Part shown: positions 1 to 37,836 of the stretch, piece by piece
Numbering within the stretch: the first letter of the stretch is position 1
Layout: each line of letters begins with the position of its first letter
Assembly: GCA_007128145.1 (NCBI GenBank)
Contig: SKXZ01000224.1
Span: forward strand, 1-37,836
Direction of reading: 5' to 3'
Source of the DNA: Candidatus Nitricultor lacus
Lineage (GTDB): Bacteria > Atribacterota > Atribacteria > Atribacterales > Atribacteraceae
Length of the DNA: 37,836 nt
Position numbers and translations under genes: made by a program
The notes under the pieces: generated by a model
The model's database searches: none
Told to the model about the DNA's origin: nothing
What the model saw: only the letters and a program-made list of their open reading frames with translations

Positions 1-9
1 AGTTCGATT

Positions 10-1569
10 TCAGAATACGATCATAATCCGCTGTATGCGGATTGGATCCGTATGGGGCCGGGGGCCGTCCCATTCCAAAACCAACCGGTTTATTCCATCG
101 ATCAAGTCGGAGGAAGTCACTGTAAGCCTTTGGTCATCATCGGGGCTGAGGGTTCCCCGCACAGGGTTGAACCTTCCCACGTACCTGTTGTTGAGCACCA
201 CGTTGAGGTTGGTACGGGGCTCTCCCTGTACCCAGGCAATAATGGAGGCCCTCTGTGGAAGCTCTCCGGGATCAAAAGTGAATTCAAGGCTATCTCCCGG
301 TCTCAATTCGAGCGTGGAACGACCGCCCTGTGCGTAACCCGTCACTATCCTTCCAGAATACCTCACGTCTATTCCATCATGAATGGGCGATCCGGAGCTG
401 AAATCCAGGGAAAAAGAGGTAGCTACAGGCCGGGGTGAACGTGGGCGAACGCGCTCCGGTTCCACCGTACCGACAATGTACTGGCTGACAGGCGAAAGCC
501 CGGGGGCTCCCCTGAATTCAGCATTGATTTCCACTTCCCTCGGTAAACGCACGGTGGGTGCGTAATAGTACACAACCACACGTCCGGAGGAGCCGGTGAT
601 TGCGGACGTTCGATCAAAATCTCCACTTTCGGCCGACCAGAAAATAGTCCGGCCAAACACGGGATTTCCCTGCTCATCGCGCAGAGTCGCCTCCAAACGA
701 ACCCTCTCTCCGGAGATCACTGTAAAGGTCGAGGGGTTGATACTGAGGCGGGGTGGCCGTACAGGAGAGCGCACGTCAGCCGTAGTCCGTGCGGAACTTG
801 CCTCATACATACGGTCACCGTGGAAACGAACGGTTATGGTTACCGGACCACGGTCCCCGGCAGGCGCGTAAAAAGTGTTGCGCGATTGCCCCTGGGGTGA
901 AGTGGTGGTGATACTCGAACCGAGAGACCCCCTGTTTGTCGACCACTCCAGCTGTCTGCCCGCTAAAAGCCTTCCATTTTCATCTCTGAGAGTGGCAGTG
1001 AGGACGACCGATCCATCAGGATCGATACTGAAAGACGCCGGATCAATCCTGAGCGTCGTTGCCGTTACCCGGGCCATAACGGAATAATGTGTACGATTGG
1101 TGGCGTAATTACGGAAAATCCGGCCTGCTCGATGCGGTTCACGGATAAAATCTTCCAGGTTTCTGTCTGAAACCACGTCGGGAGTTAATAAAACCACAAC
1201 TCTTTCAGTCCCGGAAGGCCCGGTGATAGTGCCATTATAGGAGCGGGTCGAACCCTGTGTCACGAACTGGTCACGCACCAGGACGCTCACCGATCCATCG
1301 CTCTGGTAGTGCAAGAGGTTGATGTACCCGCCACTGGTGGCCCGGTAGCGTATGGTGATAGGTTCCCCCACCTCATACGCCGCCCCCTCTCCACGGTCGA
1401 CGGACAAGGATATCTGGGGTGATTGGGGAATATCGGCATAAGAACCGGGACTGAGATTGAAACGAAAAGTCACGCGGGGTTGCGCGAGGGCAACTGCAGA
1501 AACCAGTAATACCGCAACAATTACTGCGGAAAGGAGAAGAATATATATAGGCTGTTTAGACAAAAACAT
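10..1569 (-). CDS. Secreted or cell-surface protein with an N-terminal signal anchor, a DUF4384-like domain, two tandem Big_1 (invasin/intimin-type Ig-like) domains and an uncharacterised C-terminal domain
   Basis: 519 aa ORF. Hydrophobic N-terminus (IYILLLSAVIVAVLLVSAVALA). The GEPITIRYRATSGGYINLLHYQSDGSVSVL segment looks DUF4384-like. Two internally similar segments (LTATLRDENGRLLAGRQLEWS and LEATLRDEQGNPVFGRTIFWS) are typical of Big_1. SD GAGGGAGG lies upstream of the ATG at 1569. Confidence 0.6.
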   Translation of the reverse strand: MFLSKQPIYILLLSAVIVAVLLVSAVALAQPRVTFRFNLSPGSYADIPQSPQISLSVDRGEGAAYEVGEPITIRYRATSGGYINLLHYQSDGSVSVLVRDQFVTQGSTRSYNGTITGPSGTERVVVLLTPDVVSDRNLEDFIREPHRAGRIFRNYATNRTHYSVMARVTATTLRIDPASFSIDPDGSVVLTATLRDENGRLLAGRQLEWSTNRGSLGSSITTTSPQGQSRNTFYAPAGDRGPVTITVRFHGDRMYEASSARTTADVRSPVRPPRLSINPSTFTVISGERVRLEATLRDEQGNPVFGRTIFWSAESGDFDRTSAITGSSGRVVVYYYAPTVRLPREVEINAEFRGAPGLSPVSQYIVGTVEPERVRPRSPRPVATSFSLDFSSGSPIHDGIDVRYSGRIVTGYAQGGRSTLELRPGDSLEFTFDPGELPQRASIIAWVQGEPRTNLNVVLNNRYVGRFNPVRGTLSPDDDQRLTVTSSDLIDGINRLVLEWDGPRPHTDPIRIQRIMIVF

Positions 1570-1694
1570 GTCAATTACCTCCCTCGTGGATACCTGAATT
1601 GAACCAATCGGTAAACTTCATACTGATATCATAGCCATAGCTTTAAGAGTTTCATAGAGTTCCCACTGCTGGAAAAAAAATAGTTACCGATTTT

Positions 1695-2948
1695 TCACTT
1701 ACCATCAAACACTGCGAGCAATGCTTCTATTCCCGAGACAATTATAGCACCGGATGAACGTATCGTACCCAACAAGTGCCGGGCTTCTCCTTCCGTGAAG
1801 TCATAATCCTCACGCAGCCCCTCTTCGAAAATTATCACCTGTTTTCCCTTTCGCACCAGGGTGAGAACCTGCCGGAGGTTTTCCAGGTTTCCGTATCCCC
1901 AGTAGGTCGGTGCTACCACAACCCAGCGCGATTGCCCCGCGAGTATCCGGAAACGCTCCGCTGTCTCCGGCCCGAGAGGTGAAAAGGGTTTTTCCGCGGC
2001 CACGGGAAGCCCCAGCCGGCGCGCTGTTTCTTCATCGGTATCAAGCTTGTTGACCATACCCACGCTCACCTGAAAGCCATGTTCGGTGAGGGCGCGCATT
2101 AAGGGTATTCCCGACCCTCCACCACACACGATGTGCACCCGTTCACCCTCCTTCTTTACCGGCTCACGGCGCTTGAGGGGCATGAAGAACGGCCGGTACG
2201 TATGGGGATGGACCTCCTCCAGGAATTCCACATTCAGCAACTCCTCCACTGCGGCGACGTGCATCACCTCATTTATCGGTCCATCACGCAAGATTTTGCC
2301 TGCCTTGAGGAAAAGCGCCCTGGTGCAAAACTGGGATACCAGGTTCAGGTCATGGAACACTCCTACCACCGTCATTCCCTTCCTTCGCAGAGAAAGAAGG
2401 ATATCCATGATCTCGAGCTGATGGAGAACATCCAGATGACTGGTAGGCTCATCCAACAGAAGGAGTTCCGGTTCCTGGGCCAGGGCACGGGCGAGCATCA
2501 CCCTCTGGCGCTCACCACCGGAGAGTTCACCCAGGGGACGGTCGGCAAAGGATGCAGTCGCGGTCGCATGCATGGCTTTTTCCACCGCTTGGTAATCTGC
2601 CTCGCTTTCCCTCCTGAAACGCCGCAGATGAGGGAACCGGCCCAACAGCACCACCTCGAAACAAGGGAGAAAAATATCAGTGGGGACCTCCTGGAACACC
2701 ATTCCCACCACCCGTGCCCACTCCTCCCGGCGCAAAGGGGAGGTCGGATTGCCTTCCAGCTCCACTTTGCCCGAGGAAGGAGGAAGTAACCCGGCTAAAA
2801 GGTACAGCAGGGTGCTTTTCCCGGAACCGTTCGGTCCGGCCACACCCAGAAATTCACCCCGGGGGAGCTGGAAAGAGACCCCTCGCAGGGCTTTACGATC
2901 TCCGTAAGCGAAGCTGAGTGAACGAACGTGCAGGAAAGGCTTCACCAT
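1695..2948 (-). CDS. ABC transporter ATP-binding protein (FepC/BtuD iron-siderophore/cobalamin type) with an extra C-terminal domain of about 160 aa
   Basis: Walker A GPNGSGKST, signature LSGGERQRV and Walker B LLLLDEPTSHLD. It overlaps the upstream permease by 7 nt. The C-terminal part (from about aa 255, VHIVCGGGSGIPL...) is not part of a canonical NBD. Confidence 0.85.
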   Translation of the reverse strand: MVKPFLHVRSLSFAYGDRKALRGVSFQLPRGEFLGVAGPNGSGKSTLLYLLAGLLPPSSGKVELEGNPTSPLRREEWARVVGMVFQEVPTDIFLPCFEVVLLGRFPHLRRFRRESEADYQAVEKAMHATATASFADRPLGELSGGERQRVMLARALAQEPELLLLDEPTSHLDVLHQLEIMDILLSLRRKGMTVVGVFHDLNLVSQFCTRALFLKAGKILRDGPINEVMHVAAVEELLNVEFLEEVHPHTYRPFFMPLKRREPVKKEGERVHIVCGGGSGIPLMRALTEHGFQVSVGMVNKLDTDEETARRLGLPVAAEKPFSPLGPETAERFRILAGQSRWVVVAPTYWGYGNLENLRQVLTLVRKGKQVIIFEEGLREDYDFTEGEARHLLGTIRSSGAIIVSGIEALLAVFDGK

Positions 2949-3973
2949 CGCCCCCTCCTCCTGCGCAGCAGATACACGAAAAATGGTGCTCCCAGAATCC
3001 CGGTAACGATGCCCACCGGCAGTTCCACGGGGTGTACGACGGTTCGGGCGATCACGTCAGCCCACAACAGCACCACTCCACCGGCAAATAAGGAAGCGGG
3101 CAGAAGAAGGCGGTGGTTTTGCCCGCCCAAAAGGCGCACGAGATGCGGTACCACAAGGCCCACGAAACCGATGACACCGCTTACAGAAACACAGGCCGCC
3201 ACCAGGAGAGAAGAGGTGACCAGGAGGCGTTTTTTGACTTTTTCCACGTCAACCCCCATACTCTCGGCGGCCCGTTCCCCCAGGAGAAAAGCATTGAGTT
3301 CACGGGCATGGGCAAGAAGAACCGGTACCGCAAACACGGTAAAAGGAAGAGTCATCCACACTTCACGGTACCCCCGGTTCCACAAGCCTCCCATGATCCA
3401 AAACACTACCTGGTGAAGGCTTTCCCCCGCCATGTACATTCCCAGGGAAATGAGGGCGGAAAAGAAAAAACCAACTGCTACTCCGGCCAAAAGGAGGGTT
3501 TCCAGGGGGAAGCGGTGTCCAATTCTTCCCAGGCTGAAGACCACGGCCGCCGTAAGCAGGGCGAAAGCAAAGGCGGTGACGGGTATGGCAAGAACACTCC
3601 GCGATATACCGGTAAGAATGGCTACCACCGCCCCGAAGGCGGCCCCGGAGCTTATTCCGAGAATATAAGGATCCACCAGGGGGTTACGGAAGAGTCCCTG
3701 CATGACCGCGCCGGAAAGAGACAGCCCTCCGCCTACCAAAACAGCCAGAAAAACACGGGGAAGCCGTATCAGGAGAAGGATAGTCCGCTCGGTTCCCTCA
3801 AGCTGCCCCGGCCGCAGGAAGGCGCCGATATCACTCACATTAAGTGTTCCCCCGCCCACCGCTCCCGCCAGGAGAATACTTAAAAAGAGACCTCCCGCCA
3901 GGGCGACCATCAACAGGCGGTCGCGACGGCGCTCATGGTCACGCCTTGCCCTAGGGGAGCTCAAGTGCTCCAT
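2942..3973 (-). CDS. FecCD/BtuC-family ABC permease
   Basis: 343 aa polytopic protein with typical FecCD motifs (LSGAVMQGLFRNPLVDPYILGISSGA, IGFVGLVVPHLVRLL). It lies between the binding-protein and ATPase genes. Confidence 0.85.
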   Translation of the reverse strand: MEHLSSPRARRDHERRRDRLLMVALAGGLFLSILLAGAVGGGTLNVSDIGAFLRPGQLEGTERTILLLIRLPRVFLAVLVGGGLSLSGAVMQGLFRNPLVDPYILGISSGAAFGAVVAILTGISRSVLAIPVTAFAFALLTAAVVFSLGRIGHRFPLETLLLAGVAVGFFFSALISLGMYMAGESLHQVVFWIMGGLWNRGYREVWMTLPFTVFAVPVLLAHARELNAFLLGERAAESMGVDVEKVKKRLLVTSSLLVAACVSVSGVIGFVGLVVPHLVRLLGGQNHRLLLPASLFAGGVVLLWADVIARTVVHPVELPVGIVTGILGAPFFVYLLRRRRGRW

Positions 3974-4871
3974 GGGATTCTACGCGTGCGGGGTGGAAGA
4001 GAGACGCAAACAAGCGCAATGCTTCGACCACCCTCGGTCCGGAGCGGGAAACGATGTCTGAACTCACCCGGTGTACTCTTCCATTCTCTCGGGCGGAGGT
4101 GGCCCCGAGTCGGGAGTCCGACATCACGAACTCATAGGGCAGGTTTTCAGCTGCTCCATGATCGTCCACCACGGTGATTATCTCCGGATTCCGCCGCAGT
4201 ACTTCCTCAAGATCAAGTGTCACATAGCCTGAAAGCTCACCGGTGAGGTTATGTCCCCCTGCCCGATTGATCAGGTGACCGACAAAAGTATCTCCTCCCA
4301 CCGTCCATACCGGGTCATGCCAGATAAGGTGGAGCACGGAGGGTTTATCCTCTTCTTCCAATCCTTCCAGGAGCGAGAGTACTTCCCCTGCTTCCTCCCG
4401 CAGCGACTCCACTTTCTCAAGTCCTTGCGGGTGATGGGCGATCAAGGACACGATCTCCATGGATTCGAATATTTCCTCGATCGTCCGGGGTTCGAGAACA
4501 AAGACGTCGAGCCCCAGTTCCGTGAGCCTCGTTACCGCTTCATCCGGCGTGAGTGAACTTGCCAGTACCAGGGCAGGAGCGAGTCGGACAACGGCTTCCA
4601 AATCAACCTCGGTAATGCTTCCGATGACATCCTTTTCAGCCACCTCCGGCGGGTAGTTACAATACGTTGTCACACCCGCCAGGCGATCAGCCAAACCCAG
4701 GTAATAGACAATTTCCGTATTGGCCGGTGAAAGTGATATGATCCGCTCGGGGGGTGCTGAAAAACGGAGTGTTCTGCCCTCGTGATCCGTAAACTCCGTA
4801 CCGGCGTGCGCAGAAGGCAAAAAGGTAAGCAAAAGGAGAAAGAGAGTACATACGATACAGCATAACTTCAT
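3951..4871 (-). CDS. Periplasmic/lipoprotein-type substrate-binding protein (BtuF / Fe-siderophore class, cluster A)
   Basis: Start reassigned to ATG at 4871 (MKLCCIVCTLFLLLL..., SD GAGGTGA 7 nt upstream). The longer track ORF (to 4955) runs into the riboswitch expression platform. The sequence pattern IISLSPANTEIVYYLG is typical of BtuF-like PBPs. Confidence 0.8.
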   Translation of the reverse strand: MKLCCIVCTLFLLLLTFLPSAHAGTEFTDHEGRTLRFSAPPERIISLSPANTEIVYYLGLADRLAGVTTYCNYPPEVAEKDVIGSITEVDLEAVVRLAPALVLASSLTPDEAVTRLTELGLDVFVLEPRTIEEIFESMEIVSLIAHHPQGLEKVESLREEAGEVLSLLEGLEEEDKPSVLHLIWHDPVWTVGGDTFVGHLINRAGGHNLTGELSGYVTLDLEEVLRRNPEIITVVDDHGAAENLPYEFVMSDSRLGATSARENGRVHRVSSDIVSRSGPRVVEALRLFASLFHPARVESHGALELP

Positions 4872-4980
4872 GGAAAGATCACCTCGTTTATTGGCATGGA
4901 AAGAGAAGGAGGTGAGGGAGGATATCCCGGGCATGGTCGGCGGAAACCACATCAATCCCCACCTCCTCTTTCCACGAAGA

Positions 4981-5150
4981 GTGGTTGGGGTAACATGGAG
5001 GCAGGTCTCCTGACTCCCGGATCTTCGCGTACGCGTTTGCCTTCCCGGTTTTTACCAGTGGCTCTGTACGAGCGCCGCTCCCCGGTCACAGTGGCGGGAC
5101 CGCGCCGGAATCACACCGGACTTCCCTTTTAAGGCCCGAAGGCCACCCAC
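4981..5150 (-). promoter_or_regulatory. Cobalamin (B12) riboswitch controlling the BtuFCD-like operon
   Basis: Minus strand reads AAAAGGGAAGUCCGGUGUGAUUCCGGCGCGGUCCCGCCACUGUGACCGGGG...GCCACUGGUAAAAACCGGGAAGGC...AGUCAGGAGACCUGCC. This is the conserved cobalamin core plus B12 box (box at 5000-5015). P1 candidate is GUGGGUGG/CCAACCAC. Confidence 0.9.
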
Positions 5151-5168
5151 AGTACTTCAACCGGTCAC

Positions 5169-5196
5169 AGTATACCACCCGGGAAAAAAGAGTCAA
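5169..5196 (-). promoter_or_regulatory. Sigma70-type promoter for the riboswitch/btu operon
   Basis: Minus strand: TTGACT (5196-5191), 16 nt spacer, TGgTATACT (-10 at 5174-5169, extended TG). The predicted TSS is a few nt before riboswitch P1. Confidence 0.7.
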
Positions 5197-5201
5197 GGCT
5201 T

Positions 5202-5398
5202 TAAAAAGCGGGGGAAGGTAGGGCGGGGAAGTGGGGAATTGGAAAGGCGGTGGAATTCCACTACTCACGACTCCCTACTCCCGACTCACTGACTTTGCAC
5301 CCCTTCTACCCTTTTACCCTTATACCCGTCTACTTAGATGCCCGTCTACCCTTTTACCAATATACACATATACACATATACGCGTATACGCATTTCCG
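5202..5398. repeat. Mosaic intergenic repeat block: module C (inverted, 5202-5247), module A (5258-5298, + orientation), module B 8-nt periodic tract (5299-5398)
   Basis: CCACTAC TCACGAC TCCCTAC TCCCGAC TCACTGA heptamers are followed by ACCCTTTT ACCCTTAT ACCCGTCT ... ACACATAT ACACATAT ACGCGTAT ACGCATTT octamers. The same modules recur at 23530-23760 and 31385-31607. Confidence 0.85.
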
Positions 5399-5412
5399 TT
5401 CGAGCTCTTGAA

Positions 5413-5847
5413 TTATTCGAGAAAGGGATTGATTACCGTCACTTCCCCGTATTTCTGCTTATGAGAAAGGTCTTCTGACCAGAGTATGGAACAACCAAGG
5501 CAGTTGGCACTACATATGATGAGTGCATCCCAAAAAGAAAGCTCGAATCTTTGCTGTATCGTAATAGCTTCCAAAATATCCTTTAGATCAGGCATATGAA
5601 ATTTCCATTGCCCAAGATCAGCAATAATCAATGATGCTTTATCATACGGCAAGGGTTTGGGAACCTTCTGAGTGATGTTCACATATAATTCCTGAAGAAC
5701 CTGGCTGCTCAGGCACCCATTTCCAGTATGCCAGAGTTTTTTTACCAATGCAGTTGAACGCATGTTCTTATCAGGATCCGAACGGTCAAAAGCGTATATA
5801 AATATATTTGTATCTACAAATTGTAATATACTATTTCTTTCTTTCAT
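5413..5847 (-). CDS. vapC: PIN-domain toxin (VapC family)
   Basis: 144 aa. Acidic PIN residues are in context (FVDTNIFIYAFD, QVLQEL, FWDALI, WSED). It overlaps the upstream small antitoxin ORF. Confidence 0.8.
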   Translation of the reverse strand: MKERNSILQFVDTNIFIYAFDRSDPDKNMRSTALVKKLWHTGNGCLSSQVLQELYVNITQKVPKPLPYDKASLIIADLGQWKFHMPDLKDILEAITIQQRFELSFWDALIICSANCLGCSILWSEDLSHKQKYGEVTVINPFLE

Positions 5848-6079
5848 GAACTTCTTCTCTTTCCCAGGGAATTTTTCCTTCCATTCCCAGATTGAAGCCT
5901 TTTTCTAACAGGGCAAGCTGTCTGGAACATGCATTTTGGTATGCTTTTTCATTGTTTACCAATTCTTCAAGAACCCTGGTTAACAGTCCTGATACTGATG
6001 TGTTTTTATCCACGGCAATATGTTTTACTTTTTGAAGTAAATCCTTAGGCAAAGAAAGGGTTATATTGCGTCGTTCCAC
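5831..6079 (-). CDS. vapB: Ribbon-helix-helix type antitoxin (VapB-like)
   Basis: Start reassigned to GTG 6079 (SD GGAGGTG, 8 nt spacing). The N-terminus VERRNITLSLPKDLLQKVKHIAV is a typical RHH beta-strand/helix. It is the 5' partner of the PIN gene. Confidence 0.65.
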   Translation of the reverse strand: MERRNITLSLPKDLLQKVKHIAVDKNTSVSGLLTRVLEELVNNEKAYQNACSRQLALLEKGFNLGMEGKIPWEREEVHERKK

Positions 6080-6111
6080 TGTATGGTCACCTCCACGTAT
6101 ATAAGTATAAC

Positions 6112-6139
6112 ACATTAATACGTGAGATATGAAATTCAA
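6112..6139 (-). promoter_or_regulatory. Candidate vapBC promoter with a flanking inverted repeat (ACGTAT..17 nt..ATACGT)
   Basis: Minus strand: TTGAAT, 16 nt spacer, TAATGT. The ACGTAT/ATACGT arms bracket the -10 and TSS region, as expected for antitoxin autoregulation. Confidence 0.4.
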
Positions 6140-6145
6140 CCTTCA

Positions 6146-7351
6146 CTACCGATTCAGGAAAAACCAGAAAACGGCCCATGAAGCCACCGCCAGTGTCGGC
6201 AGTATCATTTTCCGGTACACAGAGGCCAATTGTACATCGAAGTAGCGGCAGGAAACCACCAGGCACAGGTGGGTAGGGGAAAAGATGATGCCTGCATAGC
6301 CTCCCATGAAAACGAGGGGAAGTATCGCTTCCAGGGGATACCCGGTCAATAAGGGCAAAACCACGGGGAGGGATATACCAACAAAGGCGGCGCTGAAGCC
6401 GCTCACCAGGGCAACCAGGAAAGGAATTCCCATGCCCAGGGCAAGCACGGGTAAATCACGTGCCACCAGATACTCCACCGTCTGATTGACCACGCCGGTT
6501 CCCAGAAGAACCGCCTGGAAAACCAGGATACCGGTTATATCAAGCACCAGGCCGGCGGACGCTTTCCCCCACAGGGAAGAAAAGATTTTTTTCACTGGAA
6601 CGCGCTGGAACAGGACAGAGGCCACGATTCCCAATACTGCTCCCAGCCAGGCAGGTCCTCCCAAAAGAATCACGATCACCGGTACAACAACGGGTGAAAT
6701 AGCCCGGAAGATCCCTGTATTTCCAGCATTTTCCTCTTTTCCCCCGTTCTCCCCGAATTCCTCCTCCGGCTCCCTTCGTACCACCCACCAACCGGCCACG
6801 GCGGCTATGAGAGCAAAAGGCAGATGGCGACTCATCACCCAGGATAGAGGCACCTCAGCGAGGTTGGAAAAGAGGAGTATCGCCGGATAGAGGGGGAGGA
6901 CATATTCCCACACGTGCCGGAACCAGTAATTTATGAAGGTGAGGGTGGACGTGGTGGTACGATGCGAAGGCCGGGAAGCGTCTACCATGGGTGCGGAAAA
7001 CAATGCTCCGCCCGGCATGGGTAAAAGACCGATCATGAAAGGAAGAACAACGGACAATCTCCTCCTGCCCCGTACCAGGTTCTTTCCCGCCTGTACCATC
7101 CGCTCTATTCCCCCGGTCCGTGAGAGAAAGGTAGCCAGACACATAATGGCCATCACCGCGGCAATAAGTTCGAGGTTTTCAGGATCGAGAAACGTGGAGA
7201 TAGTGAGCGATACTGCCTGAAGAGGTGGCACACCATGCAGAAGGAACAATATTCCCGAAGCCAGCAACAGGGACAACCCCAGGTTGATTTTGTAACGAAG
7301 AAGAAAGAGCACCATGGCGAAAACACCCAGAATAGAAAAAAGAGCATACAT
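6146..7351 (-). CDS. Polytopic integral membrane protein, putative transporter (DUF401-like)
   Basis: 401 aa with roughly 10 or more hydrophobic segments and a short charged central loop (REPEEEFGENGGKEENAG). Family assignment is from memory of overall architecture only. Confidence 0.45.
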   Translation of the reverse strand: MYALFSILGVFAMVLFLLRYKINLGLSLLLASGILFLLHGVPPLQAVSLTISTFLDPENLELIAAVMAIMCLATFLSRTGGIERMVQAGKNLVRGRRRLSVVLPFMIGLLPMPGGALFSAPMVDASRPSHRTTTSTLTFINYWFRHVWEYVLPLYPAILLFSNLAEVPLSWVMSRHLPFALIAAVAGWWVVRREPEEEFGENGGKEENAGNTGIFRAISPVVVPVIVILLGGPAWLGAVLGIVASVLFQRVPVKKIFSSLWGKASAGLVLDITGILVFQAVLLGTGVVNQTVEYLVARDLPVLALGMGIPFLVALVSGFSAAFVGISLPVVLPLLTGYPLEAILPLVFMGGYAGIIFSPTHLCLVVSCRYFDVQLASVYRKMILPTLAVASWAVFWFFLNR

Positions 7352-7404
7352 TCATTGCCTCCATTACGTTGCTTGATGGGTGATGGATCGAAAAACAGCG
7401 TTCC

Positions 7405-8406
7405 TTACTCCACCCTTTGTGCATCCAGCTTTCGCAAAAATTGATTCAGCTCTTGGGCTACCCGGTGTGGTTTTTCCTCATGGGGAAGATGACCGCACCG
7501 CTTGAGTATGACCAGATCCGCATCGGGTACAATGTTCTGCAGACTTTCAGCATGTTGAAGGGGAACAAGGGGGTCATCGGCTCCTTGAATGATGAGGACC
7601 GGCATATCAAGGAGGGAGAAATCCGGAAGAACATGATTGCGGCCTGAATCCCGAAAAAGATATAAAAGCGCAAGGCGGGACCTGGGATTATCCACCAGGG
7701 GGTTTATCAAGCGCTCGACCATATCTTCATCCACTATCCCGGGGTCGTATACACTCTCACGCAGGATATCGGCCAACTTCCCTGGTGAGCGCACAAGGCG
7801 GCGTACCAGGGTGCTTGCCACAACCCGGGTGAAAGGGAAATCCACCAAAAAACGGGCAAAGGGAATGCCCCGTGCGGTGTAGACAGCGGGCGAGAGGAGG
7901 ACAATACCCACTACCATCTCCGGCATGGAAAGCGCGATCCGCAGGGCCAGGTTTGCGCCCATGGAGTGCCCGACAAGCACTGCTTTTTCCCGGCCTTTTT
8001 CAGAAATAAACTCCCCCAGCAAGCGCGCCTGGTTCCGGTGTGAATAATTCTCCATTCTAGCGGGGCGTGACCGGCCCTGGCCGGGAAGGTCAACCAGCAA
8101 AATATGTTCTTCTCCCTCCCAATAGCCAAGCAACGGTTCCCAAGTCCGCAGGTTTTCCCCGAACCCGTGTAAAAAAACTACGGTCACATCATCAGGACTA
8201 TCTCCCTCCCGGTAATGAAGCATATTGTGCGAAAATTCATTATACCTCGATTGCGAAATTTCAGTGCGCTGGTGAGACGCAAACCCCATGGCTTGCGCGG
8301 AAAAAAGAAACACTACCATCCCTGCAATAACACACAGGATGAGGGGTGCATGGATTTTCTCAGGTATCACTGTCAACCCCTTCTTTCCCAATCGAGTTTT
8401 CCACAT
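7405..8406 (-). CDS. Alpha/beta-fold hydrolase with N-terminal signal anchor
   Basis: HGFGEN oxyanion region, nucleophile elbow GHSMGA, and C-terminal GADD...CGHLPHEE catalytic Asp/His context. The N-terminal TM is HAPLILCVIAGMVVFLF. The start overlaps the upstream gene by 47 nt, so the start is uncertain. Confidence 0.8.
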   Translation of the reverse strand: MWKTRLGKKGLTVIPEKIHAPLILCVIAGMVVFLFSAQAMGFASHQRTEISQSRYNEFSHNMLHYREGDSPDDVTVVFLHGFGENLRTWEPLLGYWEGEEHILLVDLPGQGRSRPARMENYSHRNQARLLGEFISEKGREKAVLVGHSMGANLALRIALSMPEMVVGIVLLSPAVYTARGIPFARFLVDFPFTRVVASTLVRRLVRSPGKLADILRESVYDPGIVDEDMVERLINPLVDNPRSRLALLYLFRDSGRNHVLPDFSLLDMPVLIIQGADDPLVPLQHAESLQNIVPDADLVILKRCGHLPHEEKPHRVAQELNQFLRKLDAQRVE

Positions 8407-8608
8407 CCTTGATAATGAAATAAGCGCGTGTGAACTGGTTTACCGGTACCTGGATGTCTACACCGGCTGAATCTCCGAAGTAGGCTTCGCCACCGTACGG
8501 TTCGGTGGTGGACTTGAGAACCACCTTGATCCCCTCGGCCTCAAGATGCCCGCGAATAAGCTCGGCTTCCATCCGGGTATGGGTCGTTTTTACAGTTTTA
8601 TACTCCAC
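8360..8608 (-). CDS. Small DUF2007-like (putative signal-transducing) protein
   Basis: 82 aa. The MEAELIRGHLEAEGIKVVL pattern is typical of the DUF2007 beta-alpha-beta fold. Confidence 0.5.
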   Translation of the reverse strand: MEYKTVKTTHTRMEAELIRGHLEAEGIKVVLKSTTEPYGGEAYFGDSAGVDIQVPVNQFTRAYFIIKDVENSIGKEGVDSDT

Positions 8609-8807
8609 TCCGCGTCAGCTCCTTTCTCACTACTTTTCTATACCTCAACCACTCCTTCTCTCCCTCAATTCCCCCGTATCTACAGTTTTCTTATTCACCT
8701 GATGTGATTTGCGATGTGTGAAATGAACCTTATTTATTATAGAATATATATCAATTCCAGAAATATGAGAAAAATTCAAAAGGCTATTGAGGGTTATGGG
8801 CGTTTAT

Positions 8808-8846
8808 TTACTACTCACGATTCACGACTCACGACTCACTGTATTT
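8808..8846 (+). repeat. Module A heptamer repeat, sense-oriented in the 5' leader of the nitroreductase gene
   Basis: TTACTAC TCACGAT TCACGAC TCACGAC TCACTGT, then ATTTCAGAAC GGAGG TTTTCA ATG (8864). Confidence 0.85.
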
Positions 8847-8863
8847 CAGAACGGAGGTTTTCA

Positions 8864-9592
8864 ATGAACGAAGAACTGGGAGCACGTTTTCAGCGTTTTA
8901 CCAAGTATTATCCGGGAGTAGCCCCTTCAAGGAAAATCAGTCAAACCTCACCCCCTGAGCCATTCAAAACCTACACGGATGTTCCGGTTGTGCAACTACC
9001 GACCCCAACCACGCTTTCTGCGCCCTTGCAGCAATTACTCAAGCAGCGTAAAAGCGTGCGGCATTATGAAAGGAAAGCTCTTACTCCCGAAGAGGTTGGA
9101 ACGCTTCTGTGGGCCGCAGGCGGTGTGCGGAGCCATGAGGGAAACTATTACTTTCGCACCGCTCCTTCTGCCGGAGCCCTCTATCCCCTGGAAACGTACG
9201 TTGCAGCCAACCGGGTGGAAGGAATCCCGGCCGGTATCTACCACTACCGGGTAAGGGAACACCTGCTGGAAGAAATAAACAAAGGTGAAAAGGGAGCAGA
9301 CTTCGCCAAAGCCTGCATGGGGCAGGATTTCCTCTTCCAGGCACCGCTGGTGGTAGCCTGGACAGCGGTCTTTGCCCGTGCAGAGTGGAAATACGGAGAC
9401 CGGGCTTACCGCTATGTGTACCTGGATTGTGGCCACGTGGCCCAAAACCTCGCCCTTGCCGCCTGTGCCATGGGGTTGGGGTCCTGCCAGGTTGGAGCGC
9501 TCTTTGATGATAAGGTCAATTCACTGCTTGGCGTGGACGGGGAAAAGGAAAGTATCCTGTATATGAGCTCGGTGGGTGCACCCGGTGAATAA
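8864..9592 (+). CDS. SagB-type dehydrogenase / nitroreductase-family protein
   Basis: Start reassigned to ATG 8864 (SD GGAGG); the track ORF's first 50 aa are translated repeat. RKSVRHY, SAGALYP and LDCGHVAQNLALAA are nitroreductase-fold hallmarks. Confidence 0.8.
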   Translation: MNEELGARFQRFTKYYPGVAPSRKISQTSPPEPFKTYTDVPVVQLPTPTTLSAPLQQLLKQRKSVRHYERKALTPEEVGTLLWAAGGVRSHEGNYYFRTAPSAGALYPLETYVAANRVEGIPAGIYHYRVREHLLEEINKGEKGADFAKACMGQDFLFQAPLVVAWTAVFARAEWKYGDRAYRYVYLDCGHVAQNLALAACAMGLGSCQVGALFDDKVNSLLGVDGEKESILYMSSVGAPGE

Positions 9593-9644
9593 AATACACG
9601 TGAGCGAGCGCGAAAGAGCAGATATTTCCGGAAAAAGGGAGTCG

Positions 9645-10271
9645 GTGTATTCCGCCCTTATCTGGGATTTCGACGGTACGCTTTTCAATACGTATCCGGC
9701 TATGGCTAAAGCCTTGAGCAGGGCTCTCGAGAAAATGGGTCACCAACTTCCTGCCCCGGAGGCCCACAGGCTGCTCAAGGTTTCCCTCCGCCATGCCGTG
9801 GAAGTCTCTCGAAACCTTTTCGGTCCCATAGAAAAGGTAGAACTGGAACAACGCTTTTTAGAAGAAAGGCGAGCGGTTGAGGAGCCCTTATCCCAACCCT
9901 TCCCCGGGGCAAAAGAAGTGTGTGAGCACATGCGTGCAACGGGAGGACGCAACTTTATATACACGCACAAAGAAAAAACCGTGGTAGAGAGGCTCCTGCA
10001 CCGATTCGGGATGGAAAAACTCTTCAGTGATATCGTGGGAGGAGATGACGGCCATCCCCACAAACCGTCCCCGCACGGGTTTCTGTACCTCGTGAAACAA
10101 CATAACCTTTCGCCCTCGGCCACCCTTACGGTGGGTGACCGTCCCCTCGATATCACGGCGGCCCATGCAGCGGGACTTGCAGCGGTCCAACTGGTCGAGG
10201 AGGGAAGCCAGGTGGCAGAAGACGCTGACTACCACATCCGTCAACTGATCGAACTGATTCCACTTGTATAG
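9645..10271 (+). CDS. HAD-superfamily hydrolase (phosphoglycolate phosphatase-like, subfamily IA)
   Basis: Motif I is IWDFDGTL. It also has a VGD...D motif IV region. The likely start is GTG 9645 (SD AAGGGAG); the track start at 9576 overlaps the previous gene. Confidence 0.8.
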   Translation: MYSALIWDFDGTLFNTYPAMAKALSRALEKMGHQLPAPEAHRLLKVSLRHAVEVSRNLFGPIEKVELEQRFLEERRAVEEPLSQPFPGAKEVCEHMRATGGRNFIYTHKEKTVVERLLHRFGMEKLFSDIVGGDDGHPHKPSPHGFLYLVKQHNLSPSATLTVGDRPLDITAAHAAGLAAVQLVEEGSQVAEDADYHIRQLIELIPLV

Positions 10272-10277
10272 CGGAAT

Positions 10278-11390
10278 TCAGAGCACTTCAGGCATAAAGC
10301 GGCCGTCACGGTAGAAAATTTCTCCATCGGCCGCTATTTCTCCCCCTCCACGCATGTCACACAGCATATCCCAATGAAGAGAAGAGCGGTTTTTGCCGCC
10401 CGCCTCCACCATGGAATCGCCCAGGGCAAGGTGCACCGTCCCCCCGATTTTTTCGTCAAAGAGCATATTGTGCGTGAATTTCTCGATCCGATTATTTGTA
10501 CCGATGGCCACTTCACCAAAAGAGGAAGACCCCTCGTCTGTTTCGATAAGAGAATGCAGAAGGTTTTCACCTTTGCGGGCACGGGCTTCCTTTACCCTGC
10601 CCTTTTCCATCCGAAGCCATATACCCTCAACTTCCCGTCCCTGGAAAATGCCCGGAAAATCGAAGGTGATCTCTCCATCCACCACGCCTTCGAGCGGAGA
10701 GGTAAAGATTTCCCCGTCAGGGAAATTCGCCTTTCCGCAGCAATTCACCCACTTCCTGCCCTTGATACCCACGGTGAGGTCGGTTCCCCGGGACCGTATC
10801 CGCAGCATTTCCTTTTTTGAAAGATACTCAACCCACCGCTCCTGCTCTTTTTCAACCTCCCGCCAGGCCGCCACCGGATCATCCTCATCCAGTCTACCCG
10901 CACGGAACACAAAATCGGTGTACTCTTCAATACTCATACCCGCCTCCTGGGCATCGGCATTGGTGGGAAATTGCGTGCCGCACCAGCGTAAACTCCCCTC
11001 ACCCATGCGCTGGGAGAATAAACGGCGAGTTTCTCTATCAGCGCGCATCGCGATTCTTATACGTTCCGGGTCAATGTTTGTCCGTGCACGGGTGTTCCAT
11101 CCACCCCAAGCGGATATGAACACATCCGCTTTTTCCACCACGGTGCGATATATCGTGTTTTCATGTGCAAGCGCTTCTTCTTCCGCGTGGCGCAACCGTA
11201 TTCGGGATACAGAATCCAGTGTCACCCAGGGCTCCACCACCGCTCCGCACTGTACAGCCTTTCTCGCTACCGCTTCGATAAACGGGATGGCTATATCTTC
11301 GGCCGCGATATATACTCTATCCCCCCGGCGTACCTGGGTCGAATATGTCACCAGAACATCTGCAAGCTTGTGGAGCCTTGAATCGATCAC
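10278..11390 (-). CDS. M29-family aminopeptidase (AmpS/PepS, aminopeptidase T-like)
   Basis: Start reassigned to GTG 11390 (SD AAGGAGGAGG). The N-terminus IDSRLHKLADVLVTYS and the C-terminal HLALGDS / HWDM motifs are typical of peptidase M29. The track ORF's first 26 aa are translated repeat. Confidence 0.8.
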   Translation of the reverse strand: MIDSRLHKLADVLVTYSTQVRRGDRVYIAAEDIAIPFIEAVARKAVQCGAVVEPWVTLDSVSRIRLRHAEEEALAHENTIYRTVVEKADVFISAWGGWNTRARTNIDPERIRIAMRADRETRRLFSQRMGEGSLRWCGTQFPTNADAQEAGMSIEEYTDFVFRAGRLDEDDPVAAWREVEKEQERWVEYLSKKEMLRIRSRGTDLTVGIKGRKWVNCCGKANFPDGEIFTSPLEGVVDGEITFDFPGIFQGREVEGIWLRMEKGRVKEARARKGENLLHSLIETDEGSSSFGEVAIGTNNRIEKFTHNMLFDEKIGGTVHLALGDSMVEAGGKNRSSLHWDMLCDMRGGGEIAADGEIFYRDGRFMPEVL

Positions 11391-11407
11391 ACCGCACCTC
11401 CTCCTTT

Positions 11408-11441
11408 GTAAATGCAGTGAGTAGGGAGTCGTGAGTAGTGG
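11408..11441 (-). repeat. Module A heptamer repeat, sense-oriented immediately 5' of the aminopeptidase SD
   Basis: Minus strand: CCACTAC TCACGAC TCCCTAC TCACTGC ATTTAC AAAGGAGGAGG TGCG GTG. Confidence 0.85.
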
Positions 11442-11593
11442 AAAAAACACCCAAACCCTCAACTGCATTTAACATATTTGATGCCGCAACGTATGTTGCT
11501 GGGCGGCTCCTTTGTGAATGCAGTGATTACATAAAAACATACTTTACCATGAAGAGGATTTTCGGAAAAGTGCATCTCTATAAAAGGCCTGAA

Positions 11594-12055
11594 GGCAGGG
11601 GAATGCCCTTCGGGCCGGGAGACGGGAGTCGTAAGACGTAAGACGGATAAAGACGGGGGAAAGGATTGAAAAATGCGTGAGGGGTGAGGGGCCATGTAAA
11701 GTATGAAGTATGATTTCAGAAGTATGAAGTCAGATTTTCAAATCTACATTCATAAATCCGACTTCAGCAATTCCTGTGTCATTCCGGCATGTGGTAAACC
11801 GGAATCCAGTGGCTTTCTTAAAGGCGGTCTAGGAGTGAGTGTTGAAGGGAAAAAACTTTTGACCGTTGGTGTATTAACCCTAAACTCTAGACTCTAAACC
11901 CTAAACAGCTTTTATAGGGCGGTCTAGGGTCGAGCGTTAAGAGTTTAGAGCAAGGGACGTTCGAAGGTTGAGCACAACCACTCATGGCTAAAAATGGGGA
12001 CGCATCCAGGACCCCACTTCATGCCGGGGTGACGAAATGTGGTTGGCCGTGAGAT
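11594..12055. repeat. Mosaic repeat block X (modules E, C-like, AGTATGA heptamers, I, H, CCCTAAA heptamers, G)
   Basis: It shares ordered modules, in inverted orientation, with 16666-16978. Module G (12009-12055) is 47/47 identical to the reverse complement of 16666-16712. Confidence 0.85.
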
Positions 12056-12119
12056 ATAAGAAGAAACTCTGATCCTTCTCTTCCGTAGTAAGAAAAAAGA
12101 CAAATATCAGGAGAGTACC

Positions 12120-12527
12120 ATGAAGCAGAGAGCAAGTTTCAATCACCTTGTAGACGTATTTCTTTTGGCTTGTGTTTTTTTTGTGCTTCTTTTCACTGCA
12201 GGTTGTGCCCCGTCTCATTCTCCTCAGCCGCGGGATGAAGCGGATTTTCTTGGAGAAATAATCCAAATCTCAGAAAACCCGCACCAAACGACCGAGGGAA
12301 AGATCCTGGTGGAAAATCATGATGAACCGGAGGAGGGCTTTGACCTGGTTTGGCTTTTTGTCGATGGGGATACCGTAATCATGGATTACCGGGTTGAGCC
12401 TCCTCAAAGCGGAAATTTCAGGGATCTTGCAATCGGTCAGAAAGTAAATGTATGGACGGATGATATTTTTCTTTTAACCTATCCTCCTCAGGGAGGTGCG
12501 ATACACATCCACATACTCGAGGACTGA
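12120..12527 (+). CDS. Small lipoprotein (possibly DUF3221-like)
   Basis: Signal peptide with lipobox LFTAGC; 135 aa. The C-terminal TYPPQGGAIHI resembles the SYPxQ motif I associate with DUF3221 (family call weak). Confidence 0.5.
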   Translation: MKQRASFNHLVDVFLLACVFFVLLFTAGCAPSHSPQPRDEADFLGEIIQISENPHQTTEGKILVENHDEPEEGFDLVWLFVDGDTVIMDYRVEPPQSGNFRDLAIGQKVNVWTDDIFLLTYPPQGGAIHIHILED

Positions 12528-12634
12528 GCAAGTCCTTACTGAAAACCCATAAATTACGGGGAATATTTTTACATTCCGTACCTTTTCTCTACATATACGC
12601 ACAACACATCAATATTTACCGGGAGGCTTATATC

Positions 12635-12997
12635 ATGCAAAAAACTCTTCGTCTGGTATCCATTGGTCTCGTCGTCACAGTGTTTCTCTTTACCCTGAGC
12701 GGTCTTGCATCTGCGCATCCACCGTCTGCGGTGAATCTTGAGTACGACCTGGAAACCAAAGTGCTTACCATTACCACGCCCCATAGTGTAGGCGATTCCA
12801 CTGATCACTATATCGACCTTATAACAGTATCACTCAACGGTGAAGAGATCGTTAGACAAAACTTCTTCACCCAAGTGACTTCAGGTGAGCAAGAAGCGAT
12901 TTACCTGGTAATCGACGCAGAAGCCGGGGATACCTTAACGGTTTTTGCCAACTGTAACCGTTTTGGGGATGCAGAAGCCTCACTCACCGTGGAATAG
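12635..12997 (+). CDS. Small secreted protein with superoxide-reductase-like (desulfoferrodoxin Fe-binding fold) sequence pattern
   Basis: Signal peptide ends ...GLASA/HPPS. The HPP..., ...PHSVGDSTDHYID and ...CNRFG spacing resembles SOR centre II ligands (H, H, H, C-N-x-H-G) but lacks the last His. Confidence 0.35.
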   Translation: MQKTLRLVSIGLVVTVFLFTLSGLASAHPPSAVNLEYDLETKVLTITTPHSVGDSTDHYIDLITVSLNGEEIVRQNFFTQVTSGEQEAIYLVIDAEAGDTLTVFANCNRFGDAEASLTVE

Positions 12998-13038
12998 GTA
13001 AATGCGGGCTATGAATCTACAGGCCGTCAGGATACGCC

Positions 13039-13067
13039 TTGACGCAAAAAGGAAAAAGTGGTAGTAT
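13039..13067 (+). promoter_or_regulatory. Near-consensus sigma70-type promoter of orphan RNA-1
   Basis: TTGACG (13039-13044), 17 nt spacer, TGgTAGTAT (-10 at 13062-13067 with extended TG). The predicted TSS is about 13074. Confidence 0.65.
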
Positions 13068-13073
13068 CTTTTC

Positions 13074-13252
13074 AGATCACGGGTTCCGAGGAGTTTTTTG
13101 GTCCGAAGGCCGGAAGCCGTCCTGGGAAACACCTGCAAGAGGGACGACCGGCATGTTCTGTAACCGCCGGAAGATATGAGGGGAAAGATGCGTTGCCCCG
13201 GCGTGAGAGAGAACTTCCAGGTTCGTTGGGACCCGTGATCTTTTGTATTTTT
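13074..13252 (+). ncRNA. Orphan structured small RNA (RNA-1), class unassigned
   Basis: A 14 bp closing helix pairs AGAUCACGGGUUCC (13074-13087) with GGGACCCGUGAUCU (13228-13241) and is extended by GGAGUU/AACUUCC. Three internal hairpins follow (GGUC-CGAA-GGCC; CCGG..CGUCC/GGACG..CCGG; CGCC..GGGG/CCCC-GGCG), then the 3' tail UUUUGUAUUUUU. There is no credible ORF and no downstream same-strand gene. Confidence 0.55.
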
Positions 13253-13275
13253 GGAACAGAAGAGGCTTAATCCCT

Positions 13276-14115
13276 CTACCCTTTGACCGCTCCTTCAGTC
13301 AGACCACCTACCAGATGGCGTTGTACAAAGAGAAAGATAACGAACACCGGTACACAAATAAGGACTGAGGCGGCCATCAAATTCCCCCAGATCGTCTCAT
13401 ATTGCCCCACAAAATCAAAAATGCCTCGCGGGAGTGTGCGTTTTTCCGCGCTGGTGATGAAGGTGAGCGCGAACATAAATTCCTGCCAGGTAATAAAGAA
13501 AACATAGGAAGCGGTGGCTCCGATCCCGGGCCGTACCAGGGGAAGTACTACTTTCCAGAATGCCTGCCAGCGGGTACACCCGTCAATAAGGGCCGCTTCT
13601 TCCAGGTCCCTGGGGATACCGGTGAAAAACCCGCGTAACAACCACACCCCCACCGGCACGGAAAAAGCAAGATAAGCGATAATGAGCGATAAAAATGAAT
13701 CGATAAGACCAACCCTGCTCATGATGCGGTAGAGAGGAACTATGATCGCTGCGAGGGGAAAAAGCTGGCTCAAAAGGAGCAGGGTAAAAAATCCCATCCT
13801 CCCCGGGAAATACAGCCGGGCAAAACCGTAGGATGAAAATATCGCTACCGCTACTACGACTAATGTAGTACTGCCGGCTACCAGGAAACTATTGAGAAAA
13901 TAACGGGCAAACATGGATCCCCTGCCGAACACATGGAAATAGTTCACGACCGTCGGCCGCTGGGGAATCAAGCGGGGTGGGACCGTAAACTGTTCATCCG
14001 GTTCCTTGAGAGACATGGAAATCATCACGGCAAAAGGAAAGAGCACAAAAGCCACCAGCAGTACCACGAATATGCCGGTGACCACTTTTTTGCGGGTTTC
14101 TATGGCACGCATCAT
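13276..14115 (-). CDS. CUT1-family sugar ABC transporter permease (MalG-like)
   Basis: 279 aa with 6 TM segments and the EAA loop DLEEAALIDGCTRWQAFWKVVLPL. It overlaps the upstream permease by 4 nt. Confidence 0.85.
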   Translation of the reverse strand: MMRAIETRKKVVTGIFVVLLVAFVLFPFAVMISMSLKEPDEQFTVPPRLIPQRPTVVNYFHVFGRGSMFARYFLNSFLVAGSTTLVVVAVAIFSSYGFARLYFPGRMGFFTLLLLSQLFPLAAIIVPLYRIMSRVGLIDSFLSLIIAYLAFSVPVGVWLLRGFFTGIPRDLEEAALIDGCTRWQAFWKVVLPLVRPGIGATASYVFFITWQEFMFALTFITSAEKRTLPRGIFDFVGQYETIWGNLMAASVLICVPVFVIFLFVQRHLVGGLTEGAVKG

Positions 14116-14981
14116 TCCATACTCCCCCTTTTCAGGCTTAAGCGAACGTAAATCAGGCTAAATACCAGAAGAATGATGAAGTCGATTACCGCAAAGCGAG
14201 ACGCTTCCCCAAACCGGAAGCGCCGGAAGCCTAAATCATATATATAAGTGGGAAAGATATGACTTGATTCAGCCGGTCCCCCACCGGTCATAACGTATAC
14301 CAGTTCAAAATAGTTGAAGGTCCATATAAAGGTGAGCAGCAATGTGATGGTGATGATCGATCGCATGGAAGGCAAGGTGACGTGAAAAAATTTCCCCCAG
14401 TCACCCGCACCGTCAATTTCAGAAGCTTCGTACAGTTCTACCGGAACCGTTTGTAATCCCGCAAGATACATAAGTGTCGAAAAAGGGAAACCCTTCCAGA
14501 TGGCAGCTATAATGACCGCATACAGCGCAAGGCCGGGAAGACTCAGCCAGGTGAGAGGCCGGTCGATGATGCCCAACGTGCGTAAATAATGGTTGATCAT
14601 ACCTAATTGAGGATCATAGAGGAGACGCCACACCATGGCTGCCACGACACCAGGCATTACCCAGGGAAGAATGACAATTCCCCGTACCAGGGTCCGTCCG
14701 AAAAAGGATCGGTTAAGAAGGATAGCAGAGCTCAAACCCAGGATAAATTGAAAAATGATGACCAGTACCGTCCACAGAAGGGAATTTGTGAGTACCCGTG
14801 CAAGCATGGGAGAAGCAAGAAGGCGCTGGTATGCGTTGATCCCCAGGTAACGAGTAGCGGTGAGAGACATATCAGAAAGACTGTAGATGAAAGTGAGTAC
14901 CAGCGGATAGAACAGAAGCACCGCGAGCAAAACCAGGGAAGGCAGTATAAAAAGGTATCCGGAAATCCATTCTCGTTTCAT
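14112..14981 (-). CDS. CUT1-family sugar ABC transporter permease (MalF-like)
   Basis: 289 aa with the EAA loop YEASEIDGAGDWGKFFHVTLP. Confidence 0.85.
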   Translation of the reverse strand: MKREWISGYLFILPSLVLLAVLLFYPLVLTFIYSLSDMSLTATRYLGINAYQRLLASPMLARVLTNSLLWTVLVIIFQFILGLSSAILLNRSFFGRTLVRGIVILPWVMPGVVAAMVWRLLYDPQLGMINHYLRTLGIIDRPLTWLSLPGLALYAVIIAAIWKGFPFSTLMYLAGLQTVPVELYEASEIDGAGDWGKFFHVTLPSMRSIITITLLLTFIWTFNYFELVYVMTGGGPAESSHIFPTYIYDLGFRRFRFGEASRFAVIDFIILLVFSLIYVRLSLKRGSME

Positions 14982-15000
14982 TATTTCACCTCTTTAAAAC

Positions 15001-15030
15001 AAGCAGGGGGGCTTTTTATCCCCCCTGCTT
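15001..15030 (-). terminator. Intercistronic stem-loop between the binding-protein and permease genes (partial terminator / mRNA stabiliser)
   Basis: Perfect 11 bp stem AAGCAGGGGGG / CCCCCCTGCTT with an 8 nt loop. On the minus strand it is followed by GUUUUAAAGAGGUGAAAUA AUG. Confidence 0.6.
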
Positions 15031-15038
15031 TCGTAACT

Positions 15039-16316
15039 TCAGTTTCCGGAGTAGTACTCATCCAGGAGCTGGTTGATTTCAACTGCTGCGTCGTCAAGAG
15101 CTTGCTGAATATCCTTTTGATCCAATAGGATCGCGGTGGTAGCATTACGCTGAATTTCGGCTATATCCGGGTACTGCGGGAAAATGGGACGGTACAGGGC
15201 TGTGGTTAACTGGTCGAAGATAACTTCGGGGTGCCGGCGGCGTTCCTGTAGGAAGGAAACTGCGGCTTCCTGGTTCGCCGGAGTGAGAGAAGATACCTTT
15301 TCATTCACTTCTGTGCTGGTCCAATACTCGATGAACTTCCAGGCTTCGTCCTTGTGAGGTGTCATCTCGAATATAACCATGTTCCAGCCGCCGAAAGTGC
15401 CGATGCTCTCTCCTCCCTCGGGTTTCGGGAAATTCCCCAACCCCCAATCCATGTCGGGTGCCCGGCTCAGAACGGTATCTTCGCCCCATTCCCCATACCA
15501 GAACATGGAAACTGATCCCGCGGTGAAGAGCATGAATGAATCTTCTTCGCTGCGTGCGACTTCCCCCGGAGGATTATAGGGCTGCAGGCTTTTGAAAAAT
15601 TCCATTGCTTCTACGCCTTCTGCTGAATTGAGAACCGCTTCGGTAAAGTCTTCGTTCAGGACAGAACCCCCCGCGGAGAAGATCAAGGCATTTGTGATGC
15701 ATTGAATGGCATCACCGGTACCCACAAACAAAGAGGTACCCCATTTGTCATCTTCGCCGTCCCCGGTGGTATCACGGGTCAGCATTTGTGCGTATTCATA
15801 GAATTCATCCCAGGTTACCGGAGGCGCTTCAGGATCAAGTCCTATTTCCCGAAAATGCTCCTTGTTGTAATAGTTTAGAGCCCAAACACCGACATCAAAG
15901 GGGATTCCGTAGAGTTGTCCCTGGTAGAGTGCAGAATCCCAGGCACCGGAAAAATACGCTTCCTCGTTCACGGTATCTGATGCTGCTACATATTCATCAA
16001 GAGGGACGATGAACCCCGCGGCTGAAAACTCAGGATTCCAGATCTGGTCCACTACCGCGACATCGGGTGGATTCCCCGCGGCGGCAGCGATCAAAAGCTT
16101 GTCTCGATATTCAACATAGGGAAACACGGTGAACTGTACATCGATTTCAGGATAGATTACCCTGAATTCTTCCAATGCCTCTTCCTGGGCACGCTGAAGA
16201 TCTACATCAGCCTGCACCATCATCCACACATCGAGTGTTACCTGCTGTGCAAAGGAAGCAGGAATGAACACCAGTGTAAGAAAACACACGGCAACCAATA
16301 TGAGACTCTTTTTCAT
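15039..16316 (-). CDS. Extracellular solute-binding protein, family 1 (sugar ABC transporter)
   Basis: Start reassigned to ATG 16316 (MKKSLILVAVCFLTLVFIPASFA signal peptide, SD AGGGAGG). The first 25 aa of the track ORF are translated repeat. Confidence 0.85.
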   Translation of the reverse strand: MKKSLILVAVCFLTLVFIPASFAQQVTLDVWMMVQADVDLQRAQEEALEEFRVIYPEIDVQFTVFPYVEYRDKLLIAAAAGNPPDVAVVDQIWNPEFSAAGFIVPLDEYVAASDTVNEEAYFSGAWDSALYQGQLYGIPFDVGVWALNYYNKEHFREIGLDPEAPPVTWDEFYEYAQMLTRDTTGDGEDDKWGTSLFVGTGDAIQCITNALIFSAGGSVLNEDFTEAVLNSAEGVEAMEFFKSLQPYNPPGEVARSEEDSFMLFTAGSVSMFWYGEWGEDTVLSRAPDMDWGLGNFPKPEGGESIGTFGGWNMVIFEMTPHKDEAWKFIEYWTSTEVNEKVSSLTPANQEAAVSFLQERRRHPEVIFDQLTTALYRPIFPQYPDIAEIQRNATTAILLDQKDIQQALDDAAVEINQLLDEYYSGN

Positions 16317-16332
16317 GAAATATTCCTCCCTT

Positions 16333-16383
16333 GTGAATGCAATGAATAGGGAGCAGGGAGTCGTGAGTAGGGGGAGGAGTAAA
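16333..16383 (-). repeat. Module A heptamer repeat, sense-oriented immediately 5' of the binding-protein SD
   Basis: Minus strand: CCCCTAC TCACGAC TCCCTGC TCCCTAT TCATTGC ATTCACA AGGGAGG AATATTTC ATG. Confidence 0.85.
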
Positions 16384-16613
16384 TCCCTCATTTCTAATGG
16401 CTCGCGGATCCCCTTTCCCCATTTCTCCCCTTTCCCCTTATTTTACAGGGATCCAGAGGCTTCTTATCAAACAAGAACCAAGGAAACAGAATTCCCATCC
16501 CTGTTTATTACATAAAGTGACAAGCTTACTCCATACGCTAATAACCGGATAATGCACCTCTCATTTTTACACTCCAAATCGTTTTCTGATTATTTTTTAT
16601 CACCTCCCCGGTA

Positions 16614-16653
16614 GGTGCAGTGAGTAGGGAGTGGGGAGTCGTGAGTAGTGGAA
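16614..16653 (-). repeat. Second module A copy upstream of the same operon
   Basis: Minus strand: CCACTAC TCACGAC TCCCCAC TCCCTAC TCACTGC ACC. Confidence 0.85.
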
Positions 16654-16665
16654 ACTCAATTCTTA

Positions 16666-16978
16666 ATCTCACGGCCAACCACATTTCGTCACCCCGGCAT
16701 GAAGTGGGGTCCAGAGGCAGAGGCAGTGCCCCATGCCGGGGTGACACAACAGGGCATTCCCCGCTGTATTCGTCCCCTGCATTTTAAAGCCACTGGATTC
16801 CGGCTTACTCCATGCCGGAATGACACAGGATATTGATGATTTCAGATTTATGATTGTAGATTTGTAAAGCCTTTCCACTTCCCCATTTCAACAATTCCCC
16901 GCCTCACCTTCCCCGCTCCTCCTTCCCCGGCCTTTATCCGTCTCACTGCCCGAAGGGCATATCCCGCTGTATTCGTCC
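16666..16978. repeat. Mosaic repeat block Y (modules G, E-like, H, I, C, E), the inverted counterpart of block X
   Basis: Its reverse complement aligns module by module with 11594-12055. Its distal part (16888-16978) is inside the 3' end of the URO-D-family ORF. Confidence 0.85.
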
Positions 16979-18087
16979 ACCAATTTTGATACTTCCCGTA
17001 CCCGTTCGATATCTCCCGGTGGAGAAATTTCATCGGATATACCCAGTATCAAACGGGGAGCAAAAAGATCGATAACTTTTTTTGAAGTTTCCACAAATTC
17101 TTCCCTTTCGTATTCGGGTAAAAAGTGGAGCATGGGGATGCCGTCCAGAAGAATAGTCTCACCCATGGCTTCCTTTATCTCTTCCAGAGTAACATCTCCC
17201 TGGGGAAGCGGGGTGGCCGCTTCGATCCCGTCGAAACCAGCGTCATTGATGTAGGGGAGCAGGGGTTTGAGAACACCGTCCATGTGTACGTGGCAGTACT
17301 TGTGCGCACGGTGAAGCTGATCCACTCTCTTGCGGTAATAGGGAACCATGTATTCTGAAAATAGGCGGGGAGAATTAAACCGCCCGTCGATATTTTCACC
17401 GAAGTTGAGAATACGTACCGGGCAATTGCACAATACCTCGAAAAGTTCATCTTCAGCTTCCTGCGTAATTTTCAGGTATTCCTTGATGCGTTCTGGATAA
17501 TCGTAAAGGGCTTCGCAGGTTCGGACGATTCCAAGGTACTCGAGAAACAGGCGTTGAAAAGGGCTGCGTTCCCAGTAAAACTGTATCTCACCCCGGTCAC
17601 CGATTACACGGCGTGCTTCCTGGTAAAAATCCTGATCAAAGCGATAACGGGTATGACGGTATATATACTCGATAACGGCCAGGTCATCCGGTCCATTCAC
17701 GGGATGATCGAGATAATGCCAGGACAATCCGCCCTCAGCCAACCCTTTTCGGCCGGTGAGGGTGCCAACAGGGGTGTCAAAGGTCACCTCGATGTCTTTT
17801 TCCCGGCGAATTTCCCGAATTTCTACTCCACCGGTGTACTCAAAGTGTATATACGTACGAGGTGTTGAGATGTCCGTTCCCTCACCGTACCAGTAGCGTA
17901 TCGAAGCCCCCACATCATCGTACACGCCAAGAAGCGGGGTGTCACGGTAGGCTTGCGGTAATTCCCCGGTGAGCTTGTTCACATGGTACCAGTGTTCCAA
18001 CCTCGGTTGCCAGGCCACCCGGTCGATTTCTTTCCTCTGAAAGGTACGTAAAACCCGTTCCCGGTCAGTCAAGCGTTTTTTCTCCAT
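16888..18087 (-). CDS. Uroporphyrinogen-decarboxylase (URO-D) family protein of unknown substrate
   Basis: Start at ATG 18087 (MEKKRLTDRERVLRTFQRKEIDRV, typical URO-D-like/MtaA-like N-terminus; SD GGGGGGAG). The last 30 aa or so (…SGICPSGSETDKGRGRRSGEGEAGNC) are encoded by repeat modules. Confidence 0.6.
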   Translation of the reverse strand: MEKKRLTDRERVLRTFQRKEIDRVAWQPRLEHWYHVNKLTGELPQAYRDTPLLGVYDDVGASIRYWYGEGTDISTPRTYIHFEYTGGVEIREIRREKDIEVTFDTPVGTLTGRKGLAEGGLSWHYLDHPVNGPDDLAVIEYIYRHTRYRFDQDFYQEARRVIGDRGEIQFYWERSPFQRLFLEYLGIVRTCEALYDYPERIKEYLKITQEAEDELFEVLCNCPVRILNFGENIDGRFNSPRLFSEYMVPYYRKRVDQLHRAHKYCHVHMDGVLKPLLPYINDAGFDGIEAATPLPQGDVTLEEIKEAMGETILLDGIPMLHFLPEYEREEFVETSKKVIDLFAPRLILGISDEISPPGDIERVREVSKLVDEYSGICPSGSETDKGRGRRSGEGEAGNC

Positions 18088-18217
18088 TGAATTTCTCCCC
18101 CCAAGAGTCGTGAGCCGTGAAAACACACAACATACAGTACCTTTTCCTTCAAACTTCGCTGCACAATAGCCTTATATACCTTTACAGGCATAAAGAACTA
18201 TAAACCATGCATCATAG

Positions 18218-19393
18218 CTATACCAATGTCTCGAAGTAGGAGGTTATGGCCTGCCGGGCTGCTCCCAAGGCGACCGTGTCAACCTCTCCCTTGCTTCTCA
18301 ATATGGGGGTGTCAGAAGCTCCGAGAGAGAAAATATGTTCATGGGCTACGCTTTGGGCTTCTTCACAGTAAATGGGGCAGCGGCGGCTTATTTCTCCTCC
18401 CAGTATGACAGCTTCCGGATTCAACACGTTGACAACATTCGCAATTCCCTTGCCCAACATCATTCCCGCCTCAACCAGCACATCTCGCACCATGGGATTG
18501 CCGGCTTCATAGGCCTGCATAACCCAGTCAAAATCAATCTCAGGGAGCGCGTTTCCATCCCTTTTCTGCAATCTTTTTTTCACTTCTCTCGAGAGGGCCG
18601 AAGTCGATGTGTACTGTTCAAGGCATCCCCTGTTTCCACAATAACAAGGGATCCCATCACGCTCGATTACCATGTGGCCGAATTCACCACTCGCACGGTT
18701 ACGCCCTCTCACCATCTCACCTTTGTAGACCATCCCCCCACCTGTACCCCAATCCAGATACACATAGAAGAATGTTTTATACTCCCTTCCCCAACCGAAT
18801 ATCATCTCGGCTAAAGTAGAAGCGCGCGCGACATTTTCGATAAACACCGGGTAAGGGAAAAGCGGAGAGAACTCTTCTTCGGCGTCAATGGAATGCCAGC
18901 CAAAAAAAGGCGATTGAGTTATGTGTTCAGCCGACTTGAACAAGTACCCCGGAGTGCCCACCCCAACTCCCGCGATCATTTCCCTCGGAAGAGAAGCTTT
19001 TTCGCGCATCCTTTCTACCTCAAGGGATAACTGGGAAGCCAGAGAAAGAGGGCCTCGTGAGATGTCGGGTACAACAGTGGTGCGGTCTTGAATGGTGCCT
19101 GAAAGGTCACAGAGGACAAGTGAGGTCGCTCGGGAAATCTCCGCCCCGAAAACATAACGATGATCAGCGTTGATTTCAAGCAGGAGAGGACGTCGTCCGC
19201 CGGAAGAATCTCCCTTGCCCACTTCACGCAGCAGCTTCTCTTCGAGCAAGCTATCGACAATGCGTGATACAGAAGGGAGAGACAGGCCGATGCGCCGGGA
19301 AAGTTCCGTTCGAGACAAGGGAAACTCTTTCTCGATGACCCGTAAAATACTTTGCCGGTTGATTTTACGAATTAAGGGTGGGTTCCCTCTCAT
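18218..19393 (-). CDS. ROK-family transcriptional regulator (NagC/XylR-like)
   Basis: Start at ATG 19393. N-terminal wHTH (SRTELSRRIGLSLPSVSRIVDSLLEE), ROK glycine motifs, and the zinc motif CYCGNRGCLEQY. Confidence 0.85.
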   Translation of the reverse strand: MRGNPPLIRKINRQSILRVIEKEFPLSRTELSRRIGLSLPSVSRIVDSLLEEKLLREVGKGDSSGGRRPLLLEINADHRYVFGAEISRATSLVLCDLSGTIQDRTTVVPDISRGPLSLASQLSLEVERMREKASLPREMIAGVGVGTPGYLFKSAEHITQSPFFGWHSIDAEEEFSPLFPYPVFIENVARASTLAEMIFGWGREYKTFFYVYLDWGTGGGMVYKGEMVRGRNRASGEFGHMVIERDGIPCYCGNRGCLEQYTSTSALSREVKKRLQKRDGNALPEIDFDWVMQAYEAGNPMVRDVLVEAGMMLGKGIANVVNVLNPEAVILGGEISRRCPIYCEEAQSVAHEHIFSLGASDTPILRSKGEVDTVALGAARQAITSYFETLV

Positions 19394-19424
19394 TTTCTTA
19401 CTTAACCTTTGTAAGAATGAATCT

Positions 19425-19453
19425 ATTGTAGGAAAGCACACAAACTCTGTCAA
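19425..19453 (-). promoter_or_regulatory. Consensus-like sigma70 promoter of the ROK regulator gene
   Basis: Minus strand: TTGACA (19453-19448), 17 nt spacer, TACAAT (19430-19425). Confidence 0.65.
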
Positions 19454-19536
19454 GTGGTAAAATCCGGTGAGTCCTCCCACGAACAATCACGTTTATATTC
19501 AGGCGCATTCACTGTCCAAGTGAAATCGAACGCTTA

Positions 19537-19564
19537 TTGACACGGGGATTTAAGGGAGTATAAT
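19537..19564 (+). promoter_or_regulatory. Consensus sigma70-type promoter of orphan RNA-2
   Basis: TTGACA (19537-19542), 16 nt spacer, TATAAT (19559-19564). It is divergent from the ROK promoter, 84 bp away. Confidence 0.65.
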
Positions 19565-19569
19565 AAAAG

Positions 19570-19743
19570 ATGTAGCGGGCTTTCGAGAGATTGGATGCCT
19601 TGAGGGTCGAAATGTTGGGAGGTTTATCTCCCTAAAAAAACAGCAATGCTGTAGACCCTTTACCGGACGGGGAACCTCGGAAAGGCCAGAGAGGTGCTCC
19701 GAAAGGGTGCAAAGGCAAAAGGTCTGTTGAAAGCCCGTTTTTT
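19570..19743 (+). ncRNA. Orphan structured small RNA (RNA-2), class unassigned
   Basis: The closing helix CGGGCUUUC/GAAAGCCCG (3' arm 19729-19737) is followed by U6. It is extended by AGAUU/GGUCU and UGCCUU/AAGGCA. An internal three-way junction GGGUC...GACCC encloses hairpins GGGAG-GUUUAU-CUCCC and ACAGC-AAU-GCUGU, and there is a further branched arm. There is no ORF and no downstream same-strand gene. Confidence 0.55.
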
Positions 19744-19753
19744 CGTTGAGGTT

Positions 19754-20059
19754 TCATCCCAAAACCACGCGCATCACCCATACTGTCACTACTCCAACCG
19801 CCATGGAAAGCAAGAGGTTTTTGGAACGTAACGCAGTCACGGCGGTAGCAGCGATGGCTATGGCCTCGGCTACTCCACCGCGGGCTGCCGCGGGAGCCAC
19901 AATGGATATCAGGACGGTTCCCGGCACATGCTCCAACAGGCGCCTCAAGCGAGGGGAGAGGCTCCGGCGGTCCGCCATCCAGTATCCAAATATTCTGGTT
20001 GCATAGGTGACTGCCGCCATAGCACAAATGGTGGCAATAGTCCGTACGTCAATTCCCAT
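19754..20059 (-). CDS. azlD: AzlD-family branched-chain amino acid transport protein
   Basis: 101 aa with 3-4 TM segments, immediately downstream of and overlapping azlC by 11 nt. Confidence 0.75.
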   Translation of the reverse strand: MGIDVRTIATICAMAAVTYATRIFGYWMADRRSLSPRLRRLLEHVPGTVLISIVAPAAARGGVAEAIAIAATAVTALRSKNLLLSMAVGVVTVWVMRVVLG

Positions 20060-20759
20060 GGGTGAACGCTCCGGTGATGCTTCCCGCCACAGCCCCTGCC
20101 AGTATATACCAGCTGCCGGGCAACAAGCGGGAGAAAATCACGGCTGTACATGCCGCCACAGCCCAGGGGAACACATCCGACTTTCCTCTCCACATACCAC
20201 ACAACAAGGACACAAAAACAGCGGTAAAGGCGAAATCAAAACCATATCGCTCCGGTTGAGCAAGTGCTCCCCCCACCGTTCGGCCGATGGCGGTAGAACT
20301 CAACCAGGCGATGAATACGGCCAACCCACTTCCCAGAAAAAATGCCGCATCCCTGTTTCCCCGAGCGAACCATCCCATGGTGAGCGCCCAGCTTTCGTCA
20401 TTCATCAAGAAGAGTGATCCATAGGCGTACGAAGGCCGGAGGCCGGAGAACCAGCGCGCCAGTGCCGCTCCCATCAAGATATAGCGCAGATTCACTACCA
20501 GGGTGGTGAGAACAAGAGTTGTGGCAGGAGGAGGATGTGCCCATATCTCAAGAGCGACAAGTTGCGAGGAACCGGCAAATACGGTAGCGCTCATGAACAC
20601 CGCCTCGGAGAGCTCTAACCCTACCTGGCCGGCCAGAACACCGAAAACCACACCGTATGTCGCTACCGCCAACGCTATCGGTATGCTCTGTGCCATTCCG
20701 GTGAACAAAGCGCTTTTTGTGAAGGGAGGTATAGTTTTCAAACGGTTATTTTTTTCCAC
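20049..20759 (-). CDS. azlC: AzlC-family amino-acid exporter subunit
   Basis: 236 aa polytopic protein. VFAGSSQLVALE is the typical AzlC motif. Confidence 0.8.
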   Translation of the reverse strand: MEKNNRLKTIPPFTKSALFTGMAQSIPIALAVATYGVVFGVLAGQVGLELSEAVFMSATVFAGSSQLVALEIWAHPPPATTLVLTTLVVNLRYILMGAALARWFSGLRPSYAYGSLFLMNDESWALTMGWFARGNRDAAFFLGSGLAVFIAWLSSTAIGRTVGGALAQPERYGFDFAFTAVFVSLLCGMWRGKSDVFPWAVAACTAVIFSRLLPGSWYILAGAVAGSITGAFTHGN

Positions 20760-21654
20760 CGTTTTTCTCTCCCTTTTCTTCAGGCAAGCGTCCCAGGATA
20801 TTAACCACTATCGCACCAACAAGGGCGACTGCACCCCCGAGGAGTGAAAGGTAGGTGGGTATTTCGCCCAACCACACCCAGGCAATAAGGATAGCCAGAA
20901 CAGGAGACAGGTACAAGAAACTCGCCAGGCGGGAAGCAGGGAGATATGCAAAAGCATGGGTCCAGGCCACATAAGCAAGTGCCGCGGGAAATACGCCCAG
21001 GTACACGACAGCAGCCGTTGCCGAGAACGGGGCATTTCGCAGGGTTTCTGAAATACCTCCCAGGAAGGGAAACATAAAAAAGGTACCTGACCAGATAACA
21101 TAGGTAGTAAGTTCGATTCCACGATACCGTTTCAAGAGAGGTTTCTGGAAAACGAAGTACAGACTGGTGGAGACAGCGGCCAGCAAAACAAGAAACGCAC
21201 CTGTTTCCAGCCTGAAACCCCCTCCTTCACCCAGAGAAAGAAGCATCACTCCGAAAAAACTCAATCCAATACCCAGCCATCCCCAATGATTCAAATTTTC
21301 CTGCAGGAAAAAACGCGCCAACAACGCTATAAATACCGGACTCGAGGAGATGAGGAGACTGGCGGACCCCGCTGCCACGGTGAGTTGACCGTAACTTAAA
21401 GCCAGGTGGTATACGGTTATACCGAGAAAACCCAAAAGCAGAATGAGTGGCACATCGCGCCTTTCGGGCATACGCATACGGGTAAGAGAGGCATAAACAC
21501 CGAGCACTATCGAAGCGACCAGAAAGCGGAAAAGTGCAAGGTGTGCCGGAGGGTATGCCGACAGGGCAGCTCCGATGCCGGCAAACGCAGAGGACCACAT
21601 GAGGATTGTGATCATGGCCAGGAGAAGGTACGGAGATTCAGCTGTGCGTTTCAT
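20746..21654 (-). CDS. EamA/DMT-superfamily transporter
   Basis: 302 aa, 10 TM segments and two EamA-like halves. It overlaps both neighbours. Confidence 0.8.
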   Translation of the reverse strand: MKRTAESPYLLLAMITILMWSSAFAGIGAALSAYPPAHLALFRFLVASIVLGVYASLTRMRMPERRDVPLILLLGFLGITVYHLALSYGQLTVAAGSASLLISSSPVFIALLARFFLQENLNHWGWLGIGLSFFGVMLLSLGEGGGFRLETGAFLVLLAAVSTSLYFVFQKPLLKRYRGIELTTYVIWSGTFFMFPFLGGISETLRNAPFSATAAVVYLGVFPAALAYVAWTHAFAYLPASRLASFLYLSPVLAILIAWVWLGEIPTYLSLLGGAVALVGAIVVNILGRLPEEKGEKNGGKK

Positions 21655-22508
21655 CCCTTGTTTATACTCCCGCTCAAGCGATCGAGTCCCTCGTTCATGC
21701 TTCCTGTACGATAGCCGGAAAGGTCAAGAGTGACATAAAGGTACCCCAGCTTCTGCAGTTCCTCTGTTACTTTAACCCGTATTTCTTTTTTCATGAAACG
21801 CTCGAATTCGCTTTGCGCCAGTTCAACCCGGGCCGTATCACCATGATGGCGTACCCGGAACTGGGTAAATCCCAATTCGAACAACACATTTTCTGCTCTT
21901 TCAATGTTCTCGAGGAGTGAGGAGGTAAGCACGGTATGATAGGGGATCCTGCTCGCCAGGCAGGCATAAGAGGGGCGATCCCAGGTTGGAAGATCCAGGT
22001 TGCGGGATAGAGCGCGAATTTCTTTTTTGGTGAAACCCGCTTCCCGTAGAGGACTTCGTATCTCGAGCTCTTGCAGGGCCTGCAGGCCGGGGCGAAAGTC
22101 TTTTTCATCGTCAAGGTTTGAACCTTCTCCCACCCAATCGCACTCTTGACGGGAGGCCACTTCACGCAGGCGAATAAACATTCCTTTTTTACACCAGTAA
22201 CAGCGCTCAGGCGTATTTTGTGCCACCGACACATCACACAATACGTCATGCTCGAGTACCTGTAAGGGCAGACCGAGATCCACGGCAGTCTCCCGGGCCC
22301 ACATGAGTTGCCGCTTGCCCATTACAGAAGAGTTTATAAACATGGGAAACGTTTTTCCCGGTAGTACCTGGCAGGCGGTATAAGCTAAAAAGGTACTGTC
22401 TACACCACCTGAATAAGCCACCAGAACCTTGGAGGCGGTGGAAAGAATATGTTTGAGTTTTGTATATTTTTCCAGGACAGTATCCTTTTCAACAAATATG
22501 TGCACCAT
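21651..22508 (-). CDS. larE: LarE-family PP-loop ATP-dependent sulfur transferase (TIGR00268-like), Cys-rich variant
   Basis: PP-loop AYSGGVDS. ACLASRIPY, RVRHHGDTARVEL and YVTLDLSGYRTGSMN align by eye with L. plantarum LarE (SCSVSSRFPYG, RVRFHNDIARIEL, YVTLDLGGFRSGRMN). There is an additional CYWC motif. Confidence 0.7.
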   Translation of the reverse strand: MVHIFVEKDTVLEKYTKLKHILSTASKVLVAYSGGVDSTFLAYTACQVLPGKTFPMFINSSVMGKRQLMWARETAVDLGLPLQVLEHDVLCDVSVAQNTPERCYWCKKGMFIRLREVASRQECDWVGEGSNLDDEKDFRPGLQALQELEIRSPLREAGFTKKEIRALSRNLDLPTWDRPSYACLASRIPYHTVLTSSLLENIERAENVLFELGFTQFRVRHHGDTARVELAQSEFERFMKKEIRVKVTEELQKLGYLYVTLDLSGYRTGSMNEGLDRLSGSINKG

Positions 22509-23509
22509 TATATCCTCAGGCTTTCCAGTAATTGGTTGGAGGGAGAATCCACCGGGAACTCACGCTTTTCTCCCCCGGCTTTTTCCATTATCACAAGGGC
22601 TTTTGTGTCGGGAAACTTGGAATAACGGATAATAATACGGGATGCGAGCTCTTCGGTGCCGGGATCGAATGCTCCCCTTCCAATCCCCAGCGGTCCCTTT
22701 CGACTCACGGGGAAAAACACTCGATCATCGGACTTTTTCAATTGAAGCAAGCGTTCGTTTTCTTCCTGGTGTCGTGCCACCACCAGCTTGGCACGAGAGG
22801 ATAAACGAAAGTGCCGTCCAAACTTCAAGAGTTCAATATCCTGCATATCAAAGGGAGGATGCTCAAACAAATCTCTCAGGCGATGAGAATAACGGGGATC
22901 GGTGAGCAGGCACCCGCCGGCGGGTGGGGGATAGTTTTCCACCCCCAACTCACGGGCGAGTTCCATCTGGGGTTTGCGGGTCCTGCCGGAAAAATCACAC
23001 AACAGTTCCCTATCCACCCACCCTTTCTTCTCGGGTATGGTAGGAGGGAACTTGCGGGCCGAAAGAGGCCGCAGAAGCATTCCCTCGAGACCGGATTCCC
23101 TCTCTATAGTGCTTAAAGAAGGTCCATGCTGGCTCTTGGGACGCTGCCCAAGCACTTCACCCGTGACGACGAATGAGGCGCCCTCGCGTTCCATCCGCTC
23201 TTTTGTTTTTTGCAGCATCAGGATTTTGCAGTCCACACAGGGATTGAGATACCGTCCGTGTCCGAAGCGAGGAGAACACACCACGCGCAGGGCTTCCTCC
23301 CGCAGAGGGATTTCACGGTAAGAAAGATTCCGGTCCTCACAAAATGCCTTCATTTCCTTGAGTTTCTGTTCCGCGTTTTTTTCATGTTCAAAACCGGTGC
23401 GAAAATGATAGCAAACAATTTTTATACCTTGGCGGGCAACCAGTATGGCTGCCAATCGGCTGTCAAGGCCACCCGAAAACAAGGCAATGGCTTTTATTGT
23501 ATTTTTCAT
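22508..23509 (-). CDS. PP-loop (AANH) ATPase, ThiI/MnmA-like sulfurtransferase without a THUMP domain
   Basis: Start reassigned to ATG 23509 (MKNTIKAIALFSGGLDS = PP-loop). Contains NPCVDCK (CxxC), TGEVLGQRPKSQ and LRPLSA. The track ORF's first 60 aa are translated repeat. Confidence 0.65.
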   Translation of the reverse strand: MKNTIKAIALFSGGLDSRLAAILVARQGIKIVCYHFRTGFEHEKNAEQKLKEMKAFCEDRNLSYREIPLREEALRVVCSPRFGHGRYLNPCVDCKILMLQKTKERMEREGASFVVTGEVLGQRPKSQHGPSLSTIERESGLEGMLLRPLSARKFPPTIPEKKGWVDRELLCDFSGRTRKPQMELARELGVENYPPPAGGCLLTDPRYSHRLRDLFEHPPFDMQDIELLKFGRHFRLSSRAKLVVARHQEENERLLQLKKSDDRVFFPVSRKGPLGIGRGAFDPGTEELASRIIIRYSKFPDTKALVIMEKAGGEKREFPVDSPSNQLLESLRI

Positions 23510-23529
23510 AGAGTGTTTCCCTCTAAATA

Positions 23530-23870
23530 GATTGTATATGCGTAGACAAATGGGTGGATGTGTAAATGCGTATAAGGGTAAAAGGGGGGGGGCAAATGCA
23601 GTGAGTCGGGAGTAGTGGAAAGGTTTAAATGCCGTGAGGAGTAAGGAGTGAGGGGTGAGGAGTAAAAGGCCCCACTTCTTACGATTCACTGCTCACGGCA
23701 TTTATCATTCCCCATTTCACCTTCCCCGCCCCACTTTCCCCGGCTTTTACCCGATTCACGGCCCGAAGGACTGTCACTGCCCGAAGGGCATTCCCCCTCG
23801 ACTCTAACCCTTGACTCTCGGCTGCCTTTAGATTTCCCTTCTAACTTCTAACCTCTTACTCTTCACCGTT
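23530..23870. repeat. Mosaic repeat block (module B inverted 23530-23591, A inverted 23592-23622, long hairpin D 23627-23703, C 23707-23752, E 23754-23797, CTCTAAC/AACTTCT heptamers to about 23870)
   Basis: It is largely collinear with 31385-31607 for about 190 nt. Module A/B is sense-oriented upstream of the ThiI-like gene. Confidence 0.85.
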
Positions 23871-23938
23871 TTTAGAATCCTTCTTCCCCAGTTTTTTCTC
23901 TTAGTATACATATTCGGGATGAGTTTTTCACCCCAATC

Positions 23939-24457
23939 TCAGAGCACCGGCACTCCCATGGATTCGACAGAACGGATGAGTTCGGCTTCATCTATGACCA
24001 GCATGCCATCCTGAATCGAAAGTTCGGCACTTACCGGGTGGGGTGTGCATTCTCCTTCTTCTGTTCCTATGTTCTTGAGCGGATAGGGGTTGCCACATAC
24101 TTCACATACCATATTTTCACCCTGCAGTGAAAATCCAAGTCGGCTTCCGGCACAAAACCGGCAGGCGTTGACTGCCGAACGAAATATCCCCTCTGCGTCT
24201 TTTACCACAAAAAAGGGCACCAGCGGCTCATTTGGAAGAGTTGTATGGTAATAGCGGACATCCCCGGGTGAGAAATCATCAAGCGATAGAAATATTTTTC
24301 CTTGCTCGGCGTTCACCTGTTCTCCAATTTCTCCGGCAAACAAAACCTCCGCTTCCCGAGCGGGAAAGATTCCAGTAAGAAATAAGATCACCAACATGAC
24401 AGCCGCAGCCGGGATCACAACAAACAATATCTTCTTCATTATTTTGCTCCCTTTCAA
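23939..24457 (-). CDS. Membrane-anchored Cys-rich protein, FtrD/DUF2318-like
   Basis: N-terminal TM segment. The [13 protein letters not shown]...[12 protein letters not shown]...GECTPHPV pattern resembles the DUF2318 CxxC...CxxCG...C-x-P motif. Its start overlaps the metA stop by 4 nt. Confidence 0.5.
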
Positions 24458-25371
24458 CTGATTTTTGAAAGATCATACGGAGTTTCCTGGTAGACATAGT
24501 AGTTGAGCCAGTTGACATAGAGAAGATTGGCATGACCCCGCCAGCGCACAACCGGTTCGCGGGTGGGATCATCATCGGGATAGTAATTTTTCGGAATGGT
24601 GATCGGAAGATTCTTCAACAAGTCCCGTTCATATTCGGTATGCAGGGTAAAAGGGTCATACTCCGAATGGCCGGTAACGAAAACCTGCCGTTCGTCATGG
24701 CTTAAAACCACATACACGCCGGCTTCCTCGGACTCTGAAAGTATCTCCAATGCGTTTATGTGTTCTATATCGCTCCGGCGCACCTCGGTATGACGGGAAT
24801 GAGGTGCATAAAATTCATCATCGAATCCGCGAAAGAGCTTGACGTATTTACGGTTCACCCTGTGAGGAAATACCCCGAACATCTTGGCCGGCAAAGGATA
24901 CTTTGGTATTCCATAGTGGTAATACATACCGGCCTGGGCACCCCAGCAAATGTGAAAAGTGGAGAACACGTTATGCTTTGACCATTCCATGATCTCAGTT
25001 AATTCATCCCAGTAGGCTACTTCCTCAAAAGGAAGATGTTCCACCGGCGCACCGGTTATCACCAAACCATCGAACTTTTCCTCCCGTATTTGGTCAAAAG
25101 TCCGGTAGAAGGAAAGCAAATGTTCGGCCGGCGTATTGGTGGGTTGGTAGCTATTGGTCTGCAAAAGGATAATTTCCACCTGCAGAGGGGAGTTCCCTAA
25201 AAGCCGCAGGATCTGTGTCTCCGTGACAATTTTTGTCGGCATGAGGTTCAAAAGAACTATTCGAAGAGGCCGTATGTCCTGATGATAGGCACGCTCTTCT
25301 TCCATAACAAATATATTTTCGCTAATCAACGTCTGCCGGGCCGGCAATTCGTTGGGTATTTTAATCGGCAT
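24454..25371 (-). CDS. metA: Homoserine O-acyltransferase (MetA family)
   Basis: Start at ATG 25371 gives the canonical [12 protein letters not shown]-terminus. The catalytic region is HICWGAQAG. Confidence 0.9.
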
Positions 25372-25382
25372 CGTACATCCTC

Positions 25383-26681
25383 CTACGTTGTATCCAGGGC
25401 TTGTGAAAGATCCACTTTTATATCGTCGATATGTTCGATCCCTACTGATAACCTCACTAAATCCTGGGTTATTCCACACTCATGCTGGTCCTCGACAGTG
25501 AGCTGGGAATGCGTGGTGGTTGCCGGATGAATGGCCAGACTTTTAGCGTCACCAACATTAGCAAGATGAGAAAAAAGCCGCAATGATTCGATAAAAGTTT
25601 GGCCTGCCCGTACTCCTCCTTCGATCCCGAACACCACCATGCCGCCGAAACCTTTTTTGAGATACTTCCTTGCGACCGGGTAGGTGGGATCATCAGGTAG
25701 ACCGGGATAGCGTACCCACTTCACCTTGGGATGCTCCTTTAAAAACTGGGCAACTGCCAGGGCGTTTTGAGAATGCCTTTCCATGCGCAGGGCAAGAGTT
25801 TCTATGCCCTGCAAAAACATCCAGGCGTTGTCGGGGGAAAGGCAGGAACCGAGATTTCTCAGCGGCACCAGGCGCATGCGCACAGTAAATGCTATGGGAG
25901 ACAACGGACCGAGGTCATGGGCAAAACGAAGGTCATGGTAACTCCCATCAGGCAGGTTGAAGAGCGTGAACTTGGGGTCCGTCCAATCGAAACGCCCCGC
26001 GTCAACCACTATTCCCCCAATTCCGGTTCCATGTCCCCCCAGCCACTTGGTAAGGGAGTGCACCACGATATCAGCTCCATGATCTATCACCTGCAAGAGA
26101 TAAGGAGTGGTAAAAGTGGAATCCACTACGAAGGGGAGGTGGTGTTTCTTGCATATCCGGGAAACCTCTTCGAGATCAGTACAGTCAAGTGACGGATTCC
26201 CGATGGTTTCAACAAAGACCGCTTTTGTTTTCTTGTTTATTACACGGTTAAAATTTTTTGGGTTCGATGGATCTACGAATCGTACAGTAATGCCAAATTG
26301 GGGGAGAATATCATGAAACATGGTGAAGGTTCCGCCGTAGAGGTTGGCGGCGGAGACAACTTCATCGCCGTTTTGGGCGAGATTAATAATGGTATTGAAA
26401 ATGGCCGCGGTCCCGGAGGAGAGCGCAAGGGCTGCTTTTCCTCCTTCGAGGGCAGCCATGCGCTTTTCTAATACATCATGGGTAGGATTCATAAGGCGGG
26501 TGTAGATATTTCCAAGTTCCCGGAGAGCGAACAGGTCCGCCGCATGCTCTGTGTCCCGGAAAACGTATGAACTGGTACGGTATACGGGTACACCGCGGGA
26601 AAGCGTTTCACTGTCAGGAACATGTCCTGCGTGCAAAGCCATGGTTTCGAAATGGGCTCTTTCAGTTAATTGTTCGTTCAT
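25383..26681 (-). CDS. metY: O-acetylhomoserine sulfhydrylase (PLP-dependent Cys/Met metabolism family)
   Basis: 432 aa with the PLP-lysine context [11 protein letters not shown] and the typical N-terminus FETMALHAG. Confidence 0.85.
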
Positions 26682-26695
26682 GATATATTTCCTCT

Positions 26696-27631
26696 CTATA
26701 TTTTTTCTTCTTCAAAGAGCCAGGTACTCAGATAGCGTTCTCCCGAGGAAGGAGCCACGGTAACGATAATTTTTCCTTCACTCTCCGGTCGGGAAGCGAT
26801 TTGTAAAGCCGCCCATACATTGGCTCCGGTTGAGATCCCACCCAGTATTCCTTCCTCCTGTGCCAGCCGGCGAGCGGTAGTTCCCGCGTCTTCGTGACGA
26901 ACGGTTATGATTTCATCAATCACGGAAGTGTTGAGCACCTCGGGGATAAAACCCGCGCCGATGCCCTGTATCTTGTGTGAACCCGGTTTTCCTCCCGAAA
27001 GCACGGGAGAATCGGCAGGTTCGACGGCGACCACCCGTAGGGATTTCCTGCGGGGTTTCAGTACTTCCCCCACACCGGTTATGGTCCCACCTGTCCCGAC
27101 ACCGGCCACGAATACATCAACTTCTCCCCCTGTATCCTGCCAGATTTCTTCAGCAGTGGTAAGCCGGTGTACTTCGGGATTGGCAGGATTGGTAAACTGC
27201 TGCGGCACAAAGGAATCCGGGATTTCTTTTGCCAGCTCTTCCGCTTTTGCCACCGCTCCACGCATTCCCCTGGCGCCTTCGGTAAGAACGAGTTCAGCCC
27301 CAAACGCCTTGAGCAGTTTCCGTCTTTCAATGCTCATCGTATCGGGCATGGTCAACACAAGCCGATAACCTCGGGCGGCACAAACAAACGCCAGGGCGAT
27401 ACCGGTGTTGCCACTGGTCGGTTCTATTATCGTGGTGTCCTTGCTTATACGGCCTTCTTTTTCCGCCGTATCTATCATGGCAAGGCCTATGCGATCCTTT
27501 ACGCTGGCTAATGGATTATACATCTCCATCTTGAGAAGAATCGCCACCCTCTTATCCGGGGTGAGGGTATTCAACCTCACCAGCGGAGTGTTTCCTACCA
27601 GTTGCGTGATGTCACCGGCGATACGTGTCAT
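26696..27631 (-). CDS. cysK: Cysteine synthase A (O-acetylserine sulfhydrylase)
   Basis: PLP lysine motif [20 protein letters not shown], and the [10 protein letters not shown] glycine loop. Confidence 0.9.
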
Positions 27632-27676
27632 TTTCTCTAACCCCTTTCTCGAGTTCCTGGAAAATAAGCCGCACGG

Positions 27677-28114
27677 TCAGATGGAAAAATCGAGCGTGAG
27701 GCATTTTTTCTTTCCCAGTTCCACCGCATCCTGCAAAGTCAACTTTGCAAGAGCTTTTTCTATTTCCACCTTTACTCCTATCCAGACTTCCCGTGCCACA
27801 CATTCGCTCACACGGCTGCATGATGTTCCCTCCAAGCAATCAGCTGGTATAATCCCTCCCTCGAGAGCTTCGATCACATCCTTGAGAGTAATGTCTGAGG
27901 GTGGACGGGCCAATTTGTACCCCCCACCGGCTCCTCGAACAGATTTCACCAAACCTGCAACTCTCAGCTGTGAAGCTATTTGTCCCAGGTATTTCCCTGA
28001 TATTCCTTCCCTTTTACTCACTTCACGGAGCTGAAGGGGAAAATCTTCCTGTACGTTTCCCGCCAGTTGAAGAAAAAAACGCAGTCCATATCTGGTTCGG
28101 GTGGATAGTTTCAC
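27677..28114 (-). CDS. Rrf2-family transcriptional regulator (CymR/IscR-like)
   Basis: GTG start. The MKLSTRTRYGLRFFLQLA N-terminus and the wHTH are typical of Rrf2. It is the first gene of the cysK-metY-metA operon. Confidence 0.85.
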   Translation of the reverse strand: MKLSTRTRYGLRFFLQLAGNVQEDFPLQLREVSKREGISGKYLGQIASQLRVAGLVKSVRGAGGGYKLARPPSDITLKDVIEALEGGIIPADCLEGTSCSRVSECVAREVWIGVKVEIEKALAKLTLQDAVELGKKKCLTLDFSI

Positions 28115-28135
28115 CAGTCAATTCACCTCTATAAA

Positions 28136-28154
28136 TACTATAATATCTATAGTA
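28136..28154. promoter_or_regulatory. Perfect palindrome, candidate Rrf2 operator overlapping the TSS
   Basis: TACTATA-5 nt-TATAGTA (7 bp arms) lies 2-20 nt downstream of the predicted TSS of the rrf2 promoter. Confidence 0.5.
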
Positions 28155-28162
28155 ATAATATT

Positions 28163-28191
28163 ATATTACTCTCCTGCATAATAATTGTCAA
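28163..28191 (-). promoter_or_regulatory. Consensus-like sigma70 promoter of the rrf2-cysK-metY-metA operon
   Basis: Minus strand: TTGACA (28191-28186), 17 nt spacer, TAATAT (28168-28163). Confidence 0.65.
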
Positions 28192-28312
28192 CGACGATGG
28201 AAGTTGAGACACGATTCATTTTTTTTCTTCTTTCTCCGTTTTTCCGGGGATCGGCCATCTAAACCACCTTCATCGAACTCCTATTGTTGTTATGGAAAGT
28301 CATATACGCAGC

Positions 28313-29740
28313 TTATTCCCCGTCATCCACCACCTCGAAATAACCTGCTATCATGCCCATCCAGCAACTGAACTTGTACCGTCCCGGTGGAGGCGGGTCA
28401 AATTCCACCACCGCTGTTCCCCCTCTCACCAGATCAACTTCCCCTTCAAAAAGATCACGGGAAATAACTGCATCGGTACACCCGCTGAATCCCTGGTCCT
28501 CAATTTCCCACCGTACGGGTACCCCTTCTCTCACTCGTATAAGCTCTGGCTCGTAGGCAAACGCCATGGCCTGCGTGGAAACAACCTGCCTTCTTCCAAC
28601 AAGGGGTGGGAGTTCACTCTCCGTTTGACGAGATGAGGTGAGAGTGCGCGTACGTGCGATCATACCCAAATCAGTGGGACTGGGAAGTCCCAGCATGTTG
28701 AGTTGATAGTTGATGGTAAAAAGAGCGAACACCACCACTATTGTTCCGGCAACCCGTAGAAAAGCCTGTGAATAACGGGGTGAACGGAGAAAATGAACAC
28801 TGGTGAATCCTATACCGACCAAAACCGGAGTAGTCCCCAGGGCAAAAAGAAACAATATTAACGCACCGCTCATTGCGCTCCCGGAGAGCAGAGCGATACC
28901 CTGCACGGTGATGGTAAAACCACAGGGCAAAAAGACCGTGAGTGCCCCCAGCGCAAAGGGCAGGATTCCACCATGCAAACGTCCATGCCCGGAAATACCT
29001 CCCTCAAGCCAGCGCATAAAGGTAAAACGTGAAAAGCCGGGTAACCTCATTCCCAGCATTTGCAGCCCCAGTACAAATATGCATGCCGCAACGGCCATAA
29101 CAACAAGAGCTTGCACCGTATAAGAGAAACGAAACGTGCCTCCCAAAAACCCGAGCACCGCACCAAAACCGGCAAATGCAGCCAATCTTCCCCCGTTAAA
29201 AAGGAGATGAGGAGCCAGTCTGGAGAACCAGGTAGCTTTAGCAGACTGAAAACGATCCATGCTCCTGCTCAACGTAAGAACTATTCCTCCAACCAAAGCC
29301 ACACACCCGGACAAACCCGCCATCAGTCCAAATAGTAAAAAGAATGGAAGAGCGGAATCTGTACCAACCCATATCCGAGCGGTAAAGCCGCTTTGTTCAG
29401 CGGCGTACAAAGCACCGACAATCACTCCTGCAAAGACAACGGGCATAAGCTTCGACCTCAAACCCCTTTGCGGGTGGGCAATAGCTTGTTCACTCAACCG
29501 GTAACCCAACCTGCTTAAAGTCTTTTCTACCTGTTCAAATACCTGATGCCTGCCATCATGTTCCACCATCACTTCTCCGCGGGATAAAGAAGCCACACAA
29601 GATCTCACACCGGGTATTTCGATTACTGCTCTCTCAATGGCCGCTTCACATGAAGGACAATGCATTCCCTCAACATACCAGACGGTTTCACGGAATTCCC
29701 TTTCCTGTGCGTTTTTGGTGTTGTGTCCTTGCCGAGACAT
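28313..29740 (-). CDS. Fusion protein: N-terminal HMA metal-binding domain, polytopic TauE/DsbD_2-like membrane domain and C-terminal cupredoxin-like domain
   Basis: GMHCPSCE (HMA CxxC), about 6-8 TM segments, and a C-terminal beta-rich domain ending FSCWMGMIAGYFEVV (Cys/Met copper-ligand-like). Confidence 0.65.
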   Translation of the reverse strand: MSRQGHNTKNAQEREFRETVWYVEGMHCPSCEAAIERAVIEIPGVRSCVASLSRGEVMVEHDGRHQVFEQVEKTLSRLGYRLSEQAIAHPQRGLRSKLMPVVFAGVIVGALYAAEQSGFTARIWVGTDSALPFFLLFGLMAGLSGCVALVGGIVLTLSRSMDRFQSAKATWFSRLAPHLLFNGGRLAAFAGFGAVLGFLGGTFRFSYTVQALVVMAVAACIFVLGLQMLGMRLPGFSRFTFMRWLEGGISGHGRLHGGILPFALGALTVFLPCGFTITVQGIALLSGSAMSGALILFLFALGTTPVLVGIGFTSVHFLRSPRYSQAFLRVAGTIVVVFALFTINYQLNMLGLPSPTDLGMIARTRTLTSSRQTESELPPLVGRRQVVSTQAMAFAYEPELIRVREGVPVRWEIEDQGFSGCTDAVISRDLFEGEVDLVRGGTAVVEFDPPPPGRYKFSCWMGMIAGYFEVVDDGE

Positions 29741-29889
29741 TATTTCACTCCTCTCTCCTCACAGCAAATATCTTGTGGGAATATTATATATATATAATAA
29801 GTTTAGTAAATATAATATGGTTGAATTCTTTCTTTTTTTTGATTCAATAGTGTACAATTGGTTTTTGAAAGAGAGGGAGGGCTAAGGCT

Positions 29890-30360
29890 ATGAAGAAAAG
29901 CGGAACGGTTATTGAAACGCAAAACGGGTACGCTGTTGTGCGGATGGAGCGTGGCGCTCCGGCTTGCGGAGGGGGAAGCTGTCCCCTGAGTTCTCCCCTT
30001 CTCGATTATTCGTCCTCGAGTTCATTGGAAATACGAGCTGAAAACCCTATGGGAGCTACAGCGGGAGAAAGGGTATGGGTGGAATTATCCGATATGCAGG
30101 CTCTTGGTATCGCTTTTTTCACGTATCTCTTTCCGATAATTCTTGTCATTGGAGTATTCGCGCTCGTCAACTCTCTCTTTCTGCAATGGTGGGTTCAAGC
30201 CACAGCGACAATAGGAGCAGCGGCTTTCGCCTTTTTCATCTTGAAAAGGATGGACAAACTTGCATCTCCCCGTTACCGGGTGGTAGATGTCTTAGGGGAA
30301 GAAATTGACTGTTCTTCCTGTCCTTTGCAAAAAGAAAAAGCGGATGAAGAAACCCAATGA
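29890..30360 (+). CDS. rseC: RseC/MucC-family (SoxR-reducing system component-like) protein
   Basis: The N-terminus G-x-V-x-x...YAVVRMERGAPACGGGSC is followed by two TM helices, which is the RseC_MucC architecture. Confidence 0.6.
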   Translation: MKKSGTVIETQNGYAVVRMERGAPACGGGSCPLSSPLLDYSSSSSLEIRAENPMGATAGERVWVELSDMQALGIAFFTYLFPIILVIGVFALVNSLFLQWWVQATATIGAAAFAFFILKRMDKLASPRYRVVDVLGEEIDCSSCPLQKEKADEETQ

Positions 30361-31355
30361 ACATAGCTTTTTTCGAAGTTACACGACCCCAGGAGGTTTA
30401 CCTCTCCTCTCAATTGAAAGGGTACAATCTTCGTTTTTATCCTGACCCACTACGGGAAAGTGAACTCGATTCGCTTTCTGATATCGAGGTTCTCTCCGTG
30501 TTCATTTCTTCCAGCATCGGGGAAAAAGAACTGGAGCGTCTTCCCCGCCTGCGCTATATCACAACCCGCTCTACTGGAACCGACCATGTAGATGTCGAAA
30601 GATGCAAGAAGCGCGGGATCGCTGTCAGCAACGTTCCTCATTACGGTGAGAACACGGTAGCGGAACATACTTTCGCTCTTATACTGTCATTATCACGTAA
30701 CATTCACCGTGCTTTCCTGCGGACTGAAAAAGGAGATTTCACCATTGCCGGGCTCGAGGGTTTTGACCTGCGGGGCAAAATTTTAGGTGTGGTGGGAACA
30801 GGAAGAATCGGCGTCCATGTCATAAAAATCGCGCAGGGTTTCGGTATGCTCGTGGCTGCATTCGATGCCCATCCCAACCACATTCTCTCGGAGGTGATGG
30901 GTTTTTCCTACACGTCTTTTCCCGAACTTCTCTCCATATCTGATATCGTTTCCCTTCACCTGCCGCTTACCCCACAAACCGTCCACATCATCGATCGTGA
31001 TGCCCTATCAAAAATGAAAAAAGAGGCTCTCCTCATAAATACCGCCAGAGGTGGCCTGGTTGACACAGTGGCTTTAGTTGAAGCTTTGGAAAATGGAAAG
31101 ATTGCCGGTGCCGGACTTGATGTCATAGAGGGGGAAGAGATATTGCGGGAGGAGGATGTTTTATTGCGGGACGAAGACCCCCCGGACACATGGCCACCCC
31201 AGGCCCGCGCCCTCATCGAGCGGGAAGATGTCATGCTTTCTCCCCATATTGGATTCTACAGCAGGGAAGCCGTAAAACGGATACTCTCAGAAACCGCGAA
31301 AAATATCAAAGCGTTTGTGGATGGCGAGGTGCGAAACGAGGTCGCTTCACAATGA
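30357..31355 (+). CDS. D-isomer-specific 2-hydroxyacid dehydrogenase (NAD-binding)
   Basis: GVVGTGRIGVHV Rossmann motif, the NTARGGLVD...E...H catalytic context, and a 4 nt overlap with the rseC-like gene. Confidence 0.85.
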   Translation: MNIAFFEVTRPQEVYLSSQLKGYNLRFYPDPLRESELDSLSDIEVLSVFISSSIGEKELERLPRLRYITTRSTGTDHVDVERCKKRGIAVSNVPHYGENTVAEHTFALILSLSRNIHRAFLRTEKGDFTIAGLEGFDLRGKILGVVGTGRIGVHVIKIAQGFGMLVAAFDAHPNHILSEVMGFSYTSFPELLSISDIVSLHLPLTPQTVHIIDRDALSKMKKEALLINTARGGLVDTVALVEALENGKIAGAGLDVIEGEEILREEDVLLRDEDPPDTWPPQARALIEREDVMLSPHIGFYSREAVKRILSETAKNIKAFVDGEVRNEVASQ

Positions 31356-31384
31356 ATGCAGTGATGGGTGTTGGTGGGCCAGAA

Positions 31385-31607
31385 TGCGGGCCTAGGTGCG
31401 TGAATGCGAAGGGTAAAAGGGGAGCAAAGGCAGTGAGTCGTGAGTAGGGAGTCGTGAGCAGTGGAAAGGTTTAAATGCCGTGAGGAGTAAGGAGTGAGGA
31501 GTAAAAGACTCACTTCTTACGATTCACTGCTCACCGCCTTTATCATTCCCCATTTCAGCTCTTCTCCGCCTCACCTTCCCCGCCCCATCTTCCCCGGCTT
31601 TTATACG
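31385..31607. repeat. Mosaic repeat block between convergent genes (B-like, A inverted 31424-31469, hairpin D 31473-31541, C 31544-31607)
   Basis: It is collinear with 23560-23752. Confidence 0.85.
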
Positions 31608-31626
31608 TCTTACTTCTCCCTGAATT

Positions 31627-34600
31627 TCACCAGACAGCGAGAAAGGTACGAGCCTGGAATGGAGTGAACTCAGCTTCCCAACCGTCGTTTTTAACCGGCC
31701 ATTCCCTCTCATAATCCTCCATGAGGTTGGTTTCCCACAGTTTCAGAGGGGGATCCAGCAAACGAACCTTCACGTGCCGGCGCCTTCCCTGCCTTTCCAC
31801 CAACCGGAAAACGATTCCTTCACCGTTTTCCGCCTTCTTCAGGGCTTCGAGAAAGACCCCTTCTCCTTCAATAGTGATAAAGGAACGAGGGTTTTCATAG
31901 CCAACCTTGGTGTCATCCATATTGAAGGCATGAACGGGCTGGTTGAATTCGGCAGCGCGCTCTATGACTTTCGAGGCGGGAAGATTCCCCCGGTGCGGGT
32001 ACAAGGCATACGAAAAACGATGCGTCCCCCTGTCCGCTGTGGAATCAGGATACAGTGGTGACTTCAAGCAGGTAAGCCGGACGGTACCTCCGCAAAAATC
32101 CACACCATACTTACCATCGTTAAGCAGGGCTATCCCCCAGTCGGCCTCAGAAATGTCAACAAAACGGTGGGCGCATACTTCAAAACGCGCTTCGTCCTGC
32201 TCCGAAGAAGGACTTGTGGGCCGTAAAAGGTAGCCCCACGGAATCTCACATGAGGCGAATTGTGGACGCAAAGAAAAAGGGAACGCCACCTTGAGCAGAG
32301 TATTGCGTTCCTGCCAGTCAATTTCGGTTACAAAATCAAGGCGGTCGAAATCCCGCCATATCCGAACCCGCTGGATGATAGTGGAACGGCCAAACCGCCG
32401 CTCCAGCACAAGTGTGCCGCGTACCGGCCCCGCTTCAGTTACCGCAATGCGGGAAAGGTCGGTTATATCCCATCTCTTATCCTGGTAATAACGGTCAATG
32501 TCCCAGGCATCATGGGCGATCGGCAAATCCTCAAATGCTTGGAAGAGGTTCGCCGTTTCACCCGGAGCAATACACTCCCTCTCAAGCCGTTTATCGAATA
32601 AAGAGCAGATGAGACCGTCGTTATCGAGTATCACTCGAAAATACTCATTTTCAAGCAGTTGTTCTTCCACCCGGAGCCGGGAGGTTTTTTGTTTTCTTTT
32701 CTTTCCCCGCCTGAGCACGGTGCATCCACAAGGCGGTACCGAAACGCCTGAAACCAGCAATTTTCCGTCTTCACTTTGCTGCGTGTCACAGGTTTTCTCT
32801 CCCTGCACGAGGCTGCACTCAAAATCGGAGAGAATCCCGCCCGGCAACCCCAGCGGCTCTTCCCTAGTGTGTGCGAGGAAATTGAACAGGCATATGGAAC
32901 CCTTTTCCGCACGCATTCTTCCCGCTATAAAACGCATGGCGCGTTCCCGCATTTTTTGGCCGTTTTCCAGGATATGCCGGTATGCCGCACGTGCGTCTTC
33001 GTATACGCCTGCGATGGAAGAGCCGGTCAGTATATCATGGAATTGATGGAAGAGAACCTCTTTCCATCCCTCCTCTAACTCTTTCGCCGGATACTCCATG
33101 CCTTCGCGCAGGGCCAAAGAAGCCGCTATTTCCGCTTCATGGTAGAGGATTTCACTCTGCCTGTTGAGCATTTTGATCCACCCCTGGGTGGTATAAGTCC
33201 CGCGATGATACTCGAGATACAGCTCCCCCCTGTAACGTGGAAAATCGGTATTTTTGGATATATCCACCAGAGTGTGAGCGAATTTCTCTACTCCCTCGAA
33301 GCGTACCCGGGGGAGAAAGGGGAAGCGAGGGAGCCGTTGCCCTTTTTCCAGCATTTCCATGGTGGGACCGCCTCCTCCGTCTCCATAACCGAAAGGGAAA
33401 ACCAAGGCGGTATTGTGCCCTTTCTGCCGGTAGTTAGCCCACGTTCCCGCTACTTTTTCCGCCTCCAGTATCCCGTTATAGGTGAAATACGGGAGATCCG
33501 GAGAGTTCGGGGGAGTGGTTATGAAATGGGCAAGCACTTCTGTTCCATCGATTCCTTCCCACCAGAAGGTATCATGAGGAAACGGGTTGAACTGGTTCCA
33601 GCTCAGCTTGGAAGTGATAAACACCTCGATCCCACAGCGGCGAAAAATCTGGGGCAGGTTAGCGTTAAAACCGAACGTGTCAGGAAACCAGGCTACTTTC
33701 GTCTCAACACCGAATTTTTCACGAAAATACCGTTTCCCATAGAGAAGCTGGCGAACCAGGGACTCTCCCCCCGTCAGGTTGCAGTCACACTCCACCCAGG
33801 CCGAGCCGGTAATTTCCCAACGCCCTTCGTTCACTCTTTCCAAAACCTCTCGAAACATGTCCGGGCGGTCCTTGGGAAGCCATGCATACAGCTGGGCCTG
33901 CCCTTGTGAAAACACGAAATTGGGATACCGTTCAAGCAAAGACAGGGCTGTGGAAAAACTCCGCACGGCTTTTTCCCGGGTATGACGAACCCTCCACAAC
34001 CAGGCCAAATCAATATGGCAGTGACCAAAGGCGCTCACTTCTGCAAAAGCATCTCCTGGTAGCGGATTCGAAAGTGAGCGGCGTGCTTCAATAACGGACA
34101 GGTAAAATTCATCGGTTCCGGGTTTTCGGAAATCGATGCGGCCGAGCGCCTCATCCAGGGCATACAGGAGATCGATTCTCCGTTTGTCATCCTCGGGAAG
34201 AGTGAGAGCCGCCTCCAAACAGCACAGGCCATCGAAATACAGCCCTTCTGTTTCCTCGTCCACCAATAAAAGCCTCGGAGGCATATAAAGGTGGGGTTCA
34301 TCTCCCAAACCACTCCATGCCTCGATCCGTATAGTATGTTCGCCGGCTTTAAGCGGTACTTCACGATGATACTTGTCAAGGGCGTGAGCAGGATGCTCGT
34401 CGACCATGACCAAACCTTCAGGACCGAAAAGCTCATGTCCCTCTCCCAAATCACACCTGAGCCGACAAGGACTCCCCACAGGCACATCGAGGGAAAATGA
34501 AAATTCGGCATATCGGTCCCGCCCTCCCCAGCTTTCTCCGGATCTGCCTCTCCTTGTTTCGGCGGATACGAGCTCTTCCCTGGAGAAAGCTTCACGTATA

Positions 34601-34701
34601 TCCACATCAATGATGGAGCGGGTATCGCGTATCCGTAACCGAGACAGTTCTTCGATTTTGCGCCCGAGTTTGCCCGCAAGAAGCTTCATTTTCCCCGTCA
34701 T
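31627..34701 (-). CDS. GH38-family alpha-mannosidase (long, cytosolic type)
   Basis: 1024 aa. The HCHIDLAWLW metal-binding/catalytic N-terminal motif is typical of bacterial GH38. Confidence 0.85.
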   Translation of the reverse strand: MTGKMKLLAGKLGRKIEELSRLRIRDTRSIIDVDIREAFSREELVSAETRRGRSGESWGGRDRYAEFSFSLDVPVGSPCRLRCDLGEGHELFGPEGLVMVDEHPAHALDKYHREVPLKAGEHTIRIEAWSGLGDEPHLYMPPRLLLVDEETEGLYFDGLCCLEAALTLPEDDKRRIDLLYALDEALGRIDFRKPGTDEFYLSVIEARRSLSNPLPGDAFAEVSAFGHCHIDLAWLWRVRHTREKAVRSFSTALSLLERYPNFVFSQGQAQLYAWLPKDRPDMFREVLERVNEGRWEITGSAWVECDCNLTGGESLVRQLLYGKRYFREKFGVETKVAWFPDTFGFNANLPQIFRRCGIEVFITSKLSWNQFNPFPHDTFWWEGIDGTEVLAHFITTPPNSPDLPYFTYNGILEAEKVAGTWANYRQKGHNTALVFPFGYGDGGGGPTMEMLEKGQRLPRFPFLPRVRFEGVEKFAHTLVDISKNTDFPRYRGELYLEYHRGTYTTQGWIKMLNRQSEILYHEAEIAASLALREGMEYPAKELEEGWKEVLFHQFHDILTGSSIAGVYEDARAAYRHILENGQKMRERAMRFIAGRMRAEKGSICLFNFLAHTREEPLGLPGGILSDFECSLVQGEKTCDTQQSEDGKLLVSGVSVPPCGCTVLRRGKKRKQKTSRLRVEEQLLENEYFRVILDNDGLICSLFDKRLERECIAPGETANLFQAFEDLPIAHDAWDIDRYYQDKRWDITDLSRIAVTEAGPVRGTLVLERRFGRSTIIQRVRIWRDFDRLDFVTEIDWQERNTLLKVAFPFSLRPQFASCEIPWGYLLRPTSPSSEQDEARFEVCAHRFVDISEADWGIALLNDGKYGVDFCGGTVRLTCLKSPLYPDSTADRGTHRFSYALYPHRGNLPASKVIERAAEFNQPVHAFNMDDTKVGYENPRSFITIEGEGVFLEALKKAENGEGIVFRLVERQGRRRHVKVRLLDPPLKLWETNLMEDYEREWPVKNDGWEAEFTPFQARTFLAVW

Positions 34702-37364
34702 GCTTCACCACCCCGGGGAAGCATGAAAACACCCCATGTTTTTATCTCGTGCGGTTCAAAACCGGCTTCAAGCACATTACTCTCCAGCTTCACCAACTCG
34801 CCGTCCTCTTCGATGGGTGAGAGTTCCCGAACCTGCTCGGGAACTGTGGCAAATGTCAGGAGGGCACGCTGGGGACAAGAAGAATGGTTATACAAGCGGA
34901 TCACCAGCTCTTCCCTTCCTTCCCGTTTCTTACATGCACTCAGGGTGATATGAGGATTATCACAAGAAAACAGCGACCAGCCGTTACCGATCCTTCCTCT
35001 TCCCTTTCCCATGGGGATAGCGAGTGGAGGAAGATTGAGCGTTCTTCCTGCCTGGGCGCACGTGCTCTCGGGAAAAGGCTTTGTATCAACGGCAAGCGCG
35101 AGGGCATATTCGTGTTCCCCCACGCATTGTGCATCAGGGGTGAGTATGGGCCAGCCGGCATTCCCGGGGCGTGTGGCAAGATCACCCCGAGACAGCCATC
35201 CCACTGCGCGCAGCAGGGTCACCGCCACCCGTGTCTTTTTTCCGGAGGGGATTGTTTCGTACTCGGGAAGACCGCGGTTATATACCCAAAAGCTGTGTTC
35301 TTCATCCTGGACGCACACGAAATGCCTTTGATGATAGGTGGTTCCCTTTTCCGCCCTACGTTCCACCACTGTGAAATGCCCATCTGCATAAGAACGGTCT
35401 GACTCAACAGGAAAATTGAATACCATCCTCAAGCGGTGATCATGCGCCCGGTTATCAACTTGTATGTTGAAATCCACCCTGTCAACGCCCGGTGAAACCG
35501 ATATTCTCAAGGCTATGGGAAGATCCACGCTTTCTGCGCTTCGGCCTTTTCGGTCAAGGGACAGAGAAGACGGTACAGGCACATTATATCGAAGCTCCAT
35601 AGTCGAGCGGAAAGGATGTTCCATGAAACGGATGGCAGGCTGAACTTCATTGCTGCTCACAACCTTTTCTTCCGGACAGGGCGACCAATCATATTCGTCA
35701 CCGGCATCGGATGTATCCTCAAACTCGAGCTCCAGGGGAAAGGTCAAACCGGATGGGCGATGGGTCAAGGTAACCGCTCCCTGTGCATCACTCTCCACGC
35801 GGTAAAATTCGTTTTCAAGTGCCTCTTTGTGCTCGTAACTGACCTTGGTCTGTGTATCGACCGGCTCCACCCGATATACCCTGAACCCCATGGGGGGAAG
35901 GTCTCTTGCTACAAATCCCACTCTATAGCGCCGTGCTTGATAGATTTCGGGAAGGGTATGCGGAGGAGTCTCAATCACTTCCGACCATTCTCTTTCGAGA
36001 ACCGCCGGTGTAACAGCATCTTCGCTGCTCGTGAGGCGGATTCCTTTCGGGAATTCACCCCTTGGCAGATCGTGCTTTGCAATGCGGGCATTTTCAAAAT
36101 CCGCTTCTTCTATAAGCTTTTTGTCCAACAGAAGGTCTGTTTCCAGATACTCTGTCACCGGAAAGGGGTGAGGGTTGAATACAACGAGGTTTTCCTTTCC
36201 TTCAGCGACCAGCGAATCCTCAAGAGTTCCCGGAATATCCGCCAGCCACTTTCTTTCTATTTCCTCCATACCCCGGTAACGGGCCACCATCTCCCGGTGC
36301 ACGTCGTCACAACTGCATCCGCAAATAGCATCATGGGTGGAGTTTTTCAATATTCCTTTCCAGAGAAAACGGAAAAGATGTTCAGGATAAGTGGCTCCAA
36401 GGCTGAAGAGAACCGACGCCAGGGGTTCCGCCTGCCCTTCCAAAAACGAGGACCGGTCGTGGTGTGCCTGTTTCAAGTACATGCGGGTTGATAGTGTACC
36501 CCCCAACAGGTAGTTGAGGTCTCCCTCCCGCCATTCTCCCCGGTAAACCGGCAATGAATGTAATTCGAGCTCTTTTTCCAAAAGGGAAAACAGAAACGGA
36601 AGGGTGGAGTGGCAATAGTCGTGTTCGTCCATTTCCTGGCGCACATACCGCAATTTAGCGGGGAAGGAGGGATCAGGCTCAACATGGTCGGATCCGTTCA
36701 TCAGGAGAATGTGTTTGGAATTGGCATAAGGGGAGAGTTTAGTAACCATGGCTTCCAATCTCTGGCGTAAGGCTTCCCCGGGCGGGGGAAGGTTGCAGGC
36801 GTTACTGTAACCGAAGGGCATGAAGACGGTGAGGACTTTTGAGCCGTCGGGGGCTTCCCAGAAAAACTCACTCGATTTCACATTCCTGCCCGCACCCCGC
36901 CAGAACGCCGCATAAGGAATACCGCTTTTCGCGAGGATTTGGGGAATTTGCCCAATGTGGCCGAAAGAGTCAGGAAGGTACCCCACCCTCATCCACCTTC
37001 CGAAACGACGGCTCAGGTTGATCCCGATCATCAGGTTACGTATATGGGTCTCCCCGCTGATCAAAAACTCATCGGGCAAGATATACCATGGCCCCACCAA
37101 TACTCTCCCATTTTCCACCAGAGAACGCAATTCATTTTCTTTTTCAGGCCGTACTTCCAGATAATCTTCCAGAGCCACGATTTGCCCGTCCAGCATGAAG
37201 TTCTGATACAGGGGATCGTTTCCCATTACCCCGAGCAGATTATCAACAAGCTTCACCAATCTGTAGCGGTAGGCTTCCAGCGGTTCGTACCATTCACGGT
37301 CCCAGTGGGTATGTGAGACAAAATGGATCAGGTGGCGCATTGAATATATCCCCCTTGTTTTCAT
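34698..37364 (-). CDS. GH38-family glycoside hydrolase (MngB / mannosylglycerate hydrolase-like)
   Basis: 888 aa with the FVSHTHWDREWY motif characteristic of the MngB-like GH38 subgroup. It has 4 nt overlaps with both neighbours. Confidence 0.8.
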   Translation of the reverse strand: MKTRGIYSMRHLIHFVSHTHWDREWYEPLEAYRYRLVKLVDNLLGVMGNDPLYQNFMLDGQIVALEDYLEVRPEKENELRSLVENGRVLVGPWYILPDEFLISGETHIRNLMIGINLSRRFGRWMRVGYLPDSFGHIGQIPQILAKSGIPYAAFWRGAGRNVKSSEFFWEAPDGSKVLTVFMPFGYSNACNLPPPGEALRQRLEAMVTKLSPYANSKHILLMNGSDHVEPDPSFPAKLRYVRQEMDEHDYCHSTLPFLFSLLEKELELHSLPVYRGEWREGDLNYLLGGTLSTRMYLKQAHHDRSSFLEGQAEPLASVLFSLGATYPEHLFRFLWKGILKNSTHDAICGCSCDDVHREMVARYRGMEEIERKWLADIPGTLEDSLVAEGKENLVVFNPHPFPVTEYLETDLLLDKKLIEEADFENARIAKHDLPRGEFPKGIRLTSSEDAVTPAVLEREWSEVIETPPHTLPEIYQARRYRVGFVARDLPPMGFRVYRVEPVDTQTKVSYEHKEALENEFYRVESDAQGAVTLTHRPSGLTFPLELEFEDTSDAGDEYDWSPCPEEKVVSSNEVQPAIRFMEHPFRSTMELRYNVPVPSSLSLDRKGRSAESVDLPIALRISVSPGVDRVDFNIQVDNRAHDHRLRMVFNFPVESDRSYADGHFTVVERRAEKGTTYHQRHFVCVQDEEHSFWVYNRGLPEYETIPSGKKTRVAVTLLRAVGWLSRGDLATRPGNAGWPILTPDAQCVGEHEYALALAVDTKPFPESTCAQAGRTLNLPPLAIPMGKGRGRIGNGWSLFSCDNPHITLSACKKREGREELVIRLYNHSSCPQRALLTFATVPEQVRELSPIEEDGELVKLESNVLEAGFEPHEIKTWGVFMLPRGGEA

Positions 37365-37836
37365 TTTAACATCTGGCCGAAAAGACCCGCTATGAACCAG
37401 CGCTGGAACAAGATAAACAGTACCAGTGGTGGAAGCAGGGCGACAATGCCCGCCGCGGTAAGACCGCCCCAGTAGGTTCCCCAGGTGCCGATAAAAGCCA
37501 ATATGCCCTGTGGGAGGACGCGCATACCCGGTCGGGTTATGATGGCTGAAGCGTATATATAGTTATTCCAGGTAGTAATAAAAATGAACACCACTACCGC
37601 TATCAATCCCGGAACCATAAGCGGCATTGCCACTCTACGGATAGCTTGCAGGCGAGAGCAACCATCAACCAGAGCGGCTTCTTCTATTTCCACCGGAACT
37701 TCCATGATAAAATTTCGCAGCATCCATATGGCAAGAGGTAAGTTGAATACCGCGTTCACTATAATGAGTCCGAAGAACTGGTTATACAATCCCAGTGTAT
37801 TGAGGAAAGCCACCAGGGGCACCAGGACGGCGATTA
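37361..37836 (-). CDS. CUT1 sugar ABC transporter permease (MalG-like), 5'-truncated by the window edge
   Basis: EAA loop EIEEAALVDGCSRLQAIRRVAMPL. Only the C-terminal 155 aa or so are present. Confidence 0.8.
   Translation of the reverse strand, partial: IAVLVPLVAFLNTLGLYNQFFGLIIVNAVFNLPLAIWMLRNFIMEVPVEIEEAALVDGCSRLQAIRRVAMPLMVPGLIAVVVFIFITTWNNYIYASAIITRPGMRVLPQGILAFIGTWGTYWGGLTAAGIVALLPPLVLFILFQRWFIAGLFGQMLK

Follow-up and report, generated by a model that had tools for sequence, protein, structure and literature searches.

BIME/REP elements consist of 35- to 40-nt imperfect palindromic units with a conserved REP consensus and are associated with a gene for a REP-associated tyrosine transposase (RAYT), and pneumococcal BOX elements carry a variable number of internal boxB modules. 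In 1990, Mazel et al. reportedly described the short tandemly repeated repetitive (STRR) heptamers of cyanobacteria, with the units CCCCAGT, TTGGTCA, and CAACAGT. As summarised in PMC4692102 and PMC4679880, heptanucleotides are the commonest class of long simple repeats in many bacterial genomes (Mrazek, Guo & Shah 2007), and the same summaries give polymerase slippage as the proposed link. Arrays of GGGAATC form 70 to 75 convergent pairs in Xanthomonas (Rehm et al. 2015, PMC4692102), TAACTGA arrays lie directly 5' of start codons in marine Beggiatoaceae, cyanobacteria, and Bacteroidetes (MacGregor 2015, PMC4679880), and Geobacter metallireducens has elements of four GGACCGG units at 49 loci, annotated as possibly regulatory (PMC2700814).

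The DNA analysed here (37836 nt, referred to as the window) derives from soda-lake sediment metagenomes and has no taxonomic marker; the best named protein matches of its genes are in Spirochaetes, Brevinematales, and other MAGs at ≤76% identity. The long gaps between genes of this soda-lake bacterium are made of 7-nt (and some 8-nt) tandem units arranged in hairpin-forming mosaics. A first-pass annotation of the same DNA had described such dispersed, modular, hairpin-prone repeats, which are confirmed here, and every module that it listed is present at its coordinates. Relative to dinucleotide-preserving shuffles, autocorrelation between genes is raised at lags 7 (0.321; z = 9.2), 14 (0.308; z = 7.1), and 8 (0.292; z = 4.6), whereas the coding DNA of the window has no period-7, -14, or -8 signal and is flat at lag 7 (0.252). 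Strict period-7 blocks account for 191 of the 4094 bases between genes and none of the 33742 coding bases, and dispersed (non-tandem) copies, which are 80 to 100% identical, are all but confined to spacers (18.7% of intergenic versus 0.21% of coding bases covered). Tandem Repeats Finder reports period-7/14 arrays at module A sites and period-8 arrays at 5301-5333 and 5360-5393. Of the seven spacers that exceed 250 nt, all but 12998-13275 contain modules; the “at least eight” spacers claimed come to seven as listed, and one of these (18105-18120) holds just two units.

The basic element runs from a head (RAATGCMGTGA) through a series of n GTMGKGA units to a tail (GTAGTGG), and the units often alternate, which makes the true period 14. 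Module D, previously separated from module A, is a variant of it, and the two form one element type with a common head and GTMGKGA-like units. Modules C and B are arrays of G or C runs with heptamer/14-mer and octamer units, respectively. Within one 38-kb contig, to which (with its strain variants) all copy counts refer, there are eight A arrays and nine copies of the head motif, RAATGCMGT(T)GA, all of the latter outside genes or at a stop codon. The modules had been called shuffled, but they are not freely so: the arrays pair as inverted arms that fold into stable hairpins and into composites, which are nested imperfect palindromes of 210 to 230 nt with the order B-A-[D/A' hairpin]-C, and in nearly all of these the G-rich arm lies 5' of the C-rich one.

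For example, a composite that reads B-A-C on the minus strand comprises module B (5300-5398; 8-nt units ACCCTTAT, ACACATAT, and ACGCGTAT), a module A of five units (5258-5292; CCACTAC TCACGAC TCCCTAC TCCCGAC TCACTGA on the plus strand and thus G-rich on the minus strand), and, as its 3' half, a module C that is G-rich on the plus strand and C-rich on the minus strand (5204-5252). On the plus strand, the composite at 23510-23938 contains a module B in G-rich orientation with a G9 run (23584-23592) at its end (23540-23593), a module A with a head and three units (23594-23618; units 23598-23618), a D/A' hairpin (23627-23703) composed of AAATGCCGTGAG, GGAGTAA-type units, a loop, C-rich units, and CTCACGGCATTT, a module C, here C-rich, with two GCCCGAAGG(G)C hairpins after it (23713-23800), and a CTTCTAA array found by Tandem Repeats Finder (23838-23860). 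The composite at 31356-31626, also on the plus strand, has a module B remnant and a module A of five units (31400-31464; units 31430-31464), a D/A' hairpin followed by TTTATCATT (31473-31541), and a module C (31546-31611). The two D/A' hairpins fold far better than shuffles on the plus strand (z = -6.3, with a predicted -43.7 kcal/mol, at 23627-23703 and z = -5.5 at 31473-31541). Of the three composites folded in full, one gives a nested hairpin (z = -2.6), and the other two do not exceed shuffled sequences (z = -1.5 and -0.75). The leaders of two genes likewise have no significant fold, and no covariation supports an RNA structure. Hairpins between convergent genes may serve as terminators or 3' stabilisers.

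Two further spacers are related by inverted dispersed copies. On the plus strand, a GCCC-TTCG-GGC hairpin followed by GGGAGAC, GGGAGTC, and GTAAGAC heptamers (11598-11650) is an inverted copy of 16938-16965, a dispersed repeat with the hairpin CATTCCGG...CCGGAATC (11735-11816) is an inverted copy of 16786-16868, and a 47-nt dispersed repeat (12009-12055) is 100% complementary to 16666-16712; the block of dispersed repeats at 16666-16868 (plus strand) is shared with 11735-12055 in inverted form. The first spacer also carries, on the plus strand, an AGTATGA array (11699-11735) and a CCCTAAA/CTCTAGA array with a G-rich inverted partner (11876-11955), which is the only one of the window's pairs to begin with its C-rich arm. 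Elsewhere, (AGTGAGT)n arrays are found in many phyla, and paired ones in unrelated genomes have the G-rich arm 5' in 29 cases and 3' in 0. The second spacer has a TCCCCTT array of module C type (16409-16439, plus strand), a second module A of five units (16603-16651, minus strand; units 16617-16651) whose head piece resembles a Shine-Dalgarno sequence (CCTCCCCGGTAGGTGCAGTGA on the plus strand), and a module C, built of the 14-nt unit TTCCCCGCCCCACC and with a GCCCGAAGGGC hairpin after it (16869-16965, plus strand), which overlaps the final ~20 codons of a URO-D-like ORF.

Comparison of near-identical strains (99.6 to 99.9%) revealed the predicted variation in unit number. All indels fall within arrays and measure +7, -14, and -21 nt, apart from two runs, also in arrays, that changed by 1 nt; the ~33 kb of coding DNA has none. 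In strain L136, the AGTATGA array is shorter by exactly 21 nt (three units), strain L003 has one additional heptamer (AGGAGTG) at 31489 in the D/A' hairpin, strains L001 and L003 are without one 14-nt unit at 31575 in the adjoining module C, and the G9 run at 23584-23592 is G8 in one strain. These differences were read from short-read metagenome assemblies, in which the arrays are much shorter than the read length. Whole-unit length changes between near-identical strains suggest replication slippage or unequal exchange, and an account of the repeats as non-coding, strand-asymmetric short tandem arrays that would change length in this way is, in our view, probably correct.

The window is one whole contig, and other assemblies of the organism break at the repeat spacers, as might be expected of an assembly or binning artefact. 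However, the spacers, arrays included, recur at 99.6 to 100% identity in four sources that are independent of one another (one NCBI MAG, two ENA assemblies, and Logan runs), and an artefactual origin of the pattern is almost certainly wrong. The repeats have practical consequences, as they break short-read assemblies of the lineage and one of them lengthens an ORF.

Slippage leaves unexplained how near-identical composites arrived in different spacers. The high identity of copies at nonorthologous sites shows that they move or are copied from one spacer to another and persist across species. A relative, L138, is syntenic with the window (LarE, 71% amino acid identity) and has the same modules in shorter form; in an orthologous spacer with a conserved promoter-like box (a consensus guess), its leader is ~100 nt long versus ~390 nt in the window. 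One possibility is that the palindromic units are miniature mobile elements of MITE or REPIN type that a transposase from another locus would mobilise in trans, the heptamer arrays being carried along as passengers. Their palindromic architecture would fit this, as would the near-identical copies in unrelated spacers, which include the 47-nt perfect inverted copy and copies of 57 to 58 nt at 90 to 93% identity. Furthermore, large spacers coincide with differences in gene content between the window and L138, and a leader of ~110 nt (the P+A leader, described below) is ~91% identical in L138 but stands ahead of a different gene. Nevertheless, Pfam detects no transposase or RAYT near the repeats or anywhere among the 30 larger predicted genes of the window (five short ORFs left out), viral scans gave no matches, terminal inverted repeats with target duplications were not seen, the orthologous spacers resemble a graded in-place expansion of common short modules with no clean insertion, and no whole-module presence/absence difference was found among the strains compared. 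We consider mobile elements of this type unlikely and retain the structural and slippage account.

Four of the eight A arrays end 5 to 12 nt 5' of a Shine-Dalgarno sequence and are C-rich in the mRNA sense, placed forward and close to the start codon as in the TAACTGA type. The five-unit array at 8808-8842 (plus strand) ends 10 nt 5' of the GGAGG (8853-8857) of a nitroreductase gene (ATG at 8864). On the minus strand, and C-rich there, an array with a head and five units (16335-16373; units 16339-16373) adjoins the Shine-Dalgarno of a sugar-binding-protein gene (ATG at 16316), and one with a head and four units (11410-11441; units 11414-11441) lies directly 5' of the Shine-Dalgarno GGAGGAGG (11398-11405) of an M29 peptidase gene (GTG at 11390). 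A two-unit module A, TCACGGC TCACGAC on the minus strand (18107-18120), is just 5' of GGGGGGAG, the Shine-Dalgarno that serves the URO-D-like gene, whose ATG is at 18087. All of the unit counts given here for module A (three, four, or five) agree with those of the first-pass annotation. In the M29 leader (the P+A leader), the array is preceded by a G/T-rich left arm, element P (11442-11506, minus strand), in which AAATGCAGTTGAG (11458-11470) pairs with CTCACTGCATTT at the end of module A; an orphan head/leader copy, TCACTGCATTCACAAAGGAG, with no gene attached lies beyond it (11507-11533, minus strand). Short A-type arrays also adjoin the Shine-Dalgarno of three genes in L138, including the ortholog of the sugar-binding-protein gene (TCACTTC TCACGAC TCACGGC).

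These positions suggest that many copies may lie in transcribed leaders, where a C-rich, G-poor arm ending 5' of the Shine-Dalgarno may tune mRNA structure, stability, or translation. The C-rich arrays could be selected cis-regulatory leaders at which a single-strand RNA-binding factor, with ribosomal protein S1, cold-shock proteins, CsrA, and Rho as candidates, would bind or find a standby site and control translation or premature termination; the same proposal for TAACTGA repeats provides a precedent (PMC4679880). In addition to the arrays next to Shine-Dalgarno sequences in both organisms, conservation of the P+A leader well exceeds what neutral DNA should show at 71 to 76% protein identity, and arrays ≤40 nt from an ORF start in unrelated genomes are C-rich in sense in 33 cases versus G-rich in 13 (on crude ORF calls). 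Against this, the arrays also separate convergent genes and can be G-rich in sense (5258 and 31430), unit number varies among copies and strains with no obvious constraint, and, by gene context alone, G-rich-sense arrays 5' of genes are not rarer than C-rich-sense arrays. Such leader elements are doubtful, and a selected RNA-level function of any sort, although slightly easier to accept, is something we would propose only tentatively.

A role for G-quadruplex or i-motif DNA or RNA, as proposed for Xanthomonas GGGAATC, is very unlikely. Extreme GC skew is seen in 15% of spacer windows versus 2% of coding windows, and canonical G-quadruplex motifs do occur in modules C and B (5210-5236, 5300-5327, and, on the minus strand, 16410-16437), with 3 motifs per 4.1 kb of spacer versus 3 per 33.7 kb of genes. 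However, the units of the commonest modules, A and D (GTCGTGA and GGAGTAA), have no G-runs of 3 and thus cannot form G-quadruplexes, and the composites at 23510-23938 and 31356-31626 lack motifs under the standard definition.

The locus is a compact and well-resolved case, with a head-array-tail grammar, whole-unit polymorphism among natural strains, an array-containing leader conserved across species at different genes, and arrays right before ribosome-binding sites, and it supplies concrete constructs for asking whether unit number tunes expression. A broader proposal, which we regard as quite improbable, is that the window elements exemplify heptamer hairpins of a class that spans phyla and obeys two rules beyond neutral slippage: in paired AGTGAGT-type arrays the G-rich arm would always be 5' of the C-rich arm, and unpaired C-rich, G-poor arrays would tend to adjoin start codons in the mRNA sense. 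If true, this would imply a conserved mechanism at the level of RNA or replication that selects or generates polarity, for which Rho loading sites (avoided or exploited), ribosome standby sites, or directional template switching would be candidates.

Among curated RNA families (Rfam 15), the only match in the window is a cobalamin riboswitch, and no family matches the modules, even at E ≤ 1. The first-pass annotation had recognised no described family, which holds for Rfam but not for the kind of repeat. It had also named STRR repeats and BIME mosaics as the nearest analogues, of which the first is a fair comparison. Like BIME/REP and BOX elements, the window repeats are intergenic, hairpin-forming mosaics of a small module set that vary in internal module number and break short-read assemblies, but the likeness is architectural only: there is no sequence similarity, and the internal unit is 7 nt rather than 35 to 45 nt. 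Membership in BIME/REP (REPIN) was rejected, as the hairpins are heptamer arms or GCCC-GAAG-GGC stems with no REP-consensus palindrome, and a MITE assignment is disfavoured by the graded expansion relative to L138 and by the strain comparison.

The G. metallireducens elements are likewise multicopy with few tandem heptamers, but their unit sequence differs and their copies are also found inside genes, unlike those of the window. The Beggiatoaceae TAACTGA arrays are similarly short (two to six units) and forward, directly 5' of start codons of genes with unrelated functions; in the window, however, a strong Shine-Dalgarno is retained 3' of the array, which does not take its place, and inverted partners and composites are common. 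The unit itself is not TAACTGA, the nearest in the window being the terminal TCACTGA/C/T. The Xanthomonas GGGAATC and Nostoc GGGGA(T/C)T repeats are likewise heterogeneous, mostly intergenic arrays of 2 to about 5 heptamers that differ in length among close relatives and in many cases form convergent inverted pairs with G-arm-first polarity, although the main window units cannot form G-quadruplexes and have an extra head, tail, and flanking modules. Cyanobacterial STRR repeats share dispersed intergenic tandem heptamers with several unit types per genome, whereas the window family is organised as hairpins and its host may not be cyanobacterial; membership in STRR1-3 was rejected, as the units are TCACGAC, TCCCTAC, TCCCGAC, GGAGTAA, AGTATGA, and CCCTAAA. 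Heptanucleotide long simple repeats in general have tandem 7-nt units beyond chance, as does the window at lag 7, with intergenic enrichment, whole-unit copy changes, and slippage as the proposed cause, whereas the window arrays have a fixed head and tail, occur as near-identical dispersed copies, and are joined with 8-nt arrays into ordered palindromic composites. Because heptanucleotide repeats, Xanthomonas pairs, and Beggiatoaceae arrays have already been described, the window repeats are a new example and not a new kind, and they probably represent a lineage-specific, STRR-like member of the bacterial heptanucleotide simple repeats, built here into hairpin mosaics.

The heptamer and octamer repeats described for the spacers of the window by the first-pass annotation are confirmed. 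Every listed module was found at its position, and the unit counts given for module A, an array of TCACGAC/TCCCTAC-type heptamers, are correct. Tandem Repeats Finder reports about 20 arrays of period 7 or 14 and two of period 8, nearly all of them in spacers. Autocorrelation is in excess in the spacers at lags of 7 nt (0.321, z = 9.2, versus 0.252 in coding DNA), 14 nt (0.308, z = 7.1, versus 0.246), and 8 nt (0.292, z = 4.6, versus 0.252), with z-scores taken against dinucleotide-preserving shuffles and coding DNA remaining at 0.246 to 0.252 throughout. Strict period-7 blocks occupy 191 of 4,094 intergenic bases and 0 of 33,742 coding bases, and dispersed matches cover 18.7% of intergenic bases versus 0.21% of coding bases. 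The only “coding” dispersed matches come from module C (CCCCnnn/14-mer units), which extends into one ORF at its 3′ end. Module C makes up the last ~20 codons of a URO-D-like ORF (16888 to 16947), outside the Pfam domain match, and the repeat appears either to have taken the place of the 3′ end of this gene or to have lengthened it. Seven spacers exceed 250 nt, and all but one of them (12998 to 13275) contain modules. Two AT-rich spacers (28115 to 28312 and 29741 to 29889) carry palindromic TATA-type runs without heptamer modules; they flank genes for an Rrf2 regulator and a DsbD/HMA protein and look like operator regions.

The window corresponds to one complete metagenome contig of 37,836 nt. 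It is unremarkable bacterial chromosomal DNA with a G+C content of ~50%, encoding ABC transporters, two GH38 mannosidases, a metA-metY-cysK cluster, and a PIN toxin pair. The nearest named protein matches have at most 76% identity and are scattered over Spirochaetes, Brevinematales, and other MAGs. An NCBI MAG (GCA_007119915.1), two assemblies from ENA, and others from Logan all contain the locus at 99.6 to 100% identity, and thus the sequence is not an artefact of one assembly. Contigs of the same organism from other short-read assemblies (L132 and L134 to L137) stop at or within repeat-rich spacers, for example, at 5400 to 5550 and 16650 to 16720, indicating that the repeats fragment MAGs of this lineage.

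The modules of the four-part set (A to D) in the first-pass annotation are real, but their grammar is simpler than was proposed there, and that interpretation as a whole is partly supported. The window has nine copies of the head motif RAATGCMGT(T)GA, each of which opens a G-rich array; module A consists of this head, n copies of GTMGKGA, and the tail GTAGTGG. Module D (GGAGTAA/GGAGTGA) starts with the same head (AAATGCCGTGAG) and is a variant of module A. Alternation of units is frequent, for example, TCACGAC with TCCCTAC or the 14-mer TTCCCCGCCCCACC, which accounts for the lag-14 signal. Strand asymmetry is strong, with C nearly absent from one strand of the arrays and G from the other, and 15% of intergenic 30-nt windows have a GC skew magnitude of ≥0.7, versus 2% of coding windows. 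An explanation as coding repeats was rejected, as 7 nt do not make a whole number of codons and the arrays are without ORFs; CRISPR was rejected for want of spacers, and iterons or an origin were also rejected.

The arrays are paired as inverted arms. Two hairpins, at 23627 to 23703 (z = −6.3 on the plus strand and −3.8 on the minus strand) and at 31473 to 31541 (z = −5.5 and −2.6, respectively), each have a G-rich D arm followed by a C-rich A-type arm and a closing stem of AAATGCCGTGAG/CTCACGGCATTT, and they are predicted to fold far better than shuffled sequences on both strands. These hairpins lie within composites ordered B-A-[D/A′ hairpin]-C, at 31400 to 31611 and 23540 to 23760; a further composite, reversed and reading B-A-C on the minus strand, is found at 5204 to 5398. 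In these, the G-rich B (8-nt units) and A modules pair loosely with the C-rich C module, so that the composites are nested imperfect palindromes; as a whole, one of the three is predicted to fold better than shuffles (z = −2.6, compared with −1.5 and −0.75 for the others). The spacers at 11391 to 12119 and 16317 to 16887 have in common a block of other dispersed repeats, inverted and including a 47-nt perfect copy. Among the inverted pairs of the window, only a CCCTAAA pair at 11876 to 11955 begins with its C-rich arm. The resemblance of its CCCTAAA units (11876 to 11906) to a plant-type telomere repeat, as the complement of TTTAGGG, is almost certainly a coincidence.

Comparison of eleven strain contigs with the window revealed the variation in unit number between strains that the first-pass annotation had raised. 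All of the indels are in spacers, within an array or a homopolymer run, and none were found in ~33 kb of genes. They comprise a gain of 7 nt in module D (AGGAGTG), losses of 14 nt in module C and of 21 nt in three AGTATGA units, and two 1-nt changes, one next to the 14-nt deletion and the other in a run of nine G residues (23584 to 23592). Indels of whole units are what slippage or unequal exchange would be expected to leave, and we infer these to be the mechanism. The G run, in the presumed leader of a ThiI-like/LarE operon, has eight residues in strain contig L001 and may be phase variable.

Four of the eight A arrays end 5 to 12 nt before a Shine-Dalgarno sequence and are C-rich and G-poor in the mRNA sense; the genes encode a nitroreductase (8864), an M29 peptidase (11390), a sugar-binding protein (16316), and URO-D (18087). 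The remaining arrays are situated between convergent genes or run in the opposite sense, and this placement is therefore a tendency, not a rule. A scan of the window for promoters and terminators gave counts not above the shuffled expectation and thus supports two promoters only weakly. A cobalamin riboswitch (4983 to 5163, minus strand; 109 bits) lies upstream of a BtuF/FecCD/ABC transporter operon, and a good promoter match (TTGACT-16-TGnTATACT, 5196 to 5169) is located exactly at the border of the repeat composite.

A contig from another soda-lake sediment (L138; JGI 3300000362) is syntenic with the window, with 71% amino acid identity for LarE, and has much shorter spacers. Its arrays are too short for any to be detected by Tandem Repeats Finder, although for three genes, one of them the orthologous gene for the sugar-binding protein, a short A-type array directly precedes the Shine-Dalgarno sequence. 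A leader of ~110 nt, consisting of element P (the G/T-rich left arm, 11442 to 11506, minus strand), an A array, and then TCACTGCATTTA.A.AGGAGG, is ~91% identical between the window (11388 to 11520, minus strand) and L138 (2278 to 2410), in contrast to the ~71 to 76% protein identity between the two species. The downstream genes differ, encoding the M29 peptidase in the window and an FtrD-like protein in L138, and the leader could be portable or an unrecognised small RNA element. In the fold predicted for both species (z = −3.2 in L138 and −1.4 in the window), AAAUGCAGUUGAG pairs with CUCACUGCAUUU, enclosing the array and ending ~5 nt before the Shine-Dalgarno sequence.

The FtrD-ThiI spacer retains a promoter-like box (GGGTGRAAA...TGTATACT) in both species and measures 136 nt in L138 versus 429 nt in the window. 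Since the entire difference is downstream of this box, the modules there are probably part of a long 5′ leader. Differences in gene content coincide with large spacers, as the genes for the M29 peptidase, DUF3221, and the URO-D-like protein are extra in the window relative to L138. Each of these genes (10278 to 12527 and 16888 to 18087) adjoins one of the two largest repeat-filled spacers. A Pfam scan of the 30 larger genes in the window identified no transposase. Overall, the best account of the repeats is a heptanucleotide family of putative function that would be driven by slippage, with arrays organised as hairpins and, probably, often transcribed within gene leaders.

The degenerate module-A pattern used to scan representative genomes also fits pure (AGTGAGT)n and therefore matched arrays of many phyla. 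More than 119 loci with (AGTGAGT)n-type arrays are listed from the representative genomes, in phyla and groups that include Bacteroidota, Cyanobacteria, Mesorhizobium and other Alphaproteobacteria, Planctomycetota, Acidobacteriota, and Synergistia. None of the matches listed is similar to the window beyond the array itself, nor is the source genome among them; a more specific 20-mer gave seven matches in metagenome contigs, none from this organism. Among the matches listed from genomes and metagenomes (L006 to L131), both flanks are available for 122 arrays, of which 29 have an inverted partner no more than 150 nt away; all 29 pairs have the G-rich arm on the 5′ side and the C-rich arm on the 3′ side, and 0 have the reverse order. 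The window composites have the same G-first polarity, with the CCCTAAA pair as the one exception. By crude ORF calls, 33 of the arrays listed that start or end no more than 40 nt from the beginning of an ORF are in the C-rich sense and 13 in the G-rich sense; gene context alone, also with crude ORF calls, yielded no simple rule for orientation. A search for AGTGAGT/ACTCACT arrays in the literature collection used found no relevant paper.

Rfam contains no match to the repeats, at gathering thresholds or at E ≤ 1, and viral collections contain no copy of the head or P motif. The classic case of heptamer repeats is the cyanobacterial STRR. According to Mrazek and colleagues, as cited in later work (PMC4692102, PMC4679880), heptanucleotides are the most abundant long simple repeat units in many prokaryotes, for which these authors proposed a connection with the length of DNA that the polymerase holds. 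TAACTGA arrays occur immediately upstream of start codons in marine Beggiatoaceae, cyanobacteria, and some Bacteroidetes, with S1, Csp, or CsrA suggested as binders (PMC4679880), and Geobacter metallireducens has 49 four-heptamer elements (PMC2700814). Xanthomonas contains ~185 GGGAATC arrays, 70 to 75 of them convergent inverted pairs, that vary in length between species (PMC4692102); these “convergent” pairs have the same polarity as the cross-phylum inverted pairs. Tandem 7-mers, intergenic location, and whole-unit polymorphism are common to this class and the window family. The family lacks the sequence-specific features of STRR, TAACTGA, REP/BIME, and MITE elements. It is thus of a kind already described, a further example of the heptanucleotide class and a clean new instance of a long-standing puzzle that offers a few openings for tests.

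Follow-up and report, generated by a model that had tools for sequence, protein, structure and literature searches.

Module A, a heptamer array ahead of unrelated genes, is best read as the core of a family of dispersed intergenic repeats in Atribacterota

Heptamer arrays in the window and the genes beside them

The window, by which we mean the whole 37,836-nt stretch analyzed here (Candidatus Nitricultor lacus, GCA_007128145.1 SKXZ01000224.1:1-37836), comes from an Atribacteraceae MAG species and holds eight copies of a tandem heptamer module, module A, with the consensus TTCCACT-(ACTCNCN)2-5-ACTCACTGCATTT. The seven copies listed in an earlier note on this DNA are real, but an eighth, at 16618-16655 on the minus strand, had been omitted. 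Five arrays had been described as lying in sense orientation just ahead of a Shine-Dalgarno (SD) motif and a start codon, and all of these arrays, motifs, and codons were found (Table 1). The gene names proposed agreed with Pfam (Nitroreductase, Peptidase_M29, SBP_bac_1, URO-D, and ThiI/NFACT-R_2), and the starts at 8864, 11390, and 16316 match independent gene calls (242, 370, and 425 aa) on same-species contigs. As had also been said, two copies, 5258-5298 and 31424-31469, have no downstream gene on the same strand.

Table 1. Repeat features of the window, with their makeup and the searches that detected them
Feature	Coordinates	Strand	Makeup and context	Detection
Composite B-A-C-D	5195..5400	+	Module A at 5258-5298; antisense to both flanking minus-strand genes; upstream of the next gene's promoter-like site and cobalamin riboswitch	Families I1, I7, I11
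Copy in nitroreductase leader	8778..8858	+	G-rich arm ATTGAGGGTTATGGGCG, T-rich spacer, four heptamers, flank GTATTTCAGAAC, SD GGAGG 8853-8857; ATG 8864	nhmmer, element-X profile, E=7.6e-09
Heptamers of nitroreductase copy	8813-8840		ACTCACG ATTCACG ACTCACG ACTCACT	
Full element X, M29 aminopeptidase leader	11394..11512	-	Hairpin 11484-11501, GGCATCAAATATGTTAAATGCAGTTGAGGGTTTGGGTG, T-run, array 11408-11441, flank and SD GCATTTACAAAGGAGGAGG; GTG 11390	nhmmer E=9.5e-42
Orphan 3' flank	11507..11525	-	CACTGCATTCACAAAGGAG; directly 5' of element X; no gene after	Weak nhmmer match, 11528-11507
Module A, sugar-binding protein (SBP) leader	16323..16383	-	ACTCCTC CCCCT ACTCACG ACTCCCT GCTCCCT ATTCATT, then GCATTCACAAGGGAGG; ATG 16316	Family D3; nhmmer E=4.3e-06
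G-rich module B	16409..16439	-	GGGGAAAGGGGAGAAATGGGGAAAGGGGA on minus strand; upstream of the 16333-16383 array	
Eighth module A copy	16599..16655	-	TTTCCACT ACTCACG ACTCCCC ACTCCCT ACTCACT GCACCTACCGGGGAGG	Families D3, I5; nhmmer E=1.6e-07
Degenerate copy, URO-D-like leader	18105..18120	-	TCACGGCTCACGACTC; 17 nt before ATG 18087	
Composite mosaic, ThiI-like leader	23520..23765	-	G-rich module B, inverted heptamer hairpin, module A 23592-23622, octamer module C CCCTTTTACCCTTATAC, TATACA-type module D; ATG 23509	Families D5, D6, I10, I11, I17
Composite B-hairpin-A-C	31356..31626	-	Module A at 31424-31469; convergent intergenic region without a same-strand gene downstream	D5 93%, D6 90%, I1 91%

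With up to two mismatches allowed, the double unit ACTCMCKACTCMC matched 31 times against 4.5 expected (standard deviation, 2.1), and none of 100 shuffles reached 31. TRF reported a period of 7 with 3.6-3.9 copies at 5263-5287, 8813-8839, 11416-11440, and 31433-31458, and a regex search returned head-to-tail arrays of 3-5 units, in keeping with the at least three copies by which LSSR/STRR are defined. No Rfam 15 family matched the module A arrays; that search returned only the cobalamin riboswitch at 4983-5163 (gathering score) and a chance sub-threshold match (E<=1, 8400-24000). The complement of module A has too few G-tracts for a quadruplex, and only module B looks G4-capable.

Measured from the 3' end of each array, the next start codon on the same strand lies 17, 17, 16, 17, 82, and 301 nt away, four of the eight copies ending 16-17 nt before the codon. 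The longest distance is that from the eighth copy to the SBP start; this copy has an SD-like flank, yet no start codon or gene lies next to it. When eight arrays were given random position and orientation over the 4282 intergenic bases of the window, at least four fell within 25 nt of a start codon with P=0.0005. The sample is small, with eight copies from the window plus about 20 from relatives. The earlier proposal of a sense-oriented sequence common to unrelated genes, directly 5' of the SD, thus describes a pattern far above chance, and the array-then-SD architecture was also found in other Atribacterota.

Contiguous 7-bp units might be DNA operators, bound cooperatively by a repressor of the ribbon-helix-helix (RHH) or another type that would block transcription into the genes. 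Known examples are the WATCACW heptads bound by omega of pSM19035 and the tandem 8-bp metboxes bound by MetJ; the units ATTCACG, GATCACG, and AATCACG resemble the omega heptad, each array has 2-5 contiguous units, and direct and inverted arrangements are both present. However, the arrays show a strong bias in their orientation to the gene that an operator would not need, they lie downstream of promoter-like sites and not over them, and each of the many heptamer and octamer modules would require its own binder. Pfam recognized no RHH or cognate regulator gene in the window, where the only regulator-type matches were Rrf2, ROK, and a PIN protein beside an ORF with a weak DUF6364 match. We consider operators very unlikely. 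The promoter-like sites are themselves not enriched in the window over shuffles; together with the intercistronic position of the array in the related genome L150, they suggest that the arrays are transcribed.

Leader folding and access to the ribosome-binding site

The C-rich units (CUCCCU and ACUCC) had been described as complementary to the adjacent SD, in which case a hairpin could sequester the SD and keep translation off until a signal opened it. Complementarity holds at 11408-11441 and 16333-16383 but not at 8808-8846, which has no CUCC unit at all. CUCCC occurs in the first two of these copies and in 16618-16655; the arrays of related genomes consist mostly of ACTCACT, ATTCACG, or GATCACG units, most without CUCC, and the anti-SD motif is an inconstant feature of module A. 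The CUCCCU:AGGGAG hairpin foreseen for the 16316 gene is indeed present in the MFE fold of its leader. Against sequestration, the folds of seven leaders were no more stable than those of dinucleotide shuffles (z from -0.22 to +1.43, positive in six of the seven), and no covarying stem was found. Opening the SD and the start codon costs 4.5-8.8 kcal/mol, which is within, and not above, the range obtained when the array is swapped with random intergenic-like sequence. We judge SD sequestration highly improbable. The leaders did not show the stable, conserved hairpin, paired with the SD or start codon, that marks SD-sequestering riboregulators and RNA thermometers. The composite in the ThiI-like leader (23520..23765) folds with z=-3.04.

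The same energies bear on another possibility, that the transcribed array is a functional leader, acting as a platform for S1, a cold-shock or KH protein, or the ribosome, or as a standby site, and would enhance or co-regulate translation of the downstream gene. The strong bias in position and orientation fits this, as do leaders with, if anything, less structure than their shuffles. The native order of units also opens the ribosome-binding site more than the same composition shuffled, five of six leaders having an opening energy below the array-shuffle mean and two having one no higher than the 1st percentile, and there are analogues in the literature (PMC4679880 and PMC3184786). Accessibility is, however, no better than with random replacement sequence, the downstream genes have no pathway in common by Pfam, copies also occur in 3', convergent, and antisense contexts, and no candidate binding protein was identified. 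A functional leader of this kind seems to us a tentative, minority possibility.

A dispersed element and its empty sites in relatives

A longer element has module A as its core and is laid out as a G-rich arm, a T-run, C-rich heptamers, and then GCATTTACAAAGGAGG. In mRNA sense, 5' to 3', a typical unit has an optional small hairpin, the G-rich arm (TTGAGGGTTTGGGTG or GGGGAAG-type heptamers), the T-run, 2-5 heptamers NNTCNCN, and a conserved 3' flank, ACTCACTGCATTTACAAAGGAGG, with the SD inside it. One version of ~120 nt, element X, is 78-89% identical in three genomes and is followed by three different sequences: it stands before the M29 gene in the window, before an FtrD-like gene in L150 (2273-2387), and with no clear ORF next to it in L094 (36-159). 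The composites are related as well, with 5256-5313 and 31409-31466 being 91% complementary over 58 nt and 23600-23656 and 31446-31502 being 93% identical over 57 nt. Module A occurs in 3' and convergent regions too, within such larger mosaic repeats, and SD-like flanks without a gene lie at 16599-16655 and 11507-11525. Our preferred reading is that mosaic repeats of one family, specific to the Atribacterota lineage, are dispersed among intergenic regions, with module A as their C-rich core; the copies have demonstrably spread by duplication or insertion, with fast turnover.

Arrays could instead arise in situ, by slippage of heptamers at each locus, as neutral simple sequence repeats (LSSR/STRR) of which selection filters only the orientation. 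Consistent with this, a neighboring heptamer array (11699-11719) has a 21-nt (3x7) indel between population samples, orthologous arrays differ between species in unit number and sequence (at the SBP, ThiI-like, and M29 loci), and many arrays of other heptamer unit types occupy the same intergenic regions. Heptamers are, moreover, the commonest class of long simple sequence repeats according to Mrazek 2007, as recounted in PMC4679880. On the other hand, nonrepetitive flanks of 40-90 nt are common to copies at 78-93% identity, and slippage therefore cannot be their source. Neither the 16-17-nt spacing nor the conserved boundaries, TTCCACT (5') and ACTCACTGCATTT (3'), would be expected from slippage, and the copies at 8808-8846 and 11408-11441, the only pair with full coverage, do not differ among four population samples. 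In situ slippage is thus an unlikely origin.

Spread of an element is illustrated by the HTS|FtrD junction, where the window reads GGGAGCAAAATAATG and lacks the element, whereas L150 has ~150 nt of element X between GGGAGCAAA and AATAATG. The start codon and coding sequence of FtrD are the same at the filled and empty sites; in L150 the element orphans the old SD, and its own GAGGAGG sits 8 nt before the same ATG. This insertion and the SD-like flanks without genes place the ribosome-binding site within the repeat, as in repeats of the REP2/CREN type. The outgroup has no FtrD gene, and for this reason it cannot fix which state is ancestral. In the nitroreductase leader, it is the window that has about 95 extra nt (G-arm and array), between the conserved TATTATAGAAT and the SD, and L150 and L143 that are without them. 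An insertional origin is suggested by these two filled-versus-empty comparisons, both unpolarized, for an element with none of the terminal inverted repeats typical of a MITE evident in alignment A1 of element X and for which no clear target-site duplication or transposase was found. The CACTGCATTYACAAAGGAG-type flank is present as a direct repeat at the ends of the element, and any target duplication at the L150 junction is at most 1-3 nt, blurred by ~10% divergence.

Retention of arrays among relatives is patchy. A relative with ~90% identity lacks the array at one of three comparable genes (its nitroreductase leader is empty), and the URO-D-like orthologues in L152 and L154 have none. In the more distant GCA_035477455.1 (54-82% amino-acid identity), an array is present at only one of the five genes: M29 (67% amino-acid identity) keeps it with diverged units, SBP has only a flank remnant, and the nitroreductase, URO-D-like, and ThiI-like genes are without one, ThiI there overlapping HTS. 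These absences count against a functional leader, and the M29 array counts for it; that array across 67% identity, with the SBP and ThiI-like arrays of two species, which differ in their units, could reflect selection for function and not tolerance. That the arrays are a leader "rather than neutral junk," as was first suggested, is not established, given their gain and loss between close relatives, their presence at one of five genes at 54-82% identity, and the copies in 3' and convergent mosaics.

A candidate leader cassette among known intergenic repeats

The explanation we favor, with about even confidence, is an insertional leader cassette built on heptamer repeats, like Neisseria REP2 or pneumococcal BOX. 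In start-adjacent copies, the SD would belong to the element or be fused with it, which would explain why unrelated genes have an array immediately ahead of their SD. A sense copy landing between a promoter or upstream cistron and a start codon would be tolerated because the gene gains an SD at a fixed distance and a G-poor, weakly structured leader; with the distance fixed, the array would end 16-17 nt before the start codon. Antisense copies there would bring GUG, UGA, and GGGAG-like motifs and split the SD from the start codon, and would therefore be removed by selection, while copies at 3' ends, in convergent regions, and upstream of promoters would persist in both orientations. The element would then be a portable leader and ribosome-binding-site cassette, not an SD-sequestering riboregulator, and the host may put it to regulatory use.

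In other phyla, seven start codons validated by Pfam have a similar (ACTCACT)n array ending 4-6 nt ahead of them, and within 12 nt of validated start codons there are seven sense arrays versus one antisense. This again favors a functional leader and hints at a general RNA-level role. It is a long shot that G-poor (ACUCACN)n is a cross-phylum portable initiation leader, read by S1 or the 30S subunit, that Atribacterota have packaged with an SD in a mobile cassette. If true, such a cassette would give arbitrary genes rewired ribosome-binding sites and could bring them together as a co-regulated set.

[quoted passage not shown] Like our element, Neisseria REP2/CREN and the Borrelia plasmid IR are dispersed repeats of ~120-150 nt without terminal inverted repeats, have internal stem-loops, lie directly upstream of many unrelated ORFs, and supply the ribosome-binding site that the ORF uses (PMC3184786). 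Dispersed copies directly upstream of unrelated ORFs are what we find here. Unlike REP2, the element contains neither a convincing promoter nor an ATG, the start codon being the gene's own; no sigma-70-like site was found inside it, a consensus that may not be that of Atribacterota. Unlike REP2/CREN, it has a variable tandem heptamer array as its core and belongs to a different phylum. Pneumococcal BOX (boxA-boxB(n)-boxC) and E. coli BIMEs are likewise intergenic composites of short modules with variable tandem subunits, predicted to be rich in hairpins, in 5'- and 3'-UTR-type positions, and patchy among relatives. They differ in sequence and in the size of the subunits (45 nt in boxB and ~35-nt palindromes in REP, versus 7-8 nt here), and no ISStso1-like or RAYT transposase was identified for the element.

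The TAACTGA arrays of marine Beggiatoaceae, cyanobacteria, and Bacteroidetes, for which translational roles have been proposed (MacGregor 2015, PMC4679880), resemble module A as mostly intergenic runs of 2-6 tandem heptamers, in forward orientation a few nucleotides from the start codons of functionally unrelated genes (PMC4679880). Their unit sequence differs, and they overlap or replace the ribosome-binding site in SD-poor genomes (PMC4679880), whereas module A ends at a constant 16-17 nt from the start codon, with a strong SD after it, and sits in longer conserved flanks and mosaic composites, with insertion polymorphisms. No SD-bearing flank or filled and empty sites are reported for the GGGAATC and GGGGA(C/T)T repeats of Xanthomonas and Nostoc (PMC4692102). 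These and cyanobacterial STRR are, like module A, abundant intergenic heptamer arrays (Rehm 2015, PMC4692102). The G-rich strand of the Xanthomonas/Nostoc repeats is the noncoding one, 0-50 bp upstream of ORFs, and the C-rich strand is therefore in the mRNA, as with module A; related species also differ in unit number and sequence where they have these repeats at the same loci (PMC4692102). Copies with the G-rich strand on the coding side are found at a greater distance from the start (PMC4692102), and so is module B in the window.

Position and surroundings of module A

The position of module A, the C-rich heptamer array, relative to gene starts is confirmed to be biased and non-random. The earlier note had placed five arrays, with their Shine-Dalgarno (SD) motifs, ahead of the start codons at 8864 (+), 11390 (-), 16316 (-), 18087 (-), and 23509 (-), and all were found at those coordinates. 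Its gene names were likewise matched by Pfam (Nitroreductase, Peptidase_M29, SBP_bac_1, URO-D, and ThiI/NFACT-R_2, respectively), and independent gene calls on public same-species contigs gave products of 242, 370, and 425 aa that fit the first three starts. TRF detected period-7 arrays at the named sites, and a two-unit pattern with ≤2 mismatches occurred 31 times versus 4.5 expected, with 0 shuffles reaching 31. The window holds eight copies, including one at 16618-16655 (-) that the earlier list lacked, with the consensus TT(T)CCACT-(ACTCNCN)2-5-ACTCACTGCATTT. In four copies, the 3' end of the array lies 17, 17, 16, and 17 nt ahead of a same-strand start codon (P = 0.0005 for ≥4 copies at ≤25 nt from a start, under random placement over 4,282 intergenic bases). 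Two further copies end 82 nt and 301 nt ahead of a same-strand start, and the remaining two lie in a convergent spacer and antisense between two minus-strand genes.

Other short tandem modules crowd the intergenic regions of the window as well, including GGGGAAG-type heptamers, CCCTTTTA-type octamers, TATACAC, AGGAGTA, and AAGTATG. Around module A they form composites in the order B (G-rich), in some cases an inverted heptamer hairpin, A, C (octamers), and D; these share stretches of 57 to 58 nt at 90 to 93% identity. The composites are predicted to fold into long imperfect hairpins that pair G-rich with C-rich modules, with z-scores of -3.0 for the copy at 23505-23765 and -1.3 and -0.75 for the other two. 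Their modular build recalls pneumococcal BOX elements and Escherichia coli BIMEs. In the stand-alone copies at 8808 and 11408, the array is likewise preceded on its 5' side by a G-rich arm (TTGAGGGTT(A)TGGG) and a T-run. All SD-adjacent copies have in common a 3' flank of the type CAYTGCATTYASARRGGAGG, which is absent from the leaders of array-less genes; an SD-like flank also occurs with no gene following it at 16599-16655 and 11507-11525.

A profile of element X, the longest (~120-nt) version of the repeat bearing module A, was searched over the window and the comparison loci. Besides the copies tabulated here, it matches copies in L143, L150, L075, L035, and L048.

Locations of element X copies, module A composites, and promoter-like sites upstream of arrays
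Feature	Location	Strand	Remark
Near-full element X	window 11512-11394	-	upstream of the M29 aminopeptidase gene
Near-full element X	L150 2273-2387		upstream of an FtrD-like gene
Near-full element X	L094 36-159		
Partial element X	window 8778-8858		
Partial element X	window 16654-16599		
Partial element X	window 16375-16323		
Module A composite	window 5195-5400	+	B-A-C-D type order
Module A composite	window 23765-23520	-	B-A-C-D type order
Module A composite	window 31626-31356	-	B-A-C-D type order
Promoter-like site	window 8718-8745	+	upstream of array
Promoter-like site	window 18226-18197	-	upstream of array

The 5' hairpin of element X (window 11484-11501, -) reads CAGCAAC-ATAC-GTTGCGG in the window and in the relative L150, and CTGCCAC-TGC-GTGGCAG in L094. 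Two stem positions are thus changed on both sides (A-T to C-G, and an A/G mismatch to T-A), which, from two sequence types, hints at a conserved stem.

Two other readings of the arrays were dropped. A G-quadruplex is not tenable because the complement of module A has too few G-tracts. Translation through the arrays was also rejected: extended open reading frames (ORFs) such as 10278-11468 arise because the C-rich units contain no stop codons, and the frame is not conserved in L150 or L094.

Folding, SD access, and transcription of the leaders

The earlier note had proposed a shared leader in which C-rich units of module A sequester the SD. The shared leader is partly borne out, but leader folding and ribosome binding site opening energies both speak against sequestration. 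Folding of seven leaders (five from the window and two from L143) was not stronger than that of dinucleotide shuffles (z-scores, -0.22 to +1.43). The free energy of opening positions -16 to +3, computed for six leaders, was 4.5 to 8.8 kcal/mol. Replacing the array with random intergenic-like sequence gave a distribution that includes these values (fraction at or below native, 0.12 to 0.92). Compared with the mean of same-composition array shuffles, they are lower in five of the six leaders and reach the 1st percentile or below in two; therefore, the real unit order keeps clear of the SD instead of capturing it. At the 16316 gene, the minimum free energy structure does contain the described CUCCCU:AGGGAG pairing, but the 8808 copy and most arrays of relatives have no anti-SD units. 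In three leaders, and not in the others, the last unit appeared to form a stem with the start codon (CAC:GUG or CAU:AUG); this feature was discarded. The arrays matched no Rfam family.

No sigma-70-type promoter was found inside the element. Promoter-like sites were not enriched over shuffles (21 versus 17.5), so we infer, and do not demonstrate, transcription of the arrays. The position of the FtrD copy in L150, between two cistrons separated by 14 nt in the window, argues that this copy is transcribed.

Orthologous sites and a possible leader cassette

The M29 protein of the window is 100% identical to one on the NCBI metagenome-assembled genome (MAG) GCA_007119915.1; the relative that comes next shares 67% identity and carries the annotation Atribacteraceae, and homologues of the sugar-binding protein (SBP) are labeled Atribacteraceae, Caldatribacteriaceae, and Atribacterota. 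Same-species contigs from four samples are 99.6 to 99.9% identical to the window and often terminate within these repeats. In this population, module A is invariant at 8808-8846 and 11408-11441, the only copies fully covered by those contigs. An AAGTATG-type heptamer array at 11699-11719 is missing exactly 21 nt (3 × 7) in one of the four samples (L141), which directly documents length changes of the slippage type in these intergenic heptamers.

Two sites can be compared as filled versus empty with L150, a 17-kb contig syntenic with the window (SBP 90% and ThiI-like ~80% identical). The window is empty at the HTS|FtrD junction (...TGAAAGGGAGCAAAATAATG), whereas in L150 a ~150-nt element X separates GGGAGCAAA from AATAATG. 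This orphans the old SD ~150 nt upstream, and a GAGGAGG within the element stands 8 nt ahead of the unchanged ATG. At the nitroreductase gene, both leaders share TATTATAGAAT; the SD follows it within ~10 nt in L150, whereas ~95 nt of G-arm and array intervene in the window. SBP and ThiI-like genes have arrays in both species, with differing units and modules.

In GCA_035477455.1, a more distant relative (54 to 82% amino acid identity), the M29 gene has a diverged array (GATCACG GTTCACT GTTCACC GATCATG) ~30 nt before the ATG, and the SBP gene only a flank remnant. No array was found in its nitroreductase and URO-D-like leaders, and its ThiI overlaps HTS, leaving no spacer. The SBP and URO-D leaders of L154 (68% identity) are bare. 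The M29 homologue at the P0004 locus (L145, 38% GC) is without arrays and uninformative.

Most economically, module A can be read as the core of an insertional leader cassette that is dispersed in the genome and has a 3' end that either is the SD or becomes fused to it. The non-repetitive flanks shared among copies, the filled and empty sites, the orphaned SD, the spacing, and the lack of an SD-masking structure are all observed. Selection would spare sense copies lying immediately before start codons, since these contribute an SD at a fixed distance and leave the leader poor in G and weakly structured. Antisense copies there would introduce GUG, UGA, and GGGAG-like motifs and displace the SD. 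No usable outgroup was found for these events, and their direction is inferred. The element X comparison revealed no terminal inverted repeats and no clear target duplication, and no transposase was found within the window. The arrays may also have a host function: the M29 array persists across 67% identity, and the side test in other phyla described below found sense arrays close to validated starts. The filled site at which the repeat lies between the old SD and the start and provides a new SD would explain the bias in position and orientation in a concrete way that can be tested, namely by a portable leader and RBS cassette. Under this reading, such elements would allow translation signals to change rapidly. 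They also disrupt assembly from short reads, as contigs of this species terminate within arrays, and they caution against taking every shared 5' motif as a regulon.

Differences in gene content between the window and L150 coincide with repeat clusters. The M29, DUF3221, and URO-D-like genes (window 10278-12527 and 16888-18087) are absent from L150, syntenic at ~90% identity; in the window, they are flanked by the two most extensive spacers filled with repeats (11469-12119 and 16392-16887). A perfect 47-nt inverted repeat (12009-12055 and 16666-16712) and another of 45 nt (93%) link the two spacers. In GCA_035477455.1, a ~240-nt sequence in inverted orientation flanks the M29-HAD-nitroreductase block on both sides (L143 9460-9700 and 12700-12940), resembling a MITE-like element pair.

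Related repeats and other features of the window

Start-adjacent intergenic heptamer arrays have long been noted without explanation in Beggiatoaceae, cyanobacteria, and Xanthomonas. The closest phenomenology to module A is that of TAACTGA arrays, which adjoin start codons on the upstream side in Beggiatoaceae (PMC4679880), and of GGGNATC-type arrays in Xanthomonas and Nostoc, which place the C-rich strand in the mRNA ≤50 bp from ORF starts (PMC4692102); the function of both is unexplained. The closest concept is that of Neisseria REP2/CREN repeats and Borrelia IR sequences, which are dispersed directly upstream of ORFs and include the ribosome binding site (PMC3184786). Unlike these, the Atribacterota element shows no promoter and excludes the ATG. 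We found no description of such repeats in Atribacterota in the literature searched, and the phenomenon now extends to this mostly uncultured phylum. New here are the filled and empty orthologous sites and the evidence that the repeat carries an SD.

Similar arrays in other phyla, as well as the affiliation with Atribacterota, surfaced in a genome-contig scan with an 18-nt pattern of 14 specified bases, which was too unspecific (102 rows, mostly chance matches). Of the 36 loci obtained in a metagenome scan with CCACTACTCMCK...ACTCACTGNNTT, almost all lie on contigs of 52 to 67% GC and unknown taxonomy, many from soil-type samples; none was a close relative, and they served as a cross-phylum side test only. 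Automated ORF calls were noisy in the sense/antisense census because spurious ORFs begin at GTG within antisense arrays, and Pfam-validated cases alone were kept. Seven such starts lie 4 to 6 nt after sense (ACTCACT)n arrays (RtcA, class II aldolase, GlmS, RarA-like AAA protein, RuvA, PrmC, and HisS) versus one after an antisense array, in a sample picked by our own search patterns that has no bearing on enrichment relative to other heptamers. (ACTCACT / ACCCACT / TTTCACT)n arrays occur in L005, L023, L034, L039, L047, L053, L084, L085, L087, and L103-L138, in MAGs or genomes of many phyla, among them Acidobacteriota, Cyanobacteria, Bacteroidota, Vulcanimicrobiota, Paceibacterota, and Proteobacteria. 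They are frequently inverted pairs forming hairpins, and some end 4 to 6 nt before validated starts that lack an SD.

The window also contains a candidate unannotated small RNA at 19537-19745 (+). Here, a ~170-nt region with a predicted multi-branched fold (z = -2.8), a 13-bp closing stem, and a U-run follows a sigma-70 promoter that matches the consensus perfectly (TTGACA-16-TATAAT, 12/12; 19537-19564). This sequence, which is also conserved in the spacer upstream of ROK in L150, overlaps the mechanical ORF 19632-20027 (-) and has no Rfam match. A second RNA candidate (~175 nt; 13039-13250, +), in the spacer 3' of the gene at 12635-12997, follows a promoter-like TTGACG-17-TAGTAT with TG; it has a 16-bp closing stem (GATCACGGGTTCC...GGGACCCGTGATC), a U-rich tail, a fold z-score of -2.5, and likewise no Rfam match. 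Finally, a good promoter-like site (TTGACT-16-TATACT with TG, 5196-5169, -) is followed directly by a cobalamin riboswitch (109 bits) within 4983-5196 (-), which controls a Peripla_BP_2 / FecCD / ABC_tran transporter operon.

Follow-up and report, generated by a model that had tools for sequence, protein, structure and literature searches.

A probable independently transcribed structured RNA gene convergent with a sugar-uptake operon in Candidatus Nitricultor lacus and related Atribacteraceae

Based on its sequence and on comparison with related loci, the region 13074-13252 (+) of a contig from Candidatus Nitricultor lacus (Atribacteraceae) probably represents a genuine, independently transcribed non-coding RNA gene whose family is not described in Rfam. 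The window, i.e., the whole stretch of DNA analyzed, comprises 37,836 nt of contig SKXZ01000224.1 (assembly GCA_007128145.1). An earlier note on this DNA had described an orphan structured RNA of unassigned class that possesses a promoter and a U-tail of its own; the silence of Rfam, the conservation, the substitution pattern and the non-coding character of the locus all agree with that description. Members of the Atribacterota abound in subsurface and anaerobic-digester communities, and hardly any have been cultured. An RNA gene delimited from its promoter to a putative terminator, with a complex fold and outside every Rfam family, provides a seed for a new family model and may represent a regulator linked to sugar uptake. 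The practical value of the finding is modest: a gap in annotation is closed, structural and functional studies gain a candidate, and nothing known is overturned.

Genomic context and homologues

Upstream of the RNA and on the same strand, an ORF encoding a 120-aa protein is located (12635-12997, +). Downstream, the last permease gene (13276-14115, -) converges on the RNA gene and closes an operon encoding a ROK regulator, a URO-D-like protein, a solute-binding protein and two permeases. Plausible plus-strand genes are absent for about 16 kb downstream of the RNA, and the same arrangement was found in the two related loci introduced below. Accordingly, the statements that the RNA lies tail-to-tail with the sugar permease operon and is not a 5' leader, as had been proposed from the sequence, were both borne out. 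The reading as a riboswitch or 5' leader was rejected, since a same-strand gene downstream is lacking and no known aptamer class was matched.

The 120-aa protein has one homologue among 5.8 billion proteins (71% identity) and resembles desulfoferrodoxin at a level below the threshold (E=0.004, 18 bits, cut-off 22). This homologue led to locus L003, which carries the same RNA in the same place, with the 120-aa gene upstream of it. L003 is identical over the overlap to L011 (PWXL01000005.1, "Candidatus Atribacteria bacterium CSSed11_91"). A third lineage, L027/L028 (GCA_035477455.1), encodes a permease 85% identical to that of the window; its RNA copy, at about 4855-4992 (-), is again convergent on the permease and is strongly diverged. 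With about 127 nt, the L027 copy is 40 nt shorter and has a different interior. It was detected by nhmmer (E=0.03), by a covariance model (20 bits, E=4e-4) and by pairwise alignment to the window (z about 5). Its fold is no better than shuffles (z=-0.82), and the fold closed by the terminal helix P1 (-39.8 kcal/mol) is nearly isoenergetic with a minimum free energy (MFE) structure (-41.5 kcal/mol) that uses a local canonical terminator hairpin. Moreover, the 120-aa gene is absent from this locus and no same-strand gene lies upstream of the RNA. The L027 copy may be decaying.

In contigs 99.9% identical to the window, the RNA is invariant. The contigs of the RNA-bearing organisms originate from ERZ27301262, SRR7083929, SRR490155, SRR9289417 and GCA_035477455.1. 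Protein-based synteny look-ups, 11 in all, located the RNA only beside permeases at least 85% identical to that of the window. An exact-motif scan of about 186,000 species genomes, a mode of search that misses diverged copies, returned 23 matches, of which only L011 was homologous. Metagenome scans, which likewise required the exact motif, yielded 0 matches and then 54 chance matches inside coding sequences. A motif scan of the viral collection gave 0 matches, and blastn against plasmids and phages gave none. One copy is present in the 37.8-kb window, and within 134 kb of Atribacterota loci only the syntenic copies were found. As far as sequence searches reach, the RNA appears to be distributed in a small Atribacteraceae clade of three related uncultured lineages. 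A full-text literature search on Atribacterota non-coding RNAs found nothing.

Promoter and transcript ends

The following features delimit the predicted transcription unit:

13039-13044, plus strand: -35 hexamer TTGACG from the promoter scan; same hexamer in L003
13059-13067, plus strand: extended -10 element TGgTAGTAT from the promoter scan; TG and TAGTAT identical in L003
13074-13252, plus strand: predicted RNA transcript of about 168-179 nt; putative start 6-7 nt past the -10 element, putative end within the U-tract
13242-13252, plus strand: U-tract UUUGUAUUUUU, putative intrinsic termination site; abuts the closing helix

The promoter TTGACG-17-TGgTAGTAT, reported in the earlier note, is present at 13039-13067; its spacer measures 17 nt, and 6 nt separate the -10 element from the closing helix. 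By itself, a match of this kind is not above chance (1 found versus 1.3 expected in this window); the promoter carries weight because it is kept in a second species. L003 has the same two hexamers, TG and 17-nt spacing as the window, while the spacer sequence and the upstream DNA are unrelated. The promoter of the L027 copy is weaker (TGaTAGCCT, under the scan threshold) and lies at equal distance from the helix. An own promoter is a criterion of an independently transcribed sRNA gene, and the sequence comparison indicates such a promoter for the RNA gene.

At the other end, TTTGTATTTTT (13242-13252) directly follows the closing helix, matching the claim of a U-tail in this place. The U-run abuts the helix in three of three lineages, and the DNA past it is unalignable. 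At the 3' end, the terminator scan revealed only a local 5-bp hairpin in the window and L003 copies and a canonical 7-bp hairpin in L027. The closing stem of the window and L003 copies encloses 136 nt, which is atypical for an intrinsic terminator.

These ends bear on the reading that the RNA is only the structured 3' UTR and terminator of the upstream DUF3221/120-aa operon and not a gene of its own. In the interval from the stop codon of the 120-aa gene (12997) to the RNA, the scan found no terminator; the 120-aa gene, being without its own terminator, therefore probably uses that of the RNA, so that its mRNA would end at P1 and the U-tract. Furthermore, the 120-aa gene precedes the RNA in L003 too. 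However, the -35 and extended -10 elements are exactly kept while the surrounding intergenic DNA has diverged, L027 has the RNA without the 120-aa gene, and a simple terminator needs no conserved interior of 136 nt at 83.5% identity. The 3' UTR reading is thus considered improbable. A related arrangement is known from type I 3'-UTR-derived sRNAs such as DapZ, which possess their own internal promoter and a terminator common with the upstream mRNA. Similarly, the RNA described here follows a terminator-less same-strand gene, has a private promoter and would share its terminator; it differs from type I sRNAs in that its promoter is intergenic and its L027 copy lacks an upstream same-strand gene.

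Conservation and non-coding character

The RNA shares 83.5% identity between the window and L003. For the neighboring permease gene, identity amounts to 78% over the whole gene and to 41% at four-fold sites, which are saturated, and the intergenic DNA upstream of the -35 box and past the U-tract is unalignable. Purifying selection on the RNA against a saturated neutral background is thus supported by the sequence comparison. Substitutions avoid paired positions: 118 of the 171 alignment columns are paired, and these contain 11 of the 29 differences (binomial P=5e-4). Moreover, a fold predicted from nothing but the window sequence has 59 pairs, and L003 can still form 56 of them.

Four short ORFs overlap the RNA region, three on the plus strand (13039-13179, 13058-13270, 13243-13368) and one on the minus strand (12980-13138). 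The ORF 13058-13270, which the initial description had taken as the only overlapping one, is present, and the word "only" had to be dropped. Substitutions are distributed 6/10/9 over the codon positions (p=0.59), i.e., without three-base periodicity, and a 1-nt indel breaks every candidate reading frame. A small-protein gene was rejected on these grounds, none of the overlapping ORFs being conserved. From the aligned sequences it is concluded that the locus encodes a conserved non-coding RNA and not a small protein.

Predicted secondary structure

The MFE of the 179-nt stretch is -70.2 kcal/mol (z=-2.84), and 0 of 200 dinucleotide shuffles were as stable. The reverse strand folds worse (-56 kcal/mol, z=-2.14); seven G.U pairs together with this weaker antisense fold indicate the plus strand. 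For the L003 copy, the fold reached z=-4.27. The MFE structure consists of a closing helix and three arms radiating from a junction, with the following parts:

13074-13089, plus strand: 5' strand of the closing helix P1; 16 bp with 13226-13241, including 2 G.U pairs
13098-13113, plus strand: arm H1, hairpin GGUC-CGAA-GGCC, extended by U.G pairs
13118-13146, plus strand: arm H2, bulged hairpin with a GGGAAAC loop region
13147-13225, plus strand: arm 3, long and irregular, with three helical segments and internal loops
13176-13189, plus strand: purine-rich apical-loop segment AUGAGGGGAAAGAU of arm 3, 14 nt, candidate functional site
13226-13241, plus strand: 3' strand of P1, pairing with 13074-13089

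A closing helix starting at about 13074 had been claimed before, with 14 bp to 13228-13241; the helix stands, and its length is corrected to 16 bp with 13226-13241. The repeat search recovered P1 as 19-nt arms with 84% complementarity. The block GGUUYGUUGGRACYCGU in the region of the P1 3' strand is the best conserved stretch over the three lineages. Across these lineages, P1 shows two double-sided compensatory changes, namely at pair 4/165 (U-A in the window, C-G in L003 and L027) and at pair 5/164 (C-G in the window and L003, U-A in L027), as well as five further one-sided compatible changes; one cell is broken, in L027. The covariation is based on three distinct homologues, and a shuffle control, having two informative sequences, was uninformative. 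P1 pairing is backed by covariation in the aligned sequences and is the best-supported part of the structure. The inner half of P1 has a competitor in a local 5-bp hairpin (13220-13233).

Within the interior, H1 has three of its four loop bases changed in L003 with the stem intact, and it is absent from the covariance-model alignment of L027. In H2, two pairs of the L003 copy differ on one side in a compatible manner (U.G to C-G and U-A to U.G); at the aligned position L027 has a hairpin of different sequence, the alignment there being of low confidence. Of 19 predicted pairs in arm 3, 17 are invariant, one shows a compatible change and one isolated pair is broken in L003. The apical region of arm 3 forms a 27-nt loop, in which AUGAGGGGAAAGAU is identical in L003 despite frequent substitutions elsewhere in the same loop; its core GGGAAAG is kept in L027. 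In addition, an alternative 5-bp pairing of 13160-13164 with 13192-13196 covaries (GUAAC/GUUGC to GUGAC/GUCAC). This pairing crosses the invariant CGCCGG/CCGGCG upper helix with linkers of 0 and 1 nt, and the two may represent alternative conformers.

The earlier claim of three hairpins around a junction agrees with the three arms of the MFE structure, and a rod-like fold nevertheless fits the substitutions as well as the branched one. The rod loses only on energy: the best rod reaches -57.9 versus an MFE of -70.1 kcal/mol in the window and -68.2 versus -83.4 kcal/mol in L003, i.e., it is 12-15 kcal/mol worse. The branched interior is therefore a modeled shape that rests on thermodynamics and on the placement of substitutions, and it is not uniquely determined.

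Comparison with known RNA families

The Rfam search proposed in the earlier note was carried out. At gathering thresholds, Rfam 15 returned nothing for this RNA over the whole window, the sole match being a cobalamin riboswitch (4983-5163). A permissive scan of 12950-13350 (E<=10) gave no match, and permissive scans of the L003 and L027 copies gave nothing apart from noise far below threshold. As a control, the permissive mode found a tRNA-Leu in a related locus at 44.8 bits. Gathering mode applied to four loci together missed this tRNA (cut-off 29), and the permissive scans were relied on.

In several respects the RNA resembles 6S RNA, namely in its size of about 170-190 nt, in the long closing stem joining both ends, in being a stand-alone gene and in its strong promoter of the sigma-70 type; by analogy, it would also be a stable trans-acting molecule. 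A highly divergent 6S RNA, serving the phylum as a promoter mimic that sequesters RNA polymerase, would account for the length of about 170 nt, the closing stem and the strong housekeeping-type promoter, and a rod-like fold compatible with the substitutions does exist. Against this, neither RF00013 nor any other 6S model matched the three copies at E<=10. The best rod, besides being 12-15 kcal/mol worse in both species, has no central bubble open on both sides: most of its unpaired nucleotides lie on one side, with about 10 nt versus 4 nt, and the preferred predicted fold is a four-way junction. Furthermore, the short L027 copy with its different interior implies fast evolution for a housekeeping RNA. 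A 6S RNA was hence rejected as family assignment and is regarded as very improbable, in line with the view expressed before that the RNA is probably not 6S.

Other assignments were likewise rejected. For SRP RNA (RF00169/RF01854), no Rfam match was obtained, the domain IV motif is absent, as had been noted previously, and the apical loop comprises 27 nt and is not a tight GNRA hairpin. A terminal helix joining the 5' and 3' ends with hairpins branching near it is shared with SRP and Y RNAs. The window copy contains UGGUCCGAAGG, which occurs as well in the 5' strand of human Y RNAs. No Rfam match to Y RNA was found, and the UGGUCCGA string represents a non-conserved hairpin loop, L003 having GGUCUUCA instead. 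As tRNA or tmRNA the RNA was rejected because ARAGORN found none in the window, L003 and L027 and the Rfam model RF00005 was silent.

RsmY, RsmZ and CsrB resemble the RNA in possessing their own promoter, a U-tract end, several hairpins and purine-rich, GGA-containing loops. Csr/Rsm sRNAs titrate a protein, which would be one possible mode of action for the invariant loop. In contrast to them, the RNA has a single dominant loop motif and not repeated A(N)GGA hairpins. A Csr/Rsm sponge was rejected, GGA counts being 7, 8 and 5 in the three copies versus 6.7, 5.9 and 3.8 in dinucleotide shuffles (P=0.56, 0.16 and 0.31). Typical sRNAs composed of a seed and a terminator are far less structured than this RNA.

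The same slot in other Atribacterota

Distant relatives keep the sugar operon without the RNA, and the slot holds other features in them. In L035-37 and L096 it contains a tRNA-Leu(GAG) gene behind a near-consensus TTGACG-17-TGcTATAAT promoter. These are Caldatribacteriaceae-like relatives, and their tRNA gene, located at 3850-3936 (-) in L035, converges on the same permease gene and encodes the CCA end. In L029/30, L034, L094 and L095, the slot is occupied by oriC and dnaA. DnaA-box-rich intergenic regions (TTATCCACA boxes) were observed at L029 4834-5359, L034 789-1147, L094 1253-1778 and L095 2099-2564, followed by dnaA and dnaN. Since the permease is followed there by DnaA boxes and dnaA/dnaN, the sugar operon abuts the replication origin in these genomes, and the slot represents a synteny breakpoint. 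Other genes occupy the slot in L031-33 and L038/39. An oriC element was rejected for the RNA locus itself, DnaA boxes not being enriched in the window.

Next to the RNA copy of L027, a frameshifted and 5'-truncated TnpB/Cas12f-like fragment (about 5042-5304, +) abuts the promoter side on the opposite strand; its frameshift-corrected translation matches the Pfam Cas12f1-like TNB domain (E=1.6e-7). The L027 copy was rejected as a TnpB guide RNA (omega RNA), given that the fragment lies on the opposite strand with its 3' end pointing away from the RNA.

The RNA could be conceived as a functionless relic left behind by a tRNA gene or by a mobile element, such as a MITE with terminal inverted repeats. 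Such an origin would fit the tRNA-Leu(GAG) with its similar TTGACG-17-TGcTATAAT promoter in the slot of sister lineages, the character of the slot as a hot spot of rearrangement, where oriC/dnaA, a tRNA gene or other genes lie depending on the lineage, the TnpB pseudogene fragment abutting the L027 copy, and a terminal helix that is readable as inverted repeats. However, alignment to the slot tRNA-Leu was not above shuffles (z=1.4, -0.7 and 0.4), so that derivation from this tRNA was rejected, and ARAGORN and the Rfam tRNA model were negative. A MITE was rejected as well: the RNA is single-copy in the window and in the 134 kb of Atribacterota loci, phage and plasmid records are dissimilar, and the helix arms change in ways that maintain their complementarity and not their sequence. 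A relic would not remain 83.5% identical with neutral sites saturated, and there is hardly any likelihood that the RNA is one.

Proposed mode of action and relation to the convergent operon

For the preferred reading as an independent RNA gene, the following course is proposed. A promoter of the sigma-70 type with extended -10 element would start transcription at about 13074, as judged from sequence and conservation. The first 16 nt would then pair with 13226-13241, locking both ends in a long helix abutting the U-tract; P1 and the U-tract presumably act as terminator stem, giving rise to a discrete RNA of about 170 nt. The interior is predicted to fold into three arms around a junction. With both ends protected, the product would be a stable trans-acting RNA whose exposed invariant loop AUGAGGGGAAAGAU may contact a protein or a pyrimidine-rich RNA, a guess derived from the invariance of the loop. 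RNAduplex target predictions against start regions in the window gave inflated, uninterpretable duplexes, and complements of the loop motif were scattered, with no obvious start-site target. The fixed convergent position at the 3' end of the ROK/ABC sugar-uptake operon makes this operon the first candidate for a functional link.

This position also lends itself to a reading in which the RNA regulates the sugar ABC operon in cis, as an antisense RNA or through convergent transcription. Transcripts of the permease gene would run on into the RNA gene, and either the abundant sRNA would pair with their 3' UTR or the strong convergent promoter would cause transcriptional interference; in a variant, the extent of antisense read-through would depend on a ligand-controlled terminator, comparable to the antisense RNA under S-box control at the ubiG operon of Clostridium acetobutylicum. 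The RNA 3' end lies 24-35 nt from the permease stop codon and is convergent in each of the three lineages, and synteny is constant on the permease side while the opposite flank varies. The scan found no terminator-like site on the minus strand between the permease stop codon and the RNA; the permease operon being without a recognizable terminator before the RNA gene, antisense overlap is possible. Moreover, a junction fold with invariant loops resembles an aptamer. On the other hand, the 16-bp P1 has no comparably strong competitor, the local 5-bp hairpin being the only one, and ligand-dependent termination is therefore hard to picture. In addition, relatives run the same operon without the RNA, and ends locked in a helix make a poor linear antisense partner. 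Cis-antisense regulation, the foremost of the alternative mechanisms, is judged unlikely.

Riboswitch-controlled antisense RNAs at operon 3' ends include, besides the S-box RNA of C. acetobutylicum ubiG, the B12-controlled AspocR and EutX of Listeria and Enterococcus. The RNA shares with them a structured character, its own promoter and the convergent location at the 3' end of a transport operon. It differs in that no known aptamer was matched, the 16-bp putative terminator stem is very stable without an evident antiterminator, and overlap with the operon transcript is putative.

A more speculative and somewhat less probable proposal holds that the RNA represents a new class of compact four-way-junction RNAs, which would bind a protein or small ligand via the invariant loop and the junction and would control the convergent ROK/ABC operon by antisense overlap at the operon 3' end or by conditional termination. 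The switch would be provided by the mutually exclusive pairings 13160-13164/13192-13196 and CGCCGG/CCGGCG.

Further features of the window

Additional features were observed in the window. A long, patchy inverted repeat (11598-12055 / 16666-16965) consists of five collinear blocks, including one of 47 nt (100%) and one of 45 nt (93%). Its two copies precede the DUF3221 gene (+) and the solute-binding-protein gene (-), respectively, and the repeat therefore brackets the two convergent units meeting at the RNA. Both units may share it as a leader or promoter region, or it may mark the ends of a mobile or invertible segment of 4.6 kb. Rfam reported nothing at either copy.

Furthermore, a short repeat, about 25-50 nt long and with a GCAGTGAGTAGGGAGTCGTGAGTAGTGG-like core, is dispersed over intergenic sites of both strands and resembles a REP-type element. 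It was absent from the related loci fetched for comparison. In the window it is found at about 5256-5280, 8779-8832, 11400-11448, 11507-11529, 16325-16373, 16603-16654, 23594-17 and 31440-67.

Finally, the cobalamin riboswitch RF00174 (4983-5163, -) was matched at full length with 109 bits. It lies upstream of an operon encoding a periplasmic binding protein (3951-4955), a FecCD permease (2942-3973) and an ABC ATPase (1695-2948), which looks like a B12-uptake system under riboswitch control.

Follow-up and report, generated by a model that had tools for sequence, protein, structure and literature searches.

Does the interval between azlD and the ROK regulator gene of Candidatus Nitricultor lacus hold an RNA gene in its own right, or does it serve the operon whose end it faces? 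Within the stretch of DNA analysed (37.8 kb in all, hereafter the window), a promoter TTGACA-16-TATAAT at 19537-19564 (+) lies upstream of a 172-nt segment that a sequence-only reading had described as an independent orphan structured RNA gene, here RNA-2. At the level of sequence analysis the core of that description holds: body and promoter are conserved, and there are zero Rfam matches. The elements that delimit the predicted gene are as follows.

19537-19564, plus strand: sigma-70-type promoter of RNA-2 (-35 TTGACA 19537-19542, 16-nt spacer, -10 TATAAT 19559-19564; 12/12 match)
19572-19743, plus strand: predicted RNA-2 transcript, about 172 nt, both ends predicted
19738-19743, plus strand: U6 tract, directly 3' of the closing helix P1

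Both hexamers, which had been claimed to be perfect, were verified at these positions, and no other site in the window, on either strand, matches the promoter consensus 12/12, the chance expectation being about 0.014 such matches. The transcript start was placed 6-8 nt past the -10 hexamer and its end at the U6 tract. In the window species, and there alone, P1 and U6 together make up a putative intrinsic terminator, the stem of which is a long-range closing helix rather than a local hairpin. RNA-2 does converge on the 3' end of azlD, although the distance of 11 nt given earlier was measured as 10 nt (the minus-strand stop codon of azlD ends at 19754). It is also divergent from the ROK regulator, as had been proposed, with the ROK promoter (TTGACA-17-TACAAT) located on the minus strand at 19453-19425. 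No plus-strand gene lies downstream of RNA-2, the next feature being the azlD 3' end on the opposite strand. A small-protein reading finds no ORF common to the two species that carry the segment, in any frame, and comparison of the translated region with the protein database, for mis-called ORFs, gave no candidates.

The segment 19572-19746 has an MFE of -76.5 kcal/mol, against -52.1 +/- 4.4 kcal/mol for shuffled sequences (z = -5.6), with none of 200 shuffles folding as well; the minus strand of the region folds more weakly (-57.8 kcal/mol). In the predicted fold of the window sequence, the 5' and 3' ends pair and are followed by U6. Every helix listed in the sequence-only reading was recovered in the MFE fold, including GAAAGCCCG at 19729-19737, with a pairing probability per listed helix of 0.8-0.99 in the window. 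The fold is composed of the following parts.

19574-19586 / 19727-19739, plus strand: P1, 5' strand AGCGGGCUUUCGA, 3' strand UUGAAAGCCCGUU
19587 opposite 19726, plus strand: G.G mismatch between P1 and P2
19588-19592 / 19721-19725, plus strand: P2, AGAUU / GGUCU, from the MFE fold and pairing probabilities
19593-19595 opposite 19718-19720, plus strand: unpaired GGA opposite AAA, a purine-rich internal loop
19596-19601 / 19712-19717, plus strand: P3, UGCCUU / AAGGCA
19712-19739, plus strand: 3' strands of P3, P2 and P1, with unpaired AAA and G between them
19602-19660, plus strand: arm A, stem GAGGGUC / GACCCUU (GGGUC / GACCC closure)
Within arm A, plus strand: hairpin 1 at 19617-19632 with loop GUUUAU, A7 at 19634-19640, hairpin 2 at 19640-19652
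19661-19711, plus strand: arm B, with two competing folds

P1, P2 and P3 form a closing stem of about 23 bp that carries a branched body. P1 reaches pairing probabilities of 0.98-1.0 in both species, its pairs being unchanged between them save the outermost (G-C vs G.U), and P3 retains just 4 bp (GCCU/AGGC) in the orthologue. Arm B can fold either as a long irregular hairpin (UACC/GGUG, CGGGG/CUCCG, ACCUC/GAGGU) or as a local hairpin at 19695-19711 (UGCUCC/GGUGCA). The second long arm of the earlier description is therefore only partly upheld: it is present in the window MFE structure, with a probability of 0.8-0.99, but in the orthologue (about 0.5) it competes roughly 50:50 with the local hairpin (0.45). 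The local hairpin holds the sole compensatory change between the species (G-C to A-U) and two mismatch-to-pair changes. The unpaired segments of RNA-2 are A/G-rich. Such stretches are typical of RNAs with tertiary structure or protein-binding roles; seed regions that target Shine-Dalgarno sequences are C/U-rich.

RNA-2 is known from two soda-lake Atribacterota species only. The check for homologues in relatives yielded one orthologue, in the second species (locus L001), with the same order of azlD, RNA and ROK. The body is identical at 145 of 164 positions (88%), and 50-nt windows range from 84 to 92% identity; the flanking coding sequences are 74-77% identical (third codon positions 49-56%), and the remaining intergenic spacer, at 0-40%, is not alignable. 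The promoter hexamers are identical, and the 8 of 28 promoter positions that differ all lie within the spacer. By this alignment, conservation of promoter and body far exceeds the neutral level. The longest block identical between the species, 19663-19695 (CCGGACGGGGAACCUCGGAAAGGCCAGAGAGGU), lies in arm B, and a 25-nt block in the 3'-strand region 19712-19739 is likewise identical. In arm A the linkers and the loop of hairpin 2 take up the substitutions, apart from a change of A-U to G.U in the stem. Columns vary at 8 of 108 paired and 11 of 57 unpaired positions (Fisher p = 0.04). The changes in paired columns are A-U to G.U, a change from G-C to G.U in the outermost pair of P1, a single compensatory G-C to A-U, an indel at the foot of a 3-bp stem, and three mismatch/pair differences due to the choice of consensus fold. 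In this two-species comparison the substitutions are shown to spare paired positions or to preserve pairing. Covariation, with one compensatory pair among 54 and 157 of 500 shuffles equalling it, is not significant because there are just two lineages.

The orthologue has an MFE of -77.6 kcal/mol (z = -4.9). Its tail after P1 is CAUUUCUAU, with GCCCGCAUUUCUAUCC where the window has U6. The U6 tail reported after P1 is thus present in the window and absent from L001, so the 3' end of RNA-2 is uncertain there. In L001 the RNA stops 2 nt from the azlD stop codon. A strain variant (L012/L013) has the ROK side replaced leftward from 19425, and in it RNA-2 and its promoter remain beside azlD.

Membership in a described family was sought among the 4227 families of Rfam 15. 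At gathering thresholds, the sole family in the whole window is a cobalamin riboswitch at 4983-5163. At E <= 10, RNA-2, its L001 orthologue and RNA-1 (a second candidate RNA in the window, described below) gave noise only, and the best sub-threshold match on RNA-2 was RAGATH-36 (14.2 bits vs a threshold of 70). The run included RF00504 and returned no match for either RNA-2 copy, in line with the orphan status first suggested. ARAGORN detected no tRNA-like module in 19400-19800. 6S RNA was rejected as a candidate: RNA-2 is branched, not a rod with a central bubble, and has zero Rfam matches.

The remoter Atribacterota loci with the ROK/sugar-ABC cluster or azlCD are without RNA-2: it was not found by nhmmer and covariance models R1/R2 at ROK homologue loci of 48-62% identity (L003-L009), or by nhmmer and covariance models at AzlC homologue loci of 55-57% identity (L016-L020). 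The protein database contains one relative only that is closer than 62% (ROK) or 61% (AzlC), which indicates that the lineage is very thinly sampled. Scans of genome contigs with the exact pattern GAGAGATTGG-N-GGCAAAAGGTC gave two chance matches, those of metagenome contigs with an invariant-block pattern (loops exact, stems R/Y) one, and those of viral contigs with four patterns one, within a methyltransferase gene. Since such scans demand exact matches and are blind to diverged homologues, absence from them is weak evidence. A blastn search of RNA-2 against phages and plasmids returned nothing.

Candidate partners were sought as well. The best duplex that RNAduplex predicts between RNA-2 and 33 translation-initiation regions of the window has an energy of -53.1, within what shuffled sequences give (-50.7 +/- 3.6). 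No TROVE/Rsr, CsrA, Hfq, reverse transcriptase or Cas gene accompanies RNA-2 in the window, and none of the 33 predicted window proteins (0/33) has a TROVE domain. RNA-2 contains 5 GGA motifs per 165 nt, about the expectation from composition, three of them unpaired; as regards a CsrA sponge, no CsrA gene is present in the window, and a literature search linked no CsrA to Atribacterota.

From these observations, RNA-2 is very probably a functional, selected element of some kind. The explanation that we favour, with fair rather than high confidence, on promoter, conservation and predicted structure, is a real RNA gene on the plus strand whose structured product acts through its fold. On this view RNA-2 would be a structured small RNA outside every described family, and lineage-restricted. 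The consensus sigma-70 promoter would start transcription 2-4 nt ahead of the closing-stem segment, and the P1-P2-P3 stem would carry a branched body with purine-rich unpaired segments. The RNA may be abundant and stable, and would act via its folded shape, by binding a protein, another macromolecule or a ligand, and not as an antisense RNA with a short seed. The closing helix and U6 would, in the window species, also terminate the transcript ahead of the azlD stop. Complementarity of RNA-2 to the 3' UTR of the convergent azlCD-operon mRNA is unavoidable, and this overlap is probably a side effect, at most a second function.

A second predicted RNA in the window, of like layout and conserved in both species as well, speaks for this explanation.

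13039-13250 (body 13074-13250), plus strand: RNA-1, promoter TTGACG-17-(TG)GTAGTAT at 13039-13067
13074-13089 / 13226-13241, plus strand: RNA-1 closing stem, AGAUCACGGGUUCCGA / UUGGGACCCGUGAUCU, then UUUU

RNA-1 (MFE -71.5, z = -2.5) converges on the stop codon of a sugar-ABC permease at 13276. It has an orthologue in L001 at 8470-8650 (-), in which the promoter hexamers are kept and the flanks have diverged. P1 of RNA-1 is followed by CUUUU in both species, and P1 with a U-rich tail occurs in three of the four RNA copies (RNA-1 and RNA-2, both species). The architecture said to be common to RNA-1 and RNA-2 was borne out and extends to a motif at the P1/P2 junction of the closing stem, CGA-G-P2 / P2-G-UUG. 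Reciprocal covariance-model matches between the two reach 10.2 and 12.8 bits only, and their interiors do not align. RNA-1 is a possible paralogue of RNA-2.

The operon that RNA-2 faces offers another explanation, which we hold to be unlikely: that the conserved block exists chiefly for the benefit of the thiI-like/larE/eamA/azlC/azlD operon on the minus strand, the mRNA of which would end within the RNA-2 gene at a terminator-like site.

19633-19652, minus strand: hairpin ACAGCAUUGCUGU then U7 (read 19652-19633), a weak terminator-like site about 100 nt beyond the azlD stop, of predicted function

RNA-2, strongly transcribed, would then pair with at least 110 nt of the azl-operon 3' UTR, or collide with polymerase, and thereby set 3'-end formation and stability. 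The geometry is suggestive, since RNA-2 nearly abuts the azlD stop codon (at 10 nt in the window or 2 nt in L001) and the operon transcript very likely overlaps it. The minus-strand hairpin and U-run within arm A recur in both species (A/U run of 7 vs 5), RNA-1 is likewise convergent, at the end of the sugar-ABC operon, and RNA-2 stays with azlD where the ROK side is rearranged. Nevertheless, the hairpin is weak (5 bp), and in L001, where it is retained and followed by U5 only, it falls below the terminator-scan threshold. Pairing in cis can do without sequence conservation, yet all 165 nt are conserved, and these comprise the 60 nt at the 5' end, beyond the putative operon terminator. Because antisense complementarity is automatic, the constraint on RNA-2 must stem from its own sequence and structure. 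Moreover, the plus-strand helices include 5-7 G.U pairs, which favour the folded plus strand: in both the window and L001 the antisense strand is less stable by 10-19 kcal/mol, and its fold is not a mirror image.

We give little credence to the view that RNA-2 is a sensor gating antisense read-through. Its body would bind a ligand or factor and decide whether the 5' strand is free for timely formation of P1 and termination at U6; failed termination would send polymerase antisense into azlD/azlC (an amino-acid exporter), and RNA-1 would act likewise for the sugar-ABC operon. P1 is the sole helix adjoining the U tract and requires the extreme 5' end. The terminator stem thus needs that end free, so folding or occupancy of the body would choose between termination and read-through. 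An alternative partner for the 5' strand CUUUCGAG is CUCGGAAAG, which belongs to the invariant block of arm B, an arm with two competing folds. Both RNAs face transporter operons, and the recurrence of P1 with a U-rich tail also fits. Against this, the U tract is lost in L001 RNA-2, the alternative pairing, at 8 bp with a bulge, is short and may be due to chance, and neither copy resembles any Rfam riboswitch family. The P1-P2-P3 stem is, to our knowledge, far stabler than any ligand-dependent P1 of known riboswitches. It is just as improbable that RNA-1 and RNA-2 are paralogues of a new class in which the state of the body picks termination or antisense read-through into a transporter operon. 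The module of such a class would read CGGG-N3-4-CGA-G-P2 ... P2-G-UUG-N3-4-CCCG, then a U-rich tail, and read-through would target the azlCD/eamA exporters (RNA-2) and the sugar-ABC importer (RNA-1). If true, this would be a sensor regulating an operon from its 3' end.

It appears very unlikely that RNA-1 and RNA-2 are two relic or domesticated copies from a MITE-like family with elements about 170 bp long, the closing stems being terminal inverted repeats. The two are similar in size, share orientation and lie 6.3 kb apart, flanking the ROK/sugar-ABC cluster; both are bounded by long, imperfect terminal inverted repeats that share a motif; the window contains several dispersed intergenic repeat families; and a strain-level rearrangement breakpoint lies 150 nt off. 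However, no further copy was found in the window (blastn-short, covariance model) or in about 220 kb of related loci, and the interiors of RNA-1 and RNA-2 fail to align. There is no target-site duplication, the flanks being GATGT and TTTTC for RNA-2 and TTTTC and TTTGT for RNA-1, and the conserved promoter is not part of the inverted repeat, from which a constant 10-11 nt separate it. Both elements occupy orthologous sites with 86-89% identity in species whose synonymous sites are saturated, a retention that rules out a neutral relic. The concern that the region might be another copy of a dispersed repeat was likewise dispelled for the window, as blastn-short and a repeat search revealed no similarity to the window repeats. 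Finally, a degenerate or variant glycine riboswitch, suggested by the resemblance of AGGCAAAAGGUC and CGAGAG to glycine-aptamer core strings, can practically be dismissed, as the sequence-only reading had itself concluded: RF00504 gave no match even at E <= 10 (window 19450-19800; L001 3690-3960), which refutes family membership in both species, CUCCGAAAGGGUGCAA is replaced by CUCCAUAAGGGGGUAC in the orthologue, so that the core strings are not kept, AGGCAAAAGG is mostly base-paired as the 3' strands of P3 and P2, and no plus-strand gene follows.

Anoxic sediments and the deep subsurface are rich in Atribacterota (OP9/JS1), a phylum that has barely been cultivated, and a literature search found no paper on its non-coding RNAs. 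An RNA of this size (about 170 nt), strongly promoted and highly constrained, suggests that the lineage has an RNA-protein or RNA-ligand interaction as yet unrecognised, the more so should RNA-1 turn out to be a paralogue that shares its closing stem. In practical terms the gain is modest, amounting to one or two candidate families for the catalogue of orphan structured RNAs; the coordinates and models for RNA-2 can be used in a metatranscriptome check, and the mechanism is not yet opened up.

Among known systems, cis-encoded antisense RNAs and bidirectional terminators resemble RNA-2 in its convergent position almost abutting the last stop codon of an operon. RNA-2 differs from them in being conserved beyond what antisense pairing needs and in its elaborate branched fold, and the overlap here is a prediction from geometry. 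Promoter-carrying MITEs such as the Correia elements of Neisseria are likewise intergenic, about 170 bp long, bounded by imperfect terminal inverted repeats and transcribed as a long hairpin, whereas RNA-2 is single-copy (window and related loci), has its promoter outside the repeat and sits at an orthologous site under purifying selection. With the glycine riboswitch (RF00504) it has in common a P1-closed three-way junction and the strings CGAGAG and AGGCAAAAGG, but these are base-paired in RNA-2, whereas those of the aptamer form an internal loop.

Y RNAs and YrlA also have 5' and 3' ends paired in a long stem below a variable body, and two or more paralogues per genome, for which RNA-1 and RNA-2 are a candidate case here. 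Their stem of the form ..CCGA/UUG.. with a G.U pair is echoed in RNA-1 (GGGUUCCGAGG), the counterpart of which in vertebrate hY1 is UGGUCCGAAGG. The 5' stem strands of RNA-2 (UUUCGAGAG) and RNA-1 (GUUCCGAGG) have CGA alone in common with the Y RNA motif, which is GGUCCGA / GNCGAAN0-1G in the stem (PMC4201824), and UCCGAGG and UUCGAGAG depart from GNCGAAN0-1G. YrlA is encoded about 4 kb or less from the rsr (Ro60, TROVE-domain) gene, on the same strand (PMC4201824), whereas no TROVE/Rsr gene occurs within 4 kb of RNA-2 or in the 38-kb window. RNA-2 further differs from Y RNA and YrlA by the lack of a tRNA-like module (ARAGORN) and of an Rfam match, and the RNAs described here measure 165-175 nt vs 80-130 nt for Y RNAs.

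Orphan non-coding RNAs, such as the raiA motif and the Breaker/Weinberg classes, provide the remaining comparison. RNA-2 matches none of the Rfam families, comes from two species only, with a predicted structure, and has a closing helix that directly adjoins a U tract in one species, all of which set it apart. Nevertheless, RNA-2 is like them a putative stand-alone intergenic gene with its own promoter and no downstream gene to regulate, with a multi-branched fold, purine-rich junctions and conservation above neutral.

RNA-2 is a predicted plus-strand structured RNA (19572-19743), whose closing stem leads into a three-way junction in the predicted fold. The features of the locus are as follows.

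18218-19393, minus strand: gene of a ROK-family regulator, its own promoter divergent from that of RNA-2
19574-86 / 19727-39, plus strand: P1, outermost helix of the closing stem, 13 bp (predicted fold)
Between P1 and P2, plus strand: G.G mismatch (predicted fold)
AGAUU/GGUCU, plus strand: P2 (predicted fold)
Between P2 and P3, plus strand: purine-only internal loop GGA/AAA (predicted fold)
UGCCUU/AAGGCA, plus strand: P3 (predicted fold)
19602-60, plus strand: arm A, two hairpins with an A7 tract between them
19661-709, plus strand: arm B, a long irregular hairpin
3' end facing RNA-2, minus strand: five-gene operon (thiI-like, larE, eamA, azlC, azlD)

The sequence-only reading of this site, a consensus promoter followed by nested helices and a U6 tail convergent on azlD, was confirmed. 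The promoter consists of TTGACA (19537-42), a 16-nt spacer and TATAAT (19559-64), and neither strand of the window has another sigma-70 match of 12/12, with about 0.014 expected by chance; the start site should lie near 19570-72, 2-4 nt ahead of the first paired base. U6 (19738-43) directly follows P1 as described, but ends 10 nt rather than 11 nt short of the opposite-strand azlD stop codon. Segment 19572-19746 folds at -76.5 kcal/mol, against a mean of -52.1 +/- 4.4 for dinucleotide shuffles (z = -5.6), and in the window sequence the pairing probabilities of all helices lie at 0.8-0.99. The antisense strand is 19 kcal/mol less stable because the sense helices hold 5-7 G.U pairs.

The order azlD, RNA and ROK is repeated in a second Atribacterota species, on contigs L001 (JGI, soda-lake sediment) and L002 (Logan); its ROK and AzlC proteins are 80% and 78% identical to those of the window. 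Between the two species the RNA-2 body is identical at 145/164 positions (88%), on par with first and second codon positions; the corresponding values are 74-77% for the flanking coding sequences, 49-56% for their third codon positions and 0-40% for the rest of the intergenic spacer. A 72-nt segment within 19461-19536, between the ROK promoter and that of RNA-2, is present in the window species and absent from L001. Both hexamers are identical in the orthologue (again 12/12) and the sequence between them has diverged; kept hexamers with a diverged spacer are the signature of a promoter. The orthologous RNA is predicted to be as stable as the window copy (-77.6 kcal/mol, z = -4.9). Its U6 tail is not kept, L001 reading GCCCG-CAUUUCUAU instead, and a terminator scan at that 3' end found nothing. 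This two-species conservation is the main evidence that RNA-2 has a function and that the plus strand is the one read.

The 19 variable alignment columns comprise 8 of 108 paired and 11 of 57 unpaired ones (Fisher p = 0.04, from two species). Among the paired columns, the arm A stem shows A-U to G.U and the outermost P1 pair G-C to G.U; a local hairpin of arm B holds one true compensatory change (G-C to A-U), a 3-bp stem has one indel at its base, and three further differences are of the mismatch/pair type. Covariation is not significant, with one compensatory pair among 54 and 157 of 500 shuffles equally good. The longest invariant block (19663-95) lies within arm B, whose modelled fold is ambiguous: the long arm dominates in the window, whereas in the orthologue it is balanced about 50:50 against the local hairpin (GUACUCC/GGGGUAC). 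The helices first proposed held with high pairing probability in the window, the long hairpin of arm B less so in the orthologue.

The window was placed in Atribacterota (Atribacteraceae) via ROK homologues. RNA-2 is identical in contigs that match the window at 99.6-99.8%, from an NCBI MAG (GCA_007119915.1, SKOT01000276.1) and from ENA and Logan assemblies. At 19425, just beyond the -10 hexamer of the ROK promoter, lies a strain-level breakpoint: to its left, in the MAG (L012) and ENA (L013) contigs, otherwise 99.8% identical, the terminator hairpin of another gene replaces ROK over the last 88 nt, where both contigs end, and RNA-2 with its promoter nonetheless remains beside azlD. Several assemblies of ROK loci from more distant Atribacterota (L004, L005, L007, L008), made independently of one another, break 75-230 nt upstream of ROK, which hints at a repeat or variable junction in those lineages too.

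Rfam returned no family for RNA-2 at threshold, and relaxed searches in both species gave noise alone. The earlier decision not to call a glycine riboswitch was borne out: there is no RF00504 match, the orthologue does not keep the 'CUCCGAAAGGGUGCAA' string, most of AGGCAAAAGG sits in helices and no gene lies downstream. Nor is RNA-2 simply another dispersed-repeat copy, as had been considered, since it is unrelated to the window's repeats (purine-rich 8-nt-period modules and a second repeat family). No ORF is conserved between the two species, and ARAGORN found nothing tRNA-like. RNA-2 was not found at loci of more distant Atribacterota that carry the ROK/URO-D/sugar-ABC cluster or azlCD; insensitive exact-pattern scans of genome, metagenome and viral collections gave chance matches alone, and blastn of phage and plasmid collections gave no match. 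Just two species represent the lineage in the protein database; what can honestly be said is that two species are known to have RNA-2, which does not mean that others lack it.

The purine-rich units of the dispersed intergenic repeats (AGTGAGTC GTGAGTAG GGAGTCGT ..., 8-nt period) occur with C-rich complements at 5256-5371, 8810-8846, 11400-11448, 16325-16373, 16603-16653, 16869-16947, 23600-23760 and 31409-31614; copies 23600-23722 and 31446-31560 are 90-93% identical and able to form a long hairpin. Another repeated element occurs in inverted orientation in two long intergenic regions (11772-12055 and 16666-16830); its copies are complementary over 47 nt (100%) and 45 nt (93%) and contain CATTCCGGCATG...CCGGAATCC-type hairpins. 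A periplasmic-binding-protein/FecCD/ABC-ATPase transport operon (1695-4955) has a cobalamin riboswitch upstream (RF00174, 109 bits; 4983-5163, minus strand), with promoter TTGACT-16-TATACT (5196-5169). Two overlapping genes at 5413-6139 (minus strand), for a PIN-domain protein of 144 aa and a DUF6364 protein of 102 aa (27.0 bits, slightly short of the Pfam cut-off of 27.3 bits), look like a VapBC-type toxin-antitoxin pair.

A second predicted structured RNA, RNA-1 (about 175 nt; 13074-13250, plus strand, or 13039-13250 including promoter TTGACG-17-TGGTAGTAT), has its 5' and 3' ends paired in a closing stem of 16 bp with UUUU after it, and converges on a sugar-ABC permease gene, 26 nt from its stop codon. 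It has no Rfam match and is conserved at the orthologous site (L001 8470-8650, minus strand), with hexamers kept and flanks diverged. In both species the two RNAs flank the ROK/sugar-ABC cluster on both sides, each facing the 3' end of a transporter operon. They have in common the promoter-to-P1 distance (10-11 nt), close interior lengths (124 vs 127 nt), purine motifs in similar order in the last arm (CCGGA, GGGGAA, GAAAG, AGAGAG) and a junction motif, CGGG-N3-4-CGA-G-[P2] ... [P2]-G-UUG-N3-4-CCCG, with the G.G mismatch; their P2 helices differ by compensatory changes (GAGUU/GGUUC in RNA-1, AGAUU/GGUCU in RNA-2). The shared layout noted earlier stands, and the likeness extends to this P1/P2 junction motif. 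Because reciprocal covariance-model scores are low (10.2 and 12.8 bits, on the level of other hairpins in the window) and the shared pattern was drawn up after both sequences had been seen, homology of the two is a lead rather than a result; they are possibly a two-member family.

RNA-2 is a real, previously undescribed candidate RNA gene in an under-studied phylum: its status as a functional element is well supported, its mechanism poorly understood. Candidates for orphan RNAs turn up often; the distribution of this one is narrow, and nothing so far indicates an unusual function. What the evidence supports best is a structured small RNA, stable and probably abundant, that would act by its folded shape; in favour are constraint spanning the whole molecule, paired termini, purine-rich unpaired segments and a perfect consensus promoter. 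No Rsr/TROVE, CsrA, Hfq, reverse transcriptase or Cas protein is encoded in the window.

An antisense or collision effect on the azl operon 3' end is plausible, since overlap with its 3' UTR is geometrically unavoidable and a weak minus-strand hairpin, ACAGCAUUGCUGU + U7 (19652-33), inside the RNA-2 gene may be the azlCD operon terminator; the hairpin is kept in L001, followed by U5. Such an effect cannot account for the conservation of the RNA-2 body, since antisense complementarity comes with any sequence. Of low probability, though notable if true, is the more speculative idea that RNA-1 and RNA-2 are conditional terminators: the closing helix, which needs the 5' end, would control whether transcription runs on, antisense, into the transporter operon. 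Geometry and competing folds agree with this idea; the U tract lost in one orthologue and the great stability of P1-P3 weaken it. Paired ends, possible paralogues and a ..CCGA/UUG.. stem hint at a role like that of Y RNAs, but the RNAs and the window do not show the features that define that family (PMC4201824).
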